This document shows positions 1-64,000 of a stretch of 64,000 nucleotides of DNA, one piece after another. The position numbers and the translations under genes are program-made. Under the pieces are notes generated by a model. The model was not told where the DNA came from, did no database searches, and saw only the letters and a program-made list of their open reading frames with translations. How positions within the stretch are numbered: position 1 is the first letter of the stretch; each line of letters begins with the position of its first letter. The stretch is taken from positions 1 through 64,000 of IMG/VR virus record IMGVR_UViG_3300042010_000129. The stretch is one strand, 5' to 3'. Source of the stretch: a virus. Taxonomy: Duplodnaviria > Caudoviricetes.

Positions 1-53
1 GGCAGGGCGGGCGGGCGGCTGGCGGGAAGGGGGGCTGCGGAACTGGGGGATGG

Positions 54-293
54 GCGCCTTCGGCGCAGTTACCGTAGGTAACGAGCATTAAACCGAAGGC
101 CTATTGTATTGTCGCAAGATCAATACAACGCAGGCAGAGCTATCCTTAAAAGTTCAAGCATTCATGCAACGCTTCCGCCTTGCTTTCTGCACCGACGCTG
201 GGTGTGGGGATTTGCCGGACGCTTTTCTATTACGGGGAACCTTCGGTTCCCGCTCCTAACGCTCCGCGTTAGTCGCTATCGTTCTCGCTTCGC
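54..293. other. Cluster of short perfect hairpins, most with GNA triloops; candidate origin or structured region
   Basis: gcgcc-ttc-ggcgc (54-66), gttacc-gta-ggtaac (68-82), ttgtattg-N9-caatacaa (104-128), gggaacc-ttc-ggttccc (235-251), ctaacgc-tcc-gcgttag (256-272), GCGAAGC on - strand (287-293); no credible CDS. Confidence 0.55.
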
Positions 294-442
294 TCTAACT
301 GTCTGGCTTTCTCGCACGTTCAGTGCGATTGTGCCGGTTCCTGTTACTCAAGCGGTTCGATTTGCAGGCTCACTCTGTTCGCAACGTTCCAAACGATTTC
401 TCGTTCTGTCACTCAATTGTTCAGCATCCATACTCAATCCAC

Positions 443-455
443 TATTTACAGTTTT
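443..455 (-). promoter_or_regulatory. AACTGTAAATA motif (putative phage promoter), pointing left
   Basis: tatttacagtttt = reverse complement of aaaactgtaaata; one of 16 ACTGTAAAT copies. Confidence 0.5.
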
Positions 456-541
456 GGATTTCATGTTTTTGGTTCGGATTCCCTGTACCCATTGGGCCTA
501 TTGCCGGGTTGCCATTCGAATCATTTGAATAAAAAGGCAAT

Positions 542-570
542 AAAAAAGGGGAACCTTTCGGCTCCCCTTT
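542..570 (-). terminator. Intrinsic terminator for the - strand operon
   Basis: On - strand: aaaggggagcc-gaaa-ggttcccc followed by T6; lies just after the 588..1487 stop. Confidence 0.85.
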
Positions 571-587
571 GGGTGGTTTGAAACGAT

Positions 588-1487
588 TTAAATGCTGCTG
601 GCAGTCAGTTTGTCGTAGAGTTCGAGGATGTTTGCGCTGAAATCAAACCCTTTCAACCCGTGCAAACAAACTTTGCAATCGGGCCAATCGTGTTCGGCGC
701 AATTGGTTGGCATTGCCATCATGCGCGCAGGCAGTGGGCACGGGTCTGCATCCATTAGCAAACGTTCGCAAACCAGTTTCACAACCTTGACCATTTGTTC
801 ACCGGTCAACAGGAAGTTTTCACCGGTTTGACCGTTGTTGATTTGCACGGTTGCCATCGGCTCTTCAATCACACCACATTCGGCAACAACGGGTTCAACG
901 GCCACCGCTGCATCGCACGTCGCTGGATCTACCGCAATTGGCGTTTCGCAAGGCTGATCCAACAATTCAGGCGACGGCGGATTTGGAATAACCTGTTGGA
1001 ACGTTCCGTCTTCCGGCACGCCTTCCATCATGGTATTTCCATTTACAGAAATACGAATTTTCCGTGGGCCGTAAGTCTGAATGCAAACCGACGTATCACC
1101 GTCGCGCTGGAAAGTCGTAACGTCTGCGTAACTCGGTTCCACTTGTGCAGGCGTGTACGGATTTGCGCAAGGTTGACCAGCATTCAAACGGGCTTCACGT
1201 GCTGCCCATTCTTCGCGTGTCCAATCGCCCATACTGGCGAGCGCCAGATTGCTTGCCGTGGCCCGGTGCTGTGCTTCGAGTTTGTGGGTGATTTCGTGTT
1301 TGATTTTGTCCCACATTTTTGCGAAGTGACGCGAATCCTTTTTCTGGATTGCGGTCGCCAGTTTATCACCGGTTTCCTTGGACAAAAGGGGCATGATCAT
1401 ACGCAACATGATGCTGCGTTTCTTTCCTGCATCCTTGTGACTGCGAGCCATGGCAATCATGTTGGATGCGATGATTAATTCTTTCAT
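588..1487 (-). CDS. Hypothetical protein, 299 aa
   Basis: Full ORF, start overlaps upstream stop, terminator follows; N-terminus MKELIIAS and internal LALAS resemble the A-x-A/S leader motif. Confidence 0.85.
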   Translation of the reverse strand: MKELIIASNMIAMARSHKDAGKKRSIMLRMIMPLLSKETGDKLATAIQKKDSRHFAKMWDKIKHEITHKLEAQHRATASNLALASMGDWTREEWAAREARLNAGQPCANPYTPAQVEPSYADVTTFQRDGDTSVCIQTYGPRKIRISVNGNTMMEGVPEDGTFQQVIPNPPSPELLDQPCETPIAVDPATCDAAVAVEPVVAECGVIEEPMATVQINNGQTGENFLLTGEQMVKVVKLVCERLLMDADPCPLPARMMAMPTNCAEHDWPDCKVCLHGLKGFDFSANILELYDKLTASSI

Positions 1488-2035
1488 TAATCCTCCTGCG
1501 GTGCCGCGTTGATAACCACAATTTCGTAGTCTTCAGTACGCAGAACTTTTTCGATTGTGGAATCAATCATGTGATTGGTCACAACGATTGCGCCCATCGG
1601 ATCGGCCTGCGCGTCGAGGAACAGTTGCGCAATTTCCTGCAATTCTTCATACGTCGGTTCCCAATTATCAGAACCTGCTTTGACGTGCAAAATGCGTTTC
1701 ATGGTTTGCAGCGTGTAACCGTCTTCGAAAACATCCTGCGGGCTGAACGATTCGTGGCCGTTGGAATAACGCACGAAATAACCGCCAGTGTGAACCGGGT
1801 TGCGTTCCATGTAATCGTCGCCAACTACCGCAACGAATTCACCGGTTTTATCGACCAGCACGTATTCGGTGTGGGAAGCAATCGGCAGCAAATCAACGGT
1901 GCCGTTTTCGCGTGGTACTTCTGCGTATTGCTGGGCAGGCACCGTGTCGTTGTGGGTGCCTTTCGCTTGCGCAGTGATGTGTGCGATTTGAAATGCTTCG
2001 ACTTGTTTGTGGCAATTGTAGATTGGAAAATTCAT
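1487..2035 (-). CDS. Conserved phage hypothetical protein, 182 aa
   Basis: CHKQVEA ... GGYFVRYSNGHESFSPQDVFEDGY is a recurrent phage domain signature; coupled overlaps on both sides. Confidence 0.85.
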   Translation of the reverse strand: MNFPIYNCHKQVEAFQIAHITAQAKGTHNDTVPAQQYAEVPRENGTVDLLPIASHTEYVLVDKTGEFVAVVGDDYMERNPVHTGGYFVRYSNGHESFSPQDVFEDGYTLQTMKRILHVKAGSDNWEPTYEELQEIAQLFLDAQADPMGAIVVTNHMIDSTIEKVLRTEDYEIVVINAAPQED

Positions 2036-2199
2036 TCGTAAACCTCGACAGTTGGAGTCCCGCGGCAGCCCATGTGTGGACGCTGCCCATTAGAAGAATC
2101 ATGGTGATACCAATCGGAATACATCGGCTCATGCATCCAGTATTCCCACCGGCCACCGATCAGGCGGCGATACCATTTGAACATCCGAAAGATATTCAT
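2032..2199 (-). CDS. Small hypothetical protein, 55 aa (MNIFRMFK...)
   Basis: Internal Met of ORF 2032..2349 gives ATGA overlaps at both ends. Confidence 0.65.
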   Translation of the reverse strand: MNIFRMFKWYRRLIGGRWEYWMHEPMYSDWYHHDSSNGQRPHMGCRGTPTVEVYE

Positions 2200-2669
2200 T
2201 TGAGTTTGTACCCGTAGTGGATCGAACCACCGTTTGGACTGCCGTTGGAAACGTAACCGCCGCGCAGTTCGAAAATGTCCTGCGCTTTGTTGATAATCTG
2301 CGTCCACTCTTCCGCGATTTGTGCATTCGTGAAAGTCAGGCGTGCGCAATTGTCCGGGCGATCAAAGATCAGGAACACCGAATCGGAGGCCAGTGCAATT
2401 TTCAGCAGGTTCGGGAAAACAGTCCACGGTTTCCACGCACTCAACGAAAGGAATTGCTTGTGGATTTCTGCACGGATGCTGGCAGTCGCCAACATCAAAC
2501 CGCTTTCCAGTTCCGGTTCGAAAAAGTTATTCGAATTGTTGGTGATTTGCCCGATGGAATAACCACGCAGCGCGTAGTGCGCATCGTCGTCGTTTTTGAC
2601 GATCAGTTGGCCGTCGATTGGCGTCACGTTGGTATCGTCGTCGGTGATAATCAGGTGAACGTATTTCAT
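2196..2669 (-). CDS. Hypothetical protein, 157 aa (MKYVHL...)
   Basis: Start at 2669 overlaps the stop of 2666..3748 (ATGA). Confidence 0.75.
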   Translation of the reverse strand: MKYVHLIITDDDTNVTPIDGQLIVKNDDDAHYALRGYSIGQITNNSNNFFEPELESGLMLATASIRAEIHKQFLSLSAWKPWTVFPNLLKIALASDSVFLIFDRPDNCARLTFTNAQIAEEWTQIINKAQDIFELRGGYVSNGSPNGGSIHYGYKLK

Positions 2670-3748
2670 CGCAGTTTGTATCCTTTCGAGATTGTCCTGA
2701 GTGGTTCGGTCGGTTGCAGCACGCGCGCAGAGCAAACCCATTCCAGCCGGGCCTGATCCTGCATAATTTTCCGTTCCTTGTCGCGAATTTTCAGATAGAG
2801 ATTTCGTTCTGGAATGCAGACGATATCACCTTCGTTCACGTCGCTGACTTCTGGCCCCATCACGATTGGAATATCGCTCATGGTTTGCAGACGGTCGTAA
2901 TCGAGTACGGTGGTTTCGCCGCCGATGTTCGCGTTAATCCGCTCGACGCCCATATCGAATTCAATTGCGAAATGGGTGAAGCGCTCGACCTTCACGTACA
3001 GGTCGATGGTGCGGCCTTCGAAGCGGCGCAAATCTGTAATCGTGATTTGTTTTCCGTCTTTGCGTAGCGGACGTTCACGCAGCACGAACAAATCTTCGCG
3101 GATGCTGTAGGTCGCAGAAACGAAATACTTCGGCACCAGCACTTGGAACATCACGTAACCGTTTTGTTCTTCACGCACGAATGCATGCGGGCTGCTGGTC
3201 GAATCCAAATGCACGCCTTCGAGTCCGGCCACATCGTAATGCGTGTAGACCTTGCGCTGCGCACCGTAGGATTTATAACCGGGTTGGCGCAGCGAGCGAT
3301 AGCAGATACCGCAATTGACCGAGCCTTGGTTTACCGAGTCCTCGAATTGTTCCGTTTCGATTCCGCGCAGGCCGTCGTTTGCATCTTCCTGAATACCGGA
3401 AACGTCGCGGACTTCCACGTCGTTAAACATGCGATCCATTTCCGTACCGAAAATATCTTCGTCTTGGAATTCGATCCCGATATTTTCCGAGGAACGATCA
3501 CGCTGGGGAATTGTTGGCGTTACGTTTGAGGTGGGCGGAATTTCGACGTTGGTACGGCAGCAGGAACAGGGGCGTCCGACTTGCCGATCAATCTGATACA
3601 GAACGATTTTAACCGCGTTAACGGCCAACGAATTCGAAACCTGATGGTTGTAAGCTGTAACCGTTTCATCCATTCGGGCTTGCGCCTGCTTCTGAATGAA
3701 ATTTCGTGCGTGATTACGACGCACATTAGCGGGGCCGCGTTTGATCAT
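2666..3748 (-). CDS. Hypothetical protein, 360 aa, possibly virion neck/head-completion type
   Basis: GGAGG SD upstream; CSCC and CGIC motifs as in some myophage neck proteins (weak inference). Confidence 0.8.
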   Translation of the reverse strand: MIKRGPANVRRNHARNFIQKQAQARMDETVTAYNHQVSNSLAVNAVKIVLYQIDRQVGRPCSCCRTNVEIPPTSNVTPTIPQRDRSSENIGIEFQDEDIFGTEMDRMFNDVEVRDVSGIQEDANDGLRGIETEQFEDSVNQGSVNCGICYRSLRQPGYKSYGAQRKVYTHYDVAGLEGVHLDSTSSPHAFVREEQNGYVMFQVLVPKYFVSATYSIREDLFVLRERPLRKDGKQITITDLRRFEGRTIDLYVKVERFTHFAIEFDMGVERINANIGGETTVLDYDRLQTMSDIPIVMGPEVSDVNEGDIVCIPERNLYLKIRDKERKIMQDQARLEWVCSARVLQPTEPLRTISKGYKLR

Positions 3749-3835
3749 AGATGATCCTCCATTCCCTTTAAATTACTGGCCTGAAAACCGAGGATGCGAA
3801 TTGTAATTCAGTAGTATGAGTTAAGGAGCAACACC

Positions 3836-4471
3836 ATGGCCCGTAAGCGTAAAGCAAAACCGAAGCCGATCAAGATTGAATTGCCTGTGCCCAAGAAGAA
3901 ACGTATTCGCGTAATGGGCGAAGACATGGGCACAAAGAATTACGCCGTAACGCAAATCGAAGCGTGGGTGAAAGAGGAAGACGGCAAACGCCGCATGTGC
4001 TTTAAAATCATCGGTACAAAGATGATGGAACACATGATTCACGACGTAAAGATTGCACAGCTTGAATGCCGTGCGTTTGTCGATGAATACAACCAATTGC
4101 CAGCCGTTGATTACATTGCAGCCGAACGCTTTCAGGCCCGGCCCGGTCGCGGTGCTGGAACCACGGTTGAAGCCATTTCCATGATGCTTGGCGTAATGAT
4201 GATCCTGCGCCCGGACGTTCCAACCGAGTTCTATACGGCTGCAACGTGGAAAAACGAATTCAATCGGACGCCCGCCGATTTGAAAGAGATGTACGAAGAC
4301 CTGAAAGTGAAATACAAAGGCCAAGGAATCGTGATTCACCAACTGGATTCGTTCCTTATCGCGCTTTACCACGCAGCGAAATTATTGCGTGTTCCGGCCT
4401 ATGATTTCATTCATTCGCATACCGATGAAGAACGACTTTTCAATGTCCTTTCCAAAGCCCCAACCCTTTAA
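3836..4471 (+). CDS. RuvC-like Holliday junction resolvase
   Basis: RNase H-fold pattern VMGEDMGTKNYA, IAAERFQ, WK, HQLDSFLIA; AAGGAG SD; Lys-rich N-tail. Confidence 0.75.
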   Translation: MARKRKAKPKPIKIELPVPKKKRIRVMGEDMGTKNYAVTQIEAWVKEEDGKRRMCFKIIGTKMMEHMIHDVKIAQLECRAFVDEYNQLPAVDYIAAERFQARPGRGAGTTVEAISMMLGVMMILRPDVPTEFYTAATWKNEFNRTPADLKEMYEDLKVKYKGQGIVIHQLDSFLIALYHAAKLLRVPAYDFIHSHTDEERLFNVLSKAPTL

Positions 4472-4519
4472 ATAATGTAAATACAGGTTAATAATCTGGC
4501 ATTAAAAAGGGCGGGGAAA

Positions 4520-4954
4520 ATGAAGGATATCAAAACTGTTTCGATTGATTTTAAACTGTTTCGGGCGGGCTTTAGCATCGGCCATAACGACCCGAAAAAC
4601 CCGTTCCCCGAATCCTTTTTGGAGAACGTGGTGTATGCTCATTTGGATATCGACCGCCTGCGCGAAGACGATCAGACCCGGCCACACCAGCTGGCGCTGG
4701 GCATCGCAGAACGCATGACCAACGTGAAATATATTTACGAATTGTCGGTGGGGAAAATCGAACCGCCGCAAGAAATTTGGCTGTACAGCGAAATGCTTTC
4801 GAAGCACGTTGTGGCGAAACGCATTCTGACCGATATCAAAATGCGCGCAAGTTCGAGCAGCTATTCGAAATTGCCGGGCGGTGACAAAGAAATGTTGGTG
4901 CATCGCATGGTTTTCAATTGCTTCCTCGACGATATCGAGTTTCCGGGTCTGTAA
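4520..4954 (+). CDS. Hypothetical protein, 144 aa
   Basis: ORF with coupled downstream start; variant motif aatgtaaata at 4474-4483 upstream. Confidence 0.8.
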   Translation: MKDIKTVSIDFKLFRAGFSIGHNDPKNPFPESFLENVVYAHLDIDRLREDDQTRPHQLALGIAERMTNVKYIYELSVGKIEPPQEIWLYSEMLSKHVVAKRILTDIKMRASSSSYSKLPGGDKEMLVHRMVFNCFLDDIEFPGL

Positions 4955-5493
4955 TGGCGCACGAATGCCCACTGAGCCACTATGCGTTTAAAACGAAATG
5001 CCGTGTGACCACTTGTAAATATTACACGGAACAAACGCAACGTCGCTGTATGGCCCTCGATGCTGTGTTCGCCTCAACGAAAGGCGATCAGGAACAAGGT
5101 AAGAAAAAGAAAAAGAAAGACCAGCCAAAAGGTCTAACGGATGTGGAACTGCGATTGTTGAAATTGCCACATCTGACAAAGCGTGATGTGTTGATTGCCC
5201 GCAAAGCTTCGTGCGAACGCGTGTGGGCCGTCGTCGCCTTGTATCACGCGGCCCTCGAAGCAGCCAGCTACCAAAGTGACGACTTCGCGGAAGAAACACC
5301 GATCACCAGAAAAATTGCGGCGCATCCACTTTTTCAAGATCCGGATTTGAAATTGGAACCGTGGATGATTCCGATGCTGTTAGACAAAGAGCATATGTCG
5401 AAATACGGCAGTCCAAAAATTCACCTACTGTTCGATGTGACCGACAAGGAACTAGAACAGACCTACCCTAGCGACGGAGAAACACCTACATGA
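4954..5493 (+). CDS. Hypothetical Cys-rich (zinc-finger-like) protein, 179 aa
   Basis: TAATG overlap at 4952-4956; CP..C...C...C cluster at N-terminus; K6 patch. Confidence 0.8.
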   Translation: MAHECPLSHYAFKTKCRVTTCKYYTEQTQRRCMALDAVFASTKGDQEQGKKKKKKDQPKGLTDVELRLLKLPHLTKRDVLIARKASCERVWAVVALYHAALEAASYQSDDFAEETPITRKIAAHPLFQDPDLKLEPWMIPMLLDKEHMSKYGSPKIHLLFDVTDKELEQTYPSDGETPT

Positions 5494-6131
5494 GCGCCAA
5501 GCCACAATCGAAAGCCCTGATGCGTCCCCTTACCGTTACTCAAGCGCTGGTCGATCACAAAGACGATCTGGCCCTTTACGTGATGAACCGTACCAAACCG
5601 GCAGGCAATATCAACCTGACCGTTTTGGGCGAAGACGGCACGCAACAATCCATCGTGATTCCGAAAACTTTCGTGCCTATCGACATGACGCTTTTCGCGC
5701 CGCGTTCGAACCTGCTGAAAAACAAACATTTCCGTCAACTGTGCCAGCTGGGCGAAATCGCCATCGCGCACCCGGACGACGCTGAAGCAGCAATTCAGAA
5801 CAGCCCGAAAGCGAAACAGGAAATCCAACGCGTTCTGACCATGAACGCCGGTTCCGATTCTTCGGCAATGCCGGAAATGCTGGAAATGCGCACCGACGTT
5901 GCGCCGCCTGTTCAACAGCAAGCGCCGATCCACAACGAAGAATCGTACAGCCCGACGCCGTTTGTTGCTGGCATCGTGAACCGTGCGCTTCTGGAAGGCG
6001 AAGACATGGCCGACCTGATGGACGACATTTCGATGCGCGGCGACGAACTGACCTTCGACGATCTGACCTACATCGCGAACAACGTTGAAGATCAGACGCT
6101 GAAAATGTTCATCGCTGACATGATCCCGTAA
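5490..6131 (+). CDS. Hypothetical protein, 213 aa
   Basis: ATGA overlap, strong phage codon usage, terminator follows. Confidence 0.85.
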   Translation: MSAKPQSKALMRPLTVTQALVDHKDDLALYVMNRTKPAGNINLTVLGEDGTQQSIVIPKTFVPIDMTLFAPRSNLLKNKHFRQLCQLGEIAIAHPDDAEAAIQNSPKAKQEIQRVLTMNAGSDSSAMPEMLEMRTDVAPPVQQQAPIHNEESYSPTPFVAGIVNRALLEGEDMADLMDDISMRGDELTFDDLTYIANNVEDQTLKMFIADMIP

Positions 6132-6151
6132 TTTTACGGAATTTAGGCAAT

Positions 6152-6192
6152 AAAAAAGGCCGCTCTCCTAAATGGATTGCGGCCTTTTTTTT
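6152..6192. terminator. Bidirectional intrinsic terminator between convergent genes
   Basis: aaaaaaggccgc ... gcggcctttttttt. Confidence 0.85.
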
Positions 6193-6207
6193 GGTTCTGA
6201 CGCAGCG

Positions 6208-6510
6208 TTAATCGGGGATTTCAATGTCACGGATTTGTTGGCAGATATCCAACACCGTATTTGGAATCGAACCTGTACGCAGAGCTTTCAGCAGCGCGAC
6301 GTTACGCACAATCCCTTCGTGCATCCCGCGCACCATGTCGAGTGCGAAAGATTCCGTCACGTCTTCCTGAAAACCAACGAACTGTGCAGGCGCGTGGCCG
6401 TAGCCGAATTCCTCGTACAACTTACGCATGACCAGCATGTGTTTTTCCATCGCAATGACCAGCTGTTCACGCGTGGCGTCGGTGACGAACTTTTGTTTTG
6501 CTCCGCTCAT
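6208..6510 (-). CDS. Hypothetical protein, 100 aa
   Basis: Start overlaps the upstream stop; ends at the terminator. Confidence 0.75.
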   Translation of the reverse strand: MSGAKQKFVTDATREQLVIAMEKHMLVMRKLYEEFGYGHAPAQFVGFQEDVTESFALDMVRGMHEGIVRNVALLKALRTGSIPNTVLDICQQIRDIEIPD

Positions 6511-6821
6511 TAAATATTCCCCGCTGTTGCATGTTTGGTGCGCAGTGCAATTGTCAGCGTGCGCTTTTTCAATTCACCTTGACGTAGCAACTCAAGCTGT
6601 TCGAGTTTTGCATTAATGCTTTTCTCGGTGGCAATTGTCCACAAGAATACATTTGTCAGCAGCAAATCCCCACCGGGCAAGCCACGCGCCCCAGCGCCCC
6701 ATGTACCTACACCGAATTCGAAGTGCAGGGCCTTGTCTACTTTGTCTTCCATGTTGTACAGGCTTTGCAGTGCGGCTGTCGTTTCTTCATCCGCGTACTT
6801 TTCGTTTGGTTGGTTCGACAC
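6510..6821 (-). CDS. Hypothetical protein, 103 aa
   Basis: GTG start; in the primase operon. Confidence 0.7.
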   Translation of the reverse strand: MSNQPNEKYADEETTAALQSLYNMEDKVDKALHFEFGVGTWGAGARGLPGGDLLLTNVFLWTIATEKSINAKLEQLELLRQGELKKRTLTIALRTKHATAGNI

Positions 6822-7908
6822 TTTTTGTGATCCTCTTCGGTTTCTTTTCCATGGACAGCTTCGGGAATTCCTTGCTGGTTTTCTCGATAGCCTTAACTTT
6901 CTTCACTTTCTTTTTCTTCGGCTTTTCTTCTTGGCCGTAGGCGTAGACAATATCCTTCACCTTGTCTATCAGCTTCTGCGGTGCGGCGTCCGGGTCAAGC
7001 TTGATCAGATTGCCTTCGTCGTCATACTTGCACGGCAATTTCAGTTCTTCGAAATCCAGCTGACCGTCACAGAAACTTTCAACCAATCGGGCCATCTGCT
7101 TACCGGCTTTGTCGTTATCCGTCAGCGTGTAAACCTTCGTGATGCCGAGGCCTTGCAGCAGCATCAATTTACGCGGGCCAAACATTTTCGAACCGAGAAT
7201 CGCACAGGCCGGGATTTTATTCAGCACCAGACGCAGCCAGTCACGCGGGCCTTCACACAGCACCACCGCTTTGCAACCGAACAAATCGTACTTGCGTATA
7301 AAATCGTAACCGAGCAAACCGTAGTCCATTACCCAATCACCTTTGGTGTTGATATAGGACAATCCGGTTTCCTGTTTTTCCATCAACGCTTTAACGCCGC
7401 CCTTGTACCGGCCATTAATGTAAATAGGAAGAGCAAGCAAAACGTCTTCGCGTTGATCCTCACTGAACATGTGACCATTCACGCGTTCGATCATTGTGCC
7501 GGGATATCCGCGCCAGTCTTTTTCCTTGGGCCACGGAATTACCGCGCCGCCCAATTCTTCGTAGAGTCGCCCGATGGAACGGTTATTCGTATTTTCTCTT
7601 TCTTTCTTTTTCCGGTTGTATCGTGCCCGGTCGCCAGCAGTTGATCCGTTGAAGAATTGCCATTTTTTCAACTGCTGTAAATCAAGCTTAGCCGCCAGCT
7701 TGTTCCACGGCCCCGATTCGCCACACGACCAACAGTTAAACGTTCCTACAGGCACCCGCGCTTCTAGGCTGATGTTAATGCCGAGCGATGGGTTACTGTC
7801 TTCGTGGAACGGACAAACGATTTCGAACGTGGTTGTTTTGAATCTGGTTGGGCCTTGGATTTTTTCTAGTTCGGCCATGATGACCGTGAAGGCATCATCA
7901 AGTTTCAT
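6787..7908 (-). CDS. dnaG: DNA primase (CHC2 zinc finger plus TOPRIM)
   Basis: CPFHEDSNPS...FNCWSCG zinc ribbon; LCEGPRD and LTDNDKAG TOPRIM motifs; Lys-rich C-tail. Confidence 0.9.
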   Translation of the reverse strand: MKLDDAFTVIMAELEKIQGPTRFKTTTFEIVCPFHEDSNPSLGINISLEARVPVGTFNCWSCGESGPWNKLAAKLDLQQLKKWQFFNGSTAGDRARYNRKKKERENTNNRSIGRLYEELGGAVIPWPKEKDWRGYPGTMIERVNGHMFSEDQREDVLLALPIYINGRYKGGVKALMEKQETGLSYINTKGDWVMDYGLLGYDFIRKYDLFGCKAVVLCEGPRDWLRLVLNKIPACAILGSKMFGPRKLMLLQGLGITKVYTLTDNDKAGKQMARLVESFCDGQLDFEELKLPCKYDDEGNLIKLDPDAAPQKLIDKVKDIVYAYGQEEKPKKKKVKKVKAIEKTSKEFPKLSMEKKPKRITKSVEPTKRKVRG

Positions 7909-7943
7909 TTAATCGACCTCAAGAATACCAATTTAATAGTATC

Positions 7944-7953
7944 ATTTACAGTT
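7944..7953 (-). promoter_or_regulatory. ACTGTAAAT motif upstream of the primase
   Basis: atttacagtt = reverse complement of aactgtaaat, ~35 nt before the primase start, same strand. Confidence 0.6.
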
Positions 7954-7965
7954 ACTGGGGCGCCT

Positions 7966-9132
7966 GTGTTTAAGGATATTGCGAGCCGTATAAAAAAGGA
8001 AAGACGGTCAGTGCATATCGAATCGCACTTAGGCCAAGTCTATGCGCAGATAATGGATAGCAACATTATCACGCCGAATGGTCGCGGGCCTGAATATCGC
8101 CCGTCCTCCTTTCCAATTTGTCCAATCCTCGTTCACATGCAGTTTTTGCAAGCGGCGGAAAACGGATTCTATCAATCGAACATGTCAGCAGGCGGCGGGT
8201 ATTTCACCACGGTCGGAACTGCTGCGCACGAAAACATTCAGTATTACATGGGGCAGACACGGAAAGTTTTCGGTGATTGGAAATGCCGGAACAGCAAGTG
8301 TCAGAAGCACCACGACGCCCGCGATCTTTACGACGAAAAAGGCGTGATGTATCGCAAAGGAAAACTGACGACAAAAAACACCACGAACAACCTGTGCCCT
8401 GAATGCGGCATCGCTTGTGAGTACGTGGAAAAGTGCATTGATTACTTCGGCCTGAAAGGTCACATCGACTGCATTTATGAAATGCCTGATGGCACGTACT
8501 GGGTTCTCGACTACAAGACGACCACCAAAGGTCTGATGGAAGGGAACAAACTTCCGAAGCGTGAACACTTGATGCAGGTTCCGACATACTGCTACGTGTT
8601 GGAAAAGAAATACAAAATGAAAATCTCCGGATTCTCATTGCTGTACCTCAGTCGCGACAACCCGTATCAGTTCAAAGAGAAAGCCGAACGCTGGGGCGAG
8701 CGCCGTCGCAACGAAACGAAAAAACTGATCATCCAGCAGAAGAAAATCTACCGGTCTGCTGTGAACAGTTTTATTCAGAACAAACCAGAACTCGCGATCA
8801 AGTGCAAACCGTGCAAAGCGCCAGACGATTACGAACGTTTGATGCCCGCATATGAGCCGTGCCCGATGGAAAAGGTCTGCTTTAATAAACGCAGCCTGAC
8901 CGACAACATGCTGCACGCTCTGCAACCGGAAAAACTGATCAAGGTACTGAACATTACCAACAACATGGAAAACTATGTTGAACCGGAAGTGCTTTCGGTG
9001 CTGAAGAAACTCTGCGACAAGCCGAAGAAATTGAAAAAGAAATCCAGCGCGTCTGATACCGACCTCAAACTGCCGTCGGCCAAGGCGAAAAAGAAAAAGA
9101 CTTCCAAACCTTTGAGGTTGACCAAGAAATGA
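7966..9132 (+). CDS. Cas4/RecB-like PD-(D/E)xK exonuclease
   Basis: RPSSFPICP, GTAAHENIQ, GHIDCIYE..VLDYKT, QVPTY, CKPC..CPMEKVC (Fe-S staple pattern); GTG start uncertain. Confidence 0.8.
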   Translation: MFKDIASRIKKERRSVHIESHLGQVYAQIMDSNIITPNGRGPEYRPSSFPICPILVHMQFLQAAENGFYQSNMSAGGGYFTTVGTAAHENIQYYMGQTRKVFGDWKCRNSKCQKHHDARDLYDEKGVMYRKGKLTTKNTTNNLCPECGIACEYVEKCIDYFGLKGHIDCIYEMPDGTYWVLDYKTTTKGLMEGNKLPKREHLMQVPTYCYVLEKKYKMKISGFSLLYLSRDNPYQFKEKAERWGERRRNETKKLIIQQKKIYRSAVNSFIQNKPELAIKCKPCKAPDDYERLMPAYEPCPMEKVCFNKRSLTDNMLHALQPEKLIKVLNITNNMENYVEPEVLSVLKKLCDKPKKLKKKSSASDTDLKLPSAKAKKKKTSKPLRLTKK

Positions 9133-9824
9133 AAATCACCATTAGTGTGAAACCGAAAGTGGTAGCGACCGCCGGGACATACAGCGCACCCGACATGGGC
9201 GCCGCCGAACAGATGCAATACTCTGACGAAGAACTGGCCGAGCGCGACCGGGAAGAAAAAGCCCGTGAGGAAGTAGCGGCAGAAGAGGAACGGAAAAAAG
9301 CTGCTGAGAAACAGAAAAAAGACGCAGCAAAAGCTCCGCAAACTCCGAAAGAAAGTGGCGAGTCCGGCACCGATGGCGACAAATCGGATGATGATTCCGA
9401 AGATGAAGAGGATGAAGAATCTGACGACGATGATTCGGAAGACGACGACTCTGAAGAAAGCGACGACGATGACGACTCCGAGGATGATGATTCCGAAGAG
9501 GAAGAGGACGACGATGACGACGGCGACGAAGAGGCCACCGCAGCGAGCAAGCTGCCGTATCCGGAAGCACAAACGAATCGGAAAGCTCCTGATTTGATTC
9601 CGGCAGAAACAGCGGAAAAAGTCGTTGATCCTGAAGTGCAAAAGGAACAGGACGAAATCCGTGAAAGCGAAGCCGCGAAAAGCCGTCCGCTTTCCAAAGA
9701 CGATCCGAACAACAAAGCGGCACAAGGTAAAAAGCTGGATAAAGACAACGGGAATACTTTGGTTGCTACGGCATCCTCGGAACTCGGCCTGCCTTATCCG
9801 GATGTGAAATTGCGCAATCGTTAA
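9129..9824 (+). CDS. Acidic low-complexity protein, possible internal head/scaffold protein
   Basis: D/E/S-rich core flanked by VVATAG, EATAAS, LVATAS motifs. Confidence 0.8.
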   Translation: MKITISVKPKVVATAGTYSAPDMGAAEQMQYSDEELAERDREEKAREEVAAEEERKKAAEKQKKDAAKAPQTPKESGESGTDGDKSDDDSEDEEDEESDDDDSEDDDSEESDDDDDSEDDDSEEEEDDDDDGDEEATAASKLPYPEAQTNRKAPDLIPAETAEKVVDPEVQKEQDEIRESEAAKSRPLSKDDPNNKAAQGKKLDKDNGNTLVATASSELGLPYPDVKLRNR

Positions 9825-9831
9825 ACGAATA

Positions 9832-9866
9832 GGCCGTGATTAGGGATTCCCTTTTCGCGGCTTTTT
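9832..9866 (+). terminator. Intrinsic terminator
   Basis: ggccgtga ... tcgcggct stem followed by a T-run. Confidence 0.6.
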
Positions 9867-9880
9867 CGTTTCCGGGCAAT

Positions 9881-9890
9881 ACTGTAAATA
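9881..9890 (+). promoter_or_regulatory. ACTGTAAATA motif
   Basis: Directly after a terminator and ~30 nt before the next start. Confidence 0.65.
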
Positions 9891-9921
9891 ACAGATATAC
9901 CTATAAGCTCATGGTGTGTGC

Positions 9922-10440
9922 ATGCCTTACTTCACCGAATACCATTTGATTAAAGATCATTACGGCGACCGCGTAGCCGAACGCAGCGGCGTGCCACTGA
10001 TGCAACACATTGACGAAGGCCTTTTGATTCTGAATTGGTTGGGCGCAGCGGATTACATTAAGGGCGCGTACTGCCTGCATCCGCTGATTCAAAACGACAA
10101 CGATTATCGTAAAAATCTTGATGCCCTCATGTCTAATGAACGTGTGGGCATTTCTGCGTTTCAGCTTGCATTTGCCTACCGCAGACAGGCGAATGCCTAT
10201 CTGTGCAAGCCTGCTACAGACGATTGGACGCAGGACGAAATCAGCGAAGCAGTTGGAATCCTTTTGGAAGACATGCGCTTTATGCTGATCGCGGACAAGG
10301 TGCAGAACAAAAAAGATTTCATGCTTCACCACTACGGTTCCCATGCGCGCTCTGATCAGTTGCTGCGCTACTTCGACCAGTGGATGGAATATCTCAATTT
10401 CGATTATGAAGTGGGCAAGGAGATTATCTATGCTGGCTGA
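9922..10440 (+). CDS. Hypothetical protein with degenerate HD/Mesh1-like features
   Basis: RSGVPLMQH, AYCLHP and IADKVQN echo RelA/SpoT HD motifs, but HD is replaced by HP. Confidence 0.8.
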   Translation: MPYFTEYHLIKDHYGDRVAERSGVPLMQHIDEGLLILNWLGAADYIKGAYCLHPLIQNDNDYRKNLDALMSNERVGISAFQLAFAYRRQANAYLCKPATDDWTQDEISEAVGILLEDMRFMLIADKVQNKKDFMLHHYGSHARSDQLLRYFDQWMEYLNFDYEVGKEIIYAG

Positions 10441-10807
10441 TTTGATTAGCGGTGACGATTTGCTGGGCAACAACCACACCCGCCGCAAATTCCAAAACAC
10501 CGTTGCAGAATTCAAACGCGACGAACGCAAAGCAACTGTTTCTGGTTTTCATTTCCAGCACCATCACGTTGTGGAACTGCACGGCGGGCGCTGGCTGATC
10601 TGCGTTAAAAACGAAGCCGGTGAAGCCTTGCTTTTCGAAGCGGAAGCAGACGGCACGAAACAGGTTGTGCTGGCCGATGGTAATTACACAGATTATCAGG
10701 GCATGTTGAACGAAGCGCGGGCGCATCTGCGTTGCCACATTGCGGCGAAGGCCACACGCAAACGCGCAGCAACCGAACGCAAAACCCGAGCAAAGAAAAA
10801 TGCGTAA
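10430..10807 (+). CDS. Hypothetical protein, 125 aa
   Basis: AAGGAG SD before ATG at 10430. Confidence 0.8.
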   Translation: MLADLISGDDLLGNNHTRRKFQNTVAEFKRDERKATVSGFHFQHHHVVELHGGRWLICVKNEAGEALLFEAEADGTKQVVLADGNYTDYQGMLNEARAHLRCHIAAKATRKRAATERKTRAKKNA

Positions 10808-11240
10808 GCCCGGAAAGTTGCGTTGGTATCAGGCGACGTATCTAGGAAGCGATGACGTTTTTGAGGTTCATCGTTTCCCGGCTGAAAAAGATCCGCAGCG
10901 CAGCACGTACCCGGCCATCACCAGCATGAACTGGTTTCGGGAACGTGAATACACGGAAAACATTTTCGTGGATATCGAACCGCTGGTGTGCGTGCTGAAA
11001 ATGGAAGCTGTGCGAAAAGTCCGGGCGCCAGACCACGTGTATTCGTACCATGCTGATCCGCATTTCTTTCACGAATCTTTGTGGGCGTTTTATGACGCCA
11101 TCGGCTACGACCGAAAGAAAAAGAAATGGAGCGTTCGTCCGATCCCCGGCCCCGCACTGACGCCAGCGCAGCTGGATGAAATCTGCACCAATTTGGATGC
11201 TGACTATGCGAATTATCCTGAAATCGCTGTGCGGGCGTGA
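10800..11240 (+). CDS. Hypothetical protein, 146 aa
   Basis: Start overlaps the upstream gene end. Confidence 0.75.
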   Translation: MRKPGKLRWYQATYLGSDDVFEVHRFPAEKDPQRSTYPAITSMNWFREREYTENIFVDIEPLVCVLKMEAVRKVRAPDHVYSYHADPHFFHESLWAFYDAIGYDRKKKKWSVRPIPGPALTPAQLDEICTNLDADYANYPEIAVRA

Positions 11241-11484
11241 CTTCGAAATCGCGCCGAAATCCCGTGAGCAATTCAACAAAGAATATATCGGCGCCACTGA
11301 AGAGGCACGCCGGGAAGTGTGGCCGCACAAACCGCCATATCACGAACTGACGGTCGTACCACGCTCCGCTTACGACCACTACAAAAGCTCGAACAATTAT
11401 CACGAATGGAAAGACTTCAGCGTCGAGTGGCTGAGCGTCTGCCAAATCGTGATCATCGGTTCCGAAGAAGAATTCCTCAATTAG
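11206..11484 (+). CDS. Hypothetical protein, ~92 aa
   Basis: Fills the gap before the topoisomerase; start uncertain. Confidence 0.6.
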   Translation: MRIILKSLCGRDFEIAPKSREQFNKEYIGATEEARREVWPHKPPYHELTVVPRSAYDHYKSSNNYHEWKDFSVEWLSVCQIVIIGSEEEFLN

Positions 11485-11497
11485 GTAGCAATCCCCA

Positions 11498-13603
11498 ATG
11501 GCTGAAAAGAAAGTGAAACCCAAGGCGAAGGCTGATCCAGCCGTCGAAGGGAAAAAGCTCAAGAAAACGAAAGTTGCTGAAGGCGTGGAAAAAACCACCA
11601 AAAAGAAATCAGCATCGCAGGAAGATTTCACGATCCACGAAGGTCTAGCGGGTATCCGTGCGAAACCTTCCATGTACCTTGGCGAGCAAGGCGCGCCGAT
11701 GGCTTACCGCTGCCTGAAAGAAGGCGTGGATAACTGCTACGACGAACACATTGCCGGTCGCAACAAAGTAATCGAAGTTATTCTGGATTACGACGCCGGT
11801 TGCTACATCGTGGCTGACCAAGCGGGCGGCATTCCTACCGATTTCATGAAGCTGAAATCTGGTGAGAAAATTTCGATCATGACCGCCGCGTATACCAAAA
11901 CGCACGCAGGCGCAAAATTCAACGACAAGGCTTATAAAACTTCGGCAGGTACTCACGGTATCGGTATGTCCGCAGTTAACGCCGTGTCTGAGCGCATGCG
12001 TGTGTGGACAACGTACAACGGCAAGCTGGCGACACAAACGTACAGCAAAGGCGAAATCGTTCCGGGGCCGAAAAAAGATTTGCATCCGTACATCGTCAAG
12101 GCGGTGGACAAGGATGTAATGGGCCACCTGAAAGACAAGCTGCAAAAATACGGAACCATCGTCGCAATCGAACTGGATCAGACCGTCGTTTCCATCAACG
12201 CGAAAGCCGGTAAACTTCCGAAGACTTTCGAAGTTGCAGAACCGAACGCCGCTGAAGTTGGAATGTGGCTGAACAACGTTGCGATGCTCAACCCCGGTCT
12301 GGAAATTCGTTTCTCCACGATCCGCAAGGGCAAACGCAAAGACGAACTTTTCCTGAACAAAAAGGATCTGGCGTTCGTACCGAAAAACATGTGTGAATTG
12401 CGCGACCTCACACCGCAGGGCAAGACGTTCATTTTCAAAAGCGACAACATCACGTGCGCGCTGGTTTGGTCTGACCACACCGACGCCGATAACTTCCTGA
12501 CATTCGTGAACACTTCGCCAACCGTAGACGGTGGCTGGCACGTAACGGGTTTCACCGCTGCACTTTCCAAAGCCGTGAAAAAACACGTGCCGGAAAAGAA
12601 ACCAGCGAAAGGAAAAGGCAAGTCGCAAGGTTACACCGGCTCCGACCTGCTGATCGGCCTGACGGGCATGTTCGACTGGCGTATGCACGGCGCTGCGTAC
12701 ACGTCGCAGGTAAAAGACAAACTCAGTTCGAAAGTGGACAAAGAAGTCGAAGACATTATGTTCCCGGCTTTCGACAAATATTTCACCGACAACCCGAAAG
12801 TAGCGAAAGACATTATCAAGCGCGCCTTGATCATGAACAAAGGCCGTGAAGAATTGGCCGCTGTCGTGAAATCCATGGCCGACGTGAAGAAACAAGGCAA
12901 GGGCACACTGCCTGTCAAACTCGCACAGTCGCCACACTGCAAAGCGTGGGAACGTGAATTGTTTGTGGTGGAAGGGGATTCGGCAAAAGGCCCATCGGTT
13001 GACGCCCGCGACACGCACTATCAGGAAGTTTTGGCCGCTGGTGGTAAACCACTCAACGCCCTGAAAGCGCCGATTGCAAAAATCATCACGCACAAAGATA
13101 TTTCGGCATTCCTGATTGCCATCGGCGTCGATCTGAAATCGCTTGACCCGAAAGCAGAACGCCCGAAACTCAGCACCGAAAAATTGCGGATCAAATCCGT
13201 TCTGTTGCTGGTTGACCCTGACCCGGACGGCGGTCACATTGCGGTTCTTTATCTGGCCGTGATTTATCGTTTGCTTCCGGATCTGTTCAAAGAAGGCCGC
13301 GTGTTCTGCGTACAGGCGCCGCTTTATGCTGCGCTGGATTCGAAAGGTGCGCTTTACGGTGGCATGACCCACGCCGAGTGCCGTGGTGCTGCGCCGAAAT
13401 CTGTAAAGGATCAGGACATTGTGCGTATCAAAGGTTGGGGGGAAGTTGGCCCGGAATACATCGGCCCGATTGCTTTCGATCCAAAATATCGCAAGCTGAT
13501 TCAAATCAACCCGTTCGCATCTGCTGCTGACGAACAGTGGTTCCGCGCCGTAGTTTCTGAAGACGCTGTGAACCGCCGTAAACTTCTCGGCCTTGAGGAT
13601 TAA
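11498..13603 (+). CDS. gyrB: Type II DNA topoisomerase subunit B (GyrB/ParE-like)
   Basis: GHKL ATPase motifs (EGVDNCYDE, DQAGGIP, HAGAKF, GTHGIG); TOPRIM VEGDSA and DPDPDG. Confidence 0.95.
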   Translation: MAEKKVKPKAKADPAVEGKKLKKTKVAEGVEKTTKKKSASQEDFTIHEGLAGIRAKPSMYLGEQGAPMAYRCLKEGVDNCYDEHIAGRNKVIEVILDYDAGCYIVADQAGGIPTDFMKLKSGEKISIMTAAYTKTHAGAKFNDKAYKTSAGTHGIGMSAVNAVSERMRVWTTYNGKLATQTYSKGEIVPGPKKDLHPYIVKAVDKDVMGHLKDKLQKYGTIVAIELDQTVVSINAKAGKLPKTFEVAEPNAAEVGMWLNNVAMLNPGLEIRFSTIRKGKRKDELFLNKKDLAFVPKNMCELRDLTPQGKTFIFKSDNITCALVWSDHTDADNFLTFVNTSPTVDGGWHVTGFTAALSKAVKKHVPEKKPAKGKGKSQGYTGSDLLIGLTGMFDWRMHGAAYTSQVKDKLSSKVDKEVEDIMFPAFDKYFTDNPKVAKDIIKRALIMNKGREELAAVVKSMADVKKQGKGTLPVKLAQSPHCKAWERELFVVEGDSAKGPSVDARDTHYQEVLAAGGKPLNALKAPIAKIITHKDISAFLIAIGVDLKSLDPKAERPKLSTEKLRIKSVLLLVDPDPDGGHIAVLYLAVIYRLLPDLFKEGRVFCVQAPLYAALDSKGALYGGMTHAECRGAAPKSVKDQDIVRIKGWGEVGPEYIGPIAFDPKYRKLIQINPFASAADEQWFRAVVSEDAVNRRKLLGLED

Positions 13604-13606
13604 AAA

Positions 13607-13909
13607 ATGCAAACCGAAATTACTTTGCAGCGCCTGCAACAAATGGTTGTGGACGCGCAGCGCAACATCGAACAAAACCTGATGCCAGAAATACGCATGC
13701 GCAGCACTGACCCACGCGGCCCGCTGCCATCGTTCCCGAACCACACCGCAAGCGCCTGTCTGGATTCGCTGGAAAAACTCGCAGAGATTCACAAAGGCTA
13801 CGTGAAATTCCTCGAAGAAAACCACGTGATGTTTGGCGAAGACCAGTGGAAACGCCTCGAAGCCGCGATGGACGAACTCGGCCTCGAATACCCGGAGGCG
13901 CAAGCTTAA
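13607..13909 (+). CDS. Hypothetical protein between the topoisomerase subunits, 100 aa
   Basis: Clean ORF abutting both neighbours. Confidence 0.75.
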   Translation: MQTEITLQRLQQMVVDAQRNIEQNLMPEIRMRSTDPRGPLPSFPNHTASACLDSLEKLAEIHKGYVKFLEENHVMFGEDQWKRLEAAMDELGLEYPEAQA

Positions 13910-15502
13910 ATGGCGAAGGTAAAAACGAAAGAAGTAGCGAAGGTTAAGAAATCTTCGCTCACGAAAATGAGCAAGACGGAAGTAGCGAAATCGCCGGTGA
14001 TTAAATTCGTCACCGTCGCACGCGAAACCAAAATGCAAACCATCAACGAATTTTCTGATGGCGCCCTGCATATCTACGGTTCCTATGTGGTGGAAGATCG
14101 GGCCGTTCCCGACTTCCGCGATGGTCTGAAACCAGTTCACCGCGCCGTGTTGTGGGCACTCGATGGCCTCGGTCTGCACCACCACAAAGGTTTCAAGAAA
14201 TCGGCGCGTACAGTCGGTGACGCAATCGGTAAATATCACCCGCACGGTGACAGCGCCTGTTATGGCGCAATGGTGACGATTGCAAACAGCAACCCGCCGC
14301 TGGTATGGGGCCAAGGTGGCTGGGGCAAACCGGATGGCACGACCGCATCCGCGTATCGTTATACCGAAGCAAAGAAATCGAAATTTGCTGATACCTTTTT
14401 GCTCGATCAGCAATATCTGAAAGTTGTTCCGATGGAAAACAACTTTTCGAACGATGAAAAACTTCCGCTGTATCTGCCTGCACTGCTGCCGACTCTGCTT
14501 TTCCTTACATCGACGCCGCCCCCGGCCTACGGTGTGAAAGTCGGCAACCCTGCGTTCTCTGTCGCCACGGTTTCGAAAGTCGTGGTCGATATGCTCAACG
14601 GCAAAACGTACACCGCGAAGAAATTGGCGGAAACGTTGAAAATTGTTCACCCGTTCGGCTGCATCGACGTTTCGTCTGACGCGGCAATCGAAGACCTCAT
14701 GGCGACCGGTAAAGGTTCCGTGCAGTACATGCCGCTGATTGATTACGATATCGAAAAGCGCATCATTCGAATTCGTTCGTTCTGTCCGGGCACGCTGACC
14801 GGCGAAGAGGGTTTGGACAAAGCGTTGCAAAAGCTGGCGAACATCGACGGCGTGAAAAACGCGTCGAATACTTCCGGCAAAAAGAACAAACACGCTGGCC
14901 CATACGGCGCGCATCTGGAAGTGGCTTGTCCGAAAAACATGGACGAAGAATCTTTCGATGAAGTCTGCGCGAAAGTAGACAAAGCAGTGAAAAGTTCTGT
15001 CGCTTACCGACTGGGCATCACGATCCGGAAATCCGGGGAAGAAACCAACCGCTTCAAATACGTGAACTACGTCGAATATTTCACGGCGTGGATCAAGTAC
15101 CGGGTCAAGCTCGAAGAACGTCTGATCGACTTCCTGCTGGCGAAGGCTGCGCGTGAACTGCACTTGAACGAAGTGTATTTGTACGCGGTGCAGAACCGTG
15201 AAAAATTGCTGAAAGCGTTGCCGAAAGTTCTGGCGTCGAAAACCCCGGCTGAAGTGCTGGCAAAGACTCTGAAAATGCCGGTGCCTGATGCGGAAATCAT
15301 CCTTGAACGGAAAGTGCGCCAATTGGCAGCGCTGGAAGAATCCGACCTGAAGGCCAAGATCAAAGGCATCAAGGGCGAAATCAAGGATTTGAAATCCGAC
15401 CAGAAAGAACCGGGCAAGCGTGCGGCGCGTGACACAACCGAGCGCGTGAAAAACTACCTGAAGAAACCTGACCCGACTGTTTCGGGTATCAAGGTTGAGT
15501 GA
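13910..15502 (+). CDS. gyrA: Type II DNA topoisomerase subunit A (GyrA/ParC-like, no C-terminal pinwheel)
   Basis: DRAVPDFRDGLKPVHR, KKSARTVGDAIGKYHPHGD, SAYRYTE (catalytic Tyr); only 530 aa. Confidence 0.95.
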   Translation: MAKVKTKEVAKVKKSSLTKMSKTEVAKSPVIKFVTVARETKMQTINEFSDGALHIYGSYVVEDRAVPDFRDGLKPVHRAVLWALDGLGLHHHKGFKKSARTVGDAIGKYHPHGDSACYGAMVTIANSNPPLVWGQGGWGKPDGTTASAYRYTEAKKSKFADTFLLDQQYLKVVPMENNFSNDEKLPLYLPALLPTLLFLTSTPPPAYGVKVGNPAFSVATVSKVVVDMLNGKTYTAKKLAETLKIVHPFGCIDVSSDAAIEDLMATGKGSVQYMPLIDYDIEKRIIRIRSFCPGTLTGEEGLDKALQKLANIDGVKNASNTSGKKNKHAGPYGAHLEVACPKNMDEESFDEVCAKVDKAVKSSVAYRLGITIRKSGEETNRFKYVNYVEYFTAWIKYRVKLEERLIDFLLAKAARELHLNEVYLYAVQNREKLLKALPKVLASKTPAEVLAKTLKMPVPDAEIILERKVRQLAALEESDLKAKIKGIKGEIKDLKSDQKEPGKRAARDTTERVKNYLKKPDPTVSGIKVE

Positions 15503-15509
15503 GGTCAAC

Positions 15510-16025
15510 ATGAGCAAAGAAAAAATCTACGTGCATGATTCGTCGATTGATTTCAACCTGATCGTGTACTGTTTCATGCGTGCGTATCACCTGCCACAAA
15601 TCGAAGGGCAGGAATTCCCGTTGAAAGATACGTGGTTTGCAATTCCTGCTGTGAAGCACGGCCCGATTGTCAGTCTGGTGAATCCGAATATCGAACTGAC
15701 TGCGCTGATGATGATCGACGAAGAGGGCCGCGTGGTGAAAGCTGCGCGGGTAAACCCCAACATCGCGCCAGCCCTGAGCGAATTTGAACTGAACGCAATT
15801 CGCAAAGAAATGTTCGACATTCCGATGTGGGAAAAAACGCAGCAGAAATCTTTCCCATACGACACGATGTTCGACAAAGCTTTGGTGGCGACTCGCTTCA
15901 AAGAATCCGGCGCTACACAAGCGACCGCGATGAACATTGATTCGAGCAACATCACCTATCAAGAAATTCGCAAGAAAGTGCAGCCGCGTCCGTGTACGAC
16001 GTGTGGCGGGAGCAAGAAACGATGA
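15510..16025 (+). CDS. Hypothetical protein with C-terminal CxxC, 171 aa
   Basis: GAGG SD before MSKEK. Confidence 0.8.
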   Translation: MSKEKIYVHDSSIDFNLIVYCFMRAYHLPQIEGQEFPLKDTWFAIPAVKHGPIVSLVNPNIELTALMMIDEEGRVVKAARVNPNIAPALSEFELNAIRKEMFDIPMWEKTQQKSFPYDTMFDKALVATRFKESGATQATAMNIDSSNITYQEIRKKVQPRPCTTCGGSKKR

Positions 16026-16504
16026 ACACCGATTTCAACCCGGCTTCGAATTTGTACGACGAACTACGCCGGGTTTTGGGGATTGCAGCCGATCAAGAAA
16101 TTCCGGTCGCTGCGATCCGTGAACGTTTCGCGAAAAAGAACGTGCCTGAATTGCCGGTGGCCTATATCGCACTGGCACTTCAAACGTATCCGAGCATGTA
16201 TCAAGACGGGATGCTTTCGCCGGGCCAAGCTGATGCGCTTTTTGCGCAAGGCTCTGCGATTTCGAATTACATCGACAATGTTCTGTCACAGGAACATCCG
16301 ATGGATAAACGTTTCCTGTTGCGTTACATGGAACAGGTCTGCATGCAGCTGGGCAATACCCGGCAAACAAGCGTCGGGTTCGGCCACGTAATTGTTTTCA
16401 ATCGCGAACCGTTTGTTGGTGAAGGATTCGAAACGTTCGACAATTCCCTGTACGTTCCGCCGCTGACCGGGCACTGGGCAATCGTCAAGCGAAAGGAATA
16501 CTAA
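16022..16504 (+). CDS. Hypothetical protein, 160 aa
   Basis: ATGA overlap. Confidence 0.8.
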   Translation: MNTDFNPASNLYDELRRVLGIAADQEIPVAAIRERFAKKNVPELPVAYIALALQTYPSMYQDGMLSPGQADALFAQGSAISNYIDNVLSQEHPMDKRFLLRYMEQVCMQLGNTRQTSVGFGHVIVFNREPFVGEGFETFDNSLYVPPLTGHWAIVKRKEY

Positions 16505-16514
16505 ACTGTAAATA
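16504..16514 (+). promoter_or_regulatory. AACTGTAAATA motif
   Basis: Starts at the stop codon, ~50 nt before the next gene. Confidence 0.65.
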
Positions 16515-16562
16515 TATGGCAGGACAACGAATAATTGACTGCCATATTCCGTGAGGTGTGCG

Positions 16563-16820
16563 GTGAATACATACAGCTTGCGTCGATTGCTGGTTCAAGT
16601 AGAACTCGCCATGGAAATGGGAAAAGCTTACGGCGAATCCGAAGAGGTTATCGCGGATAAAATGCGACACGCCGCGAAGTGTTCCATTGTGAACGGCCAT
16701 ATCCCACGCGAAACGTTTGCTTATGCAGAAATGTTTATGCAGGCCACCGACCCGGCTGCGTGTTTGCGTGGGGCGCGTCGATTGTTTAATCCGAATCCGT
16801 TTTACGCGGGCCTCGTATGA
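16563..16820 (+). CDS. Hypothetical protein, ~85 aa
   Basis: GAGGTG SD then GTG; overlaps the next gene. Confidence 0.7.
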   Translation: MNTYSLRRLLVQVELAMEMGKAYGESEEVIADKMRHAAKCSIVNGHIPRETFAYAEMFMQATDPAACLRGARRLFNPNPFYAGLV

Positions 16821-17227
16821 AAATCATTCTGGCGACGGTTAATCGAATTCGTAAAGGGGAAACCTTTTTGGAATCGGTGAACATGGAAGGCCCCGGCGCA
16901 CAGCCTTTGTTGATCCAGCTGTTTCAGGATCGCGGCCACATGCTGATCACCCACCACAAAGGGAAAACTGTTTTTCATAATTCAGAACTACTCGAAGTAA
17001 TGCCCGAGGTTGCCGACCGCGTACCGAAAGGGAAAGCCGCTGTCGGTTCTGTCGGAACGCACACGTTTGTTGTGGTGCCCTACGCAAAAGAACGGTTGGT
17101 TACTGCGTTAATTCGCAGCGCCCGCGCCTTCCGTATGGTGCGCAAGCCTGTACGGATAATCGACAACGTTGGCGACTTGCTGAATTCACACGCGGAATTG
17201 CCAAGCGATCCCCGCTTCAAGGATTAA
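16817..17227 (+). CDS. Hypothetical protein, 136 aa
   Basis: ATGA overlap. Confidence 0.75.
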   Translation: MKIILATVNRIRKGETFLESVNMEGPGAQPLLIQLFQDRGHMLITHHKGKTVFHNSELLEVMPEVADRVPKGKAAVGSVGTHTFVVVPYAKERLVTALIRSARAFRMVRKPVRIIDNVGDLLNSHAELPSDPRFKD

Positions 17228-17229
17228 CC

Positions 17230-18066
17230 ATGACTCTTTTATCAGTGGATGGTACGAACACAATGCACCGGGCGTATCACGCTATTCGCCCGTTGAGTTA
17301 CAGGGGATTTCCCACGCACGTGATTAGCGGGTATTTTTCGATCCTGCGTTCTAATCTGAAAATCACGGGTGCGAAATTCTGCCTGAACTCGTTTGACCGC
17401 CCCGGTAAAAACTTCCGGCACGAATTGCTGGAGAACTACAAAGGCGACCGTCCAAAAGACGAAGAGAAAAGTAAATCCATTGCAAAACAGTTGCCGGTGA
17501 TTGTGGAACTGCTGGACGCGATGGGGTTTGCGATATTCGGTCGTGTCGGCGTAGAAGCTGACGACGTGATTGGTTCGACCGCTGCGAATTACACGGGCGG
17601 TCTGGCCTATATCCTTTCCAGCGACAAAGATTTTGCGCAGGAACTGATTCACAAACACGTTCGCCTGATCAATCCGAACAAGCAAGTGACCATTAGCCGT
17701 AAAAACTGTAAAGAAATATACGGGGTTGAAGCAAAACGAATGATCGACTTCCTAATGCTGGATGGGGATAAGGTCGATTGCATTCCGGGTATTCCCGGCG
17801 TTGGCGGCAAAACCGCAATCAAGCTGATTGAGGAATTCGGAAAGGCGGAAAACATCCCCCATGACCGGTTTCCAAAGAAGGCGCGAGAAACTGTAAATAC
17901 AAAGAAGATTCTGAAACTCAATCGACAGCTTGTAACCATACGGCACGACCTGTACGATGCGAACAAGGAATTGGATTTATCAATTTCTAAAGTGAACGTG
18001 AAAGCATTCACGCGCATTTGCGATAAATATGGATTGGACTCGTTGAAAAAGTCCGTCCTGAAGTAA
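17230..18066 (+). CDS. 5'-3' exonuclease / flap endonuclease (Pol I N-terminal domain family)
   Basis: VDGTN..HRAYHA, FD..FRHE..YKGDR, EADDVIG, SSDKDF, GDKVDCIPGIPGVGGKTA (H3TH). Confidence 0.95.
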   Translation: MTLLSVDGTNTMHRAYHAIRPLSYRGFPTHVISGYFSILRSNLKITGAKFCLNSFDRPGKNFRHELLENYKGDRPKDEEKSKSIAKQLPVIVELLDAMGFAIFGRVGVEADDVIGSTAANYTGGLAYILSSDKDFAQELIHKHVRLINPNKQVTISRKNCKEIYGVEAKRMIDFLMLDGDKVDCIPGIPGVGGKTAIKLIEEFGKAENIPHDRFPKKARETVNTKKILKLNRQLVTIRHDLYDANKELDLSISKVNVKAFTRICDKYGLDSLKKSVLK

Positions 18067-18136
18067 ACGCGGGAACCATACCTGCAAATCACCCGGCAAT
18101 AACGCCGACCATGCTGGAAAGTAAAGAGAGAAAATC

Positions 18137-18721
18137 ATGACCGAAGTAGCCGTAGTAAAACTGTCGAAAAACGAAACCGCCGCTGTCAAAGCCGTTGCCG
18201 CTGCTGCCAAAACTCTGGACGGCCTGAAAGCCGACCTGAAAACCGCGCAGAACGTTGTTCGCTCGAACGCCAAGCTGGCTCTGACCACCGCGCCGAAAGT
18301 CGTGAGCAATCTGCAAAAGAACGTCGGTTCCGTCGTTGAAACTCTGCAACAGGCCGTACTGGCCGCGACCACCGAACTGAACGACGCGAAAGCCGCGCTG
18401 ACCAACGTTCGTTCGACCGAAAAAGCAGAAGCCGCGCAGAAAGCAAAAGACGCCAAAGCCAAACAACGCGAAGCCGACAAAGCAGCCGCTGCCAAAACCA
18501 AAGCAGCCAATGCCAAGCCTGCTGCCGCCGCTGTCGTTGCCGCACCGGTCGTGAAAGCTCCGAAAGCAAAAGCTGTTGCTGCCCCGGCTGCTGCCAAAGC
18601 TCCGAAAGCTGCAAAAGCCGCTGCCCCGGTTGCCAAAGCTCCGAAAGCTGCCAAGGCGCCGAAAGCTGCCGCTGTTGTTGCTGCGCCGAAAGCCAAAGCT
18701 GCGAAAGCTGCAAAGGCATAA
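18137..18721 (+). CDS. Histone H1-like Ala/Lys/Pro-rich protein with N-terminal coiled coil
   Basis: C-terminal KAPKAAKA repeats; highly biased codons suggest high expression. Confidence 0.85.
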   Translation: MTEVAVVKLSKNETAAVKAVAAAAKTLDGLKADLKTAQNVVRSNAKLALTTAPKVVSNLQKNVGSVVETLQQAVLAATTELNDAKAALTNVRSTEKAEAAQKAKDAKAKQREADKAAAAKTKAANAKPAAAAVVAAPVVKAPKAKAVAAPAAAKAPKAAKAAAPVAKAPKAAKAPKAAAVVAAPKAKAAKAAKA

Positions 18722-18755
18722 GCCTTAGATCCATCGCGGGTCTGTAGCAAAACCG

Positions 18756-18784
18756 AAAGCGGCCTAGAAATAGGTCGCTTTTTT
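18756..18784 (+). terminator. Intrinsic terminator
   Basis: aaagcggccta-gaaa-taggtcgc followed by T6. Confidence 0.85.
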
Positions 18785-18804
18785 CATTTCTGCGGGAGAA
18801 AAAC

Positions 18805-19605
18805 ATGTTCAACGCTAGCGGAATTGTTCAAAACATTCTGAGTGGCAGCGTCACCTATTCTGAATTGCTGCGCGATATCGCCACTGTGCAGCAAATGAGT
18901 TCCAACGCCATCGGTGCAGATTACATTGTCAACATGCTGGCCGCTCTCGGTTGCCGTCTTTCTCTCGACGGTGAAAAACTTATCACCGTTCCTTTTGATG
19001 CCAGCGTTACCGTTACTACCCCGAATCACATGCGTGCGGCTGGGAATGATCTTCCATTCATCAAATCCGAACCGTTCGTGTTGCTGCCAAACTGGCAGGA
19101 TCTTTATGCACGCGTCGAAGTTATGCTGCCCGGCAAAACTGAATCGCTGTTGGTAATCGCCTATCGCGAAACGTTGAACATGCAAAACACGTTCGCCGCG
19201 CAAGGTCGCCGCGTTCCATCGCAAATGGTTTGCTTCCCTGTCATGTCGTTGAATGACGGCAAGGTCAAACTTGCGCGCATGTCGCTTTTCAGTTTCATGA
19301 AAGGTTCTGCGGCCTTCTTGAATGGTGGCGCCTGCACCATCGTCGGCCATCACGCACGCAAACGCATTCAAGCGTGCGCCGCGCAACTGAATCACAGCCA
19401 TGACCCGGTTAAAGCAATGGCCGAGGCTGAAGCGGCGTTGAATGCATTGCGCGCCGACTATCAACAGCCGAACACCCTTACCTATGAACAGGGCTGCATG
19501 CTGCGTACCTTGCTGGACACGCGCAAACGCAATGCAAAGGCCATTCAGGCGGGTATGGGCAGCATTCATAACGAACCAAAGGGGCAAGGCGCTAATCCCG
19601 CTTGA
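18805..19605 (+). CDS. Hypothetical protein, 266 aa
   Basis: GGGAG SD, full ORF. Confidence 0.8.
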   Translation: MFNASGIVQNILSGSVTYSELLRDIATVQQMSSNAIGADYIVNMLAALGCRLSLDGEKLITVPFDASVTVTTPNHMRAAGNDLPFIKSEPFVLLPNWQDLYARVEVMLPGKTESLLVIAYRETLNMQNTFAAQGRRVPSQMVCFPVMSLNDGKVKLARMSLFSFMKGSAAFLNGGACTIVGHHARKRIQACAAQLNHSHDPVKAMAEAEAALNALRADYQQPNTLTYEQGCMLRTLLDTRKRNAKAIQAGMGSIHNEPKGQGANPA

Positions 19606-19821
19606 CCCTATGAAGGCCCTTTGATACCTTAAAGGCCTTCCGTAACGTTTTGTGCCTGATGCATTAGCGCTCACGGAATAAGGGAAGTTTGTAGTTGCTG
19701 CCTTATATAGGCATGCGCCACCGCCTGTTCTGCGATGTGCGTTTGCCGTTGGTAGTTCGCCGCCCTCGGCAAAAATGCACAGTCGATAAACGACACTAAC
19801 GAAATTTGGAAAGTTGGAGAT

Positions 19822-21717
19822 TTGGAAATGACTATTCTTAAAGGCCAGACCGTAAACGTTAACCACGGCAAGAAAGGCGTATTCAAAGAGACGGTGAAAA
19901 CCGTTCTGCGTAATGGCACCGTTCGCACCGAGGAAGGTTCCGAGTTCAACACCGCCGACATGTACAACAAAGGCAAAGGCAAATTCGTTGACCTGAAAGG
20001 CGGCGTCGTGAAGAAAACCACCGCTGCCGCTGCACCTGCTGCAAAAGCCGAACGTCCTGCACCGCCGACCATCACTTTCAAAGAACTGGAAGAGAAAGCG
20101 CGCAAAATCAACGGCATCGAAATCGAAAGCCTGAAGCGCAAAGAAGGCACCGTGGTTCTGGCTGACGGTTCGACCGTTGCAATCGGTGACATTTCCCGCA
20201 AGGGCAAAGGTTACGGTGCCGACGTTGTGACCCCTGCGCCGAAAGCTGGCAAGAAAACCGCCGCTGTTAAAGCTGCAACCGAAAAAGCCCCTGTGAAAAC
20301 TTCCGGCGTTAAGCCAGCTGCAAAAACTGCTGCCCCGGCAAAAACTGGCGGCGCAGTGAAGAAAGTCAAAGCGGCCCCGGCTGACGACAACGCATTCGAC
20401 GAAGGCGCGCTGTATGGCCCGGCTGGTCAATACGAAACTTCCGACGTTCGCGGCAAGGTGATCGACTTCAACGGCGACGACGTGAAAGTGGTTAAAACCT
20501 TTTCGTCCGGTCGTTGCGTTCTGGAAAGCGGCGACGAATTCCAAGCCGACGAAATTCGCAAACGTCATGATGGCCGTTTCTGCGTGTACTCCGATGAATA
20601 CATCGACGAACTGAAAGAACTGCACGAACAAGCCAACACCCGTGCGAAGGCAATTCAAAAGGCCAAAGACACGCCGAAGCCTGTAACGTCGCGCAGCTTC
20701 AAAAAGAACGTGACTCAAGTTCTGGTCGGCAAGAAAATGCAAACCGTTGCACGCGTTCTGACCACTGGCGTTGTCGTCATGGATTCCGGGTTGCGCATTG
20801 CAATCGCTGACATTGAACAGCAAGGCGCAAAACTGGTTTACGGCGGTGCTGCATCGACCAACCAGAAAGCCGGTGGCGCACTTCCGAAAACCCGCGAAGT
20901 TCCGCCGTTCGAGAAAAAGATCGTTCGCGTTTCTGAATTCGACGACGACACCGCGCAAGACATTTGCGATTTGCTCGAAGAAAACGTGCGCAAAATCATG
21001 GCGGGCGAATACGACGTTCAACTGGTTTCGTCGTTCGCCGGTCGCGGCACCGAATTCTGCACCGTTGCATTCAGCTTCGCGATTGCCGACGCTGACCCGG
21101 CGCGCATTCAGGAAATGGTTGCACGTCAACGCGCTGAAAACTTCGCTGATGATGAAAACAGCGATACCGACGCGCACCAGCTGACTCCGAATGCCGACGA
21201 CATTCCTGAAGAGGAAGAAGAGCAGGAAGAGGAAGAGGAACAGGAAGAAGAGGAAGAGCAGGAAGAGGAAGAAGAACAGGAAGAGGAAGAGGAACAGGAA
21301 GAGGAAGAGGAACAGGAAGAGGAAGAAGAACTGGAAGAGGAAGAACTGGAAGAGGAAGAGCAAGAAGATTTCCCCGACAGCCAGACTTTCGCACCTGCTG
21401 AAACTTCGTTCCCTATCGACACCTCGGAACTGGTCGGTGATGCTTCGGCCCGTATGGCGAAAATCGTTCCTACTGCCAAATATCAAGGCGCAATGCGTAA
21501 AGCCGCTTTGGCATGGTATGAATCGCAAGATGCGTACACCAATTTCGGTTATGCCATTGAACCGGGTTCGACTGTCGAAGATGCAGGTCAAACCTACCTG
21601 TTCATCGGCCTGCGCAATGATGTTGTCGGCCTGATCAACGTTGCGAGCGAAACCGTTCGTTCGGTGGACTTCGAAAAATTCGTTGAGATTTGCGAAGCCA
21701 ACGGCATCGAAATCTAA
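19822..21717 (+). CDS. Multidomain protein, 631 aa: four SH3/KOW-like repeats, K/A linkers, EEEEEQ tract
   Basis: GGAG SD; repeated V..v...G.vv...G..f...DI units; acidic repeat. Confidence 0.9.
   Translation: MEMTILKGQTVNVNHGKKGVFKETVKTVLRNGTVRTEEGSEFNTADMYNKGKGKFVDLKGGVVKKTTAAAAPAAKAERPAPPTITFKELEEKARKINGIEIESLKRKEGTVVLADGSTVAIGDISRKGKGYGADVVTPAPKAGKKTAAVKAATEKAPVKTSGVKPAAKTAAPAKTGGAVKKVKAAPADDNAFDEGALYGPAGQYETSDVRGKVIDFNGDDVKVVKTFSSGRCVLESGDEFQADEIRKRHDGRFCVYSDEYIDELKELHEQANTRAKAIQKAKDTPKPVTSRSFKKNVTQVLVGKKMQTVARVLTTGVVVMDSGLRIAIADIEQQGAKLVYGGAASTNQKAGGALPKTREVPPFEKKIVRVSEFDDDTAQDICDLLEENVRKIMAGEYDVQLVSSFAGRGTEFCTVAFSFAIADADPARIQEMVARQRAENFADDENSDTDAHQLTPNADDIPEEEEEQEEEEEQEEEEEQEEEEEQEEEEEQEEEEEQEEEEELEEEELEEEEQEDFPDSQTFAPAETSFPIDTSELVGDASARMAKIVPTAKYQGAMRKAALAWYESQDAYTNFGYAIEPGSTVEDAGQTYLFIGLRNDVVGLINVASETVRSVDFEKFVEICEANGIEI
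21208..21363 (+). repeat. Coding tandem repeat (EEEEEQ)x6 plus three degenerate units
   Basis: 18-nt units such as gaagaggaagaagagcag. Confidence 0.9.
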
Positions 21718-21784
21718 TCGCGCCTGTTCCCACGCGGGGGAGCAATAAGAATCCCCCGCAAATTTAATTCCGAGGTAAAAGATC

Positions 21785-22939
21785 ATGAACGAATTTTTCA
21801 GCCGCTTGGTAGGATCTGCACACGTTGCAATCGCTGCCTTTTATCAGAGCCTGTTTTCGCAAGCTCTCAGTACCTCCGCCGATGAATTGGCAGACTGGTA
21901 CAAACTCGATCCGACCGAAGTCGATCTGGAAGACGGCGCAGAAATTTACGCCAAACGTATTTCGCTGCCGATTTGGGATTTGGTAAATCCTGATCATGCG
22001 GCGGAAATTGCCAGTGACATGATGCTGGAACTCGAATCCAAGCACGATATGCATTTGTGCAGTTACACCGGCGACGGCGAATTCATCGTTTACATCACCA
22101 ACGAAGAAATCGAACTCGACGCTTTGCGTTTGGCTTTCGACGACCTCGAAGAACTGGAAGAGGAAGAGGAAGAACTCGAAGAACTCGACGGTTCCGAACT
22201 TCAGCAACAACCGGAAAGCGGTCGCGTTCTTTCGATGGTTCCACGCATCGACCAATCGGCCCCGGCCCCGGCTGCGCCAGCCGTTGAAGTCGAAGCGGAT
22301 TTCCCCGAGGAAGATTTCCCCGAGGAACCAGAACCAACCGAACAGGCCCCGGTAGCCGCGCAAACCGCGCCTGAGCAAATCGAAGACGCCGATCTGGTAG
22401 AGGAAGAGCCTTTGCCCGAGGAAACGCCTGTAAACGAAGCACAGGCCGCGCCAGCACCAACCGAAACCAACGCGCAAGCCGATGCACTGGCGAACGCATT
22501 GAACGGTGAACCTGTACACGCACAGGAACCGCTGACCGAATCGGAAACCGTGGCAGTCATTGCCGAACGTTCCGACCAGCAGCAACCAGCAGCAGAACCG
22601 GCGCCAATCGACGACGTTGTTGATACCGGCCCGGTAAAAGAATCGCCGGAAATCATTGCGGCAATTCACGCGGAAAAAATGCAGCAACTGATGGGCATGT
22701 TACCGTCTGACACCATGTCTGAAGTTGATGAAAATACCGGCGTGCTGTCCCTGATGTACAGTCGTGACGTGAACGGCGAAAACGTGGATTACATCCGCAA
22801 CATTCGCCTTGTAAATGAAAACTTCCAAAACATTCGTTACGTGGACGTTTTCTATGTCGAAGACGAAGCGGGTAAAGTGCTGCACCGCACGTCGAGCGTA
22901 CAGAGCATTATCCAGCACTTGGATAACCTGAACGCGTAA
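21785..22939 (+). CDS. Acidic protein with long E/P/A-rich disordered middle, 384 aa
   Basis: GAGG SD; composition. Confidence 0.9.
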   Translation: MNEFFSRLVGSAHVAIAAFYQSLFSQALSTSADELADWYKLDPTEVDLEDGAEIYAKRISLPIWDLVNPDHAAEIASDMMLELESKHDMHLCSYTGDGEFIVYITNEEIELDALRLAFDDLEELEEEEEELEELDGSELQQQPESGRVLSMVPRIDQSAPAPAAPAVEVEADFPEEDFPEEPEPTEQAPVAAQTAPEQIEDADLVEEEPLPEETPVNEAQAAPAPTETNAQADALANALNGEPVHAQEPLTESETVAVIAERSDQQQPAAEPAPIDDVVDTGPVKESPEIIAAIHAEKMQQLMGMLPSDTMSEVDENTGVLSLMYSRDVNGENVDYIRNIRLVNENFQNIRYVDVFYVEDEAGKVLHRTSSVQSIIQHLDNLNA

Positions 22940-22944
22940 CGCGA

Positions 22945-22955
22945 AACTGTAAATC
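22945..22955 (+). promoter_or_regulatory. AACTGTAAATC motif
   Basis: Intergenic copy, immediately followed by a terminator hairpin. Confidence 0.45.
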
Positions 22956-22960
22956 AGAAT

Positions 22961-22991
22961 GGAAGGGCTACCCTGTGGCCCTTCCTTTTTT
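22961..22991 (+). terminator. Intrinsic terminator
   Basis: ggaagggc ... gcccttcc followed by T6. Confidence 0.8.
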
Positions 22992-23011
22992 CATTTCTGG
23001 AGCCTGTGCAT

Positions 23012-23467
23012 ATGATTCACCGCAAACGCAGCGAAAAAATCGAAAACATTTACATGGCGTTGGGCATGCTGGAAAAAGATCCGCGCCGTGAAAAATTCGA
23101 AATGGACATGACCCTCACTTCCCTAATCGGCCCGAACATCACGTTGAAAACTTCGCACTACGAAGCGATTATCACCGTTCCGTTCGAAGGGCAGATTGTC
23201 ATTCTCGAAATCGACGGGGCTAAGCAGCGCTTCGCTGATTACGCCGCGTTCCTCGAATTCTTCCTGCGCTCTTTGGAGCCTGCCCGCCCGGCTACCCTTG
23301 CCCTTGCTGCTGTAATGACCGATGGCACCCGCTTGGGCAACTCAGTGGCGTTTGAGCGCAACGGCGTGCGCTACCTGTGCGTTGAAAAAGACGGCCAGTT
23401 CGAAGTGCGTTACAACAACCAAATGATGGTAATGCCGCACGACGACATTGCCGCCGTTTTCGGCTGA
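23012..23467 (+). CDS. Hypothetical protein, ~151 aa
   Basis: GGAG upstream; start 23006 or 23012. Confidence 0.8.
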   Translation: MIHRKRSEKIENIYMALGMLEKDPRREKFEMDMTLTSLIGPNITLKTSHYEAIITVPFEGQIVILEIDGAKQRFADYAAFLEFFLRSLEPARPATLALAAVMTDGTRLGNSVAFERNGVRYLCVEKDGQFEVRYNNQMMVMPHDDIAAVFG

Positions 23468-23484
23468 TCAACCGAGGGATAAAG

Positions 23485-23787
23485 ATGGAACTGGCAGAAT
23501 TTGTTTCGCACGTTTTGCAATTTGCAGAACATGACGAAATTGCAATTACGAACCATCCCCTTGATATGCATCCTTTCGAGGCTGCTATCGCCCTCAACAG
23601 CGCGTTGGCCCTTGTGCCCGGTGGTGAAGCCGTAAAAGTTTTCGGCACCACTGGCGACACAATTATTATCGTGCGCGTGTCGGCCATTCCTGAATATCGC
23701 GAAGCCATTGAATTCGGTTGCGATAAACGACACGCTGAAGAAATCAAACAAATTTGCGAGCGCCCGAACAATGCAGCTACTGACTAG
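23485..23787 (+). CDS. Hypothetical protein, 100 aa
   Basis: GAGGGA SD. Confidence 0.8.
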   Translation: MELAEFVSHVLQFAEHDEIAITNHPLDMHPFEAAIALNSALALVPGGEAVKVFGTTGDTIIIVRVSAIPEYREAIEFGCDKRHAEEIKQICERPNNAATD

Positions 23788-25057
23788 CACTCTCCATCAC
23801 CTGTACGAAAAAGGAATTCTCAAAACGTGCGAACCAACGCATGATTTCGAGTCATATTCGTATGAGTACATGGGCCGACTGGTTAAGCAGCCCGTTACGG
23901 TTGGTACGCGTATGAAAAAATCAGACCTGTTGAATATCGTGCGCAGTGCGTGCGATGGAAACCTCGAAGACATGGCGACGGTTGCCATGCTTTACAACGT
24001 AGGCTTTGGCCTGCCGTTTGATCGTGATCGCGCAGTAGCGTGGATGCAATATTCGTTGGTGAACCCATCGAGCCAGTTCGACGCCGAATGTGAGTACGCG
24101 ATTAAATGCGCAGAGGAAGCGCCGGACGTTTCCTATCCGGACTCGCTGATTTATCCGTGTCTGGATATCGTGCGTAAAATTCACGATCATAAAAACACTG
24201 GCACCATTCGCAAAGGCTGTTCGGTTCTGCCGCGCTTTAAAGGCGTGCGCGTGTATTTGATTTATCGCACGCAGCCCGGCGTAACGCCGCATCTGTACGC
24301 AGGCTTTTATCACGACAAGGAGAATTATTTCCTTGCGCTGGATAAACTGGTTGCGTTGGGTGCGCCGCGCTATTTCGGTGAACTCCGGGGCCGCGTAACG
24401 ATTCCGGAATACACACCGTTCGGCCACAATGCGATGTATGTAATTGCTGGCACCGTTTACATTCCCGAATCGAAACGGAATGGCGACAAGATTAGCAAAG
24501 TGTTCAAAGAATTCCTGACGGATGAAACGCCGCAGCTGACACCGCAACACTTCAGCGTTGACGACACTGTTGCCATGCTGGAAGAGGCGCAGAAAACTGT
24601 AAATACTATTACACGGTCACAGAGCCGATTGGCGGAACAAGGTAAGGCCATTCCTTTGGAGTCGCTGCAACAATTGCAGAAGGCAAACAAACGAGTGGAT
24701 CAGCTTACGGCGCAGGTTAAGAACGCCAACCCGGAAGCCGAGTATCAAGCCTATCTCAAATCGCGCCCTGAAGCCCGTCTGCGCTTCGTTGCGACTGAAA
24801 TGTACCGCTGGAACCGGGACGGACTTAAAACCGTTCCAATGGGACGCCAGCAGCACCAGCAAATGCAATCGTTAGGGTTTCACAGCCTCACGCATCCAGC
24901 CCTCGAATTCGTTGGTCATGTCGCAGACACAACCGACGTGCGTGAAACTGTAAATAAATTCGAGAAGGCTATGGACGCAAAGGTATCTGCCTTAATCATT
25001 CAACCCGGCCCCGAATCGACGGTTCGGTTTGTAGACGTTACGAGGATTGATCTGTGA
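23771..25057 (+). CDS. SEL1-like repeat plus degenerate NAD-ligase adenylation-like domain, ~428 aa
   Basis: LYNVGFGLPFDRDRAVAWMQYS (SEL1-like); PRFKGVR, VIAGTVYIP, RLRFVA, QSLGF and VSALIIQ parallel LigA motifs. Confidence 0.8.
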   Translation: MQLLTSTLHHLYEKGILKTCEPTHDFESYSYEYMGRLVKQPVTVGTRMKKSDLLNIVRSACDGNLEDMATVAMLYNVGFGLPFDRDRAVAWMQYSLVNPSSQFDAECEYAIKCAEEAPDVSYPDSLIYPCLDIVRKIHDHKNTGTIRKGCSVLPRFKGVRVYLIYRTQPGVTPHLYAGFYHDKENYFLALDKLVALGAPRYFGELRGRVTIPEYTPFGHNAMYVIAGTVYIPESKRNGDKISKVFKEFLTDETPQLTPQHFSVDDTVAMLEEAQKTVNTITRSQSRLAEQGKAIPLESLQQLQKANKRVDQLTAQVKNANPEAEYQAYLKSRPEARLRFVATEMYRWNRDGLKTVPMGRQQHQQMQSLGFHSLTHPALEFVGHVADTTDVRETVNKFEKAMDAKVSALIIQPGPESTVRFVDVTRIDL

Positions 25058-25992
25058 GCAATGACATTTCGTACAACGAAGCACATGAGCAACAATTGAA
25101 ATCGAGCGAGCGCCAATTGGGCATCGCTACCGAACCGGAAAACGTTACACGCAACAAAGAAAATATTCCGGTTAAAGTTGCCGGTGAATTCCCGGTGCGG
25201 ATTGTGCCGCGTGTTGAAGTGGTATTCGGCGCCGTGCTGAATACTGTAAATGAAGTAATAGAACAGCACAAAACGCTGACGCCTTTGATCGGCCACGACA
25301 ACGGCGTAGTGGAAGAGGAAGACAATTCGGTTTCCCTCTACAGTCCGCTTTCGCGCAAATACAACGGCGCAGCATTGCAGCCGCTGGAATCGCTTTACGA
25401 ATTCCTTGCAGCCCTTGAGCTTGAGCAATATTTGATTGTCTGCGAAGACTCGGTATTGCAGCAGCGCATTCAAGGTCTGATCGACACCCTGCATTCGCAA
25501 TTGCAGGATACGTTCGGTGGCCCGGCCTTCGAACAACACGGCCTCGATTTTTCCGTGGCCCGCAGTGATTATTTCTCTACCAGCGTCACGCAGTACACGG
25601 TGGAAGAGAAAACTGTAAATAATATTCATCTGGTGATTCGTGTGTACATTCACGCGGCCAGCTTGACGAATACCCCTGACGATCCTGTCGAAGCTATTAA
25701 CAGCGCATTCGGTGCGCCATACCGGCAAGTGATCAAAAACTTCGCGACTGCAACCAAGATCAAAACTCAGATTGCAGTTGCATTTGATGTTTCTAATTTC
25801 ACTGTACGGCCTAACCTTCTGACTCTGTTCACCGCGCTTTGCGCAGAACCGGGCGCACAAGCGGACGCTGTAAACAAAGACGATCATATCGACGCAAACG
25901 TAATTGTTTCCGTCGCGCTGACAAACCCAAACGCCAAGGTGAAGACTGCCCCGAAAAAGGGTGTGGCACCGGCAAAACGCAAAGGTAGTTAA
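25054..25992 (+). CDS. Hypothetical protein, 312 aa
   Basis: GTGA overlap; contains two ACTGTAAAT copies. Confidence 0.8.
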   Translation: MSNDISYNEAHEQQLKSSERQLGIATEPENVTRNKENIPVKVAGEFPVRIVPRVEVVFGAVLNTVNEVIEQHKTLTPLIGHDNGVVEEEDNSVSLYSPLSRKYNGAALQPLESLYEFLAALELEQYLIVCEDSVLQQRIQGLIDTLHSQLQDTFGGPAFEQHGLDFSVARSDYFSTSVTQYTVEEKTVNNIHLVIRVYIHAASLTNTPDDPVEAINSAFGAPYRQVIKNFATATKIKTQIAVAFDVSNFTVRPNLLTLFTALCAEPGAQADAVNKDDHIDANVIVSVALTNPNAKVKTAPKKGVAPAKRKGS

Positions 25993-25997
25993 ATCTC

Positions 25998-26555
25998 ATG
26001 GCAAAGCCAGAAAAAACCGTTAAAGCAAAAGCACGCACCAAAGTTTCCCGTCTCGACAAAGCCCTGCGCAAGCTGACCGGCACCAGCGCCAAAACCCCGT
26101 TCAGCATGAAAACCGGCGTGTTCACCGTGACCGGTTTCAGCGTTGTTCCTGCCGAAGTTCCGGGCTACCTGATCGACCGCACCGCGACCCACACCATCTA
26201 TCGCCACAAGGCTACCAGCGCCTCGAAGAAAATGGTTGTGTCCGTGTTCGCAAACTCCGACGTTCTGCAACTGCTGGGCGGCAAGGAAGGCGGTAGCGTT
26301 ACCGTTCGCCGTCGTTCCGCTTTCACCAGCGCAACCGGCACCCTGAAATTCGACGGCACTTCGGTAATCGTTACCGACGCTGACGGCGGCGTTGCCGTAT
26401 TCGATCTGGCCGCTGGCGATTACGAAATCAAAGCCGCTGACACCGAAGGTTCGCAAACTTCCGGTCGTGGCGTGAAATCGTCTTCCGACGAAGGCAAGAA
26501 GAAAAAGAAAGTCGTCGATATCAAAGAAGGCGGCAAGAAAAAAGCAAAAAAGTAA
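25998..26555 (+). CDS. Hypothetical protein with Lys-rich termini, 185 aa
   Basis: Full ORF, strong codon bias. Confidence 0.85.
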   Translation: MAKPEKTVKAKARTKVSRLDKALRKLTGTSAKTPFSMKTGVFTVTGFSVVPAEVPGYLIDRTATHTIYRHKATSASKKMVVSVFANSDVLQLLGGKEGGSVTVRRRSAFTSATGTLKFDGTSVIVTDADGGVAVFDLAAGDYEIKAADTEGSQTSGRGVKSSSDEGKKKKKVVDIKEGGKKKAKK

Positions 26556-26612
26556 CTGACACCCGGTACATGGGCGACCTCGACTGAGTGCGCCCGTGAC
26601 CACCTCGCAGTA

Positions 26613-26660
26613 AACTGTAAATACACTGTACAAGATGTGCAGTGCAGAAAACTGTAAATC
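26613..26660 (+). promoter_or_regulatory. Tandem AACTGTAAAT motifs (26613-26623, 26650-26660)
   Basis: Two copies 37 nt apart upstream of the poly-Glu gene. Confidence 0.65.
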
Positions 26661-26698
26661 TCTTTCAGCAACATCAATCAATATATCTGGAGTTATTC

Positions 26699-27229
26699 AT
26701 GGCTAAGCCAGCAAAAAAATCCGCCGCCAAATCCAAGCCAGCACCGAAGAGCAAGAAAAAGGCAGTGCCGGAAATCTCCGCTGACGACCTGAACCTGATC
26801 AACATGGATGTGCTGTCGCAAATCCTGATCGCGTTCCAAGACAAAGGCTTCGAAACCATCGAAGACGTGATCGGCGCCATCCAGCAACTGATCGAAAGCG
26901 AAGAGGAAGAGGAAGAGGAAGAGGAAGAGGAAGAGGAAGAGGAAGAGGAAGAGGAAGAGGAAGAGGAAGAGGAAGAGGAAGAGGAAGAAGAGGAAGAGGA
27001 AGAGGAAGAGGAAGAGGAAGAGGAAGAGGAAGAGGAAGAGGAAGAAGAGGAAGAGGAAGAAGAGGAAGAAGAGGAAGAGGAAGAGGAAGAGGAAGAGGAA
27101 GAGGAAGAGGAAGAGGAAGAGGAAGAGGAAGAAGAGGAAGAGGAAGAGGAAGAGGAAGAAGAGGAAGAGGAAGAGGAAGAGGAAGAGGAAGAGGAAGAAG
27201 AGGAAGAGGAAGAAGACGACGACGAATAA
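26699..27229 (+). CDS. Poly-glutamate protein, 176 aa (basic N-tip, helical core, E105 tail)
   Basis: GGAG SD before MAKPAKKS; 105 consecutive Glu codons; terminator follows. Confidence 0.85.
   Translation: MAKPAKKSAAKSKPAPKSKKKAVPEISADDLNLINMDVLSQILIAFQDKGFETIEDVIGAIQQLIESEEEEEEEEEEEEEEEEEEEEEEEEEEEEEEEEEEEEEEEEEEEEEEEEEEEEEEEEEEEEEEEEEEEEEEEEEEEEEEEEEEEEEEEEEEEEEEEEEEEEEEEEEDDDE
26900..27214 (+). repeat. (GAAGAG)n purine-only coding microsatellite
   Basis: 315 nt of only GAA/GAG codons with occasional GAAGAAGAG interruptions. Confidence 0.95.
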
Positions 27230-27293
27230 TCGTCTCTGATCTTCTGATCTGAACCGCTTCGAAATTCTCCGACTTCTTTCGATCTGAGAATTC

Positions 27294-27325
27294 AAGAAAC
27301 CCGGTAAAATCGCCGGGTTTCTTTT
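27294..27325 (+). terminator. Intrinsic terminator
   Basis: aagaaacccgg ... ccgggtttctttt. Confidence 0.85.
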
Positions 27326-27369
27326 CGCCTAAAATCGGCATTCTGAAAATTTAAGGGAACACGAACATC

Positions 27370-35516: not shown

Positions 35517-36773
35517 ATGGCGACCGCCGTTTTTAAAGGCATGGGCAGCATCCGCACCAACAGTGGCAAGGGTGATTCGCTCCGCTTGGACGAAGTTGTT
35601 GATATCATCCAGTGGCCGAAAAACAAATATTTCCTGTTCCGCATTTTGCCGATCATGCCGCTGCAAGTGCGTCAGGTCTGGATCAAACTGTGGGCCGGTG
35701 GCAAGGGCAAAGAAAAACGCGAAGTGAACATTCCGCGTTACGCTATCGACTTCGATCCGAACGATCCGGAAACCCCGAAAAAAGGCGTGAAGTGCCCGTA
35801 CATGGCGCTGGCCGACAAGTTCAAAGGCCAGAAAGAAAAGCCGGTGCGTGCATCCGACTTCTGGTTGTTCAACGTGATCGACCGTGACATGCAGGAAGAA
35901 GGCCCGCCGCGTAAAGCGTCGAAGCCAACCAAGGAAGAAAAGAATTCCGGTTTCAAGGATATCAATTCTGAAACTTGGACTCCGGTTCGCGTTGCCCGTC
36001 TGACCATGACTTCGATCAACCGACTGCAAGAATTGTCGGAAGAAAACAAAATCAAGTCGAAGAAAACCGGCAAAACCGCGCAGTACGACGTATCCGATGC
36101 GAAGTTCGGTTTCGATACCAAACTGAAATTCAAACCGGACGCAGCGGGCACCGACAAATATACCATCGACAAAGCGGACGGCCCTACTCCGCTGAGCGAC
36201 GAAGAGCAAGGCTATCTGACGTGGAACCTCACTGAAGAACTTCTGGACGCCACCGGTCGCATGACCGAAAAGGCTGCGAAGGAAGACGTCAAGCGTATGG
36301 AAATCATCGGCGGCGAAGAACTCGACGATGACGACGATGAAGACGAAGACGAAAAGCCGAAGAAAAAGAAAGGCAAATCCACTTCGCTCGACGACGATGA
36401 CGACGAAGACGAAAAGCCGAAGAAAAAGAAAAAGAAATCTTCCATCGACGATGACGATGATGAAGACGAAAAACCGAAAAAGAAAAAGAAGTCCAAGTCC
36501 ATCGACGACGATGATGACGAAGACGAAAAGCCGAAGAAAAAGAAAAAGTCTTCGGACAAAGACGCCAAGTCTTCCAAGGTGAAAAAGAAGTCGAAGTCGG
36601 ACGACGATGACGAAGACGAAAAGCCGAAGAAGAAAAAGAAAGCCAAGGAAGAAGAAGCTCCGAAGAAAAAGAAAAAATCTTCGGACAAGGAAGAGAAAGG
36701 CGGCGCCAAAAAGAAAGTGAAGAAAGCTGACAAGAAAGGCAGCGGCAAGAAAAAGAACGCGTGGGATGACTAA
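35517..36773 (+). CDS. gp32-like single-stranded DNA-binding protein with block-charged tail
   Basis: FRILP, KCP, FNVIDR and D..FGFD..LKF...YT pattern of phage OB-fold SSBs; directly upstream of the recombinase; acidic-aromatic C-tip AWDD. Confidence 0.65.
   Translation: MATAVFKGMGSIRTNSGKGDSLRLDEVVDIIQWPKNKYFLFRILPIMPLQVRQVWIKLWAGGKGKEKREVNIPRYAIDFDPNDPETPKKGVKCPYMALADKFKGQKEKPVRASDFWLFNVIDRDMQEEGPPRKASKPTKEEKNSGFKDINSETWTPVRVARLTMTSINRLQELSEENKIKSKKTGKTAQYDVSDAKFGFDTKLKFKPDAAGTDKYTIDKADGPTPLSDEEQGYLTWNLTEELLDATGRMTEKAAKEDVKRMEIIGGEELDDDDDEDEDEKPKKKKGKSTSLDDDDDEDEKPKKKKKKSSIDDDDDEDEKPKKKKKSKSIDDDDDEDEKPKKKKKSSDKDAKSSKVKKKSKSDDDDEDEKPKKKKKAKEEEAPKKKKKSSDKEEKGGAKKKVKKADKKGSGKKKNAWDD
36324..36647 (+). 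repeat. Five DDDDEDEKPKKKKK units in the SSB tail
   Basis: Near-identical gacgaagacgaaaagccgaagaaaaagaa units. Confidence 0.9.
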
Positions 36774-36840
36774 TCGGTAACTGCCGACTGGGCCTAGATT
36801 CTTAGGCCCACTTCCCTGATCTACCTGCTGTGGAGAATGC

Positions 36841-38403
36841 ATGGCAAAAACCGCCGTAAAGACCAAAAAGCTCGACCTTTCCGAAAAGGTTCTGAAGACT
36901 TCCAAGTCGAAAGTTCCAGCCGTCGTTGAGAAAAAGACTTCCAAGTCGAAAGCTCCGGCAGTGAAAGGCTCTAAGAGCAAGGATGTAGCCGTCGCGTCTG
37001 CAAAGTCCGACAAATTTGTCTTCAACCCTTACGCATCATTCGAAGACGAAATTGATAACATGGAAAAAAAGGTCGGCCTGACCTCCATGTCTGTCAACGA
37101 AAAAGAAGACCGATTGGGAACAGGCAGTCTCTGTCTCGATCTGCAAATGGCTGGTGGCCTTCTGGCCGGTGGCTGGTACACCTTCTACGGTGCGGAACAG
37201 TCGTGTAAAACCACGCTCGCCACAACCGTGATGGGTTCCATTGTTCGTAAAGCAGATTTCTTGGGGAAAGCGTTTTTCTTCGACTACGAAGGTTCGTTCT
37301 CCGCAGAATATGCGAACAACATGTGGAAATATAACGGTGGCGGTTCTGCCGGTACTGTTGAGCAGGTTTTCGGCCTGCAAGGTAAAGACGGCGAGTGGAT
37401 TATTCGCCCGCGTATTCGTAACTACGCGCCAGCAGTTGGCGAAGACTTTTTCGATGCGCTGGCTAGCACACTGAAAAAGCTTCCGTCTGTTCTGAAACTC
37501 GATGGTGATTTCTTCTACATTTACGAAAACACCAAAGCAAATCAGAAGCTGACCAAGGGTCACTACGACGTTAAATATTTCAAGAAGACCAACAAGTTCA
37601 AAGTCCCGGCGCCTCACGGTTTGCCGCAGGCTGTGTTCCTTGTGGACTCCTACCCGGCAATGCTTTCGCGTCGTGCAGATGACAGCGACGAAGGTAAAGA
37701 CGGTTTGGCCTCGCAAGCGCGTATGTTCTCTGACGGGATCAAACGTGTTAAAGGCCGCATGAAAGAAAAACGCGTTCTGGTTCTCGGCATCAACCAATTG
37801 CGTTCTGTTCCGATGGCGATGTACGGCCCGACCGAACAGGAACCTTGCGGTCAAGCGCTGAAATATTTCTCTGACGCTCGTTTCCGTATGTCTCCGATTG
37901 CGATTCCGCACGCGAAAGGCATGATGGAAGAAGAGCCGTCGATCAGCGGTAACGGTGTTGATACCTACCGTTACATCAAATGCCACGCATTCAAAAATAA
38001 ACTCGGTGGCCCGCAAAAATCCAACATGATCATGCGTTTGTATGTGTCGAACGAAGACGGCGAAGGCCTCGGTTTCGACCGCGTGTGGGATACGTGGATG
38101 TACTTGAAAGAAACTGGTCAGATTTCCGGCCAGCGCAACAAAATGAAATTCGCAGAAGGTACACCGTTCGCAGGTCACACCCTGTCGTACATGGATCTGA
38201 AGAAATTGGTCGATGGCAAAAAAGAATTGATCAAATCTTGCTGCGAAAAAATGAAGGTCAAGCCGCTGCGTATTTACGAGTGGTGCCGCAAGCAAATCGA
38301 ATCCGGCAAGGGTTACGATTTGTACCTTGAGCAAATCAAAGCAACCCACACCAAAAAGGCAGCGAAAGCCGCAGCCAAAGGTGACGGAGAGGACGAAGAA
38401 TGA
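36841..38403 (+). CDS. recA: RecA/UvsX-like recombinase
   Basis: GTGSLCLDL..GG, YGAEQSCKTT (Walker A variant), FLVDS, ASQARMFS, INQLR, GQALKYFSDAR. Confidence 0.9.
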   Translation: MAKTAVKTKKLDLSEKVLKTSKSKVPAVVEKKTSKSKAPAVKGSKSKDVAVASAKSDKFVFNPYASFEDEIDNMEKKVGLTSMSVNEKEDRLGTGSLCLDLQMAGGLLAGGWYTFYGAEQSCKTTLATTVMGSIVRKADFLGKAFFFDYEGSFSAEYANNMWKYNGGGSAGTVEQVFGLQGKDGEWIIRPRIRNYAPAVGEDFFDALASTLKKLPSVLKLDGDFFYIYENTKANQKLTKGHYDVKYFKKTNKFKVPAPHGLPQAVFLVDSYPAMLSRRADDSDEGKDGLASQARMFSDGIKRVKGRMKEKRVLVLGINQLRSVPMAMYGPTEQEPCGQALKYFSDARFRMSPIAIPHAKGMMEEEPSISGNGVDTYRYIKCHAFKNKLGGPQKSNMIMRLYVSNEDGEGLGFDRVWDTWMYLKETGQISGQRNKMKFAEGTPFAGHTLSYMDLKKLVDGKKELIKSCCEKMKVKPLRIYEWCRKQIESGKGYDLYLEQIKATHTKKAAKAAAKGDGEDEE

Positions 38404-38618
38404 AACCCGACGACGTAGTAACAGAAAACACGGCAGCGCACGCGGCAGGTATGACGGCTGCGTCGTTGGAATTCCTCAAGACCAATCTGGAAGCGCTCCT
38501 AAAATTGCAGGCATATTTGCAGGCAAATAAATTGGGCGGCGGTCGGGAAGTCGCGTTGTCGATTACCAACCTGCAACAAAGCATCTTCTGGCTGACTGAA
38601 GCCAAAATCAAAATCTGA
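38400..38618 (+). CDS. Acb2/Tad1-like helical hairpin protein, 72 aa
   Basis: GREVALSITNLQQSIFWL matches the RE.ALA.T.LEEA.MW pattern of that family. Confidence 0.6.
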   Translation: MKPDDVVTENTAAHAAGMTAASLEFLKTNLEALLKLQAYLQANKLGGGREVALSITNLQQSIFWLTEAKIKI

Positions 38619-38627
38619 TGCGGTAAA

Positions 38628-38656
38628 AGAGACGGGGGCCTTTTGGCCCCTTTCTC
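38628..38656 (+). terminator. Probable terminator
   Basis: ggggcc-tttt-ggcccc followed by tttctc. Confidence 0.6.
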
Positions 38657-38679
38657 CATTCTTGGGCCTAGAACTGCAT

Positions 38680-38949
38680 ATGGAAAATCCGATAATCAAA
38701 CCCGGCACCGTTACGCGGATCGGGGAATTGATCGAAGCAGAAAATAAAACCTACGGCGAAGAAACACGGGAACGTAACGCCCGCGAACGCCGCTGGAAAA
38801 AACCAGAAGAGGAAACACGTAGACCATACCGACCGCCGCTGATCGCAATGGGTTTTGGCGACCTGCTGCTGTTTTTGACTTTCTTCGGTCTGTGCATTTA
38901 CGCCTTTCAGAAATTCCTCAACTACTTGGATACTCTCAATCCGATTTAA
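38680..38949 (+). CDS. Small protein with C-terminal TM helix, ~89 aa
   Basis: FGDLLLFLTFFGLCIYAF hydrophobic stretch. Confidence 0.7.
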   Translation: MENPIIKPGTVTRIGELIEAENKTYGEETRERNARERRWKKPEEETRRPYRPPLIAMGFGDLLLFLTFFGLCIYAFQKFLNYLDTLNPI

Positions 38950-38963
38950 TCGTGGGGTACAAA

Positions 38964-39449
38964 ATGGAACAAAAACCTAAGTCGAAAGAAATCATGATCC
39001 TGTTACGCGCCCATTCGGGTTTCGTCCTGAAGGCCTACCGGGTGATGGTGCCTGATTTTTCTGAGCCGGGCTTCTACCGGGAAATCCGCTCACGCCAAGG
39101 ATTCACCAACCGCGAACATAAGCGCCGTGCAATCAAAAAATCCTGCGCTTCGTACATCGTGCATCACGACCTGCGCGACTACGAATCTTTTCAAGGTGGA
39201 TGGGAACGCACCTGCGCAATTATTGACGGCAGTGTTCCGCAACGCAGCACCGATCCAAACTTTATCCGTATTCACAACGCTCTGATTCCCTACCCAACTT
39301 TCCAAGGCATTTTCGAATTCTACAAGGAAATCGGTTTCAACCATCGACTGAATAAATACGCGCCGGATTCCTACGCGATGAAATTGGAAAACGACAAAGA
39401 ATTTCAGCGCACGGAATTTCATCGGGCGTCGTTTAATGCGCGTGCATGA
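38964..39449 (+). CDS. Hypothetical protein, 161 aa
   Basis: GGGG SD-like before MEQK. Confidence 0.75.
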   Translation: MEQKPKSKEIMILLRAHSGFVLKAYRVMVPDFSEPGFYREIRSRQGFTNREHKRRAIKKSCASYIVHHDLRDYESFQGGWERTCAIIDGSVPQRSTDPNFIRIHNALIPYPTFQGIFEFYKEIGFNHRLNKYAPDSYAMKLENDKEFQRTEFHRASFNARA

Positions 39450-39590
39450 CCACGCCGCGTTCGTCGGATGCCGGGGCAACCTAGCGGTCGGGTAGTTGAC
39501 AGGCACGGCCCCAGTGTGCTAGGCCGCAGCCCTCCCCAAGGCCCCCGTAGTACGGGCGTCTCCGGGCATAACTTCCGATATCGCGTGAGC

Positions 39591-39619
39591 TTGCCTAAGT
39601 GCTTGATTTTCGGTAGAAT
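39591..39619 (+). promoter_or_regulatory. Host sigma-70-type promoter
   Basis: TTGCCT-N17-TAGAAT. Confidence 0.65.
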
Positions 39620-39723
39620 TGACGGGTTCAGCGCGGTCGTGCTGAGCAACACACTAACGGAATATGGGAAGTTTCATTTCCCTGAATGCCATGCATACAA
39701 CCAGCAGTTTGAAGGATCGGTAT

Positions 39724-40197
39724 ATGGATATCGACTATCAGACATTCGAGTCCGGGGATTTTTCTTGCCTACTCGTTTTGTCTAACGGATGCGCAGATTC
39801 AATCGGTTATATTGCAGACCACATTCCACGCAAAGATAGCGTGCTTGTGGTGGCGTCTCATAAGAATATTGAGGCGGCGGAAAAGGAAGTGGCCGGGTAC
39901 ATTATGGCTACTGCAAACAAAGAAAGTATCTACGTGCATAACGTTTTGGTACTGGATAAGTTCCAACGCAAAGGCATCGCTACCAAGATGCTGATGGAAC
40001 TCGAAAAACTTATTTGGCAGGAGCGCGCTGAATACCCGATTATGCTTTTTACAGGCGAAGAAAATAAAGCGGCAATGAATTGTTATGCGAAGGCAGGTTT
40101 CACTATTGCCCTACGCATTCCGAATTGTCGCAACTCAGGCGAAGCACGAATAGCTCTGCGTAAAGACAGCAGCGTCGGCTATCATCTGGCGTCGTAA
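39724..40197 (+). CDS. GNAT (RimI-like) acetyltransferase
   Basis: YVHNVLVLDKFQRKGIATKML (motif A), NKAAMNCYAKAGF (motif B); AAGGA SD. Confidence 0.9.
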   Translation: MDIDYQTFESGDFSCLLVLSNGCADSIGYIADHIPRKDSVLVVASHKNIEAAEKEVAGYIMATANKESIYVHNVLVLDKFQRKGIATKMLMELEKLIWQERAEYPIMLFTGEENKAAMNCYAKAGFTIALRIPNCRNSGEARIALRKDSSVGYHLAS

Positions 40198-40280
40198 AAA
40201 GCAGTAGGAGCGAATGGTAATTTTATATTACCGGGGCAGTTTCTAGGCCCTTGCTACGTCTATAATCGGGGATTTACATA

Positions 40281-41531
40281 GTGGCTCATTCTAAATTTGA
40301 CGACCTGATCAAAGCGCTCAATGCCTTTGAATCCGGTATGGCAGAAAATACGCTCACGCGTAAAAGCGACATTATCAAACGGCTTGAAGAAATTTCGAAC
40401 CAAGCCACTATCCTGTTGAATCAGGGTAGCCTCCCAACGGGTAGCAAATCGACGCTTCTGAAGATCCGGAAACTGGTCAAAGAAACCGCCGAAGGTTTGC
40501 GCACCGACGTGTTCAGTTCCTTGGGGCCGATCCGTCGTATTTCTCGCGATCATTTGGGCACGCTTCACTCTGCATTGACTTTGCAGCTTGGCGGCGGTCT
40601 GACTGCTGAAGAGAAAACGCAAATCCGCGAAAGCTACGTCTCCGACGAAGATACGTCAGCCGAAGTCGAACGCCTCATTGAAGCATTCGATCCCGGTTCG
40701 TTGACCATCGGCGGCACGAAAGTTGATCTGCAATTGGCGCTGAATCATGTTCGCCAATTTCTGGATCAGAATTTCACGCTCTCGCAATTGCGCTCGATCC
40801 AGCCTTACAAATCCGGCGAATTGACTCCGGGCGGAAAGCCAGTCAAAAATCCTGACTCTGTTTGGAATGACCTCACGTACAGCGAAGTGCTGGCCGCGTC
40901 CGAGGAAACCCCAAAAGGCAAAACCCGTCTGGCCGCTCTCAAGCGCGAACTGGTCAAAAAACACGACGATGATTTGGCGACTCTTTCCGAGTCCTACAAA
41001 GAATTGTCGCGTCGTATGCCGCGAACCCTGAAACATCCCTTTGCCTCAATCTATTATCCCGTTGTTCCGATTTTCCAAGACATTGGCGTTTACAAAAATC
41101 CAACCCGTTTGGAAAACGCTGGCCTCAAGGTGACTCGCATTGGCGACCACTTTATCGTTCTGGAAAACCAACTGCTGCTGTGCATTGATCTTGATCGCAT
41201 CGGTATTAAAGACGGCATCCGTTTGACCAAAGACGGCCAGCGGATGAAAACTGTAAATAATAACAGTGCGTTGGAAACCGAAGTACACAAGATCGTTGGT
41301 CACATTAACGAAACGGCTCGCCACTCCGGCACTTCGTTTGCTGTTGCATCCGATACCATCGTGCGCAATCCGAACAACCCGCGAATCGCACTCGTCTGGT
41401 TGATTGAAGAAAAAGTTCGTAAGAAACTTGCCAACACGTTGACCAACACAAAAGTTCAGTGGGATATTCCGCGCCATCAAATGGAACCCACGCGTCTTAG
41501 CAAACGCCCTGCGCCAGCACGGACGAAGTGA
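40281..41531 (+). CDS. Hypothetical protein, 416 aa
   Basis: Long ORF with phage codon usage. Confidence 0.85.
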   Translation: MAHSKFDDLIKALNAFESGMAENTLTRKSDIIKRLEEISNQATILLNQGSLPTGSKSTLLKIRKLVKETAEGLRTDVFSSLGPIRRISRDHLGTLHSALTLQLGGGLTAEEKTQIRESYVSDEDTSAEVERLIEAFDPGSLTIGGTKVDLQLALNHVRQFLDQNFTLSQLRSIQPYKSGELTPGGKPVKNPDSVWNDLTYSEVLAASEETPKGKTRLAALKRELVKKHDDDLATLSESYKELSRRMPRTLKHPFASIYYPVVPIFQDIGVYKNPTRLENAGLKVTRIGDHFIVLENQLLLCIDLDRIGIKDGIRLTKDGQRMKTVNNNSALETEVHKIVGHINETARHSGTSFAVASDTIVRNPNNPRIALVWLIEEKVRKKLANTLTNTKVQWDIPRHQMEPTRLSKRPAPARTK

Positions 41532-42037
41532 CAGAAAAGTACAATGAGGGAGACTGCACGATTTGCGAAAAGTACCAGTCGCTTTTGCACTGGCACCACA
41601 CAATTCCGCAATCGCTTGGCGGTAAAAACAGCCTGCAAATCCCTCTTTGCGCTCAGTGTCATAACCTTCTGCATGCACATGCGTTGGCTATTTACGCTAG
41701 AACTAAAACAGGCCGAGCAATCCAGAAAAAATACTGGGCGACTCCGGCCATGGAACACAATGCAGGCCAGTGGTTAAAAATACTGGTAGAGGCAATTTTG
41801 TCTGACGAAGCTGTTGTGGGTAAACAGTACGTCATGCAATTCAAAGCGTCCCCTGCGTTGCACACAGCACTGCAACTGTTCAAATCGGACAGCAACGTAT
41901 CGTCGCTAGAGAAAGCGATGATATTAGCAATTAGTGATCATTTAAGAAATAGGGGCTACTTGGATAATGAGCGTTCAATCAGGGATCAAAGCACGGGTAA
42001 CAAAGGCACTTCGCGAAGTAAGCCCAACCTGTGGTGA
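41528..42037 (+). CDS. HNH endonuclease-domain protein
   Basis: CTIC...HWHHTIPQSLGG.N...LCAQCHNLLH. Confidence 0.85.
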   Translation: MTEKYNEGDCTICEKYQSLLHWHHTIPQSLGGKNSLQIPLCAQCHNLLHAHALAIYARTKTGRAIQKKYWATPAMEHNAGQWLKILVEAILSDEAVVGKQYVMQFKASPALHTALQLFKSDSNVSSLEKAMILAISDHLRNRGYLDNERSIRDQSTGNKGTSRSKPNLW

Positions 42038-42932
42038 TTGCAGCGGCCTACAAGACGACGTACTGGTCGAAGGAAATACGGTTCCATGTGGGGTGGTTCC
42101 GAAGGGTAATCTGACCAAGAAAAGTGCGACGGAAAAAGGTAATGTTTCGGCTAAAGAGTCCGCGAAAAACCGCGAACCAAAAACCGAGGCGTCTAGTATT
42201 TGTCCAAAGTTTTCGCCAAACACTCGCCCTGTCGGGGCGCTGGGCGATAACAAAATTGCTGAACTGGCTGACCTGATCGGCAGCATTGACGCTAAGGCCC
42301 TGCGTGCCCTTGGCGTCCTGATGTTTAACGAGCCTGCGACACGTGATCAAGGCATGACCTTTATGCAGAAGGTTTATGTTCGTTATCGCGGCGCAGCAAA
42401 CCGCAATTACATTTCCAATTTCATGCAAGCGTATGTCATGTACGCGACTTCACAGCAATACAAACTCATGAGCGCCGATGGCCGTTGCGTCCTGACTTAC
42501 GGGCCGCATTGCCGCCCGGTAATTCACACCGAAGCCGAATTTAAATCCATGTATGACAGCATGATGGCGAAAGGTGCATTGCTCGACCCTGATGCAACTA
42601 CTTTGATTTCCCGGCGCTGGCGCCACGAAGAGGAATTCAATCTCGGCATTTCTGATCTTGGCGATAAAATGGCTAAAGACGGAATCGGTGTTTCGACGAT
42701 TGACGATGTGTTTACCTCAAGTGGTGTTCGGAAAGGTCGCAAAAAAGGTTTGCCGGATCTTATCAGTCTGGTGGCCGATGCGGCAGCTGGTTACGACGTG
42801 GACAACATCGCCGCCAACTTTGTGGAACGCGACGTTAAGCGTGACAAAGGCGACGACGGTGATGATGACGCGCCGAAAAAGAAACGTGGTTCCGGGGTTA
42901 AAGTTCGTAACGTTCGTGGGGGTGCAGAATAA
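41967..42932 (+). CDS. Hypothetical protein with Cys motifs and D/K-rich C-tail
   Basis: TCGDC..PCG..CPKF; start uncertain because of the 71-nt overlap. Confidence 0.8.
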   Translation: MSVQSGIKARVTKALREVSPTCGDCSGLQDDVLVEGNTVPCGVVPKGNLTKKSATEKGNVSAKESAKNREPKTEASSICPKFSPNTRPVGALGDNKIAELADLIGSIDAKALRALGVLMFNEPATRDQGMTFMQKVYVRYRGAANRNYISNFMQAYVMYATSQQYKLMSADGRCVLTYGPHCRPVIHTEAEFKSMYDSMMAKGALLDPDATTLISRRWRHEEEFNLGISDLGDKMAKDGIGVSTIDDVFTSSGVRKGRKKGLPDLISLVADAAAGYDVDNIAANFVERDVKRDKGDDGDDDAPKKKRGSGVKVRNVRGGAE

Positions 42933-44038
42933 TGCTGGGTAAATACATCACTCAAATCGGAATTGATCCTCAGTCCCATGACGGGCAGCGCTTGATCGAG
43001 GAATGTATTCTCTGTTTGTCCGGCGTAAATTCTGCTTTCGATTTCCAGCGCAACGTCAAAACCATCGACCTGACCCCTACAGGTATGAGCGGAAAAGATG
43101 TGCGACTCGGCCTCATGGAAAAAAGCTATCTCACGGTCAACGTGAAATATGCAGCTTTGTTCCTCTCGCTTGTCCCAAACAATGCTGACGCCTACAACAA
43201 GCTCCAAGCGTATTTGAACGCGGAAGACATTGCGCTTTTCCGTCACTACTTTACGCGCCGTTCGTTCAAGGCCAACGTCAAGGCCTACGCTGTTGCGCGT
43301 GGTCTGATTGCCCGCGACGTTTCGATTGTGGCAATGCGTCGGGACAAAAAAGCGTTTGACGATCTTCTGGATAAAGCGACCCGCCACATTACATCCCGTG
43401 TGCGGAAAAAACTTAGTTTTGTGATGAAATCCGAAAACACCAGCAACAAGGATTTCAACGGCGACCTGACTTGCAAAGTCCTGCGCGCTTATCACTCGCT
43501 GATCCCGACAAAGCAGCCTGAAGCCTACATCGTGAATTACCTGCGCCGTTCCGCGTCCAATGAGACGACGAACCTGTGCAAGAAGCACACGACCGGCAAG
43601 CGGGGCCGTTTGGTGGCAACCGGTGATGACGGCTACGGCGGTCAGAATTATGAGGTTGTTTGCCGTTCGGAAAACCAGACTCACAAAGGCGCAGAAGGCG
43701 AGTCGGAATTCGACATGCTGATGGGTACTCAGGTTGAGGACTCGACGCCAACAATTGAATCGTCGATTTTAATGAGCCGTTTGTTCAGCAAGTTCAAAGG
43801 CCGCAAACTCAAAGTGCTGGAAATTTTGAGTGGGCACATCGACGAAGGTTTCACGCGGTTCCTGAAGCGCAATAATAAACTTGGCCGGGGCATCGACCAT
43901 ACCGACTACCAACGTCGTGTTCCGCACCAGACCTTTCTGAATACACTCGCTGAATATGTCGGCGTTTACCGGGAAGCGTTCATGCGTTTTGTGCAATACA
44001 TCGGTGGTGTACTGACTGCACATAAGGAGTTTGCTTAA
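42932..44038 (+). CDS. Possible second, ECF-like sigma factor, 368 aa
   Basis: AFDDLLDK..HITSRVRK..DFNGDLTCKVLRAY..NYLRRSASNETTNLCKK resembles sigma region 2 (weak). Confidence 0.45.
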   Translation: MLGKYITQIGIDPQSHDGQRLIEECILCLSGVNSAFDFQRNVKTIDLTPTGMSGKDVRLGLMEKSYLTVNVKYAALFLSLVPNNADAYNKLQAYLNAEDIALFRHYFTRRSFKANVKAYAVARGLIARDVSIVAMRRDKKAFDDLLDKATRHITSRVRKKLSFVMKSENTSNKDFNGDLTCKVLRAYHSLIPTKQPEAYIVNYLRRSASNETTNLCKKHTTGKRGRLVATGDDGYGGQNYEVVCRSENQTHKGAEGESEFDMLMGTQVEDSTPTIESSILMSRLFSKFKGRKLKVLEILSGHIDEGFTRFLKRNNKLGRGIDHTDYQRRVPHQTFLNTLAEYVGVYREAFMRFVQYIGGVLTAHKEFA

Positions 44039-44391
44039 TGGATGTGAAAGTCCACCTCAAGGACATGGAAGCAGACGCGCTGACCCTGTGGAAAGTGGAT
44101 GCTCCGATTACCTACAAGCGCCAGATTATGAAAGAGCTTTACAATCTGATCCGGCTGCAACCAAACCAAACTGACGTGCGCCTTTTTAATGATCTGAAGC
44201 GCACGTGCTACAACGTGACACGCGTCGAATTTGACTGTGCATTGGCCTCGCTGAAATACTTCGATGTGATCGGGATTCATCCCGTACCACTGGCAGAAGG
44301 CGATGTTTTCCACGTCAACCGGAAACGCCGCAGTGTCCCGCTTTGGAGAAAATACTTAAAACAACTTGGGGCCGCTTCCGTGGCATCGTAG
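44038..44391 (+). CDS. Hypothetical protein, 117 aa
   Basis: TAATG overlap. Confidence 0.8.
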   Translation: MDVKVHLKDMEADALTLWKVDAPITYKRQIMKELYNLIRLQPNQTDVRLFNDLKRTCYNVTRVEFDCALASLKYFDVIGIHPVPLAEGDVFHVNRKRRSVPLWRKYLKQLGAASVAS

Positions 44392-44401
44392 TAGGTAAAC
44401 T

Positions 44402-45916
44402 ATGCAGATTCACAGTCAGACCGCTGAACTCCGGGCGTTGCTAACAGTAACGACCAAAAAGATGAACGAAGAACAGCGAACACTGTGGCTCGGCAAACTC
44501 AACAAGGATCATTTCTTCACGCCGGTGATGCGACAAGCTTTCGAGCGAATCACATCGCTGGCGCGGAAGCGTTTCCAAATCGTCAGCTGGAAAAGTCTGA
44601 TTGAAGACCCAAGCCTCGACGAAGACATTCGCGATATTCTGGCGGAAACCAAGGAAAAACCTTGCGTCAAGAAATCGCAAATGCGGGAGACGCTGGAAAC
44701 TCTTGAAGAGTTCCGCAAAATTCGAGTCATGCGGGACGTTGCGAATCTTATTTATGAATCGCTCGAAGGCACGGCAGTTGATGCTGAAAACCTTCTGAAC
44801 CGCGTCCAGCAGAACATTACGAAAGCCACCGCCGCTAAGCATCAAGACGTTTCTTTTCTGCGCTTCGGTAAGGATGCAAACAGTCGCGAAGTAACCGACC
44901 GTATCTGTCGTAACGAAACCATGCCCCGGATTAAAACGGGCATGGCCGCTTACGATTTGGCGAACGGCGGGTTTCCGGATTCTGGCGTGGTGTTTTTGGC
45001 CGCGACAACTTCCGGTGGTAAATCGACAGTCGCGATGAACATTGCGCTGCACATGTTTTTGAATGAAAAGTTAAGCGTCTTCCGCGTCTCCCTCGAAATG
45101 CAGGAGATTCAAGAAACGCAGCGGATGTATTCTCACTTAACAGGCATTCCGCTCAAGCGGTTCAAGCATGCCGTGTTGACTGAGGATGACAAACGCAAAA
45201 TCCGCAAGGTCGAAAAGGATCTTGCAAAGCATGGTGAAAAGCACGGTATCCACCAGACGATCCACTGCCCGAAAGGCGGATTGTCCATGGAAGAAACTCT
45301 GCAACTCGCCAAGCCGTTTGGCTACAAAATCATCGTGATCGACTACATCGGTTTGTTGAACGAAGACAGCGGCAAAGATCAGTGGAAATCTCTGATGGAT
45401 GCGGCGCGTATCGCGAAGAACTACACGCAAGAAACTGGCGCCCTCGTTATCCTGCTTGCACAGTTGGACGACGAAAAAGAAAGCATGCGTTATTCCAAAG
45501 GTATGAAGGAACACGCCGACGTTGTAATCCAGTGGAACTACACCCGTCCGGAAAGTCGCGAAGTGCGCCTGATTCCAATGTTCGTTTCCAAAGACCGGGA
45601 CGGTGAAACAAACTTCGGTTACGACCTCGAAGAACGTTTCGATATCATGACTGTATTTAACCCCGGCACGCAAAACGGCGGATCGGGCGGAGGAAACCTT
45701 GAGTTCGAAGATGACGACGGAGACAAAAAGCCGAAAAAGAAAAAGCTTAAAGACGGGTCAAGCAAAAAGCTCAAAGACTCCGACGACAAGCCGAAAAAGC
45801 TCAAGAAAAAAGGAACCAAGTCACTCAAAGAAGAACTCAACCCCGGCAAAAAGAAAAAATCTAAATCCAGCACCAAATCCATCGGGTATGATGATGGGCC
45901 TGCCGCGCTCTCTTGA
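44402..45916 (+). CDS. dnaB: DnaB-like replicative helicase
   Basis: AATTSGGKST Walker A, VSLEM, IIVIDYIGLL Walker B, LAQL, ADVV; D/K-rich C-tail. Confidence 0.95.
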   Translation: MQIHSQTAELRALLTVTTKKMNEEQRTLWLGKLNKDHFFTPVMRQAFERITSLARKRFQIVSWKSLIEDPSLDEDIRDILAETKEKPCVKKSQMRETLETLEEFRKIRVMRDVANLIYESLEGTAVDAENLLNRVQQNITKATAAKHQDVSFLRFGKDANSREVTDRICRNETMPRIKTGMAAYDLANGGFPDSGVVFLAATTSGGKSTVAMNIALHMFLNEKLSVFRVSLEMQEIQETQRMYSHLTGIPLKRFKHAVLTEDDKRKIRKVEKDLAKHGEKHGIHQTIHCPKGGLSMEETLQLAKPFGYKIIVIDYIGLLNEDSGKDQWKSLMDAARIAKNYTQETGALVILLAQLDDEKESMRYSKGMKEHADVVIQWNYTRPESREVRLIPMFVSKDRDGETNFGYDLEERFDIMTVFNPGTQNGGSGGGNLEFEDDDGDKKPKKKKLKDGSSKKLKDSDDKPKKLKKKGTKSLKEELNPGKKKKSKSSTKSIGYDDGPAALS

Positions 45917-46643
45917 TAAGCTCACACGCGGCGAACACATCGACATTGTTGCAGGCAACACCCGCATAGGAACCCATGACGTTTTTCCAACGAAAAATGT
46001 TTTCCTTGTCGAACATCGACCGGTGCCAAACGGAGTCTTCCGTGCTGACCCGACCATCCCGCCATGGCGTTATGCAGACGCAATTGCCATGGACGTTCCC
46101 TACGATGCCCCGCGCACTCGCCACGAAAATATTCACTACTACGAAGAAAAAGAATCTCCGCTCGCAATGAACGAGTTCGAGGTTCCTGACTCTGAATTAG
46201 TGGATTTCAATTCGGAAGCATCGCGGGAACTGGAACGTTACAAAAAACTCTTTTATAAAAACGCCGCGTCTCTCAGTGCTTTGCACGATGCGGCGGAATA
46301 TGTTGAGGCTGCTTTGAGTAGCGGCCTCGATATCGAACTCGACATGGACTTGGCGTTGCTTAACGCCTTTGTCCCGCTGTCCCGGCTCGACGCAATCGCA
46401 ACCATGGCGCGTTCCACTTCTTTGACCGGAACGCAGCAAGAATCCTACATCGAAAAAGTCACTGCATTCCTTGCTGAAAAAACTGTCCACGCTCTCGATA
46501 AATACGACGCGGGTGTGGCTGCACGCAAGGGATTCGAACATGCTAAGGAACTGTATGCACGCGTACTTACGAAAGAACAGCAAACTACGCAGAATGCCGA
46601 TCATCCGCAAACGATGTGGGGCATCCGAGGTACACGCAAATAA
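45888..46643 (+). CDS. Hypothetical protein just upstream of TerL (small terminase candidate by position only)
   Basis: Stop overlaps the TerL start; no diagnostic motif. Confidence 0.7.
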   Translation: MMMGLPRSLDKLTRGEHIDIVAGNTRIGTHDVFPTKNVFLVEHRPVPNGVFRADPTIPPWRYADAIAMDVPYDAPRTRHENIHYYEEKESPLAMNEFEVPDSELVDFNSEASRELERYKKLFYKNAASLSALHDAAEYVEAALSSGLDIELDMDLALLNAFVPLSRLDAIATMARSTSLTGTQQESYIEKVTAFLAEKTVHALDKYDAGVAARKGFEHAKELYARVLTKEQQTTQNADHPQTMWGIRGTRK

Positions 46644-49543
46644 TGAAGATGAAGAAATCGAAAGGGGGCTTATTAGTCCCCGACAAGCGCATCATGGTGG
46701 CGCAGGATAATCCGTTCGATTACCTTCTGAATTTGAAGGAACACGGACGGGTTCCCGCCCACGATGACATTGAACACATGGGCAAGTCCGCCGCATCCAT
46801 GATTACAAGTCTGGATGTGGATTCGGAAATCAATATTTCGAAAACCATCCGCGAATTGATGGACTCGAAAGTTGTAATCCCGAAGGACATGAAAATCGAC
46901 GACGGCGATTTGCCAGTCGCGAAAAACTTTTACGAATGGGTCACGCAAGACAAATTCGGCACCATCGGTGATGAACGTCCGTTCCTCGAACAATTGATTT
47001 GGGGCCTGATCGGATTCAACGACGTTTGTTATTCGTGTTCGGATATGCAGTGGTTGTTGCACGACCACAAAGTTGACGACACGTATTCGAAACTCGAACG
47101 GAAAGTCGCGCTGCTGGAAGAGGGCGTGTGTCCGCACTGTCACCGTGGGCGCTCTGAAGCCGTCAACGCGGGATTGATGCCGTACTACAACGAACTGGCA
47201 ATCAACGCCGGGCAACGTTGCGTAATCGGCAGCACACCAGTTCTATCGCAGCACGGCCTGCTGCACATCGACGAAGTTTATCCGGGGGCACCAATCGGAT
47301 TTACTGAATTCGAAACGCCAATTCACAACGGCCAACAATTTGAAACCACGTCGCATTATTTCGTCGCTGAGCCAGAAATGGTTTATCGGGTAGATACTGC
47401 ACGTGGTTTCTCTGTTACTGGCACAGCTGACCATCCTATCGACACGGAATTTGGTTTCGTGAAAATTGGTGAACTGGTGCCGAACACGCAGCTGGAAATT
47501 CACTACGGCCAACGGATCTTCGGCCAAGGTGTGTTGCGTGATGCTCGCCAAATGGGCAGCAACTTTTTCAATACAATTCTTCCGCTGCAAATACGCACAT
47601 CGTGCGAAGCGGATGTAATCAAATTTCTGCAAGGCCTCTTCCGCGAAGCGCGGCGCGTATTTGTGGGCACCGAAGCCCTACGCGACGTTAGCGCACTTCT
47701 CCTGAATGCTGGTTATCCTCACACGATTGACGGCCCAGCAATTCAACTCGAAAACGCCACGTTCGAAAATCTGAAAACAGATGCTTGGACTTCCGGCACA
47801 TTCACCGATCAAATCACAGAAATTTCTGAGTTCGGCGTTCTTCCTACCTACGATTTCACTCTGCCGGAAACGCACCAGTTCATCACTGGCGGTATTCTTT
47901 CGCACAACTCCGGTAAATCTCACACCGTGGGCACGTATCTAGCGCCCTATCACCTGCACCGATTGCTGAAACTGCAAAAGCCTGCGCAGTTCTATGGCCT
48001 GTCACGTACCACGATGCTGCAAGGCACGTTCGCGGCCCTGACCTACACGCAAGCAAAGGATACTTTGTGGACGCCGTTCTATGGCGCGCTCATTGAGTCC
48101 GCATGGTTCAAGCAATACCACGGGATGCTCAAGCATTACGAAAACGTTTATGGCGAACGTCTTTTCAAACTGACGGATACCTTCGTTGACTACCGTGTTC
48201 GGGGTTTGCAATATCACCCGATGGGGCCAGACAAACGGGTAATGCGGGGACGTACTCGCGTCTTTTTCTCAATCGACGAAATTGCATACTTCGACGCTGA
48301 AAAAGATTCCGGCAAAGTGAAAATCAACGCCTACGAAGTTTACGATGCATTGGCGAACAGCTTGCTTACCGTGCGCGGTGCGGCTGAACAGTTAATTCAA
48401 CGTGGCTTCGATGACGTGCTTAGTGCCTACGCGATGAACGTAAGTTCTCCGACCGCAAAAAACGACATGATCCACGTGCTGCTGGATCGTGCGAAAGAAT
48501 CCCAATCCATTTACGGGATTCACCGGCCAACGTGGGAAGTAAACCCGAACTTCAAACGCAATTCCAAGGTTATTGTCGATGCTTACCGCAAAGATCCGGA
48601 ATCTGCTGAAAAGAACTTCGGTGCAAATCCGCCGCTGATCGCAAACCCATTCCTCGCGAACCACAAGTTCATCATGAACACCGAGGATACGTCGAAAAAG
48701 AATGCGATCAAACTGGTTACGCGTTTCAAAAACAGCAAGCAACTCGGCCAGTCGTACATGTACGCCGAAATCGAGAAAATCAAGAAGAGCGGCAAGCCGT
48801 CTATTCTGGCAATCGACGCCGGGGAAAAGGACAACAGCTTTTCTGTTTGCGGCGGTACTCTCGACGAAGATTTTAATTTATGTGTAGACCTTGTTGGCGA
48901 GATTATTCCGCTGCCCGGCTACCGTTTGAATCATTCAAAGATTTACGATCACGTTATCCTGCCAATCATGCAGGCGCGTAATTGCAAGATACTTCTGGCC
49001 GACCGCTGGAACAGTATTAAACTTTTGGACGATGCACGCGGTGACATGAGCGATCCGGAAGCCGACGATGCAATGCCGGACTTTATCGCAAAGCAATACA
49101 GTCTGAAATACGTGGACATGGTGGGCGTCAGAACGCGAATGGAACAGGGCCAGATTATTCTGCCTAAATCCGAAATCAAGGTTAACACTTTGATCGACGT
49201 TATCGACTCGAACTATCGTGAGTTTTACCACGAAAAACCTGTAGCGCATTTGTACAAACAGATGTTTACCATTCGCGACCAACTAAAAGGTGTTGGTAAA
49301 GGCGATGGATATACCGATGATAACTGGCGAGCGATGGCCCTGCTGTTGTGGGGTTTGATGGAAGAGGAATACGTCGGAATGCTTATGGCAGAACCGATGA
49401 ACCTTACGCTTGCACGTCCTAACGCGTTGGCTGCTTCGAAACTTGGCGCAGGCGGTGGCGGATCGGTTGGCAATGGTGGCGGGGGCCTGACCACACAAAA
49501 CGGCGCACCACTCATGATTATGAGTTCCGGTCGCAGTCGTTAA
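46643..49543 (+). CDS. terL: Terminase large subunit with an intein
   Basis: Spliced Walker A GQR/SGKS, FFSIDEIAY Walker B, NVSSP, RNase H-like LAIDAG ... DRWNS ... TDD. Confidence 0.9.
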   Translation: MKMKKSKGGLLVPDKRIMVAQDNPFDYLLNLKEHGRVPAHDDIEHMGKSAASMITSLDVDSEINISKTIRELMDSKVVIPKDMKIDDGDLPVAKNFYEWVTQDKFGTIGDERPFLEQLIWGLIGFNDVCYSCSDMQWLLHDHKVDDTYSKLERKVALLEEGVCPHCHRGRSEAVNAGLMPYYNELAINAGQRCVIGSTPVLSQHGLLHIDEVYPGAPIGFTEFETPIHNGQQFETTSHYFVAEPEMVYRVDTARGFSVTGTADHPIDTEFGFVKIGELVPNTQLEIHYGQRIFGQGVLRDARQMGSNFFNTILPLQIRTSCEADVIKFLQGLFREARRVFVGTEALRDVSALLLNAGYPHTIDGPAIQLENATFENLKTDAWTSGTFTDQITEISEFGVLPTYDFTLPETHQFITGGILSHNSGKSHTVGTYLAPYHLHRLLKLQKPAQFYGLSRTTMLQGTFAALTYTQAKDTLWTPFYGALIESAWFKQYHGMLKHYENVYGERLFKLTDTFVDYRVRGLQYHPMGPDKRVMRGRTRVFFSIDEIAYFDAEKDSGKVKINAYEVYDALANSLLTVRGAAEQLIQRGFDDVLSAYAMNVSSPTAKNDMIHVLLDRAKESQSIYGIHRPTWEVNPNFKRNSKVIVDAYRKDPESAEKNFGANPPLIANPFLANHKFIMNTEDTSKKNAIKLVTRFKNSKQLGQSYMYAEIEKIKKSGKPSILAIDAGEKDNSFSVCGGTLDEDFNLCVDLVGEIIPLPGYRLNHSKIYDHVILPIMQARNCKILLADRWNSIKLLDDARGDMSDPEADDAMPDFIAKQYSLKYVDMVGVRTRMEQGQIILPKSEIKVNTLIDVIDSNYREFYHEKPVAHLYKQMFTIRDQLKGVGKGDGYTDDNWRAMALLLWGLMEEEYVGMLMAEPMNLTLARPNALAASKLGAGGGGSVGNGGGGLTTQNGAPLMIMSSGRSR
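47219..47908 (+). mobile_element. Intein, 230 aa, with degenerate LAGLIDADG remnant
   Basis: Starts CVIGSTPV, block B TGTADHPI, ends TYDFTLPETHQFITGGILSHN with +1 Ser; KFLQGLF and DVSALLLNAG remnants. Confidence 0.95.
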
Positions 49544-49548
49544 ATACG

Positions 49549-49583
49549 GCGCTCCATTTGGGGCGCTGTTTACTTTCTTTTTG
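49549..49583 (+). terminator. Probable intrinsic terminator
   Basis: gcgctcc-attt-ggggcgc followed by a T-rich run. Confidence 0.6.
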
Positions 49584-49635
49584 CTGGTGACTATTATGAA
49601 AACTTTGCATCCCAAGATTTTCGAGGAATTCCCTA

Positions 49636-50652
49636 ATGTCACTAAACCTGACGCAGTTCAAATGGTTTCAGTATGACGAAAAAGCGGCGGAACTGGTTTT
49701 CGATCAGGATCGCCACAACGAAGACTACGTGCTGGAACTTCACCCCGGAAATATCTACGGTGTAAAGAAACGCGCACATGGCATTTTCGTCGTACACAAA
49801 AACAGTCCCGATATTCAGTTCTCGCTGAATGATCAGGAATACACGCGCATCGTTACGCACTCCAAAGGCTGGTCGGGAAAGATCAAACGCCAAGAAGTGA
49901 AAGCGGGCGTCGGTGGACTCGACAAACCAGTAACCGAACTGCCTGCCGGTTGGGTTCGGATGGAAGTCGATAGCTCCAACCTCAACACCGTTATTTACGA
50001 CAAGAAACGAAAAGTTTTGTACGTTGCATTCCACAACGGCGCGTCGTGGGCCTATGAGAATGTTTCGCTGAAAGAATACAAGGAAATGGAAGCCGCTGAA
50101 TCGCGTGGCCGTTTCTTTATTTACCGAATCAAATACGTGAAGCCTCAATACAAACTGGGGAACAACTTCGACCAGCCGCCGTATGACGTTGAGAAAACCA
50201 GTCCGAGTGTAATGCCTGTAAATCCAGCCGAGAAAAATAAACCGGTGGAAGAAAAATCTGTAAAGGAACCTAAGAAGACTGCGAAAAAACCGGCTGAAAA
50301 ACCGGGTCATGTAGCTTTGAAAGTTCCACGCGGCGCACTCGATAACTGGATGGGTTCCGAGGAAGGTTCGTTCGAAGATCACCACGTCGATAACAAACCT
50401 CCGGCCAAACACGTTTACAACCTGCTGAAGAGTGGCAAGATTGAAAGTGAGGAAGATATGTTCTCCCTCCTGAAATCTCTGAAAAACAATTCGCTGGTTT
50501 CCTACGATAAGCGCTCTTTCAACACCGCCGCTAAATCGTTGCTGTCCATTGCCGACCACTATCCGTTCTCGGAAAAAGGTTTGAAGGATTATAAACACGA
50601 CCGTGAACTGATCATGGAAATGATCAAGAAATCCGCACTCCATTTTATGTAG
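49636..50652 (+). CDS. KTSC-domain protein, 338 aa
   Basis: VDSSNLNTVIYD....LYVAFHNGASWAYENV...Y..M..AESRGRFF...IK. Confidence 0.85.
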   Translation: MSLNLTQFKWFQYDEKAAELVFDQDRHNEDYVLELHPGNIYGVKKRAHGIFVVHKNSPDIQFSLNDQEYTRIVTHSKGWSGKIKRQEVKAGVGGLDKPVTELPAGWVRMEVDSSNLNTVIYDKKRKVLYVAFHNGASWAYENVSLKEYKEMEAAESRGRFFIYRIKYVKPQYKLGNNFDQPPYDVEKTSPSVMPVNPAEKNKPVEEKSVKEPKKTAKKPAEKPGHVALKVPRGALDNWMGSEEGSFEDHHVDNKPPAKHVYNLLKSGKIESEEDMFSLLKSLKNNSLVSYDKRSFNTAAKSLLSIADHYPFSEKGLKDYKHDRELIMEMIKKSALHFM

Positions 50653-50659
50653 GAAGAAA

Positions 50660-51298
50660 ATGCCAATCCTAGCCGATGCACTGGTTGAACCAATCAAAGA
50701 AGACGAAGGCCGTTATTTGCAGATGATTGCAGACGGCGACCTTGAAGAGTCCGAGCCATTTGGTTTTATGGGAATCGGATACAAACTTTACGTGGGCACT
50801 GATCGTTATGTTCCGGGCCTGTCGAATTGTCGGTTGGTCGTCCTGTTCAAAGGCGAAGATTGTGTTTATTCCTGCTATTTCAAAATGGCGGAAAACCAAT
50901 ACTTCGGAAATCGCGTGGTGCAGGTTGAGGTTCGGCAGTCTCCAACGTTGCCGGGCCTTGCACGCTCCATGATGCGCAATTATTTCCTGCGTTTTTATGA
51001 TTCGATTCGCACGGATCTTTCAAGCACACCGCAAGGCCGCAATATGTGGCAGCAATTCTACACGGACTATCGGAAATCCGGTGACGTGTTTTTCTACCAA
51101 GGGTTGGTAAATATCGACCTGCGCAAATCGGACGGGTCGAATAATCAAGATGCATCCTGTCCAGAGGTGGTAACTCACTTGCGCGCCATGCGCAACGCCT
51201 GCACCGTACTGCGTGAAGGGATGTGGCACGACAATAAGCAGGGTAACGTTATTGTTATCTACGCATCCAACAAACCTCTATGGACAAAAGATCAATGA
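50660..51298 (+). CDS. Hypothetical protein, 212 aa
   Basis: AGGA SD; ATGA overlap with the portal gene. Confidence 0.8.
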   Translation: MPILADALVEPIKEDEGRYLQMIADGDLEESEPFGFMGIGYKLYVGTDRYVPGLSNCRLVVLFKGEDCVYSCYFKMAENQYFGNRVVQVEVRQSPTLPGLARSMMRNYFLRFYDSIRTDLSSTPQGRNMWQQFYTDYRKSGDVFFYQGLVNIDLRKSDGSNNQDASCPEVVTHLRAMRNACTVLREGMWHDNKQGNVIVIYASNKPLWTKDQ

Positions 51299-53235
51299 AA
51301 CTACGAAAAACGAACCGGGTTCCAATCGGTCAAGCGCCTGCTAATCGCGCCCCGCAAGCGATGGGTACTGCAAAGCAGTATTACCCGAAAACCAATCAGC
51401 AAAAGATCGACGATTATCTGGCAACGGCAGGCAGCGGCGGCAACGCGCAAATGTCTCAGATGCCTATCGAAATCGACATTGATCCGATGTTGAAAGATAT
51501 CGTGTTTTCCGAAGACCTTGAACAGAAAAAACTGGTCATGCGGATTTACACGGACATGTATTACAACGATTCCATCGGCGGTTCCATTGTCGATATCAAA
51601 TCGCAGCTGATGTTCTCCGACTTCACCATTTCCGGAATCATGGATCGCCGGGTGATGGATGATTTTATGGAAAACGTGGATCGTCTGGATATCCGCAACC
51701 TGATGCCCGACGTGGCAATCGACTACAACGTAAAAGGCGGTTTCATCGGATCGCTTTTGTACAACGAAAAATCGCAAGTGTTCTCGCGGATCATGCCGCA
51801 CGCTTACGAAAACACAAAGATCGACATGCTGCCTTTCCACGGCACCGATCCGCTGATCACTGTAGCGTTTCCCGAATACATCCGGGCGACCATGGCTTCC
51901 GATAGTCCGCGTGTAAAAGCACTGCGTGAATTCCTCGGCGCCGACGTGATGAAACAGCTTTCGAACGAAGCGCTGGAACTCGACCAGAAATCCACCGTTT
52001 ACGTTCCGCGCCGTTCTGGTTCCAGTTCAACCGGCACCAGTTATTATCGTCGAATCATGCCGTGGTATTTGCTGGAGAAAAACCTTTTCCGTGGCACGTT
52101 GGTACGAAGTGCAATGCGTCAAAAAGGTATTCTGCACGTAACGCTTGACGGCGCTGGCGAATGGGAACCGACACTGGCCGACATGCAGGCCGTGATGGAT
52201 ATGTTCATGAACGCCGATGCTGACCCGGTAGGCGCCGTGGTTGCAACGCGTGGCGGTATTTCCACTGAGGAAATTCGTGACCCACAAGGCGGTTGGACAA
52301 TCTTCGATAACAAAGACGCAATCGACTCGATTAAAATGAAAGCACTCGGAATTTCCGATGCATTCCTTTCGGGTGACGCGACTTATGCAAACGGCGATAC
52401 TTCGACCAGTTTCTTTATCGACGCAATTCGTACTGAACGTGATTGGCTGACCCGCAAGACTTTGTACAGCCGCATTTTCCCGATGATTTCCGCGTTGAAA
52501 GGCTACACGCTGAACCGCGACGGCAAATTGATTACTCGCGGTAACAGCCTCGACAAACTCGATCCAATGGGCAGCTTCGAACGACTCAACGACGGCACCC
52601 GTCTTTTGATTCCGACGATCCATTGGGAAAAGACTTTGCAGCCGGAAGGCGATCAGCAATACATGGATATGCTGCAAGCCATGTCGGATAAAGGCGTACC
52701 TGTTCCACTGCGCGTTATGGCGGCGGCTGGTGGCCTGAACCTTGACCGTTTGTTGGCCGGTCAGGATTCCGATTTGTTGGCGCAAGAATCGCTTTATCAA
52801 TACCAAAAGAAAATCAAAGATTTGAAAAAGAAATACGGTATTGATGACGCTGGCGATATGGGCGGCGGTGGCATGGGCGGTGGCGGTTTCGCTTCTACTG
52901 CATCCAGCTACGATCAGCAATTGATGCACATGGCCCGCACTAATCCCGGTTTGTTCGAAGCATTCCGCGCACAGGCACAATCCATTTATAACCAGAACCT
53001 CGACAATACGCATTCCGATGTATTGGCCCGCAACAATGGTCAAATCGTTGGTTTGGCGAATCGCCAATTCGGTGAAATGGGCGATGCTTACGGCTATTCG
53101 CATGACGGTAAAAAGAAACATTTGACCAATCAAAAGTTGGCGAAAGAACGTCAGAACGAAAAGATCGTTAAATTCCTTCGGGATCGTGATGCTCGTACCG
53201 GCGTCGGTGCAAAGCGTTCGCGCACTCGTTTGTAA
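51295..53235 (+). CDS. Probable portal protein
   Basis: ~650 aa, near TerL; GTSYYRRI and ALGISDAFLSG segments plus an overall pattern like myophage portals. Confidence 0.6.
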   Translation: MKLRKTNRVPIGQAPANRAPQAMGTAKQYYPKTNQQKIDDYLATAGSGGNAQMSQMPIEIDIDPMLKDIVFSEDLEQKKLVMRIYTDMYYNDSIGGSIVDIKSQLMFSDFTISGIMDRRVMDDFMENVDRLDIRNLMPDVAIDYNVKGGFIGSLLYNEKSQVFSRIMPHAYENTKIDMLPFHGTDPLITVAFPEYIRATMASDSPRVKALREFLGADVMKQLSNEALELDQKSTVYVPRRSGSSSTGTSYYRRIMPWYLLEKNLFRGTLVRSAMRQKGILHVTLDGAGEWEPTLADMQAVMDMFMNADADPVGAVVATRGGISTEEIRDPQGGWTIFDNKDAIDSIKMKALGISDAFLSGDATYANGDTSTSFFIDAIRTERDWLTRKTLYSRIFPMISALKGYTLNRDGKLITRGNSLDKLDPMGSFERLNDGTRLLIPTIHWEKTLQPEGDQQYMDMLQAMSDKGVPVPLRVMAAAGGLNLDRLLAGQDSDLLAQESLYQYQKKIKDLKKKYGIDDAGDMGGGGMGGGGFASTASSYDQQLMHMARTNPGLFEAFRAQAQSIYNQNLDNTHSDVLARNNGQIVGLANRQFGEMGDAYGYSHDGKKKHLTNQKLAKERQNEKIVKFLRDRDARTGVGAKRSRTRL

Positions 53236-53254
53236 TTTATTCATAGCAGCCAAA

Positions 53255-53265
53255 AACTGTAAATA
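53255..53265 (+). promoter_or_regulatory. AACTGTAAATA motif
   Basis: 5 nt before the 5' arm of the rod-shaped RNA. Confidence 0.65.
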
Positions 53266-53269
53266 ATGT

Positions 53270-53478
53270 ACAAGGAGTTGAGAAACGTTCGACACTAGCC
53301 AGACCAAAGGGTTGGGGATCGGGTAACGACGCTACGGGCTTAGCTGGCCATTACATGATAGTCGTTGCCCACTTGACCGATAATGATATGTGGAACGTTC
53401 TCTCAATTTCTCCTTTGTTCAGGCAAAGGTGGTACAACCCAACCGCGCCCTGTGAGCAATTGCACGGCGCGGTTTTTT
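53270..53478 (+). ncRNA. Candidate non-coding RNA: ~150-nt rod with central bubble, plus terminator
   Basis: 53270-53290 pairs with 53393-53418; 53321-53330 pairs with 53361-53370; bounded by motif and terminator; no credible ORF. Confidence 0.6.
53441..53478 (+). terminator. Intrinsic terminator
   Basis: aaccgcgcc ... ggcgcggtt followed by T-run. Confidence 0.85.
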
Positions 53479-53496
53479 CGTTTCTGGAGCCGAAAT

Positions 53497-53796
53497 ATGT
53501 GGGACGAATTAACATACGAAGAACAACTGAATTTTCTGATTGAATTGTGCGGAACATCTAGCGGATATCCGACGATTGATCACGAACTGGTTTTCCTGTG
53601 CGAAGCGGTATTGAATACCAAACAGCGCCGGGAATACGTGGATCATATGAGCGGCACAATTGCCGATCACACCTATCGCCGGATTGATCCTGAACACCCG
53701 GACGCCGCGACTCAGTATTACTTCAACATGATGCACGCTGCTGTTGAATTGCGTGCGAAAATGATTTGGTGCGCTGCGACAGGAAATCAACCGTAA
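53497..53796 (+). CDS. Hypothetical protein, 99 aa
   Basis: GGAG SD before MWDEL; TAATG overlap with the spike gene. Confidence 0.75.
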   Translation: MWDELTYEEQLNFLIELCGTSSGYPTIDHELVFLCEAVLNTKQRREYVDHMSGTIADHTYRRIDPEHPDAATQYYFNMMHAAVELRAKMIWCAATGNQP

Positions 53797-54572
53797 TGGC
53801 TGGTTCACCGCTTAACTCGACAAAGCATTTGCAACGGCAGGGCCTCGATTCGAAAATCATTCACGCGGGCGTTGTGGTTGATAACCTCGACCCACGAAAG
53901 AATGGCCGCGTGCGTGTGCGTATTCCCGGTATCTTTCCGGATGCAATCCCCGACAATCATTTGCCGTGGGCGTTGCCAATGAATCAGGACTACGCCACCG
54001 ACGACGATAAGCCTACGCGTTCCGGTTTTATCAACGTTCCGCCAGTCGGTGCAAAGGTTGGCGTTCGCTTTCCTAAAGGCGATCCGCACAAGCCGGAATT
54101 AGCGCCATATCCCGGTGATAAAAAGACGATTTCTTCGATTGCAAATACCAACTATCCGTTCCGCATGGTTATGGAATTGGAGAACGGTTGTGCAATTGTG
54201 GCCGACAAGAAAACGAACGAAGTATTCGTCACCAATCCGGGCGATGCTCACTTTGTTTTCCTCGGTGATTACAGCAAAACAATCGTTGGTTCCTGCACCG
54301 AAATCATCACTGGTTCGAAAGGCGATGTGCCCGGTTATTTGACCAATGCCAGCAATACCAAAATCAGCGAGATTCAAGAAAAGTCGGCTGGTGGTGTGAG
54401 CAAAGGCAAAGGCAATAAATTCGAAAAGATTACCGGCAATTACACGCTGGAAATCGGCGGCAATCGCATCGTAAAAGTGAACGGCAATGATCAATTAACT
54501 GTTGGCCGTAACCGTGATGAAAAGGTCGGCGGCAACCACAAAATTCAATCCTCCCGTTCTGATACGAACTGA
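53796..54572 (+). CDS. Baseplate spike, T4 gp5/VgrG OB-fold type (no lysozyme)
   Basis: GVVVDNLDPRKNGRVRVRIPG, LPWA, VPPVGAKVGVRFPKGDP; C-terminal beta-helix-like repeats. Confidence 0.85.
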   Translation: MAGSPLNSTKHLQRQGLDSKIIHAGVVVDNLDPRKNGRVRVRIPGIFPDAIPDNHLPWALPMNQDYATDDDKPTRSGFINVPPVGAKVGVRFPKGDPHKPELAPYPGDKKTISSIANTNYPFRMVMELENGCAIVADKKTNEVFVTNPGDAHFVFLGDYSKTIVGSCTEIITGSKGDVPGYLTNASNTKISEIQEKSAGGVSKGKGNKFEKITGNYTLEIGGNRIVKVNGNDQLTVGRNRDEKVGGNHKIQSSRSDTN

Positions 54573-54580
54573 GGCCCACT

Positions 54581-55201
54581 ATGCCAACACCAATTGCTTC
54601 GCGATTCACGCGCACAGGCGATACCTACCTGCTGGAAGATACCGATCTGGCCGGTGGTTATCGCAGCGTTTCAACAATTGCAGCACGCGACAATATTCCG
54701 CTTAGCGCCCGGCGTATCGGCATGGCCGTTTATTGTGTTGCGGATAAAACCGAATATTTGCTGCTGAATGCATTGACCAATGCAAGCTGGGCACAACGCC
54801 CGTTGTTCAGCGGTAAGGCCCACGCAATCGCACAGGTTGTGGCGGTTGATCCGTTGCAACAATACACGCCGCTGACGTTTGAGCAATACGCAATGGCAAA
54901 GGTGCGCGAATGGTTTAACGGCCTGCCGTCTGCTAATCGCGTACTGAATAAACCGATCTATTATTTCAAGATCGTTTGCGGAACCGGCACCGCTTCGCTG
55001 GCAGCAGGAACCATTCTCCCGCCGCCCGCTGAATACATCGGTGACGCGACTTTCATTTACGACAATGCTGCCAATACGCTCCCGGTAATTCTGGATAACG
55101 CGGCATTGGTTTGTATTTCGAAAACGTTGGTGCCACTCGGTGACGCAGTAATTCGAGCGATGGACGAATACGCAGACCGTAAAGCATCGGAGGCCCCGTA
55201 A
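54581..55201 (+). CDS. Putative tail/baseplate accessory protein, 206 aa
   Basis: N-terminal ~60 aa paralogous to the N-terminus of the 55739 fibre protein. Confidence 0.75.
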   Translation: MPTPIASRFTRTGDTYLLEDTDLAGGYRSVSTIAARDNIPLSARRIGMAVYCVADKTEYLLLNALTNASWAQRPLFSGKAHAIAQVVAVDPLQQYTPLTFEQYAMAKVREWFNGLPSANRVLNKPIYYFKIVCGTGTASLAAGTILPPPAEYIGDATFIYDNAANTLPVILDNAALVCISKTLVPLGDAVIRAMDEYADRKASEAP

Positions 55202-55380
55202 TGGCAAACGTTGAATACACGCGCACGTTTCTTTCTGGTGAATTGCTGGCAGGTAATCGCCGCTCTGATCCCCATGGCGTGCGTTGGATTAAAGAACCTA
55301 TTCCGGCACAACAAAAACACAAAATGACTCGGCAGGTTGGGCGTTACCTTTCTGATGACCCATCAACCTATTTGAAATAA
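55201..55380 (+). CDS. Small hypothetical protein, 59 aa (not in ORF track)
   Basis: TAATG overlap; GGAGG upstream; terminator follows. Confidence 0.65.
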   Translation: MANVEYTRTFLSGELLAGNRRSDPHGVRWIKEPIPAQQKHKMTRQVGRYLSDDPSTYLK

Positions 55381-55401
55381 CCCACTTAATCGTGGGTTTT
55401 T
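55379..55401 (+). terminator. Intrinsic terminator
   Basis: aacccac-ttaatc-gtgggtt followed by T-run. Confidence 0.7.
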
Positions 55402-55431
55402 GTGTTTTCCCGCTAATTTAATGGTAAGTTT

Positions 55432-55749
55432 ATGACAAAACTATTCGAACCACGTGTGCTTGGTGCAGGCATTACAATTGAGGAAAAGCCAACGCAGCCA
55501 AACCATGGCGCTCGGCTGGTGGACGTTCAGAGCTATGCCACGATTACGAAGGCGACACTGACCAACGTATTGCAAGTGGATATCCCTGTTCGTTCTCCTG
55601 ATTATATTGTTCAGTGTTTCGATCAAACGAAGCAAATCATTTATCCGGATAGTGTCCAAGAAGTCGGGGAGAATATCGAGGTGAAATTCCTTGAACCTCA
55701 ATCTGGCGAAGTAAGGGTGCTGTTCGTCGGAGGCGACAGTGGCGACTAA
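55432..55749 (+). CDS. Hypothetical (probably tail-associated) protein, 105 aa
   Basis: Beta-rich ORF preceding the fibre gene. Confidence 0.75.
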   Translation: MTKLFEPRVLGAGITIEEKPTQPNHGARLVDVQSYATITKATLTNVLQVDIPVRSPDYIVQCFDQTKQIIYPDSVQEVGENIEVKFLEPQSGEVRVLFVGGDSGD

Positions 55750-56566
55750 TATTTCGCAGCGGTTTGTAAAAACGGGTGACTTTTACCTGTTGGTGGATAC
55801 TGACCTTCGCGGTGGTTTCCGGATTGTAAGCAGCATCGTAGAACGTGACGCAATTCCACTCGCAGCCCGTAAACAGGGCATGATGGTTCGCGTTATTGAA
55901 GCAACAGGAATTACCAACTGGGAACTGGGTCACGGCAAACCGATTACCAACGCCGGTTGGGTAGAAGCCAGTCTCGGTGGCGGCGGGGATTATATTCCAA
56001 TTGCTGGCGGGCCGTTGGAAGGCGAAATCAAAGCGAACGAATTCGGTTCGATCAATTTCAATGACACGTTGAAAATGGAATCGCTTGACGGGAATTTGCA
56101 GATGACGCGAATGACCCCGCAGGCCGTTGATGATCCGGAACCGCGTGGCATGTTGACCTTCAACAACGGTACGGAAAACACCGTTGAAATCAATACCGAA
56201 ATCGGCCAAATGGTTTGCAAAACCGAAGTGGCGCTGTCGTCTGATCGCACACTGAAAACCGAAATCACGCGTATTGAAGGCGCGGTGAAAAAGATTCGCC
56301 GTTTGTATGGTTACACGTTCAAGAAAGTCGGTGCCGGTAATCGCCTGTTCATGGGCCTGATTGCGCAGGAAGTAAAACAGATTATGCCGGAAGCCGTGAC
56401 CAACACCACGGACGGCAAACTGGCGGTGTTCTACGGATCGCTGGCTGGTGTATTTGTCGAAGCCTTCCACGAAATCGACGACCGCCTGAAAGCAATCGAA
56501 AAATCGGTTGAAGAAATTCGTTTGCATCTTGACCTCGATAAGAGCGACGAAAGCGATGGGGTGTGA
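55739..56566 (+). CDS. Tail fibre/spike protein with Peptidase S74 intramolecular chaperone
   Basis: SSDRTLKTEI, GYTF, GLIAQEVKQIMPEAV, LAVFYGSLAGVFVEA, coiled-coil end. Confidence 0.9.
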   Translation: MATNISQRFVKTGDFYLLVDTDLRGGFRIVSSIVERDAIPLAARKQGMMVRVIEATGITNWELGHGKPITNAGWVEASLGGGGDYIPIAGGPLEGEIKANEFGSINFNDTLKMESLDGNLQMTRMTPQAVDDPEPRGMLTFNNGTENTVEINTEIGQMVCKTEVALSSDRTLKTEITRIEGAVKKIRRLYGYTFKKVGAGNRLFMGLIAQEVKQIMPEAVTNTTDGKLAVFYGSLAGVFVEAFHEIDDRLKAIEKSVEEIRLHLDLDKSDESDGV

Positions 56567-57014
56567 ATACGGCCCCAGCCCAATTTTTACGGTCGTTGCT
56601 TCGGAGATTCCTAACTCGGGCAAACGACCAGACACACCGAAACCAGAAATAAACGAAGTGGGCGAATCGGCTTGCGTTACCGGGCTTTCCAGTCTGGCAC
56701 AGCGCCTGACACAGGATATTCTTGTGGCCCATGAGCGCGTGCATTACGGATTTCCAATGCCGCAATTTCTTTTGCTCGCCCATGAATCGGAATTCGATCA
56801 TCCAGACTTGGCGATTGCGCAGCAGCTGCACCAATATGTGGAATTTCGGGATATCACAATCGGTTATCCGCTGTCGATCAATGCATATTTGTATATCACT
56901 GATCCAGCGGCCTACGGATTGCCACGCGGCTTAACTGAGGAAGAGGTACTGAATAGTTTTCTTCGGAATTCTGTGCGGATTACCTACATCGTCAAGAATA
57001 CGGATTTAAAATAA
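56556..57014 (+). CDS. Hypothetical protein, ~152 aa
   Basis: Overlaps both neighbours. Confidence 0.7.
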   Translation: MGCEYGPSPIFTVVASEIPNSGKRPDTPKPEINEVGESACVTGLSSLAQRLTQDILVAHERVHYGFPMPQFLLLAHESEFDHPDLAIAQQLHQYVEFRDITIGYPLSINAYLYITDPAAYGLPRGLTEEEVLNSFLRNSVRITYIVKNTDLK

Positions 57015-58339
57015 TGGCAAACTATCGCTACATGGGTGAGCGTGACCTCGAATACACGGACGCCAGCGACGAATACGATCTGCATTTTGTGCAAGGTGAT
57101 TTGTTCACCATGTACCGCCACGGGCAGGTCTACATCGTTCAGCATTCCGACGCACCTGAAGTTATTTTCAAACTGAAATTGAAGCAGGGTAACGACCTGC
57201 ATAACATGAGCGAAGAGCTTTTGTCGGTCGAAACCGATCCGGACAATCCGCCGTACATGTTGTTCAAACCGTCGTTCGAAATGATGCCGTTGCTGTACGA
57301 TTATTTCAACCGCACTTATTTCAACGGCGAATGCCCGGTTGTGAAATTCCGCAAGACCACGAAAAGCAGTGTGTGGGGTATGGCGCAGCTGGAATGGCTC
57401 CGCAATAAACCGGTCTACACGTTCTTCGTGAACGAAAGTGCAATGATCGACCGCGTGTTGTTTTCGAACACCGTTCTGCACGAACAGATTCACCTTCGTA
57501 ACTTCGCGAAGGGTTACAAACTGATGGACATTGATCCAAGTTCGTCGAAAGATTATTTGCACGATGACCACGGCCCACATTTCCAAGACGAAATGCGCCG
57601 CCTGAATGCAAAAGGTTTCCACATTCTGCTGGCCGCAACGCACGAAGAATTCAAACGTGATGCATCGGAAGAATTCTACGCAATCGTTGCGCAGGAAACA
57701 GCCGGTGGGCGTGTGCTGTCGTGGAACGCGTGGTACACGGCGAAAGAACTTACCGCCGATGACACCGAACGTCTAGCCGGGCAGTTGAAGGAAATCAACC
57801 CGCATGCGGAATACACGATTAAACTGATCAAGACAAAAGATCGGAACGTGACGCACGCGAACCACATCAAAGGCACGAAAACGTTTACCGATTCGACGTT
57901 GAAAAAGAAAATCCAAGGCGATATCGACCTGAAGAACGCAGAGGTTTTGTACACGACCTATTTGCGTCCGTCGATTGCTGTGGAATTGCCTGATTACAAA
58001 GACGTGCCGGATCTGTACGCGTTGCCGCTGGAAAACTTCTACCGTTCCATGCGTAGCTACACCGATGACCGAATGGTGTTGCGCGCAAAATGGATGAAGT
58101 TTCCGGGCAAGCTTTTGAGTTCCCAAATCGACAAGAAGTTCAGCACCTTGATTGGTCGCATGGGCCGGGATTCGATCCACGACGATGATGTGGTAAACAT
58201 CTTGAACGATATCCGCGCAGCGTATGCGGATCGTTTTTCGTACCAACAATATGTGGACGCCATGCATGCGTTCATCAAGAAATATGATCGCAAAGGCCTG
58301 CTTGCAGAGTACGCCAAAATTATGCGACTGATTGCGTGA
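57014..58339 (+). CDS. SprT-like zinc metalloprotease
   Basis: YDYFNRTYF, WGMA, TVLHEQIHL (HExxH), HGPHFQ. Confidence 0.85.
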   Translation: MANYRYMGERDLEYTDASDEYDLHFVQGDLFTMYRHGQVYIVQHSDAPEVIFKLKLKQGNDLHNMSEELLSVETDPDNPPYMLFKPSFEMMPLLYDYFNRTYFNGECPVVKFRKTTKSSVWGMAQLEWLRNKPVYTFFVNESAMIDRVLFSNTVLHEQIHLRNFAKGYKLMDIDPSSSKDYLHDDHGPHFQDEMRRLNAKGFHILLAATHEEFKRDASEEFYAIVAQETAGGRVLSWNAWYTAKELTADDTERLAGQLKEINPHAEYTIKLIKTKDRNVTHANHIKGTKTFTDSTLKKKIQGDIDLKNAEVLYTTYLRPSIAVELPDYKDVPDLYALPLENFYRSMRSYTDDRMVLRAKWMKFPGKLLSSQIDKKFSTLIGRMGRDSIHDDDVVNILNDIRAAYADRFSYQQYVDAMHAFIKKYDRKGLLAEYAKIMRLIA

Positions 58340-58355
58340 TAAAAGGGGATTGACG

Positions 58356-58931
58356 GTGGCTTACACAAAGCGACGTAGAAGCAGCACGAAACAATCGCGT
58401 GCCAAAAAGGCATACGAAAAGAAAACAGCCCTTCCGGAAACAACAGTGAAAATGTCACGCAGTGATATCACCAGCGCATTGATGCAGGCGCTGACTTATT
58501 ACTACGTGAAGAAAACCTGTTCGGTTCACAAAGAAGTGGGCGTGGTGCCGTGGGGCCGGTCGCGACTGGATGCATTGGTTATCGACTATCCCGGCAATTT
58601 CCACGGGGTTGAAATCAAAAGCTGCTTGGCAGATTTCCGCGCTGATAAAAAATGGCGTGATTATTTGCCACACGTGAACAAGATGTATTTCTTGTTCGCA
58701 CCGTCAATCACCCAATCGCGGTGCTATCCGGAAATTCGCGCAGAACTGAAAGCAGAGGGTGTGGGCATTCTGGTTCTGAGCGAAACCACCGGGCGCATTT
58801 CGTGCAGTCAGAAAGCGAAGCATCGGCCTGTCGCAATCACTGCAAAGTATCGCATGTATCGCAAACTGGCTTGGCTCGCGGGTGACGCTAAGCACACCAT
58901 TACCAGAACGCAGCGGGTGTTTTTGAAATGA
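58356..58931 (+). CDS. MmcB-like PD-(D/E)xK nuclease
   Basis: RLDALVID, GVEIKSCLADFRADKKWRDYLPHVNKMYF; basic N-tail; GTG start is a guess. Confidence 0.7.
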   Translation: MAYTKRRRSSTKQSRAKKAYEKKTALPETTVKMSRSDITSALMQALTYYYVKKTCSVHKEVGVVPWGRSRLDALVIDYPGNFHGVEIKSCLADFRADKKWRDYLPHVNKMYFLFAPSITQSRCYPEIRAELKAEGVGILVLSETTGRISCSQKAKHRPVAITAKYRMYRKLAWLAGDAKHTITRTQRVFLK

Positions 58932-59539
58932 TCGGGAAATTCATCGCACTGGAATCCATCGAAGCAGCGGGCAAAGGAACAGCTTCCGTTTATGTTGGTG
59001 ATCATGCCAAGAAACGCGGGTTGGAAATGATCTTTACCCGTGAACCGGGTGGCACTCCGTTTGCCGAAGCTATCCGCGCCCTAATGCTTGATAACGAAGG
59101 GAAAATTCCCGCGTTGTGCCAACCTTTCCTGTCGTATGCTTCCCGCATTCAACACACCGAACATTTGATTCGTCCGGCGCTGGAACGTGGCGCGCACGTT
59201 TTCAGTGAGCGCTATTACTGGTCGGCACTCGCTTACCAAACGCGCACCTGTGATCAGACGTGGGCCATTCACGAAATGTGTTCGGAACATTTGATCAAAC
59301 CGGATCTGACAATTCTGTTGGATCTGCCGCCAGAAGTCAGCTTTCAGCGTATGCACGAATCTCGCGTTGCAAAGGGAATCGCTCTCGATGAATTCGAGAA
59401 AAAACCTTTGTCTTATTTCGCTGAAGTGCGTGAGGCCTACCACAATCTGATTGATGATTCGTGGGTTGTGATCGACGCACAGCAACCCCTTGAAGAGGTA
59501 CAGCGCCAAGTATTGGCACTGATCGACCGAACGGTGTAA
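58928..59539 (+). CDS. tmk: Thymidylate (dTMP) kinase
   Basis: GKFIALE..AGKGT, FTREPGGT, ERY..SALAYQ, PDLTILLDLPPEV. Confidence 0.9.
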   Translation: MIGKFIALESIEAAGKGTASVYVGDHAKKRGLEMIFTREPGGTPFAEAIRALMLDNEGKIPALCQPFLSYASRIQHTEHLIRPALERGAHVFSERYYWSALAYQTRTCDQTWAIHEMCSEHLIKPDLTILLDLPPEVSFQRMHESRVAKGIALDEFEKKPLSYFAEVREAYHNLIDDSWVVIDAQQPLEEVQRQVLALIDRTV

Positions 59540-59541
59540 AA

Positions 59542-59967
59542 ATGAAAATGATGCTCGCATTAGCGGCCAGTGGTAAAAAGTATTTGTCGGGCGGGCTGAT
59601 GATTCGGTTGGCCCGGAATTACCCGGATATTCGCGACCTCGGTAATCGCCTGCTGCGTCTGCCCATTATCCCGCGTGGGAATTTCGTTCCCAAATTGCCG
59701 AAAGGCGATGACCAACTGATCAAGTTTGCAGAGCAGAATAAGTTCTCGCTTTATTACGGTTATCGCGTGTACAAAAACGCAGAAGGCAAAGACCAGATGG
59801 AATCTTTGCTGATGTGCGTGGACGACAAGGGCCGCGTAGTTGAAACCGAAGAAAGCCGGTTGGATAACACGTCGAGTTATGTAGGAATGCGTATCCCGAC
59901 CGACGATATCAAAAGCCGTCGCTACGCCAACAAATTCAACCGGATGGATTATCTAAAGGCCCAATGA
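59542..59967 (+). CDS. Hypothetical protein with MKMMLALAA leader, 141 aa
   Basis: Full ORF. Confidence 0.8.
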   Translation: MKMMLALAASGKKYLSGGLMIRLARNYPDIRDLGNRLLRLPIIPRGNFVPKLPKGDDQLIKFAEQNKFSLYYGYRVYKNAEGKDQMESLLMCVDDKGRVVETEESRLDNTSSYVGMRIPTDDIKSRRYANKFNRMDYLKAQ

Positions 59968-61649
59968 TGGAAATGACAATTGCAGCCTCAGTATCGCCGC
60001 CCGGTGCAGCGGATGCGTTCATTAAACTTTTGATCGCGATCTACAAGGCGCCCGAATTCGACTATGGTACGAATTTTCAAACGAAATTGAAGAAGTGGAA
60101 CGAGCAGGCGCAGCCGTTCCTTGAGCAATACGCGATCAAGCGCACCTTTGCCAAAACTTTGTCGATGTTGGTCAATGGCGAAGACGTATCGAACGAGAAA
60201 TATTCGATCATCGTAAAGGGCTGTTTCGACTCCCTGAAAAAGAAAAAGAAATCGTTCGATAAAGACAAAGGTTTGTCCAAGCTGCAATTGAGTTTCCTGA
60301 ATGATGTGCGTCTGGCCTACAACGGATCGTCGGGTGCGGGTAATCGCATCATGCAGAACGTTGGCTACTTCAAAGATTCGCATATCAGCAAAATGTTTTT
60401 GCACGAAGGCGAACACGTTGATACTTCGGTGCAGCAATCGCTGTATGATCGCCTCGAACAGCACGTGAAAACTCACGGCAAAGTGAAGGGCCACGTGATG
60501 CCGAATACCACGCTTGAGAAATGGCGTGATAAGGCAAAAGAAGTGGGCACCAATCTAACGGAACACCAAGACTATTTGGACATGCGCCGCCAGCGTAAAG
60601 CCATCGCAGATAAAGCGATTGCGAATATCGTTCGTGCATCCGGTGAACACATTGTGGACGTGGACGTAATCCGCGAACAAATGAACGGCGTGCAGCACGA
60701 TATTCCTGATTGGTTCGTAGGCAAGATCGACGACAAAGGGAATTACTTCACCACTGACGGTTTGCAACTGCTGAATAAACCGATTGGTGAAGGTTCGATG
60801 AACCCGAATTACAAACCGGGATCGACCGTTTACTACTGCCAGTACAAAGCACCGTTTGCTGCAAATCTTTCGAATGTCTACACGATTGCAGCCCGTACCG
60901 AAGGCCGCGTGCAGTCCTTTAACGTCGTGCAAAACATGCTGCCCGATGTGACGAAGTATGTGAAAAAATGGTTGCCTGATTTGGCTAAAGGGCCGGGATC
61001 GTTGCGCGGTGTTGCTGCTGCCGTTTGTGAGACGATTTACCAGACCTCGGCGCGTATCGGTTCGACCCGTGGCAACACTGCCGGGGAAACGACCTACGGC
61101 ATTTCTACGCTGCTGCGCAAACACATTCTGTTCAATGATCAACGTGCGATTTTCAAGTACATCGGCAAGAAAGGCGGTGCGCAGAAGCACGTGATCAAGT
61201 TCGAAGATCAGCGGACGCAAATGCTGCATGCGGCCCTCGACGAATTCCTGTACGAGAAAAAGCCAACGGAATATGTTTTCACTTTCCGTGGCAAACCGTT
61301 ATCGAACAGCCAAGTGAACGGCTACCTGCGCGACCTCGGATTTCCTGAAGGTTTCAGCATTCACAAATTCCGTAAGTTGCGTGGTACAGCGATGGCGAAA
61401 TTGCTGATGGATAAATGTCCGTTCGGTGCCCGCGCTCGCGATGCTGACGTGAATAAATGGATCGAAACGCAGTGTTTGAAAATCGGTAAGGAACTCGGTC
61501 ATTTGGCCGGGGAGAAAGTGACGGCCACCACGGCAATCGCCAACTATATCGACCCTTCGGTATTCCTGCCGGTCTACGAAAAAACGAACACGCGCCCGAA
61601 CTCCAAAATCCAAAAAGCGATTGACCTCGCGACGAAGAGTGCAGAATAA
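59964..61649 (+). CDS. DNA topoisomerase IB with long N-terminal extension
   Basis: SARIG (R), FKYIGKKG (K), HKFRKLRGT (R), LGH (H), NYIDP (Y). Confidence 0.85.
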   Translation: MMEMTIAASVSPPGAADAFIKLLIAIYKAPEFDYGTNFQTKLKKWNEQAQPFLEQYAIKRTFAKTLSMLVNGEDVSNEKYSIIVKGCFDSLKKKKKSFDKDKGLSKLQLSFLNDVRLAYNGSSGAGNRIMQNVGYFKDSHISKMFLHEGEHVDTSVQQSLYDRLEQHVKTHGKVKGHVMPNTTLEKWRDKAKEVGTNLTEHQDYLDMRRQRKAIADKAIANIVRASGEHIVDVDVIREQMNGVQHDIPDWFVGKIDDKGNYFTTDGLQLLNKPIGEGSMNPNYKPGSTVYYCQYKAPFAANLSNVYTIAARTEGRVQSFNVVQNMLPDVTKYVKKWLPDLAKGPGSLRGVAAAVCETIYQTSARIGSTRGNTAGETTYGISTLLRKHILFNDQRAIFKYIGKKGGAQKHVIKFEDQRTQMLHAALDEFLYEKKPTEYVFTFRGKPLSNSQVNGYLRDLGFPEGFSIHKFRKLRGTAMAKLLMDKCPFGARARDADVNKWIETQCLKIGKELGHLAGEKVTATTAIANYIDPSVFLPVYEKTNTRPNSKIQKAIDLATKSAE

Positions 61650-61651
61650 AT

Positions 61652-61933
61652 ATGGAAATGGTACTGGCAGTTGCCAATGATAAAAACCCGGTTTCGGTAG
61701 ACAAATTGCCGAAAGGTTCCAAGGTCACTCATTTTGTGCTGTATCACGCAGGCACCTTCAACGTCTTGGGGCGTGGCCGTGCCGCTACCGCCAAACAGGC
61801 GACAAAACAAATGGATCGCCTTATGTCGCTGGGGATGAAAGCTGATCTTGCGCTTTACGCAGAAGACGGCGACCGCACGGTTTTGCTGCGCGAAACTTAT
61901 ATCCTGAAACGCACCGGCCCTGAGAAGGTTTAA
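61652..61933 (+). CDS. Hypothetical protein with MEMVLAVA leader, 93 aa
   Basis: Full ORF. Confidence 0.8.
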   Translation: MEMVLAVANDKNPVSVDKLPKGSKVTHFVLYHAGTFNVLGRGRAATAKQATKQMDRLMSLGMKADLALYAEDGDRTVLLRETYILKRTGPEKV

Positions 61934-61936
61934 CAA

Positions 61937-62506
61937 ATGGAAATGATGCTTGCGTTGGCTACGACTAAGCAACAACAAACTGCCTCATTTTTCCGGTGGT
62001 TCAAACACAGCAAAGTCGTCGATAAAAACTACCAACCGTTGCGGGTTTACCACGGCACGAAACACGAATTCAAAGAGTTCAGCCGGGCGCACCATGGCAA
62101 ACAGGACTTTGGTTATTTGGGCGAAGGCTTTTATTTCACAGCTTCGCACAAGATTGCCAGTTCCTACGGTACGGGCGGCGATGGTGGTCACATCATCCCC
62201 GTTTATTTGAGCCTGCAAAATCCGTACATAATCGACAAACACAATTGGCAAGATCAGTCGCAGGGTTATTCCCGCGTCGTTGCAATTAGCCAAGAATTCC
62301 AAGCGAAGGGTGACAATTTCAGTGTCGCCAATGCGAAGGCCGCGAAACAATATCGGCAAGAATTGGAAGACGCTGGTTACGACGGAATCATCGACGACAG
62401 TGACGGCGCTATGACGCAGATTGTTGCGTTTTATCCGAACCAAATCAAAAGCGCCATTGGCAACACTGGCTATTTCGATTTGCACAATGACGAACTGACG
62501 GAATAA
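61937..62506 (+). CDS. ART-PolyVal-like ADP-ribosyltransferase domain with MEMMLALA leader
   Basis: F..WF..SKVVD...PL.VYHGT, GFYFT, VYLSLQNP, GYDGI, VAFYPNQIKSA..N.G.FD. Confidence 0.75.
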   Translation: MEMMLALATTKQQQTASFFRWFKHSKVVDKNYQPLRVYHGTKHEFKEFSRAHHGKQDFGYLGEGFYFTASHKIASSYGTGGDGGHIIPVYLSLQNPYIIDKHNWQDQSQGYSRVVAISQEFQAKGDNFSVANAKAAKQYRQELEDAGYDGIIDDSDGAMTQIVAFYPNQIKSAIGNTGYFDLHNDELTE

Positions 62507-62509
62507 CCG

Positions 62510-62800
62510 ATGGACGCATACGAAAGCGGTGTTTGTACTGGTCAGCGCGGCGAAAAAGGCCCGGAAGGCCCACGCGGTGCCTGTGGCCCTAATTGCAAGG
62601 GGCCTGAGTGTGGATGTGGGAGCGTATGCGGGCCTGTTGGGGTTCCCGGCCTGCTTGGCCCCGGCCCGCACCCGCAAGGTGTTCCCGGCCCCGACTACGG
62701 CGGCAATAACGCAGGCCTTTCCAAGAAAGAAGCGCACGCGATGCCGTGGTATGTCGCTCACGTAATGCGGCAAACGCGCCGCCAGAACAGGGTGAATTAA
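62510..62800 (+). CDS. Collagen-like Gly-X-Y, Cys-rich protein, 96 aa
   Basis: GQRGEKGPEGPRGACGP...GPVGVPGLLGP. Confidence 0.7.
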   Translation: MDAYESGVCTGQRGEKGPEGPRGACGPNCKGPECGCGSVCGPVGVPGLLGPGPHPQGVPGPDYGGNNAGLSKKEAHAMPWYVAHVMRQTRRQNRVN

Positions 62801-63187
62801 ATGGAAATGCAATTGGCTTTGGCTGGCGACCGCAACGACACCGAGAAATTCAAAGCGGTGCTTGTGGCGCAAGGTTACGAAATTCGCACCAAAGATAAAG
62901 ACACCATTCAAGACGGTCAGATTGTTGTCTTGCCCGGTGATCCAGATTCCAAAGACCTCGCGGCCTACAAAACTTTCAAAGATAGCGCTGGTGTGGTTCG
63001 CGCTGAATTGCAAATGTCTTTGGACGACGGCGGAAACGTCGAATACAGTGGCCGGGCGCGGATTAACATTGGCGAGCCTGATCAAAAAACTGCGTACTGG
63101 TTTAGCGTTCACCAGCACAACGTGGACGATAAACTTGAAGTCATTGACGCCCTGATGACCAAACTTTACGGCCAACCAAACCAATAA
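62801..63187 (+). CDS. Hypothetical protein with MEMQLALA leader, 128 aa
   Basis: Full ORF. Confidence 0.8.
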   Translation: MEMQLALAGDRNDTEKFKAVLVAQGYEIRTKDKDTIQDGQIVVLPGDPDSKDLAAYKTFKDSAGVVRAELQMSLDDGGNVEYSGRARINIGEPDQKTAYWFSVHQHNVDDKLEVIDALMTKLYGQPNQ

Positions 63188-63205
63188 CGCACGGGACTAA
63201 ATTTA

Positions 63206-63481
63206 ATGGAAATGATTTTGGCGGTAGCGGCTGCAAACATGGCCCCGCGTGGTTACAAGATTATCGGCTACGAAATTCGTGACACGAAGCACGGCAACCC
63301 GCTGTTGAGTCGTGGCAAAGGCGATAAGCAAGAAGCCATCCGCAACAATATCAACCAGTACGCCGAACAGATGGATAAGATTGATTTTATCCTGTACCTC
63401 GAAGGCAAAGACGGCGAACAGCAAATCCACAAACGCTTCGAATGGGATTCCAACGAAGCCGTCGAAATTCCGGTGAAATAA
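63206..63481 (+). CDS. Hypothetical protein with MEMILAVA leader, 91 aa
   Basis: Full ORF. Confidence 0.8.
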   Translation: MEMILAVAAANMAPRGYKIIGYEIRDTKHGNPLLSRGKGDKQEAIRNNINQYAEQMDKIDFILYLEGKDGEQQIHKRFEWDSNEAVEIPVK

Positions 63482-63658
63482 ATGGTACGCGCTTTCGATC
63501 TGAGCAAACTGCACGACCAGTACGCGAACGAAACGCCTGAGCAAAAGGCGAAGCGTTACGCGGAAAACAAAGAACGCACCGAACGCTTTCTGAATCGCTG
63601 GAAAGAGTTCGAGGCAAAACATCCTGAGCTTGCAAAAACAATGGTGTGTGCCGCATGA
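63482..63658 (+). CDS. Small hypothetical protein, 58 aa (not in ORF track)
   Basis: MVRAFDLSKL...; abuts the upstream stop and overlaps the next start (ATGA). Confidence 0.65.
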   Translation: MVRAFDLSKLHDQYANETPEQKAKRYAENKERTERFLNRWKEFEAKHPELAKTMVCAA

Positions 63659-64000
63659 AAATGGAAATCGCAACCGCTGCTGAACCTACGCTGCTGCCGA
63701 GCCGCTACGCCATTGGCGAGCCTGTGTTTTTTCACCCGGCAATTCACGATTTCACGCCGGATCAAGTACAGAAACATGCACTGAAAGCCAAAATCATGGC
63801 TGTGCGTTTCACGAAATCGAAAGTGTTGTACGAATTGGCGCTGGATACCGCACTTGATCCGGGGCCTGCCGAATATTACGAAGCAATCCCGCTGGCTGAT
63901 GTGGATTCGTATTTCGTCCTGAACGCAGCCGATGCAATGGACGGCGACCGTTTGCTGGCCGACGTTTCCTACATGGCGACCGGTTCCAACCAATCCCGCA
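63655..64000 (+). CDS. Hypothetical protein with MKMEIATAA leader, truncated by the window end
   Basis: Open frame from ATG 63655 to the window edge. Confidence 0.75.
   Translation, partial: MKMEIATAAEPTLLPSRYAIGEPVFFHPAIHDFTPDQVQKHALKAKIMAVRFTKSKVLYELALDTALDPGPAEYYEAIPLADVDSYFVLNAADAMDGDRLLADVSYMATGSNQSR

Follow-up and report, generated by a model that had tools for sequence, protein, structure and literature searches.

A recurrent co-oriented motif as a candidate single-box middle-gene promoter of a Lu11-like jumbo phage

Motif sites and sigma-like genes in the window

The window analyzed here is a stretch of 64,000 nucleotides (positions 1 to 64,000 of virus record IMGVR_UViG_3300042010_000129) and represents a Lu11/HRDY3-like jumbo Pseudomonas phage. 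A motif scan found 16 exact copies of the 9-mer ACTGTAAAT, 14 on the plus strand and 2 on the minus strand, whereas dinucleotide-preserving shuffles of the window contain 0.28 copies on average and never more than 2. The number of sixteen copies given in a preliminary description is thus correct, but 13 of its 16 coordinates were one base low, only those at 7944, 9881, and 25243 being exact. ACTGTAAAT is the top non-repeat 9-mer of the window and also of phage Lu11; in Erwinia phage Y3, the top 9-mer is CTGTAAATA. Boxes with ACTGTAAAT are referred to as class A and TAATTTA boxes as class B. Their positions are listed in Table 1, together with two sigma-like genes (sigma-1 and sigma-2).

Table 1. 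Positions of class A and class B boxes and of selected genes in the window
Feature	Coordinates	Strand	Context
Class A	444..452	-	93 nt past the terminator (570-545) of a minus-strand operon
Class B	3769..3775	-	20 nt 5' of gene 2666-3748 (minus strand)
Primase-like gene	6787-7908	-	
Class A	7944..7952	-	Divergent intergenic gap of 58 nt; 35 nt 5' of the primase-like gene
Class A	9881..9889	+	Intergenic; gene 9916-10440 starts 26 nt further on
Class A	16505..16513	+	Abuts the TAA stop of gene 15992-16504; followed by small ORF 16551-16820
Class A	17890..17898	+	Within 5'-3' exonuclease gene 17230-18066; 238 nt 5' of gene 18137
Class A	22946..22954	+	Stop codon 4 nt before; gene 23006 after
Class A array, six boxes	24596..26659	+	All 5' of poly-glutamate protein gene 26699-27229
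Sigma-1 gene (sigma-70 family, 337 aa)	33592..34605	+	Regions sigma1.2, NCR, sigma2, sigma3.0
Class A	34599..34607	+	Overlaps the sigma-1 gene and supplies its TAA stop
Class A	35450..35458	+	SSB gene 35517-36773 begins 58 nt later
Class A	41250..41258	+	Within gene 40281-41531; 5' of topoisomerase gene 41967-42932 and the sigma-2 gene
Sigma-2 gene (sigma-like, 368 aa)	42932..44038	+	
Class B	53233..53239	+	Immediately past the portal gene
Class A	53256..53264	+	Portal gene stop 21 nt before; in tandem with class B at 53233
Class B	55414..55420	+	Abuts a terminator; 11 nt 5' of gene 55432, tail/baseplate region

The copy at 444, which indeed follows a minus-strand operon as described earlier, faces about 440 nt without an ORF of at least 60 aa, and its HRDY3 counterpart retains AAAACTGTAAA. 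The 7944 box is conserved in both HRDY3 and Lu11, and the junction at 16505 has an exact copy in HRDY3 as well (record position 151553). Within the six-box array, the boxes at 24596, 24947, 25243, and 25612 are located in genes and those at 26614 and 26651 are intergenic. Lu11 shares this array (record positions 122330-124347), and HRDY3 carries it as T>C variants.

The 34599 box is separated by 7 nt from a small ORF (34615-34809), beyond which lies a Tad3-like gene; the same junction carries the variants AAAACTGTCAATA in PaBG and AAAACTGTAAACA in Y3. Past the 53256 box, no gene can be called with confidence for about 100-500 nt, and the tandem arrangement of this box with the class B box at 53233 is retained in HRDY3 and Lu11. 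A strong terminator hairpin (22961-22985) begins 6 nt past the 22946 box. This arrangement, which is the same in HRDY3, is awkward for a productive promoter.

Sequence of the class A box

An information profile of 78 sites places the box core at positions -3 to +9. Positions -3 to 0 (A-A-A/T-A) and C1 are conserved too, so that the full box is AAACTGTAAATA, with the consensus A-A-A/T-A-C-T-G-T-A-A-A-T/C-A, a length of 12-13 bp, and ACTGTAAAT as its core. There is no -35 element in this profile (about 0 bits from -40 to -4). On the 3' side of the box, conservation is limited to +14 G, +16 A, and +18 R, the first two of which form a second, start-site-like information peak. The +16 A occurs in 54 of the 78 pooled sites but in just 9 of the 16 window copies. 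Given a conserved A 7 nt 3' of the box, TAAATA would be located at -12 to -7.

The window contains no more matches to host-type sigma70 promoters than its shuffles do. A host extended -10 element (TGnTATAAT), in which one base lies between the TG at -15/-14 and a hexamer with T at -7 as its last base, was considered and rejected: the TG abuts TAAATA directly, which makes the box a poor extended -10, and the base after the T of the box (-7) is A in 56 of 78 sites (72%). A T4-type middle promoter, with a MotA box at -30 and a host -10, was rejected as well, there being no TAnnnT downstream.

Orientation, placement, and conservation

Wherever the strand of the neighboring genes could be judged, the exact copies point in the direction of transcription (window, 15/15; Lu11, 36/36; HRDY3, 26/26); the count thus comprises 77 of 78 exact copies, the 444 copy not being judgeable. 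This agrees with the co-orientation initially reported for the window. When one mismatch is allowed, 95 of 97 11-mers are co-oriented with transcription, as are 47 of 49 sites of the 8-mer CTGTAAA[TC] in Y3. The genome-wide scan for strand bias which had been suggested in the preliminary description thus revealed a co-oriented box in four relatives.

About half of the class A sites are intergenic, compared to about 12% of the DNA, and the distance from box to start codon clusters at 20-40 nt. At divergent junctions, the box lies on the side of the first gene outward (7944(-) in the window; 106018(-) and 107990(+) in Lu11). A location just after stop codons, attributed earlier to many copies, applies to those at 16505, 22946, 34599, 35450, and 53256. 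Terminators do not generally precede the box: with strict criteria, only 2 of the 98 CTGTAAAT sites counted across three genomes have one at most 75 nt upstream.

Of the 16 window sites, 15 have an aligned counterpart in HRDY3 and 8 have one in Lu11. The identity of the 8-mer ACTGTAAA is 100% in all of these pairs (15/15 and 8/8, respectively); the flanks show 61-74% identity. The six in-gene copies all read ACT-GTA-AAT, which corresponds to the predicted Thr-Val-Asn. The codons ACT GTA AAY are kept in three phages, and Thr-Val-Asn is absent from the more distant orthologues of PaBG and Y3. In PaBG, the sigma gene is retained but the box is sparse and degenerate, which speaks against the promoter reading favored below.

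Genes behind the two boxes

The genes found 3' of class A boxes include those for two DNA polymerases, a clamp loader, thymidylate synthase, SbcD, a primase, SSB, and a topoisomerase. Among ten such genes tested, eight are involved in DNA or nucleotide metabolism and none is structural. Class B boxes are found ahead of sheath and head genes. Their box-to-TA geometry is as in class A, and terminators are often located just before them.

Two sigma-like genes

The assumption that the gene at 33592 codes for a phage sigma factor is supported by a Pfam match to Sigma70_r2 (27.1 bits, cut-off 24) and by the predicted fold, which resembles residues 112-446 of E. coli sigma70 (Z 12-15, rmsd about 4 A). 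A profile of sigma-1 homologues matches region 2 of RpoD and SigA, and region 2 is detected by Pfam in 36 of 38 homologues. An aromatic Y..FW motif aligns with Y430, W433, and W434 of sigma70. Pfam matches to Sigma70_r3 or Sigma70_r4 were obtained for 0 of 38 homologues at E<=1, and the three C-terminal helices gave only high-rmsd global fits, ending near sigma70 residues 566-584. By this non-detection and these high-rmsd global alignments, the short C-terminal domain of sigma-1 has no detectable region 4 HTH.

Sigma-2 had no match in Pfam and PDB sequence searches, and its comparison with sigma-1 by hhalign gave a probability of 0.1%. Its HRDY3 orthologue has a sub-threshold Sigma70_r2 match (19 bits). 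Residues 139-221 of sigma-2 fit the N-terminal domain of SigE (Z 7.7, rmsd 2.8 A over 76 aa), sigma factors make up most of the top-50 rows of the structural search, and global structural alignments reach into region 4.

The two genes are conserved together across the clade. Both are located 3' of ACTGTAAAT sites: the sigma-2 gene follows the 41250 box, and the sigma-1 gene of Y3 starts 33 nt past a class A box. RNA polymerase beta/beta' domains were found in none of HRDY3, Lu11, and Y3, the control being positive in 14/14 genomes.

A candidate promoter and its possible reader

We consider it likely that ACTGTAAAT is the core of a single-box, -10-type, phage-specific promoter of middle genes, which would be used by the host core RNA polymerase together with a phage sigma-family factor. 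Judging from sequence, the class A box most likely represents the promoter class of the middle genes, devoted to DNA replication and nucleotide metabolism, in Lu11-like jumbo phages. Transcription would probably start at the conserved A seven bases past the box. TAAATA would then occupy -12 to -7, AAACTG would act as an upstream extension, and a -35 element would be absent. A phage-encoded sigma-family factor on the host core enzyme is the most likely user of such a box. The region 3.0 helix of sigma-1 may be suited to the upstream extension, and this protein has no detectable -35-binding helix. The TAATTTA boxes of the virion genes, which form a class of their own, may be the target of sigma-2, and a middle-to-late cascade would result.

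If the box is a promoter, we favor sigma-1 over sigma-2 as its reader, at about even confidence. The preliminary description had named the gene at 33592 as the probable sigma factor; its sigma-70-family membership is borne out, but the second sigma-like gene is a candidate as well. Since there is a second box class along with a second sigma-like gene, the assignment of the class A box to the gene at 33592 is plausible and unproven. If sigma-1 reads class A boxes, its initial synthesis would have to depend on read-through or on an early promoter that is not apparent in the sequence.

The box might instead be read by the host RNA polymerase with sigma70, if an early phage activator or appropriator redirects this holoenzyme in the manner of T4 MotA/AsiA. 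The phage sigmas would then be middle products with targets confined to later promoters such as TAATTTA. That both sigma-like genes are preceded by class A boxes is in line with this, and TAAATA retains T-12 and A-11 of a host -10. However, a MotA-type site would call for a host -10 hexamer or TAnnnT 12-13 bp 3' of the box, which is lacking, and the box taken as a host -10 has neither T-7 nor a -35. Also, no candidate activator was identified, and we consider this explanation unlikely.

Strict co-orientation with transcription would equally be expected if the box acted in RNA, for instance by directing endonuclease processing, by affecting stability, or as a translational operator in polycistronic transcripts. 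Its frequent operon-internal position right past stop codons, and the scarcity of preceding terminators, are compatible with such a role. This is nevertheless quite improbable, because at divergent junctions the box comes first on the outward strands, where an upstream transcript is not expected. The -10-like AT-rich composition with an A at fixed spacing also argues against it, neither a secondary structure nor the flanks show visible conservation, and the start-codon distance varies, so that the box does not overlap with the ribosome-binding site. Least probable, in our view, is a non-promoter site of a phage DNA-binding protein (a repressor, a nucleoid-organizing protein, or a replication factor). 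The invariant 8-mer and the six copies within 2.1 kb could suggest cooperative binding, but the spacing of about 350 nt in this cluster is unlike that of iterons. The complete strand polarity relative to genes, the peaked start-codon spacing, the start-site-like second peak, and the association with one functional gene class suggest transcription initiation instead.

Comparison with known promoter systems

T4 late promoters (TATAAATA) are read by gp55, together with gp33 and the gp45 clamp. Gp55 is a protein of 185 aa which consists of region 2 only. The likeness to T4 late promoters proposed in the preliminary description is retained with respect to architecture, with one AT-rich box at -10 and no -35. 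In sequence, TGTAAATA is identical to the T4 late box at 7 of 8 positions. In both cases, a phage sigma-family protein would act on the host core RNA polymerase, a dependence which for this phage is inferred. The likeness does not extend to function, as the class A boxes precede DNA-metabolism genes and the virion genes carry TAATTTA. Also, the T4 late box has 8 bp and suffices by itself, whereas the element described here has an additional conserved upstream AAAC and comprises 12-13 bp. Unlike gp55, the candidate sigma factor has 337 aa and is group-1-like, with sigma1.2, NCR, sigma2, and sigma3.0.

In the cascade of Bacillus phage SPO1, gp28 serves the middle genes and gp33/gp34 the late genes. 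Similarly, the phage analyzed here has two sigma-like proteins and two promoter classes which split replication from virion genes, although its cascade is deduced and both of its classes are single-box, whereas the promoters of SPO1 combine a -35 with a -10 box. A sigma cascade in two steps, acting on the host RNA polymerase, might be common to about 85 genomes of Lu11-like jumbo phages and their relatives from Pseudomonas, Erwinia, Dickeya, Burkholderia, and Xanthomonas. In this cascade, AAACTGTAAATA at replication genes would be recognized by the group-1-like sigma factor of gene 33592, and TAATTTA at virion genes by the highly diverged, class A-driven sigma factor of gene 42932. This is a tentative proposal, to which we give well below even confidence. 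If true, an SPO1-like cascade would be combined with T4-like -10-only promoters, one of the sigma factors having lost -35 recognition. The box would provide a testable map of middle transcription units in a widespread jumbo-phage clade devoid of its own RNA polymerase. Together with TAATTTA and the two sigma-like genes, it would constitute a simple two-factor system with two single-box classes, which could be rebuilt in vitro and might provide orthogonal promoter/sigma pairs for Pseudomonas engineering.

Promoters which depend on gp36 of phage phiEco32 have a single -10-type element (TAATGTATA). They resemble the arrangement proposed for class A boxes in combining a sigma-70-family phage factor with an extended single box without a -35, but differ in their consensus, in belonging to an unrelated phage family, and in that gp36 is ECF-like.

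The motif itself is not new, as it is already marked in the 2012 annotation of Lu11 (GenBank record JQ768459), where the same box is annotated as "putative middle/late promoter". The reference for this record is Adriaenssens et al. 2012 (J Virol 86:6369). The annotation is computational, lumps "middle/late", links no factor to the box, and leaves the TAATTTA class unmarked. Lu11 is a separate phage, with about 79% DNA identity to the window in patches. Its sites occupy the same positions 5' of orthologues (DNA polymerase, the SSB region, and the post-portal junction). They are annotated as 16-nt features which end with TA at the putative start, and the identical core CTGTAAAT(A) is shared with the four annotated features examined, the TA being located about 5 nt past the core.

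The window and its closest relatives

The phages nearest to the window are the Pseudomonas jumbo phages HRDY3 (~80% identity) and Lu11 (~79% in patches; Megablast). Its gene order is that of HRDY3: exonuclease, sigma factor, SSB, RecA, topoisomerase, helicase, terminase, portal, and baseplate. A codon-usage gene caller places a minus-strand block at 588-3748, mixed strands up to 7908, and exclusively plus-strand genes from 7966 onward, with a GC content of ~50% all along. Opposite well-supported plus-strand genes lie two very long antisense ORFs, which probably arise from a codon usage in which TTA, CTA, and TCA are avoided. No Rfam family or tRNA was detected in the window. The carriers found in a search of public sequencing runs were DNA metagenome contigs and two wastewater runs with a small share; no RNA run was among them. 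Genome-wide motif tests were performed on the full genomes of Lu11, HRDY3, and the more distant relatives PaBG and Erwinia phage Y3.

Coordinates of boxes, candidate sigma factor genes, and associated features
Feature	Genome	Position	Strand	Remark
Class A box	window	7944	-	35 nt upstream of primase-like gene, within 58-nt divergent gap
Class A box	window	16505	+	exact HRDY3 copy at same gene junction
Class A box and hairpin	window	22946-22985	+	6 nt after the box, strong intrinsic terminator hairpin (11-bp stem and T run)
Class A array	window	24596-27229	+	six boxes in 2.1 kb, leading up to poly-glutamate protein gene
Stretch without convincing ORF	window	1-443	-	faced by class A box; ~440 nt, 73% identical to HRDY3
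Stretch without convincing ORF	window	53265-53480	+	faced by class A box; ~200 nt after portal gene, terminator-like site at its end
Class A box	Lu11	106018	-	strand switch, first outward gene
Class A box	Lu11	107990	+	strand switch, first outward gene
Variant box AAAACTGTCAATA	PaBG (L034)	~4005-4020		sigma/SSB junction
Class B box	window	3769	-	
Class B box	window	48874	+	in-gene
Class B box	window	53233	+	23 nt before class A box 53256; tandem kept in HRDY3 and Lu11
Class B box	window	55414	+	
Sigma-1	window	33592-34605	+	sigma-70-family protein
Sigma-2	window	42932-44038	+	368 aa; possible sigma factor
Tad2-like domain	window	32718-33338	+	Pfam, E 5e-20
Tad3 domain	window	34822-35448	+	Pfam, E 5e-28
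72-aa ORF	window	38400-38618	+	weak, below-cut-off Acb2/Tad1 hairpin match
Antisense ORF	window	11645-15517	-	1290 aa
Antisense ORF	window	18784-21786	-	1000 aa

A recurrent 9-mer in the window and its relatives

The 9-mer ACTGTAAAT (class A box; core also written AAACTGTAAATA or CTGTAAATA) is present in 16 exact copies across the 64-kb window (plus strand 14, minus strand 2), whereas dinucleotide-preserving shuffles average 0.28 copies and never exceed 2. This bears out the sixteen copies claimed in the preliminary description; the sites listed there are real, but 13 of the starts were one base low. Exact copies number 36 in Lu11 and 26 in HRDY3 (reversed-pattern controls: 0 and 1), and CTGTAAAT is found 41 times in Y3 (control: 7). 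De novo enrichment returned ACTGTAAAT as the top over-represented 9-mer of the window and Lu11, poly-Glu codon repeats aside, while CTGTAAATA heads the list for Y3. PaBG has only sparse, degenerate copies of the form AA[C/G]TGTAAA[C/T], yet TAATTTA is still enriched genome-wide (14 vs. control 0). At the PaBG sigma/SSB junction a variant box is present, and the sigma gene itself is kept (51% identity).

The class A motif is not new. The GenBank record of Lu11 carries 16-nt features annotated as "putative middle/late promoter", which correspond to CTGTAAATA followed by TA five bases on, and the motif is thus known at the annotation level. A full-text literature search on CTGTAAATA and TGTAAATA as a phage promoter returned nothing relevant and no experimental work.

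Orientation and placement

All exact copies in the three closest genomes are co-oriented with the containing or next gene, except that the copy at 444 could not be judged. Among exact or one-mismatch 11-mers, with mismatches tolerated only at -1, +8, and +9, co-orientation holds for 95 of 97. Variants that differ between lineages are A/T at -1 and T/C at +8. For the 8-mer the values are 19/20 (window), 50/55 (Lu11), 52/53 (HRDY3), 47/49 (Y3), and 23/28 (PaBG). The strand-bias check proposed earlier, when run on the full genomes of the relatives, thus revealed an essentially complete bias. About half of the copies are intergenic, compared to ~12% of the DNA, and the next start codon is typically 20-40 nt away. 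The earlier impression of copies placed behind terminators is rejected as a general rule (2 of 98 sites).

The array of six boxes is kept in Lu11 and HRDY3; four of its boxes sit within two genes of unknown function. The arrangement of box and hairpin at 22946 is also found in HRDY3, and the hairpin could act as a start-of-message structure or mark an attenuated site. The two stretches without a convincing ORF that are faced by boxes may represent promoter-driven non-coding RNAs.

Evidence of selection on the DNA

Of the 16 window sites, 15 have their box spanned by a BLAST alignment to HRDY3 and 8 by one to Lu11. ACTGTAAA is 100% identical at every aligned site, in flanks which are 61-74% identical and contain indels; the sixteenth site is the one at 16505.

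Several origins of such a recurrent sequence were considered. The flanks extend the motif to approximately A-A-A/T-ACTGTAAAT-A, and the copies are unrelated to each other beyond ~13 nt, which rules out a dispersed repeat or mobile element. A protein motif might account for the in-gene copies: six of six read ACT-GTA-AAT, confirming the Thr-Val-Asn reading noted before, and HRDY3 and Lu11 retain these triplets even at 44-72% protein identity. The third reading frame of the box would make a TAA stop. The PaBG and Y3 orthologues, however, have NFE, NAS, TVR, IIA, or SGP at these positions, so the DNA signal imposes the tripeptide and not the reverse; a protein-motif origin is ruled out. A signal acting in the RNA would call for a co-oriented transcript from upstream, which is not expected at divergent junctions. 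Because the first outward gene at strand-switch points bears a class A box, we favor a promoter over an RNA signal.

Anatomy of the class A box

An information profile was built from 78 exact sites. The core spans -3 to +9, and a second conservation peak comprises +14 (G), +16 (A, 54 of 78), and +18 (purine). Nothing is conserved between -40 and -4 in this profile, indicating that the box lacks a -35 element. A start at +16 would place TAAATA at -12 to -7, as in a canonical -10 element; T-12 and A-11 would be its invariant bases, and AAACTG would form an upstream extension.

Two host-related models do not match this layout. A host extended -10 does not fit, as TG abuts the hexamer and A occupies -7. 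Nor does a MotA-type upstream box, there being no following TAnnnT. In the window, matches to host-type sigma70 promoters show no excess over shuffles (10 vs. 14.4, 9 vs. 12.6, 17 vs. 18.3), and the best of them reaches at most 9 of 12 positions. The likeness to T4 late promoters suggested earlier stands for the architecture only and fails for the late-gene role, as class A boxes precede DNA-metabolism genes.

Genes downstream of class A boxes

Class A boxes in the window precede the primase-like gene, the SSB gene (box at 35450), the topoisomerase gene (with the box inside the upstream gene), a number of functionally uncharacterized genes, and the region behind the portal gene. Directly downstream in HRDY3 and Lu11 are DNA polymerase (two genes), clamp loader, thymidylate synthase, SbcD, and primase; DNA ligase follows an in-gene copy. 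Eight of 10 tested downstream genes belong to the PHROG class of DNA, RNA, and nucleotide metabolism and none of the 10 is structural, so class A is a middle (replication-gene) and not a late class. On the sequence evidence, we consider it very probable that the class A box is a middle-class promoter, phage-specific and -10-only.

A second box, TAATTTA

Intergenic k-mer enrichment revealed TAATTTA, followed by TA four to five bases on (class B box). Of the 43 copies in the window, Lu11, and HRDY3, 42 are co-oriented and 35 intergenic; nine are directly behind terminators, compared to ~2% of all gene starts. Class B boxes are located ahead of the two tail-sheath genes, of the head-gene block, and of the block that follows the head-tail connector, and are likely a late promoter class. 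The Lu11 GenBank record contains TAATTTA without annotation. The geometry mirrors that of class A (TAATTT at -12 to -7 with an A start), which strengthens the promoter reading of both.

Candidate sigma factors

Jumbo phages devoid of an RNA polymerase often encode sigma homologues, "likely" steering the host enzyme to phage-specific promoters (2026 review, PMC13282480). Searches for RNAP beta and beta' domains found none in HRDY3, Lu11, and Y3, with a positive control in 14 of 14 genomes. Searches for AsiA (PF09010) and T7-type RNAP (PF00940) were blank in the relatives and in the control genomes too, and are therefore uninformative.

Sigma-1 is a sigma-70-family protein: it matches Pfam Sigma70_r2 (27.1 bits, cut-off 24), and the profile of its homologues matches region 2 of RpoD and SigA. 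Residues 5-228 of its AlphaFold model (pLDDT 80) align to residues 112-446 of E. coli sigma70 (Z 12-15, rmsd ~4 A). In the predicted structure this part corresponds to sigma1.2, the non-conserved region, and sigma2, and a helix comes next at the place of region 3.0. Pfam region 3 or 4 was detected in 0 of 38 homologues. The three C-terminal helices align only loosely, to about residue 580 of sigma70, short of the -35 recognition helix. These results are suggestive, not proof, of a factor without -35 recognition. By tblastn, sigma-1 is present in 85 phage records (Erwinia 49, Pseudomonas 14, Dickeya 8, Burkholderia 5, Xanthomonas 4, and one each from Yersinia, Salmonella, Alcaligenes, Vibrio, and an unnamed phage), and the gene order sigma-SSB-RecA is kept in PaBG and Y3.

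The sigma-2 gene occurs in 83 phage records, whose spread over genera is almost that of sigma-1, and the two co-occur in ~83 phage genomes. Sequence tests of sigma-2 (Pfam, PDB phmmer/hmmsearch, hhalign) gave no match, so the case for a sigma factor comes solely from fold comparison and one sub-threshold Sigma70_r2 match of the HRDY3 orthologue. Residues 139-221 of the model (pLDDT 81) resemble the N-terminal domain of SigE (Z 7.7, rmsd 2.8 A, 76 residues); the top structural matches are nearly all sigma factors, and global fits extend to region 4. Sigma-2 may thus be a second sigma factor that has diverged strongly. The authors of the PaBG genome remarked on a weak SigmaE-like gene in this vicinity (PMC7412058).

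Two factors and two boxes would fit a cascade, with a pairing that we infer. Sigma-1 would read class A: the predicted region-3.0-like helix suits the upstream extension, and no -35 reader is detectable. The sigma-2 gene has a class A box upstream, as would be expected of a late-gene factor. The sigma-1 gene is itself behind class A boxes (33 nt behind one in Y3), so sigma-1 would need priming by read-through, and class A could be read by something other than sigma-1. We regard a link between class A and the gene at 33592 as plausible, not as proven.

The neighbors of sigma-1 carry Tad2-like and Tad3 domains, both anti-Thoeris domains. Together with the Acb2/Tad1-like ORF they look like an anti-defense gene cluster within the replication module.

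Follow-up and report, generated by a model that had tools for sequence, protein, structure and literature searches.

The DNA analysed here is a stretch of 64,000 nucleotides (hereafter the window) and represents the replication module of a Lu11/HRDY3-like jumbo Pseudomonas phage of ~312 kb that belongs to the PaBG clade. Its DNA-transaction proteins, acidic proteins, polycations and small tailed proteins are listed in Table 1. A previous sequence-only reading had quoted Lys-rich tails at named genes, and inspection of the translations recovered all of them at the positions given. The tails also claimed for the 41967 protein and the MmcB-like nuclease hold in part: basic ends exist, but they are weak, mixed in Arg and Lys, and contain fewer than 7 Lys in 20 residues. 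According to the orthologue starts, 58356 is the more likely start of the MmcB-like gene. The poly-Glu protein starts at an internal ATG (26699) with a ribosome-binding site, in agreement with the starts of its orthologues.

Table 1. Features of the window with coordinates, terminal extensions or composition, and family or domain matches.
Feature	Position (nt)	Strand	Tail or composition	Family or domain
Holliday-junction resolvase, RuvC-like	3836..4471	+	Lys/Arg-rich N tail aa 1-25 (nt 3836-3910)	phrog_18317
DnaG-type primase (CHC2 zinc ribbon + Toprim)	6787..7908	-	Lys-rich C tail aa 322-373 (nt 6790-6945)	Pfam Toprim_2, Zn_ribbon_DnaG
PD-(D/E)XK (Cas4/RecB-like) nuclease	7966..9132	+	Lys-rich C tail aa 345-388 (nt 8998-9129)	Pfam PDDEXK_1 aa 154-284
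Acidic protein	9129..9824	+	34% D/E, net -46, Ser/Asp/Glu tract	no Pfam/PHROG family
Topoisomerase II large (GyrB-like) subunit	11498..13603	+	Lys-rich N tail aa 1-46 (nt 11498-11635)	Pfam HATPase_c from aa 69
Topoisomerase II A (gp52/ParC-like) subunit	13910..15502	+	Lys-rich N tail aa 1-45 (nt 13910-14044)	Pfam DNA_topoisoIV from aa 64
Ala/Lys/Pro-repeat polycation	18137..18721	+	net +24; H1/AlgP-like by composition only	no family match
631-aa protein with (E5-6 Q) acidic tract	19822..21717	+	34 D/E in 40 aa, net -49	no family
Acidic protein	21785..22939	+	net -70	no Pfam family
Protein with weak short basic C tail	25054..25992	+	aa 292-312; kept in HRDY3, lost in Lu11	
p25998, first gene of conserved trio	25998..26555	+	basic N end; Lys-rich C tail aa 150-185 (nt 26445-26552)	phrog_22271, full length
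Poly-Glu protein	26699..27229	+	Lys-rich N tail (nt 26699-26773), small domain, E105 run (nt 26900-27214)	
Lys-repeat polycation, third gene of trio	27370..27975	+	31% Lys, net +28	phrog_36478
SWIM-like (CxC...CxH) protein	29650..30312	+	Lys-rich N tail aa 1-55 (nt 29650-29814)	motif aa 164-207
gp32-like SSB	35517..36773	+	disordered C tail aa 266-418 (nt 36312-36770)	phrog_15004
RecA/UvsX-like recombinase	36841..38403	+	Lys/Ser-rich N tail aa 1-60 (nt 36841-37020)	Pfam RecA
phrog_17701 'DNA topoisomerase'-labelled protein	41967..42932	+	weak mixed-charge C end, one DDAPKKKR unit, below tail threshold	phrog_17701
DnaB-like helicase	44402..45916	+	C tail aa 432-504 (nt 45695-45913)	Pfam DnaB_C aa 177-403
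MmcB-like nuclease	58356..58931	+	weak Arg/Lys-rich N end, ~30 aa	Pfam MmcB-like aa 44-168

Proteins were counted as tailed when a terminal segment held at least 7 Lys in 20 residues, and this criterion was applied to the 75 window proteins with a length of 100 aa or more. Twelve of them carry a terminal Lys tail, all 12 between positions 3836 and 45916. Stretches of at least 7 Lys in 20 were observed in 16 window proteins compared with 3.2 in proteome shuffles, so the tail pattern is above chance. Within the 64-kb window, tails were present on 8/13 DNA-transaction proteins and on 4/62 others (p = 2.9e-5). Over the whole HRDY3 genome, 9/22 DNA enzymes but 0/27 structural proteins were tailed (p = 2.4e-4), and the odds ratio of DNA enzymes against all other HRDY3 proteins was 13 (p = 3e-6). 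The word 'systematically' in the earlier reading was thus too strong. Tailed proteins make up 5.6-6.9% of the proteomes of HRDY3, Lu11, PaBG and Y3 versus 0.3% in phiKZ (1/290) and 1.1% in T4, and in these two controls no tail reached 8 Lys in 20. This near-absence, together with the scarcity in distant homologues described below for DnaB and topoisomerase II A, marks the tails as a lineage-specific trait that most homologues lack. A published description of this tail set was not found in the literature.

The N-terminal tails start at ATG-GCN, either with a ribosome-binding-site-like sequence or directly after an upstream stop, and their start codons have the same position in orthologues. Comparison of tail coordinates with profile ends placed the Lys extensions outside the Pfam and PHROG domain limits, for example in the resolvase, where the phrog_18317 match is confined to aa 21-211; exceptions are p25998 and the SWIM-like 29650 protein, whose phrog_18980 match includes the tail. 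Charge-hydropathy analysis classed every tail as disordered. Among orthologues, terminus, Lys fraction and net charge of the tails are kept, while sequence and length drift with many indels. The comparison of termini with other phages, which had been proposed as a check, yielded clade-specific tails with the same terminus and charge in orthologues. A recurrent unit consists of an acidic residue, any residue, Pro and four Lys, and PKK occurs 14 times versus 4.2 ± 1.9 in shuffles.

Adenine is abundant on the coding strand, with an AT skew reaching +0.28, and Lys-block units of different genes have exact DNA words of 15-22 nt in common. With the frequent indels, these properties would suit a neutral low-complexity expansion, in which replication slippage on the A-rich strand produced functionless tails. 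This explanation is disfavoured and we regard it as extremely improbable. Terminus, charge and Lys fraction are still retained at 30-40% core identity, the functional enrichment is strong, and the T4 proteome has an equal Lys content, yet is without such tails. Moreover, AAA accounts for 50% of the Lys codons in tails versus 70% elsewhere, the tails being richer in AAG than the rest of the proteome, which is evidence against poly-A slippage. Taken together, the sequence data support the existence of the tails, their predicted disorder, their enrichment among DNA-transaction proteins, their restriction to the clade and their maintenance by selection.

The distribution of individual tails differs between relatives. 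The resolvase tail is present in HRDY3 and Lu11 and missing in PaBG and Y3, the primase tail (10 Lys in its best 20 residues) is present in HRDY3, Lu11 and Y3, and that of the PD-(D/E)XK nuclease has a net charge of +12 in HRDY3 and Lu11; PaBG lacks all three, so tails are dispensable for some enzymes. The N tail of topoisomerase II B was found in 5/5 genomes compared, although shorter in PaBG, and that of RecA in 5/5 and additionally in the distant lineage L097. In 120 clade homologues of topoisomerase II A, the region preceding the core had a median length of 53 aa (10-90), a Lys fraction of 0.23 and a net charge of +9 (-3 to +16), a spread which indicates a tail on most, not all, clade homologues; among distant cluster representatives, 6-29% were tailed. 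The tail of the SWIM-like protein has a net charge of +16 to +20 in 5/5 genomes. The C tail of p25998 has a Lys fraction of 0.31-0.36 in 5/5 genomes with a net charge of +7 to +10, except for PaBG (+2), where it ends in an acidic stretch.

The C tail of the SSB comprises ~150 aa with Asp blocks alternating with Pro-capped Lys blocks and ends in WDD. In the AlphaFold2 model the core reached a pLDDT of ~90 and the tail, without secondary structure, ~50, and Foldseek matched the core to the RB69 and T4 gp32 cores (probability 1.00, E 3.6e-6, target TM-score 0.56), as for a gp32-like OB fold. The charge-patterning analysis, also proposed earlier along with the disorder check, gave a kappa of 0.49 (z = 11.6 vs shuffles) at a charged fraction of 0.73. 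Such a tail was present in 120/120 family members (median Lys 0.35, D/E 0.34). A net acidic tail, as in gp32, was found neither in the window protein (net charge per residue +0.03) nor in the family median (+3, n = 120). The tip is aromatic-acidic in 61/120 members, and three end in DDDIPF. In DnaB, an acidic stretch is followed by Lys blocks and then by the conserved tip YDDGPAALS. The DnaB Lys tail was found in 19/19 homologues of at least 60% identity, falling to 2/16 (12%) below 35%; these distant homologues have acidic tails with a Y-A-L-S-type tip, which marks the Lys blocks as a derived insertion.

It is conceivable that acidic tails of DnaB and SSB, ancestrally used for protein interactions, acquired Lys blocks that tune these interactions: the free Lys tails of partner enzymes would mainly form fuzzy electrostatic complexes with the acid blocks of SSB, resulting in an SSB-centred interactome and not in DNA binders. 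The purely acidic tails of distant DnaB proteins, with Lys blocks found within the clade only, the gp32-like SSB core and the acidic-aromatic tip in about half of its family are in line with this. The tailed primase, helicase, recombinase, nuclease, resolvase and clamp loader also resemble the sets of partners known for gp32 and bacterial SSB, and the latter has been described as an interaction hub (PMC10164576). However, SSB is not known to be connected with the N tails of topoisomerase II or of the SWIM-like protein, and polylysine binds DNA regardless, so that DNA and SSB roles are inseparable by sequence alone. We consider a mainly interaction-tuning role unlikely.

The PKKKK units look like classical nuclear localisation signals. 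The tails might accordingly sort proteins into a closed compartment, a phage nucleus with NLS-like import, or mark them for virion packaging. A search with phiKZ gp54 (ChmA) gave nothing at E<=1 in HRDY3, Lu11, PaBG and Y3, as a single-sequence search of limited sensitivity and with no positive control, and the tubulin family PF00091 (PhuZ) was absent from the same four complete genomes, while control genomes matched. These results fit the earlier remark that neither protein was recognised in the window. In addition, a sigma-70-type factor implies use of the host RNA polymerase on phage DNA. Regarding a virion tag, the 11 bands considered, of 14 identified in the PaBG structural proteome, include no tailed replication enzyme (PMC7412058). 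Both variants are therefore very unlikely. With neither shell protein nor tubulin found in the four relatives and with the implied use of host RNA polymerase, any compartment would have to be open.

The description of the acidic proteins (9129, 19822 and 21785) and of the polycations (18137 and 27370) in the sequence-only reading matches their composition, and the E run of the 26699 protein is exactly 105 residues long. The label 'polyphosphate kinase' of the Lu11 orthologue of the 21785 protein is unsupported, since the protein has no Pfam family. Poly-Glu orthologues occupy the same trio position in 4/4 relatives examined, and the Lys-repeat polycation is conserved in 5/5 genomes (net +23 to +27). 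A condensate had been proposed, in which SSB tail, E105 and other polyacidic proteins, polycations and DNA would build a membrane-less factory and Lys tails would serve as the client address code. Its candidate ingredients do exist: a blocky scaffold (the SSB tail, whose pattern favours self-coacervation and which all family members carry) and opposite polyions (the E105 protein and polycations of +24 and +28) are present, scaffold and counter-ion candidates lie side by side, and the trio of p25998, poly-Glu and poly-Lys is kept in every relative examined. The unit common to the tails, tails on enzymes not known to act on DNA, and the open nature of any compartment in the four relatives would also suit it, and E. 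coli SSB condenses via its disordered linker (bioRxiv 10.1101/797431, PMC7584906; PMC12143593). Of the DNA-transaction proteins, as would-be residents of such a compartment, 8 of 13 (window) and 9 of 22 (HRDY3) carry the putative code. On the other hand, the supposed address is missing from SbcCD, the sliding clamp, FEN, ligase and, for the most part, PolA. Phage reviews up to 2026 name the chimallin nucleus only, and imaging or reconstitution of such a condensate was not found in the literature. Furthermore, DNA-binding proteins crowding accessible viral DNA can mimic condensates with no phase separation involved (HSV-1, PMC6522219). An address code for a condensate thus appears doubtful, if still worth serious consideration.

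Proteins without a tail are the sliding clamp, FEN, ligase, SbcCD, topo IB, the sigma factor and, in close relatives, PolA. The sliding clamp (T4 gp45) with FEN, ligase and PolA is the classical clamp-tethered set, and absence of tails from the clamp and its classical clients favours a tether to DNA or polyanions. The clamp loader, encoded outside the window, is tailed. The best reading, which we hold to be somewhat more probable than improbable, is that the Lys-rich extensions are selected, disordered polycationic tethers to DNA and acidic partners. The Lu11/HRDY3/PaBG/Y3-type clade would have added Lys tails of 20-150 aa to DNA-transaction proteins without a topological hold on DNA, namely topoisomerase II A and B, primase, DnaB, RecA-like protein, PD-(D/E)XK nuclease, resolvase and clamp loader, and also to several small proteins. 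We infer that the tails bind DNA and acidic partners and have a recruiting role. They would bind polyanions without sequence specificity, with DNA as main target and, second to it, polyacidic proteins and the Asp blocks in the tail of the gp32-like SSB, and this might concentrate the enzymes locally and prolong their residence where replication and recombination take place. The SSB with its gp32-like core, Asp/Lys-block linker of 150 aa and acidic-aromatic tip is probably the hub. Phase separation is not needed for such tethering. Of the overall claim made earlier, real, disordered, enriched, clade-specific and selected tails as well as the ingredients of coacervation stand, but the simpler tether fits the same data.

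Some observations speak against tethering. In relatives, a metallopeptidase with an 87-aa Lys-rich N tail and a Nudix hydrolase, neither known to act on DNA, are tailed; a tag for localisation is easier to reconcile with this than a tether for catalysis on DNA, which leaves room for a localisation role. The acidic-x-Pro-Lys4 unit hints at more specificity than bulk charge, simple tethering requires neither dedicated genes for poly-Glu and poly-Lys proteins nor an SSB tail of such strong blockiness, and PaBG does without three tails.

Lys repeats of Streptomyces TopA were described to stabilise the enzyme-DNA complex and to give processivity (PMC5714199). In actinobacterial TopA (PMC5714199, PMC7398561), as in the phage, a Lys-rich low-complexity extension lies outside the conserved catalytic core, is lineage-specific and is absent from most homologues; TopA, where the extension acts on the enzyme-DNA complex through its charge, is however one enzyme of one bacterial lineage, whereas the phage has about ten unrelated tailed proteins, with tails at either terminus and many Pro-capped Lys4-6 blocks. 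The window SSB follows the plan of E. coli SSB and T4/RB69 gp32 with gp32-like core, long disordered C tail and acidic-aromatic tip, but its near-neutral linker of Asp/Lys blocks is neither Gly/Gln/Pro-rich nor simply acidic. T7 gp4 helicase-primase and gp2.5 use acidic C-terminal tails to bind basic patches on the polymerase; distant DnaB homologues resemble them with acidic tails and an aromatic tip, but DnaB of the clade has Lys blocks between acidic stretch and tip. Linker histone H1 pairs with prothymosin-alpha, and Pseudomonas AlgP is a bacterial H1-like protein. The adjacent genes for the E105 polyanion and the Lys-repeat polycation, plus the Ala/Lys/Pro-repeat protein, are reminiscent of these, but sequence homology is lacking, and the poly-Glu protein additionally comprises a small domain and a basic N tail of its own. 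In nucleoli, Lys-rich disordered regions and acidic tracts (PMC11528048) are likewise shared by numerous enzymes of a single pathway and associated with a condensate, which was shown by experiment in a eukaryotic system, whereas the phage tails are known from sequence. For HSV-1 replication compartments, non-specific binding to accessible viral DNA is the model for enriching proteins without phase separation (PMC6522219), in a eukaryotic virus and with no dedicated tails involved. The nucleus of Chimalliviridae with ChmA shell and PhuZ is a further case of jumbo Pseudomonas phages organising replication in space, but no homologue of ChmA or tubulin was found in the four relatives considered here, and phiKZ itself is nearly without Lys tails.

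Lys tails were defined as at least 7 Lys per 20-aa window lying in the first or last 50 residues of a protein. This Lys count replaced a terminal net-charge metric, which was noisy due to Arg-rich ends and miscalled starts. All Lys-rich extensions named in a previous sequence-only reading were found in the translations of the window; most are clear, but the 41967 protein and the MmcB-like protein carry weak ones. By this definition, 12 window proteins are tailed, all of them encoded within 3836-45916, and Lys-rich stretches (at least 7 in 20) at any position occur in 16 proteins compared to 3.2 expected from proteome shuffles. The charged proteins described alongside the tails were also recovered: the poly-Glu protein 26699 has a run of exactly 105 Glu residues, and net charge is −46, −49 and −70 for the acidic proteins of the window and +24 and +28 for the polycations. 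N-terminal tails start with ATG-GCN, either with a ribosome-binding-site-like sequence or immediately past an upstream stop, and the start codons of the N-tailed genes are common to orthologues. The poly-Glu gene truly starts at 26699, and the MmcB-like gene probably at 58356. The tails fall outside Pfam domain limits. Searches of Pfam and PHROGs gave no match, HeH included, for the N-terminal domain of the poly-Glu protein and none for the H1-like and acidic proteins of the window; the label 'polyphosphate kinase' on the Lu11 orthologue of gene 21785 was rejected, as it is without Pfam support.

For the comparison of genomes, relatives were identified by megablast and tblastn, by which the window belongs to a jumbo phage of Pseudomonas. 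The nearest is HRDY3 (313.7 kb; 86% aa identity of Topo II A), Lu11 (280.5 kb; 77%) is also close, and PaBG, the Erwinia phages Y3 and Yoloswag, and Dickeya phage AD1 are further away (~57%). Gene order is collinear between the window and both HRDY3 and Lu11. The complete genomes of HRDY3, Lu11, PaBG and Y3 were compared, with phiKZ and T4 as controls. Gene calling relied on a codon model for which the curated genes of the window served as training set, and 76 of the 83 curated stops were recovered; the annotation of HRDY3 covers about 229 of 314 kb. Three long antisense ORFs in the window (table) were rejected as genes, being artefacts of codon bias on the A-rich sense strand, and a longest-ORF gene caller would go wrong there. 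Also, the N-terminal part of an ORF overlapping the DnaB tail in a different frame is rich in Ser, Lys and Arg because of the Lys-codon repeats in this tail; judged against HRDY3, the real gene start within this ORF is probably near 45888.

The tails are enriched on DNA-transaction proteins, of which 8/13 are tailed in the window versus 4/62 of the others (Fisher p = 2.9e-5). In HRDY3, tails were found on 9/22 annotated DNA-transaction proteins versus 0/27 structural proteins (p = 2.4e-4) and on 2/14 other enzymes; set against all remaining proteins (17/343), the odds ratio is 13 (p = 3e-6). When only proteins of 100 aa or more are counted, the share with a terminal Lys-rich window is 6.0% (HRDY3), 6.6% (Lu11), 5.6% (PaBG) and 6.9% (Y3), compared to 0.3% in phiKZ and 1.1% in T4, whose proteins are overall equally rich in Lys. 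At the stricter cut-off of at least 8 Lys in 20, both phiKZ and T4 have zero such proteins. However, the claim that replication and recombination enzymes are tailed systematically was too strong, as the sliding clamp, FEN, ligase, SbcC, SbcD, topo IB and two large helicases have no terminal Lys tail. The same applies to PolA in the close relatives, its C-terminal end being mildly Lys-rich in PaBG and Y3. Beyond the window, N-terminal tails are present on the clamp loader, a small polymerase-like protein, a metallopeptidase (tail of 87 aa, outside the PHROG profile) and a Nudix hydrolase.

Alignments of the window with its four relatives showed that the terminus, the Lys fraction (0.15–0.41) and the positive charge are kept in Topo II A and B, RecA, the SWIM-like protein, p25998 (product of a gene next to the poly-Glu gene), the polycation p27370 and DnaB. 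The SSB tail is near neutral throughout, and indels are abundant in all aligned tails. The resolvase, primase and nuclease of PaBG are without tails. Cellular GyrA/B, RecA, DnaB and DnaG are not known to have such tails, a statement resting in part on the phage controls and on the surveys of distant homologues. For 120 clade homologues of Topo II A, clustered at 90% identity, the region preceding the core has a median length of 53 aa (range 10–90), a Lys fraction of 0.23 and a net charge of +9 (minimum −3), and only 6–29% of more distant homologues are tailed (representatives at 50% identity clustering). All 120 SSB relatives carry a tail (70–231 aa; Lys 0.35, D/E 0.34), with runs of at least four acidic residues plus at least four Lys in 114 of them, an aromatic-acidic tip in about half and the end DDDIPF in three. 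For DnaB, the share of homologues with a Lys tail falls with distance, from 19/19 at identities of at least 60% to 12/16 at 45–60%, 10/50 at 35–45% and 2/16 below 35%. Since distant DnaB homologues have acidic tails with a Y-A-L-S-like tip at the end, it follows that the acidic linker and tip are the older state and that the Lys blocks were inserted later. AAA makes up 50% of Lys codons in the tails versus 70% elsewhere, a difference that speaks for selection on the coding sequence rather than poly-A slippage.

In a charge-hydropathy plot, all tails lie on the side of disordered proteins. An AlphaFold2 model of SSB (51-sequence alignment) has a core (aa 21–265; pLDDT about 90) resembling those of RB69 and T4 gp32 in structure comparison, and its tail (pLDDT about 50) shows no secondary structure. 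In this tail, the charged-residue fraction is 0.73 at a net charge per residue of +0.03, and the charges are strongly patterned (kappa 0.49 vs. 0.11 ± 0.03 in shuffles), whereas the enzyme tails are near shuffled values. They are plain polycations. E4K4 repeats form single alpha-helices, which the use of Asp instead of Glu and the Pro caps would make less favourable, consistent with the helix-free model of the SSB tail. An acidic-x-Pro-Lys4 unit is shared by seven different proteins, and PKK occurs 14 times compared to 4.2 ± 1.9 in 2000 shuffles (maximum 11). At the DNA level, the Lys-block units of the tails of 6787 (primase), 27370, 35517 (SSB), 44402 (DnaB), 25998 and 7966 (nuclease) have exact words of 15–22 nt in common; the primase and SSB tails, for instance, share one of 22 nt. 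Lys-block cassettes spread by recombination could account for these words, but identical motifs combined with biased codon use could yield them as well by convergent codon choice.

Taken together, the data establish the tails as selected, clade-specific, disordered polycationic appendages enriched on DNA-transaction proteins. Their most economical explanation is a predicted function as tethers, by which the tails would bind non-specifically to polyanions, foremost DNA. A precedent for DNA tethering comes from Streptomyces TopA with its Lys repeats (PMC5714199). Enzymes that must find DNA unaided carry tails. Those held on DNA topologically or through a partner lack them, namely the clamp, FEN, ligase, PolA, SbcCD and the sigma factor, which rides on host RNA polymerase. 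FEN, ligase and PolA are classical clamp clients, as known for T4 gp45, and by this analogy the tail distribution appears to fit the tether reading. Beside DNA tethering, fuzzy electrostatic contacts between the tails and SSB as a hub are likely, given the acid blocks of the SSB tail and the acidic parts retained in the DnaB tail.

A membrane-less viral factory had been proposed previously, and an open charge-coded replication organelle in jumbo phages of the Lu11/PaBG type was considered accordingly. Here the Asp/Lys tail of SSB would be the candidate scaffold, the poly-Glu and poly-Lys proteins counter-ions or regulators, and Pro-capped Lys blocks a linear client code carried by enzymes, some of them not acting on DNA. 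The blocky charge pattern of the SSB tail, the retained poly-Glu/poly-Lys pair, the Lys tails on two non-DNA-acting enzymes and the recurrent acidic-x-Pro-Lys4 motif are all in line with such an organelle; we nevertheless regard it as rather unlikely, and compartment-like enrichment is known to arise from non-specific DNA binding without phase separation (PMC6522219). No ChmA or PhuZ had been recognised in the window, and in the four complete relatives (HRDY3, Lu11, PaBG, Y3) no ChmA homologue (single-sequence search of limited sensitivity) or tubulin homologue was found. Together with the presence of a sigma-70-type factor in the window, this makes a closed compartment unlikely, and import into a phage nucleus was rejected as a reading. 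Overall, the observation of the tails was confirmed and its earlier interpretation partly supported.

Gene neighbourhoods were also compared for distant Topo II A genes, four of them with a Lys tail and three without. Contigs of the tailed genes encode further Lys-tailed proteins and have no polyacidic genes within 10 kb. The distant contig L097 combines basic RecA and Topo II A tails with a mixed-block SSB tail, as in the window. On L102, an unrelated metagenomic phage contig with a tail-less Topo II A, three proteins have alternating acidic/Lys block tails ending near Trp; block-polyampholyte tails with an aromatic tip therefore extend beyond this clade.

Further features of the window are compiled in the table. 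The type IB topoisomerase has already been recorded for Lu11 and PaBG (PMC7824862). Lysine acetylation by the GNAT protein could adjust tail charge, which is pure speculation. The extra segment of the terminase large subunit is intein-like, with Cys at its start and S-H-N then Ser at its end; a Pfam search of the protein gave zero matches, leaving an intein unconfirmed. The leader shared by six consecutive genes resembles a targeting or propeptide sequence, perhaps for capsid packaging, by analogy to the internal proteins and Alt of T4, which are packaged into the capsid.

Coordinates and identification of features in the window and on contig L102
Feature	Coordinates	Strand	Identification and remarks
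Primase	6787-7908 (minus strand)		Toprim, CHC2 zinc ribbon
PD-(D/E)XK nuclease	7966 (start)		Pfam domain search
Both Topo II subunits, FEN			Pfam domain search
RecA, MmcB-like			Domain search
DnaB	44402 (start)		Domain search
SSB	35517 (start)		Profile search
Holliday-junction resolvase, topoisomerase-labelled family			Profile search
Sigma-70 region 2, HNH			Domains found
Antisense ORF	11645-15517	-	1290 aa; opposite real genes; Arg-rich, Lys-poor
Antisense ORF	18784-21786	-	1000 aa; opposite real genes; Arg-rich, Lys-poor
Antisense ORF	35352-37025	-	557 aa; opposite real genes; Arg-rich, Lys-poor
GNAT acetyltransferase	39664-40197	+	Domain found; within the tail-rich module
ORF overlapping DnaB tail	45699-46643	+	Different frame
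Terminase large subunit	46616-49543	+	975 aa; PaBG orthologue (722 aa) aligns from residue 432 only
Two KMPT-N proteins	49636-50652, 57014-58339	+	One with KTSC domain and internal Lys/Pro-rich linker, the other an SprT-like metallopeptidase with HExxH motif
Six leader genes (59542, 59964, 61652, 61937, 62801, 63206)	59542-63481	+	Nearly identical N-terminal M-(E/K)-M-x-L-A-(L/V)-A
Type IB topoisomerase (eukaryote/poxvirus-like)	59964-61649	+	Domain found; tyrosine-recombinase-type catalytic core; Lys-rich insert internal (aa 79-106), not a terminal tail
ADP-ribosyltransferase	61937-62506	+	ART-PolyVal family, E 1.6e-33
Block-tailed proteins	L102:3524-5885, L102:16098-16517

The clade offers a compact, genetically tractable system for studying how charge alone organises a replisome, and Lu11 (P. 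putida) and PaBG (P. aeruginosa) are cultured. PaBG without three of the tails and the distant DnaB homologues with acidic tails provide a ready-made natural experiment, and DNA-mediated enrichment can be tested against phase separation in jumbo phages that form no nucleus. The charge-coded organelle, if true, would give phages their first known compartment that is membrane-less and addressed by sequence. Literature searches on jumbo phages found no description of the Lys-tail trait, and the PaBG genome paper, a comparative genomics overview from 2021 and two reviews from 2026 make no mention of it. Lys-rich tails aiding DNA binding in single bacterial proteins and disordered linker hubs of SSB are already known; what appears undescribed is that a single viral lineage tails some ten proteins of replication, recombination and topology that are unrelated to one another, and that the same lineage has turned the tail of its SSB into a block polyampholyte and keeps a poly-Glu/poly-Lys gene pair.

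Follow-up and report, generated by a model that had tools for sequence, protein, structure and literature searches.

What does a phage gain from a protein that ends in more than one hundred consecutive acidic residues, and is such a tract real at all? This question is raised by a single gene, here called the polyE gene, within a 64,000-nucleotide stretch of viral DNA that was analysed over its whole length (the window). As listed in Table 1, the gene is surrounded by putative regulatory elements and by genes for other charged proteins. The sequence-only reading had described 105 consecutive glutamates followed by DDDE and a stop codon, with a helical core of about 45 residues in front, and translation of positions 26699 to 27229 on the + strand yields exactly this product of 176 aa. 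The Shine-Dalgarno sequence, the upstream motifs and the terminator, which it had called intact, were likewise all located, namely a GGAG, two copies of ACTGTAAAT and a 12-bp hairpin with a T-run. As assembled, the glutamate run covers residues 68–172 and is encoded by 57 GAA and 48 GAG codons, and the part of the protein preceding the tail is near neutral (+10/−9 charges). At the level of DNA the tract is an imperfect GAAGAG microsatellite (26900–27213, Tandem Repeats Finder score of 502), and the longest duplicated k-mer in the tract DNA of the window has 92 bp. The poly-F/L and poly-L/P open reading frames on the opposite strand of the tract merely result from the repeat.

Table 1. Features of the polyE locus and of its surroundings, numbered from the first nucleotide of the window.
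Feature	Position	Strand	Remarks
Topoisomerase II subunits	11498–15502		
Four intragenic ACTGTAAAT copies (24596, 24947, 25243, 25612)	24596–25620	+	inside two upstream genes
Upstream gene, phrog_22271 (function unknown)	25998–26555	+	lysine-rich C-terminal tail; shares the promoter cluster; kept in all relatives
Two tandem proximal ACTGTAAAT copies	26614–26622 and 26651–26659	+	about −84 and −47 from the ATG
Shine-Dalgarno sequence GGAG	26689–26692	+	6-nt spacer to the ATG
PolyE protein gene	26699–27229	+	176 aa, net charge about −108, TAA stop; syntenic orthologues
Residues 1–22, Lys/Ala/Pro/Ser-rich basic arm	26699–26764	+	predicted disordered, pLDDT <50
Residues 23–67, conserved helix-helix-loop-helix core	26765–26899	+	helices predicted by AF2; ends at Ser67
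Acidic tail	26900–27226	+	105 Glu (26900–27214), then D-D-D-E (27215–27226)
Intrinsic-terminator-like hairpin	27294–27330	+	12-bp stem, then T-run; z −4.3 for a 121-nt stretch
K-rich neighbour, phrog_36478	27370–27975	+	next gene in every genome
Phage SSB gene, separate from the polyE gene	35517–36773		phrog_15004, E 1.7e-121

Among 50,697 phage records the only relatives of the window were the jumbo Pseudomonas phages Lu11 (280 kb) and HRDY3 (314 kb), with a nucleotide identity of 73–75% over parts of a 6-kb query. Judged by this similarity, the window is part of a jumbo Pseudomonas phage that is kin of Lu11 and HRDY3. At least seven metagenome studies, on rhizosphere, plant, food and soil samples, contain near-identical DNA. 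The window also encodes a RecA/UvsX-like gene, a sigma factor and a PL7 alginate lyase, and two anti-Thoeris genes (Tad2-like and Tad3) are located at a distance of 5.5–8 kb from the polyE gene. The polyE gene sits in the replication module and not in the structural one.

In related phage genomes and contigs, 11 complete orthologues and additional copies truncated at contig ends were identified, all of them at the same locus. Ten IMG/VR contigs were retrieved via the upstream gene and others via the downstream gene, and all carry the polyE gene; the family alignments (A1 and A2) comprised 9 and 8 sequences. The syntenic orthologues in the two isolates, Lu11 gp161 (AFH14695.1; tblastn E value 1e-7) and HRDY3 XDJ15127.1 (E value 9e-12), are both annotated as "hypothetical protein". 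They have locus, basic arm, core and acidic tail in common with the window's protein, with a core identity of 57–70% and acidic tails of 99 (Lu11) and 109 (HRDY3) residues. The sequence-only reading had proposed to compare the tract length in relatives, and this comparison revealed a length held near 100 across the orthologues: the complete tails have 109 (window), 105, 58, 100, 94, 108, 83, 104, 84, 99, 109 and 93 residues. The tails consist purely of D and E, mostly range from 83 to 109 residues, end with DD(D)E or D and precede the K-rich gene. The shortest ones (58, 83 and 84 residues) may be collapsed assemblies.

Glutamate and aspartate are mixed in the tails of three lineages (Lu11 with 99, L011 with 104 and L029 with 93 residues), which use GAC and GAT codons. 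The tail DNA of Lu11 and L011 has a purine fraction of 0.85–0.87, and its 6-nt periodic runs are far shorter. Since these mixed lineages keep the length of the tail, selection acts on charge and length of the protein, and not on homopurine DNA or on pure polyglutamate. GAA and GAG codons are arranged entirely differently in each lineage, and the tract array is therefore continually remodelled, presumably by slippage. A role of the DNA itself, as H-DNA or as a replication element, was considered and rejected, because GAC or GAT codons interrupt the purines in the E/D lineages.

Homopolymeric tracts invite the suspicion of an error, and assemblers do break at this one: Logan contigs from four independent runs all end at its edges (26888 and 27236), and several metagenomic contigs from IMG/VR end within the tract, one 314-kb contig having both of its ends there. 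An assembly artefact, or a DNA-level homopurine H-DNA element in an untranslated ORF, has nevertheless hardly any probability left. The gene is carried by two isolate genomes and by many independent metagenomes, and the lineages with mixed E/D preserve the reading frame, the length and the final DD(D)E-stop in DNA that is not homopurine and not highly repetitive. Shine-Dalgarno sequence, promoters and terminator are conserved, and purifying selection of moderate strength acts on the core (dN/dS of 0.25–0.66 in comparison to the relatives). These data speak against the artefact or untranslated gene that the sequence-only reading had named as its own possible refutation. Because orthologues carry it, three of them with mixed E/D in less repetitive DNA, the acidic tail of about 100 residues is not a product of assembly. 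The sequence comparison confirms that the gene encodes an acidic tail of about 100 residues, the figure of 105 being the assembled length.

In order to get an idea on the nature of the N-terminal part, several databases were searched. A homologue search with residues 1–67 gave no match, and a profile search against 1.84 billion representative proteins added a single fragment of this family and nothing else. The polyE protein had no match in Pfam even at an E value of 10 and none among the PHROGs, and a profile search of the PDB returned nothing below an E value of 1.5. Foldseek found no match for the N-terminal model (best VIA-align Z of 3.1), and in the ESM Atlas the polyE protein returned only long-helix look-alikes and the upstream protein nothing. 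Literature searches for polyE, polyglutamate and glutamate-rich phage proteins, for HRDY3 and for the Lu11/HRDY3 orthologues found no paper. As far as these searches reach, the family of Lu11 gp161-like proteins with polyacidic tails is a clade-restricted ORFan family, of which no description was found in the literature.

With the family alignment, AF2 predicts helices at residues 28–33 and 36–47, a loop and a further helix that extends from residue 54 into the tail, and a disordered arm. In the AF2 model of the full-length protein, the polyE forms a single extended helix that scores a high pLDDT. This helix was not taken as a structure, since a polyglutamate chain should lack order at neutral pH. 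Hydrophobic residues account for 19 of the 45 positions of the core, which exceeds what a monomeric mini-domain can bury; the core is therefore probably an oligomerisation or docking module. The top weak fold matches of the predicted helix-loop-helix layout are helix pairs of ribbon-helix-helix proteins (Z ≤3.1). A SAP/HeH DNA-binding motif was also considered for the core and was discarded, with no SAP, LEM or Rho_N found in Pfam at an E value of 10 or among the fold matches.

The region upstream of the polyE gene is crowded with a putative promoter motif. ACTGTAAAT was observed 16 times in the window versus 0.28 copies expected by chance, and is mostly embedded in AAAACTGTAAATA. Six of the copies fall within 2.1 kb, four in the upstream genes and two directly before the polyE gene. 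The same 4+2 layout is found in Lu11 at 122330–124339, where it makes up one sixth of the copies in the genome (6 of 36, versus 0 for the reversed control), and the Lu11 equivalents of the proximal sites are annotated as "putative middle/late promoter". The proximal promoter motifs are kept in Lu11, L003, L004, L008 and L010, a GGAG precedes the ATG in all orthologues, and the downstream hairpin is kept in most of them, including Lu11 and HRDY3. In the window, ACTGTAAAT is also present upstream of the SSB gene (35450) and of Tad3 (34599), and copies of the motif in Lu11 adjoin genes for thymidylate synthase, topoisomerase and polymerase. Among the Lu11 modules inspected, the motif was found neither in the block for baseplate and tail fibre (175–214 kb, + strand) nor in the block for sheath and tube. 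No sigma-70-like, host-type early promoter was found in 25900–28200.

From these motifs we infer that the polyE gene is strongly transcribed along with genes for DNA metabolism; by its promoters it would be neither immediate-early nor one of the virion genes inspected. Six promoter motifs within 2.1 kb together with a terminator make a high expression likely, as suits a stoichiometric and not a catalytic protein. Within 21000–31000, the contigs of two RNA libraries match only the 5′ end of the polyE gene and the K-rich gene. The RNA runs were selected using the polyE gene and the contigs give no level, so that they provide a weak hint of expression.

The genes around the polyE gene encode charged proteins as well. 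The protein encoded at 27370, downstream of the polyE gene, has a coiled-coil N-terminus (about residues 1–58), a tail of about 125 aa with repeats of the KPAKK type (65 K/R and 37 D/E) and a conserved acidic-aromatic C-terminal tip, DFDEFED; its net charge is about +28. The polyE gene and this K-rich gene are both restricted to the same clade. The 18137 protein has an AKP-repeat tail that resembles bacterial H1-like proteins, the phage SSB contains five blocks of Asp/Glu followed by Lys, and the 19822 protein has an (E5-6 Q) repeat. Based on these features of the K-rich protein, the SSB and the 18137 and 19822 proteins, the replication region is unusually rich in highly charged, disordered segments. 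The gene at 27370 has no ACTGTAAAT, and its upstream intergenic sequence is not a repeated motif within the window. The adjacency of the polyE gene and the K-rich gene counts for little by itself; as the latter lacks the motif and a terminator lies between the two, their co-regulation would be no more than putative. A complex prediction with the polyE core and the start of the tail versus the N-terminal half of the 27370 protein scored 0.00, which speaks neither for nor against a contact; fuzzy charge complexes are beyond such models.

Considering that the tail conserves only charge and length, that the protein is probably abundant and made at the time of replication, that a K-rich neighbour is present and that SSBs provide a precedent, we tentatively propose (with a probability of roughly 0.4) that the polyE protein is an abundant polyanion that acts in trans and buffers lysine-rich DNA-binding proteins, or competes with nucleic acid for them. 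Taking anatomy, conservation, promoter class and synteny as observed, we infer the binding, its clients and its consequence as follows. The protein would be abundant and made during the replication phase of infection. Its helical core, by oligomerisation or docking, and its short lysine-rich arm would carry a disordered tail with a charge of about −100, which is about equal to that of 50 bp of DNA and could serve as an electrostatic stand-in for nucleic acid. The tail would bind lysine-rich tails, first of all that of the 27370 neighbour (net +28); further candidate clients are the SSB, whose tail has charge blocks, the 18137 protein with its AKP-rich sequence and the 25998 protein. As a result, basic proteins may be kept soluble and off the wrong nucleic acids, their grip on DNA may be tuned, or they may be co-condensed at the site of replication. 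A full-length product is assumed here, since runs of at least 100 acidic residues often abort translation in E. coli systems (PMC11162784). One variant of this scheme, in which the polyE protein, the H1-like neighbour and the charge-block SSB form a complex coacervate that serves as a membrane-less replication compartment or DNA-handling phase, appears unlikely to us.

The proposed action of the polyE protein can be compared to several known systems. The acidic tails of phage SSBs (T4 gp32 A-domain, T7 gp2.5) and of E. coli SSB are disordered, act as substitutes for ssDNA and control protein contacts. The polyE tail is likewise acidic, C-terminal and encoded in a replication module, and the protein could be a free-standing counterpart in trans of these tails, which act in cis. 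Unlike an SSB, the polyE protein has neither an OB nor a Zn-finger core and matches no SSB in PHROG or Pfam; its tail is 4–10 times longer, ends with DDDE without an aromatic tip and would act in trans. Prothymosin-α, nucleoplasmin, ANP32 and SET, eukaryotic chaperones of histones and of the linker histone H1, are highly acidic and for the most part disordered, and use their charge to bind lysine-rich, H1-like partners. A similar situation is encountered here, with a protein of charge −100 encoded beside an H1-like KPAKK-repeat protein that it may bind, and the polyE protein would be functionally analogous to prothymosin-α or nucleoplasmin acting on linker histones. It differs from prothymosin-α, nucleoplasmin, NAP and SET by the lack of any Pfam or structural match, by its true homopolymer tail and by the bacterial host.

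Ocr and ArdA are folded proteins with surface charges that imitate B-DNA, and their synthesis starts as soon as the cell is infected. Like these proteins the polyE protein is an acidic phage protein that, in the reading proposed here, competes with DNA. It shows no homology or fold match to them, has no host-type early promoter in 25900–28200 and a promoter class common to replication genes, and its homopolymer tail is not a shaped, DNA-like surface. From the functions that the sequence-only reading had suggested (mimic, chaperone, condensate, cation sink) its comparison to the anti-restriction protein Ocr is consequently disfavoured, while the general class of a polyanion acting on basic partners was kept; it agrees with the conserved gene, the tolerance of E-to-D exchange at a length of about 100, the K-rich neighbour and the promoter class shared with the SSB gene. 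Another likeness is to the tails made by RimK on S6, which are also α-linked polyglutamate at a C-terminus in the cytoplasm of Pseudomonas (PMC12239564). In contrast to those tails, which are added enzymatically and trimmed by RimB, the polyE is genome-encoded, has about 100 residues and is of mixed E/D composition in some lineages.

A polyanion could also be directed against the host. In this case, it would mimic DNA, RNA or polyphosphate and soak up basic proteins of the host as a decoy, by which phage DNA is freed or protected; its targets could be HU, MvaT, the H1-like AlgP or PhaF, RNA-binding proteins, or DNA-sensing nucleases of defence and repair. We regard such a decoy as possible and yet doubtful, and the same holds for these targets. 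The Tad2-like gene and Tad3 are only 5.5–8 kb away and Tad3 shares the promoter motif; because the same promoter class precedes this anti-defence gene, a host-directed role fits equally well with the promoter data. The high promoter density would suit a stoichiometric sponge, and the tolerance of E/D exchange would suit a non-specific mimicry of charge. Furthermore, the lysine-rich H1-like AlgP of Pseudomonas binds to polyphosphate granules, a polyanion that is not a nucleic acid (PMC9239181). On the other hand, searches by sequence and by fold linked the protein to no known mimic, Ocr and ArdA included, the conserved lysine-rich neighbour points to a client from the phage itself, and without a host-type early promoter in 25900–28200 the protein cannot precede restriction of the incoming DNA unless it is packaged. 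Another reading is that of a virion-associated polyanion, a part of the prohead resembling core or scaffold, or an internal protein that is expelled or injected with the DNA. Acidic scaffold proteins and internal peptides are known from T4-type heads, and some orthologues have an A-x-E site following the basic arm that resembles sites of prohead proteases. This site was rejected as a prohead-protease site, as it is not conserved and has Q instead of E in most orthologues. Considering in addition the position of the gene in the replication module and not in the structural one, and a promoter motif that is missing from the inspected tail and baseplate modules of Lu11, a role in the virion seems quite improbable.

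Two further explanations relate to small cations and to the polyglutamate system of the host. About 100 carboxylates per chain could buffer polyamines or Mg2+, for example against the polyamine-dependent block of phage replication in Pseudomonas. Accumulation of polyamines after entry of phage DNA indeed hampers phage replication in P. aeruginosa (PMC9992862), Lu11 has an annotated glutathionylspermidine synthase, the dense promoter cluster and the timing with replication would be suitable, and such a function would tolerate E/D exchange. A cation sink needs no conserved helical core, basic arm or lysine-rich neighbour, however, and the capacity per chain is small versus millimolar pools of polyamines or Mg2+ unless the protein is extremely abundant, which makes this explanation improbable. 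The protein could alternatively interfere with polyglutamate metabolism, either as decoy substrate or inhibitor of RimB or as a mimic of RimK-glutamylated S6, and thereby alter ribosomes. The hosts of this clade are Pseudomonas, in which RimK adds poly-α-glutamate to RpsF and RimB removes it (PMC12239564). RloA, a protease related to RimB, cuts reporters with 8–10 consecutive Glu, and the bioinformatic searches by the authors of that study gave no genome-encoded polyE (PMC12239564). With 105 consecutive Glu in the cytoplasm of the host, the protein exceeds the requirement of at least 8 accessible Glu for RimB/RloA (PMC12239564), and may be a substrate. Three lineages have swapped half of their Glu for Asp, and RloA left a mixed DDDDEEEDDD reporter uncut (PMC12239564). 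In view of these lineages and of the uncut reporter, recognition of pure polyE is seemingly not required; alternatively, the lineages evolved to escape cleavage. Overall we rate an interference with this system as very improbable. On the whole, the function can be narrowed to a putative charge-based action during replication.

Long acidic runs were also searched for in other viruses. When 2.9 million IMG/VR contigs were scanned for at least 50 consecutive GAR codons, 49 stretches were detected, 11 of them in this clade and about 10 in giant-virus MAGs. Six other polyE contigs were picked by eye and not blind. In these six unrelated phage contigs the polyE gene adjoins replication genes (DnaB-like helicase, DNA polymerase, topoisomerase II or SbcC). 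According to PHROG, two of the polyE proteins (L067 and L079) are SSBs with polyE runs of 50–61 residues in their tails, and in most of the polyE proteins listed the polyE is flanked by lysine-rich blocks. From these cases, phage DNA replication seems to be connected with extreme acidic tracts and with lysine-rich blocks; the closest counterpart known from phages is the acidic SSB tail.

How such a chain passes the ribosome is a question of its own. E. coli has no runs of 20 acidic residues, and in vitro more than half of the product from such a run is abortive (PMC11162784). With a GFP-20D construct, more than half of the product was abortive peptidyl-tRNA, as polyacidic chains destabilise the ribosome; YbiT and EttA relieve this abortion, and a preceding chain that fills the tunnel is helpful (PMC11162784; bioRxiv 10.1101/2021.02.02.429294). 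The position of the tail after an N-terminal part of 67 residues fits this rule, although over most of the tract the tunnel is occupied by Glu alone. No tRNA genes were found in the window, in Lu11, in HRDY3 or in a complete 308-kb relative, and no ABC-F-type ATPase or homologue was found in these phages. In 102 phage proteomes the longest low-complexity region had 115 aa (PMC6821194), and searches for substrates of polyglutamate proteases in P. aeruginosa found no polyE stretch (PMC12239564). Long homopolymeric acidic runs thus appear to be close to absent from bacterial proteomes, and polyE of at least 50 residues is rare in viral contigs.

The polyE gene is a natural substrate for studying the passage of 105 Glu codons through the ribosome without phage tRNAs or ABC-F, and the polyE protein is a candidate natural ligand of the polyglutamate proteases of Pseudomonas. 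In the coacervate variant, the protein would also rank as the first natural polyE chain encoded by a genome that faces RimB and RimK of Pseudomonas, and as an extreme natural test of how far ribosomes tolerate polyacidic nascent chains. In this phage family about 100 acidic residues are kept under selection, in a replication module with dense promoters and beside an H1-like protein. Should the proposed mechanism be true, phages would manage lysine-rich DNA-binding proteins by means of protein polyanions, a strategy so far known from eukaryotic chromatin, and the two genes would represent a simple system for charge-driven disordered complexes or condensates in bacteria. If the polyE protein and its neighbour indeed formed a coacervate, they would be the first counterpart of prothymosin-α/histone H1 in a bacterial virus, and the recurrence of polyE together with polyK would mark a general and so far unrecognised principle of phage replication factories.

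The polyE gene and its upstream neighbour, the 25998 gene, are fed by a dense cluster of putative promoters carrying the phage motif ACTGTAAAT, whose equivalent sites in phage Lu11 are annotated as 'putative middle/late promoter'. Six copies lie within about 2 kb (window 24596-26659), and four of these six are intragenic, where the motif reads T-V-N every time. The same 4+2 arrangement is kept in Lu11 (122330-124347), and this cluster comprises 6 of the 36 copies in the whole Lu11 genome. A further copy of the motif coincides with the 3′ end of the sigma factor gene listed in the table below.

Otherwise complete genomes of the Lu11-like clade are broken by assemblers at the polyE tract. As seen for the 314-kb IMG/VR contig 3300027269_000160 (L019, L023, L074, L076), both contig ends fall within the tract.

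A scan of 2.9 million viral contigs in IMG/VR yielded only 49 stretches of at least 50 consecutive GAR (GAA/GAG) codons (loci including L034-L081). Outside the Lu11-like clade and giant-virus MAGs, all six polyE genes examined, on contigs picked by eye, sit in phage replication modules. The polyE proteins of loci L067 and L079 are SSBs, that of L048 is sigma-factor-like, and in most of the polyE proteins listed from IMG/VR loci lysine-rich blocks adjoin the polyE.

In the window, the lysine-rich neighbour (27370-27975), encoded directly downstream of the polyE gene, shares with its orthologues a conserved acidic-aromatic C-terminal tip, K-[DE]-[YF]-D-[DE]-F-[ED]. This tip resembles the protein-docking tips of SSBs and may recruit a replisome partner. 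The tail of the window SSB consists of five blocks, each with about eight Asp/Glu residues followed by a Lys run, and the protein ends in NAWDD. A second GAAGAG-type repeat (21208-21368), encoding (E5-6 Q)x7, lies within the gene for the 631-aa protein.

Further proteins encoded in the window
Feature	Window position	Remark
Coiled-coil protein	18137-18721	AKP-repeat tail (AlgP/H1-like)
631-aa protein	19822-21717	neighbour of the coiled-coil protein
PL7 alginate lyase	30309-31022	among replication genes
Tad2-like domain protein	32718-33338	among replication genes
Sigma factor	33592-34605	region 2 alone detected; among replication genes
Tad3	34822-35448	among replication genes
SSB (phrog_15004)	35517-36773	C-terminal tail of ~150 aa

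The window ORF at 21785-22939 holds the position of Lu11 gp155, annotated as 'putative polyphosphate kinase', and judged by gene order only is its putative orthologue. A Pfam search with the cutoff relaxed to E 10 gave no hit for this ORF, so the annotation is unsupported for it. Lu11 also has an annotated glutathionylspermidine synthase (222038-223426; L015), which may be relevant to polyamine handling in Lu11-like phages.

Follow-up and report, generated by a model that had tools for sequence, protein, structure and literature searches.

A block-polyampholyte tail on a phage single-stranded DNA-binding protein as a putative electrostatic hub for lysine-tailed replication enzymes

The SSB studied here, a protein that binds single-stranded DNA, joins a core of the gp32 type to a disordered C-terminal tail in which acidic blocks alternate with lysine blocks. 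Judging by the sequences of its relatives, this tail is a family-wide trait, drifting fast in sequence and length but retaining its charge pattern. By analogy, we think it somewhat probable that the tail is an enlarged gp32 A-domain, and in the same way an expanded counterpart to the linker-plus-tip of bacterial SSB, that would serve as a multivalent electrostatic hub for Lys-tailed replisome enzymes; the same degree of confidence covers, as one joint proposal, the predicted identity of the protein as the one that binds ssDNA during replication and recombination in a Pseudomonas jumbo phage of the Lu11/HRDY3 type, which forms no phage nucleus. The stretch of DNA analysed (the window) comprises 64,000 nucleotides, and the SSB gene and its surroundings contain the following features.

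33592–34605, + strand: phage sigma factor gene, upstream neighbour of the SSB gene (Pfam/PHROG matches)
35447–35458, + strand: AAAACTGTAAAT, a phage promoter motif immediately upstream of the SSB gene
35503–35509, + strand: ribosome-binding site AGAGGAA, 7 nt 5' of the ATG (read from the sequence; kept in HRDY3 and Lu11)
35517–36773, + strand: SSB gene (P0001), 418 aa (ORF; phrog_15004; orthologs annotated SSB in HRDY3, Lu11 and PaBG)
35517–35576, + strand: N-terminal flexible peptide, aa 1–20, consensus FKGFGSIKTNSRNDS (conserved, low pLDDT)
35577–36311, + strand: gp32-type OB-fold ssDNA-binding core, aa 21–265, without the gp32 zinc site (AlphaFold2, Foldseek, VIA)
36312–36770, + strand: disordered block-polyampholyte tail, aa 266–418 (composition, AlphaFold2)
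36324–36641, + strand: five [D/E]7-10-KPK4-6 units (regular-expression scan)
36756–36770, + strand: C-terminal aromatic-acidic tip NAWDD (W/F-then-D/E ends are kept in the Pseudomonas-phage clade)
36841–38403, + strand: RecA/UvsX-like recombinase gene (PF00154, E=7e-20; phrog_97)

The initial annotation had described a tail of about 150 residues with five acidic–basic units, more lysine blocks and an NAWDD end, and the 418-aa ORF confirms this description. The units lie at residues 270–285, 292–307, 311–325, 330–344 and 362–375; downstream of them follow four more K3-5 runs, and the C-terminus reads KKKNAWDD. The tail (153 aa) carries 57 K+R and 54 D+E, making it 73% charged with a net charge of +3. 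Its charge-segregation statistic is 0.388, compared to 0.092 ± 0.025 in 500 composition-preserving shuffles (z=12; kappa about 0.55), none of which reaches the observed value, so that the alternating charge blocks noted earlier amount to a highly non-random block polyampholyte. AlphaFold2 gives the tail a pLDDT of 40–54 and no secondary structure. The T4 gp32 tail, which had been called simply acidic, is indeed so: the C-terminal domain in the T4 record has 48 residues, with 15 D/E and 3 K/R. A net-acidic C-terminal domain of this kind is absent from the window SSB, although its tail is disordered and has acidic blocks. The NAWDD tip shares aromatic and acidic residues with the DDDIPF motif, in a different order, and by analogy is a candidate SSB-Ct-like docking peptide.

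The tail had been treated as peculiar to the window SSB, a view that did not survive comparison with its relatives, since the feature is old and family-wide: a block tail occurs in 128 of 150 diverse representatives (≤50% identity), and 91 of the 150 have at least two acidic and at least two basic blocks (median z of 11.9 vs shuffles). The architecture is kept down to about 27–30% core identity, with a length around 150 aa. Relative to one family member (P0007), the core is 95% identical and the tail 64%, with 17 indel columns, and tail length ranges over 135–164 aa. DDDIPF-like tips (DFDDDIPF, DDDIPF) end 19 of the 150 relatives; others end in W/F followed by D/E. Positions 36330–36548 of the DNA form a tandem repeat with a 57-nt unit (3.8 copies, 82% matches); together with the many indels that separate close relatives, it shows that slippage or duplication is active. 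The tail could be seen as neutral low-complexity sequence which arises when GAY/AAR repeats slip during replication and which a disordered terminus tolerates. Alternating blocks would not be preserved by neutral drift, however, and the presence of the architecture across the representatives at nearly constant length, with charge segregation always far above shuffles and with conserved tips, makes this origin very improbable. In our reading the tail appears to be under selection for its pattern. Most relatives' tails are strongly net acidic (median −29) as against +3 in the window SSB, and the role of the K-blocks may therefore differ across the family.

That the protein is an SSB, as first proposed, is borne out by its fold, its PHROG family and its gene context. 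Residues 21–265 were predicted by AlphaFold2 with a pLDDT of about 90, and the top Foldseek matches of this core were gp32 structures only (RB69 gp32, E=9.2e-6; T4 gp32, E=4.3e-5; probability 1.0). The VIA fold search reached Z=10.5 (188 aa, 4.1 Å) on the T4 gp32-Dda-dT17 complex 8gme and Z=9.6 on RB69 gp32, with the next entry at 4.1, and bacterial SSBs scored a Z of about 3 only; a language-model feature search likewise led to gp32 clusters (score 0.93). At the sequence level, P0001 had no match to PF08804 (Pfam gp32) or any other Pfam family at E≤1, PF00436 (the bacterial SSB OB domain) included, and none of 107 family members matched PF08804 at E≤0.01. A phmmer search of PDB sequences with the core gave no match. 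Alignment of the family to T4 gp32 in hhalign gave E=0.0027 at a probability of only 11%, and because of this and the missing PF08804 match, homology with gp32 is argued mainly from the fold. When the family profile was run against the PDB, it retrieved only charged low-complexity regions of glycinin, TFIIF, RPA43 and nucleoplasmin, which we took to be compositional matches.

The hhalign alignment pairs the family pattern PKxC..CPYC..YYxNAI with T4 ETC..SCPVC..SYWANI. In the window SSB the zinc-ligand columns hold V54, A76, C93 and M96, so that three of the four ligands are replaced and C93 is kept; PaBG-like relatives have H, C, C and C at these columns, aligned to T4 ETC..SCPVC. The clade of the window SSB has thus lost the His/Cys3 zinc site, which is present in the wider family. 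Residues 1–20 are conserved in 33 relatives and have low pLDDT in the AlphaFold2 model, and this peptide is a candidate equivalent of the N-terminal cooperativity segment of gp32.

PHROG 15004, “single strand DNA binding protein”, matches the ORF at E=1.7e-121 in the profile search, over protein residues 4–377 and profile positions 3–395 of 421, so including much of the tail. The variant to which the window SSB belongs comprises at least 368 protein clusters at 50% identity. The gene order sigma factor–SSB–RecA is kept among relatives, including HRDY3, Lu11 and PaBG. HRDY3 and Lu11 carry the promoter motif AAAACTGTAAAT in the corresponding position, labelled “putative middle/late promoter” in the Lu11 annotation, and its core AACTGTAAAT occurs 14 times in the window versus 0.06 expected. 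On the antisense strand of the tail there is a longer, spurious ORF (35352–37025, 557 aa). The RecA/UvsX-like recombinase downstream is extended at its N-terminus by 60 Lys-rich residues (17 K+R), and its C-terminal end, GDGEDEE, is acidic.

The K-tailed proteins that had been postulated as clients are real, and most are replication and recombination enzymes. Within the window, K-rich termini were found on six DNA-acting enzymes, among them the following.

6787–7908, − strand: DNA primase whose C-terminal tail is Lys-rich (at its densest, 11 K in 25 aa)
7966–9132, + strand: PD-(D/E)XK (Cas4-like) nuclease with a Lys-rich C-terminal tail
11498–13603, + strand: topoisomerase II GyrB-like subunit whose N-terminal extension is Lys-rich
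13910–15502, + strand: topoisomerase II A-like subunit whose N-terminal extension is Lys-rich
44402–45916, + strand: DnaB-like replicative helicase with a Lys-rich C-terminal tail after DDDGD (13 K in the best 25-aa window)

Genome-wide tests used HRDY3, the closest complete genome, on its annotated coordinates. With a DNA-acting gene set that was picked from the annotation after the K-tail pattern had been seen in the window, K-rich termini occur on 9 of 25 DNA-acting proteins versus 7 of 386 other ORFs (p=2.1e-8); for T4 the count is 0 of 18 DNA-acting proteins (p=0.0036 vs HRDY3). The basic RecA N-extension and the SSB tail are found together in 9 of 10 lineages. As a probe of whether tails without K-blocks go with RecA without the extension, this sample is too small and mixed to carry weight, most metagenomic contigs having been too short; in it one lineage (L021) has few basic tail residues yet a basic RecA extension, and L017 is the only one without the extension. 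The module of the SSB also encodes a poly-Glu protein and a Lys-rich protein.

The K-rich tails on DNA enzymes could be explained more simply by non-specific DNA affinity, and this idea extends to the SSB itself. The tail would then be an intramolecular regulator and DNA tether only, recruiting no partners, and the K-tails of the other enzymes would be independent DNA-affinity handles: Lys blocks would keep DNA, whether duplex or single-stranded, close to the fork, while the core and the Lys blocks would be contested between DNA and the acidic blocks, tuning on and off rates. All K-extended enzymes act on DNA, as this account expects, and the gp32 C-terminal domain is reported to modulate DNA binding at ss-ds junctions (bioRxiv 10.64898/2026.09.18.752737; PMC12424635). 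A purely physico-chemical role would also fit, because the charge pattern is kept without sequence conservation. What such a regulator leaves unexplained are the conserved aromatic-acidic or DDDIPF-like tips, and how T4 can do without K-tails and with only a short tail that is purely acidic; we consider it unlikely.

The hub reading, which we prefer, would accommodate these tips and the K-tails as follows, and it is here that we infer all of the binding steps. The poly-Asp/Glu blocks would act as ssDNA mimics that fold back on the basic DNA cleft and gate binding like the gp32 tail. The same acidic blocks would offer several electrostatic landing sites for the Lys-rich extensions that this lineage has added to the helicase and primase, to both subunits of topoisomerase II, and to the clamp loader, nuclease and RecA/UvsX. 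The KPKKKK blocks would neutralise the tail and contact DNA or the acidic blocks of neighbouring SSBs, leading to cooperativity and clustering on ssDNA, and the aromatic-acidic end (NAWDD; DDDIPF in relatives) would be a docking tip of the SSB-Ct kind with a specific role. The solved gp32-Dda-dT17 complex (8gme) provides an example of gp32 bound to a partner from the replisome.

We know of no replication compartment in the Lu11/HRDY3-type lineage. A phage nucleus was considered and rejected, this lineage having no chimallin, PhuZ or phiKZ-type RNAP and encoding a sigma factor instead: when the complete HRDY3 genome and the window were searched by tblastn with phiKZ gp54, gp39, gp55 and gp74, no E-value was better than 0.5, whereas the positive control, phiKZ against itself, gave hits. 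Because the lineage is without a chimallin shell, a compartment, if there is one, would have to be built on something else. Condensate nucleation by the SSB tail is plausible from its sequence, and the initial annotation had gone in this direction: the block tail would drive phase separation, and the SSB would scaffold a membrane-less replication condensate that takes up Lys-tailed clients. High charge content, near-zero net charge and strong blockiness are features favouring charge-driven condensation, charge blockiness governs the phase separation of Ki-67 (PMC9106583), and in-vitro droplets are formed by E. coli SSB (PMC7584906) and T4 gp32 (PMC11951158); the enrichment of K-tails on replisome proteins and the poly-Glu and Lys-rich proteins encoded in the module of the SSB also agree with it. 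The T4 gp32 droplets, however, needed 5% PEG and were not seen in plain buffer (PMC11951158), and electrostatic-only coacervation is weaker at cytoplasmic ionic strength. The strongly net-negative tails of most relatives disfavour self-coacervation without a polycation partner, and our literature search yielded no cytological work describing a compartment in cells infected by phages of the Lu11/PaBG type. We regard a condensate scaffold of this kind as a rather doubtful extension of the data. Equally speculative is a wider “charge code”, in which Lu11/PaBG/Alexandravirus-type jumbo phages without chimallin would assemble a membrane-less electrostatic replication factory. The SSB tail would be the scaffold on ssDNA, the Lys-rich extensions of the helicase, primase, topoisomerase, clamp loader, nuclease and RecA would be address tags, and the conserved small poly-Glu and poly-Lys proteins of the module would serve as buffers or regulators.

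In phages and bacteria alike, replication and repair are organised around SSB tails, and partner choice by disordered tails is an active question. An SSB with a block-polyampholyte hub would be a natural, ancient and widespread variant. In HRDY3 and the window phage, many presumed partners have matching Lys-rich tails, while the T4 reference system has neither feature, which suggests a charge-based assembly of the replication machinery. This contrast makes charge-pattern recognition, DNA affinity and condensation cheap to test against each other, and cultivable relatives exist: Lu11 on P. putida and PaBG on P. aeruginosa PAO1. Were the charge code true, jumbo phages without a nucleus would have their own principle of replisome organisation, and charge-block selectivity, which has until now been investigated in eukaryotic nuclei, would gain a model in prokaryotes.

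Among the closest known counterparts are the orthologs Lu11 gp176, HRDY3 XDJ15111 and PaBG gp117, at 76%, 90% and 48% core identity, respectively, which are annotated “single strand DNA binding protein” and presumably uncharacterised. They share the synteny, the block tail and the WDD(DE) end and differ in block number and length, and PaBG keeps the zinc ligands. A term search of the PaBG genome paper showed no discussion of the SSB or its tail, and in a literature search of incomplete coverage neither the tail nor K-tailed replisome proteins of jumbo phages were found described.

With gp32 of T4 and RB69 (PDB: 1gpc, 2a1k, 2atq, 8gme), the window SSB has in common the ssDNA-binding core fold, the layout of a short N-terminal peptide, OB core and disordered C-terminal domain, the genomic role beside recombination and replication genes and, through relatives that keep it, the His/Cys3 zinc-ligand pattern. 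It differs in having about 12% identity to gp32 and in belonging to a clade without the zinc site. Their C-terminal domains also differ: that of T4 gp32 is acidic and Ser-rich, whereas the tail of the window SSB is three times as long and a near-neutral alternation of poly-D/E and poly-K.

The window SSB resembles E. coli SSB in its disordered tail, whose end may be a docking tip comparable to the acidic/hydrophobic DFDDDIPF of E. coli, DDDIPF-like tips being protein-docking motifs in bacterial SSB. The E. coli core, which forms an OB tetramer, comes from another OB family (PF00436), the window tip is NAWDD and not IPF, and the E. coli linker is rich in Gly, Gln and Pro and no charged block copolymer. 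The E. coli tail functions in partner recruitment, cooperativity and in-vitro condensation (PMC7584906, PMC12143593).

Eukaryotic charge-block regions (Ki-67; nucleolar acidic/basic repeats of the Treacle, Nopp140 and nucleolin type) have the same alternation of acidic and Lys-rich blocks and the same high blockiness, and in eukaryotic disordered regions such blocks tune phase separation and selective partitioning (PMC9106583, PMC11996177). These proteins are unrelated to the SSB, act in a nuclear context and are often phosphorylation-switched, and the likeness is one of composition only.

The product of the SSB gene matches PHROG 15004, "single strand DNA binding protein", over residues 4–377 (E=1.7e-121); Pfam has no match for it, and its core has no sequence match among PDB entries. 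The gene and the repeated part of its product are as follows.

35517..36773, + strand: SSB gene, ORF of 418 residues
aa 270-285, 292-307, 311-325, 330-344 and 362-375 of its product, + strand: five units, each of 7-10 Asp/Glu followed by KPK4-6

With 33 relatives as input, AlphaFold2 assigns a pLDDT of ~90 to residues 21–265 and one of 40–54, without secondary structure, to the tail. The significant PDB matches in Foldseek are to gp32 only (RB69 core, E=9.2e-6; T4 core, E=4.3e-5), and an independent all-against-all structural search gave T4 gp32 in the gp32-Dda-dT17 complex a Z of 10.5 (188 residues, 4.1 A) and RB69 gp32 one of 9.6, the next-ranked entry scoring 4.1. A language-model feature search led to gp32 clusters as well (score 0.93). 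Alignment of the family profile with T4 gp32 in hhalign is weak (E=0.0027, probability 11%) and pairs PKxC..CPYC..YYxNAI of the family with ETC..SCPVC..SYWANI of gp32, and none of 107 diverse family members matches PF08804, the Pfam gp32 model. The SSB assignment of the initial annotation thus holds, and the protein belongs to an annotated, uncharacterised phage SSB family whose core is predicted to be a gp32-type fold, in a sequence family out of reach of the Pfam gp32 model. The columns of the gp32 zinc ligands read H, C, C, C in PaBG-like and more distant relatives; in the Lu11/HRDY3/window clade they read V/A/I, A/V/D, C, M/S/K, and in the window SSB itself V54, A76, C93 and M96 (window ~35676-35804). 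With three of the four ligand columns replaced, this clade has lost the zinc site while its core was conserved.

The window is of a Lu11/HRDY3-type Pseudomonas jumbo phage, with SSB core identities of 90% to HRDY3 (the closest complete genome), 76% to Lu11, 48% to PaBG, and 36–42% to phage NCTB and Erwinia and Dickeya jumbo phages. The phage encodes a sigma factor, and the order sigma factor, SSB, RecA/UvsX is common to HRDY3, Lu11, PaBG, NCTB, the Erwinia/Dickeya phages and metagenomic relatives. Searches with phiKZ chimallin, PhuZ and two RNAP-beta pieces found none of them in the complete HRDY3 genome or the window (best E 0.5 or worse), which rules out a nucleus-forming phage. Between the sigma factor and SSB genes lies the gene of a 208-aa protein (34822-35448, +) with a hit to Pfam PF25185, "Type I Thoeris inhibitor Tad3" (E=4.7e-28); in HRDY3 and Lu11 the corresponding place is taken by an ORF of just ~57 aa, which suggests a lineage-specific anti-defence insertion. 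For the 10-nt core of the promoter motif, AACTGTAAAT, 0.06 occurrences are expected in the window and 14 are found, most of them on the + strand and immediately upstream of genes.

35447-35458: phage promoter motif AAAACTGTAAAT, the SSB gene's own copy, annotated in Lu11 as a middle/late promoter
16504, 22945, 24595, 24946, 25611, 26613, 26650, 34598, 35449, 41249 and 53255: 11 of the 14 AACTGTAAAT sites, as examples

The five units of the tail are followed by four further lysine runs and the C-terminal end KKKNAWDD, so the alternating acidic and basic tail ending in NAWDD had been described accurately. Its 153 residues comprise 57 K+R and 54 D+E (73% charged, net +3), with a kappa of ~0.55; charge segregation is 0.388 against 0.092 +/- 0.025 in 500 shuffles of identical residues (z=12), none of which equalled the observed value, placing the pattern far outside chance expectation. 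Tandem Repeats Finder detected a 57-nt period at 36330-36548 (3.8 copies, 82% matches). A 557-aa antisense ORF (35352-37025, −) spans the gene. It is spurious and stems from the low-complexity tail, where the antisense of GAY/AAR codons gives F/L/S-rich sequence; as it is longer than the real gene, length-greedy gene callers can overlook the SSB.

Other charged low-complexity proteins are encoded in the window. Two adjoining genes inside the replication module encode a product ending in ~105-110 consecutive Glu (26642-27229, +) and one with PAKKSKKA-type Lys-rich repeats and the end DFDEFED (27370-27975, +; phrog_36478). Two proteins with no PHROG or Pfam match carry (E5Q)n repeats at aa 448-527 (19822-21717, +) and an S/D/E-rich run at aa 72-147 (9129-9824, +); a K/R-rich ORF at 21191-21634 is simply the former gene read in another frame.

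An exhaustive search at E<=1e-3 gave 368 representative clusters of the SSB family. Among the best 150 of these, tails of 25 aa or more with an acidic start occur in 128 (median length 156 aa), 91 representatives carry two or more acidic and two or more basic blocks, and the median z of charge segregation against shuffles is 11.9; the blocks also alternate in HRDY3, Lu11, PaBG, NCTB and Dickeya AD1. The tail evolves faster than the core, judging from the window SSB and its close relative P0007 (core 95% identical, tail 64% with 17 indel columns), and tail length is 135–164 aa throughout nine relatives compared. Across the family the block tail is kept, with selection acting on its pattern, and neutral low-complexity drift seems to us a very improbable explanation. 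Tips in the Pseudomonas clade have W and then D/E. DDDIPF is the canonical docking tip of bacterial SSB; similar tips end 19 of the best 150 representatives, and a further 26 combine acidic residues with a hydrophobic last residue. In our literature search we found no description of a family-wide block-polyampholyte SSB tail, of bacterial-type DDDIPF tips on a gp32-type core, or of parallel Lys-tailing of a replisome.

Such lysine-rich extensions (K-tails) emerged from a scan of all window ORFs, the RecA extension being spotted by eye.

Primase: K-rich C-terminus
PD-(D/E)XK nuclease: K-rich C-terminus
Topoisomerase II, both subunits: K-rich N-termini
DnaB-like helicase: K-rich C-terminus
36841-38403, RecA/UvsX: 60-aa N-extension with 17 K+R

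With K-tails defined as at least 8 Lys per 25-aa window inside the first or last 80 residues, the complete HRDY3 genome has them in 9/25 annotated DNA-acting proteins against 7/386 other ORFs (Fisher p=2.1e-8; p=6e-5 at threshold 10), the DNA-acting set having been defined from annotation after the window pattern had been seen. The nine are helicase, RecA, SSB, topo II A, a GyrB-like subunit, nuclease, primase, clamp loader and a DNA polymerase piece. Of 10 lineages examined, 9 combine a basic RecA N-extension with a charged-block SSB tail, a sample too small for a claim of co-evolution; the lineage without the extension, L017, is also the one whose SSB tail has the lowest number of basic residues. 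K-rich tails may simply give DNA enzymes extra DNA affinity. The window RecA (520 aa, no intein) ends in KKAAKAAAKGDGEDEE, a short basic stretch and then an acidic tip; HRDY3, Lu11, PaBG and NCTB share this arrangement (...DDEE / ...DDDDE). Inteins with LAGLIDADG homing endonuclease domains split the SSB-adjacent RecA/UvsX genes of several related phages.

L017, 7062-10327: intein-split RecA/UvsX gene
L021, 6402-9494: intein-split RecA/UvsX gene
L005, 4342-6801+: intein-split RecA/UvsX gene

The computations show the protein's fold and family, its gene context, the disorder of the tail, its charge pattern with the conservation of that pattern, and the enrichment of K-tails. The best-supported reading, which we lean towards with modest confidence, takes the tail to be an enlarged version of the gp32 A-domain or of the SSB linker-plus-tip. 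Its acidic blocks would mimic ssDNA and gate the core, and would offer multivalent landing sites to the Lys-rich extensions of replisome and recombination enzymes; the Lys blocks would neutralise the tail and permit tail-tail and tail-DNA contacts among neighbouring SSB molecules, and the aromatic-acidic tip would serve as a specific docking peptide. Every binding step is inferred from knowledge of gp32 and bacterial SSB, including the gp32-Dda complex (8gme) and PMC12424635, PMC7584906 and PMC12143593. A purely intramolecular role, or one as a DNA tether, is improbable. The initial annotation instead had the SSB nucleate a replication condensate and sort clients, which is physically reasonable, as condensation is favoured in polyampholytes that are blocky and near neutral (PMC9106583) and as droplets form in vitro with both E. 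coli SSB and T4 gp32; however, gp32 droplets needed 5% PEG (PMC11951158), most family tails are strongly net-negative (median -29 among the best 150 representatives, against +3 to +7, near neutral, in the window clade), and our literature search found no report of a compartment in these phages, so that we regard condensate nucleation as unlikely.

In T4, none of 18 DNA-acting proteins has a K-tail, in contrast to the 9/25 of HRDY3 (p=0.0036). The T4 gp32 tail is simply acidic, as had been stated, with 15 D/E against 3 K/R in 48 aa (from the T4 record), whereas the window SSB spreads nearly balanced charge over a tail of 153 aa.
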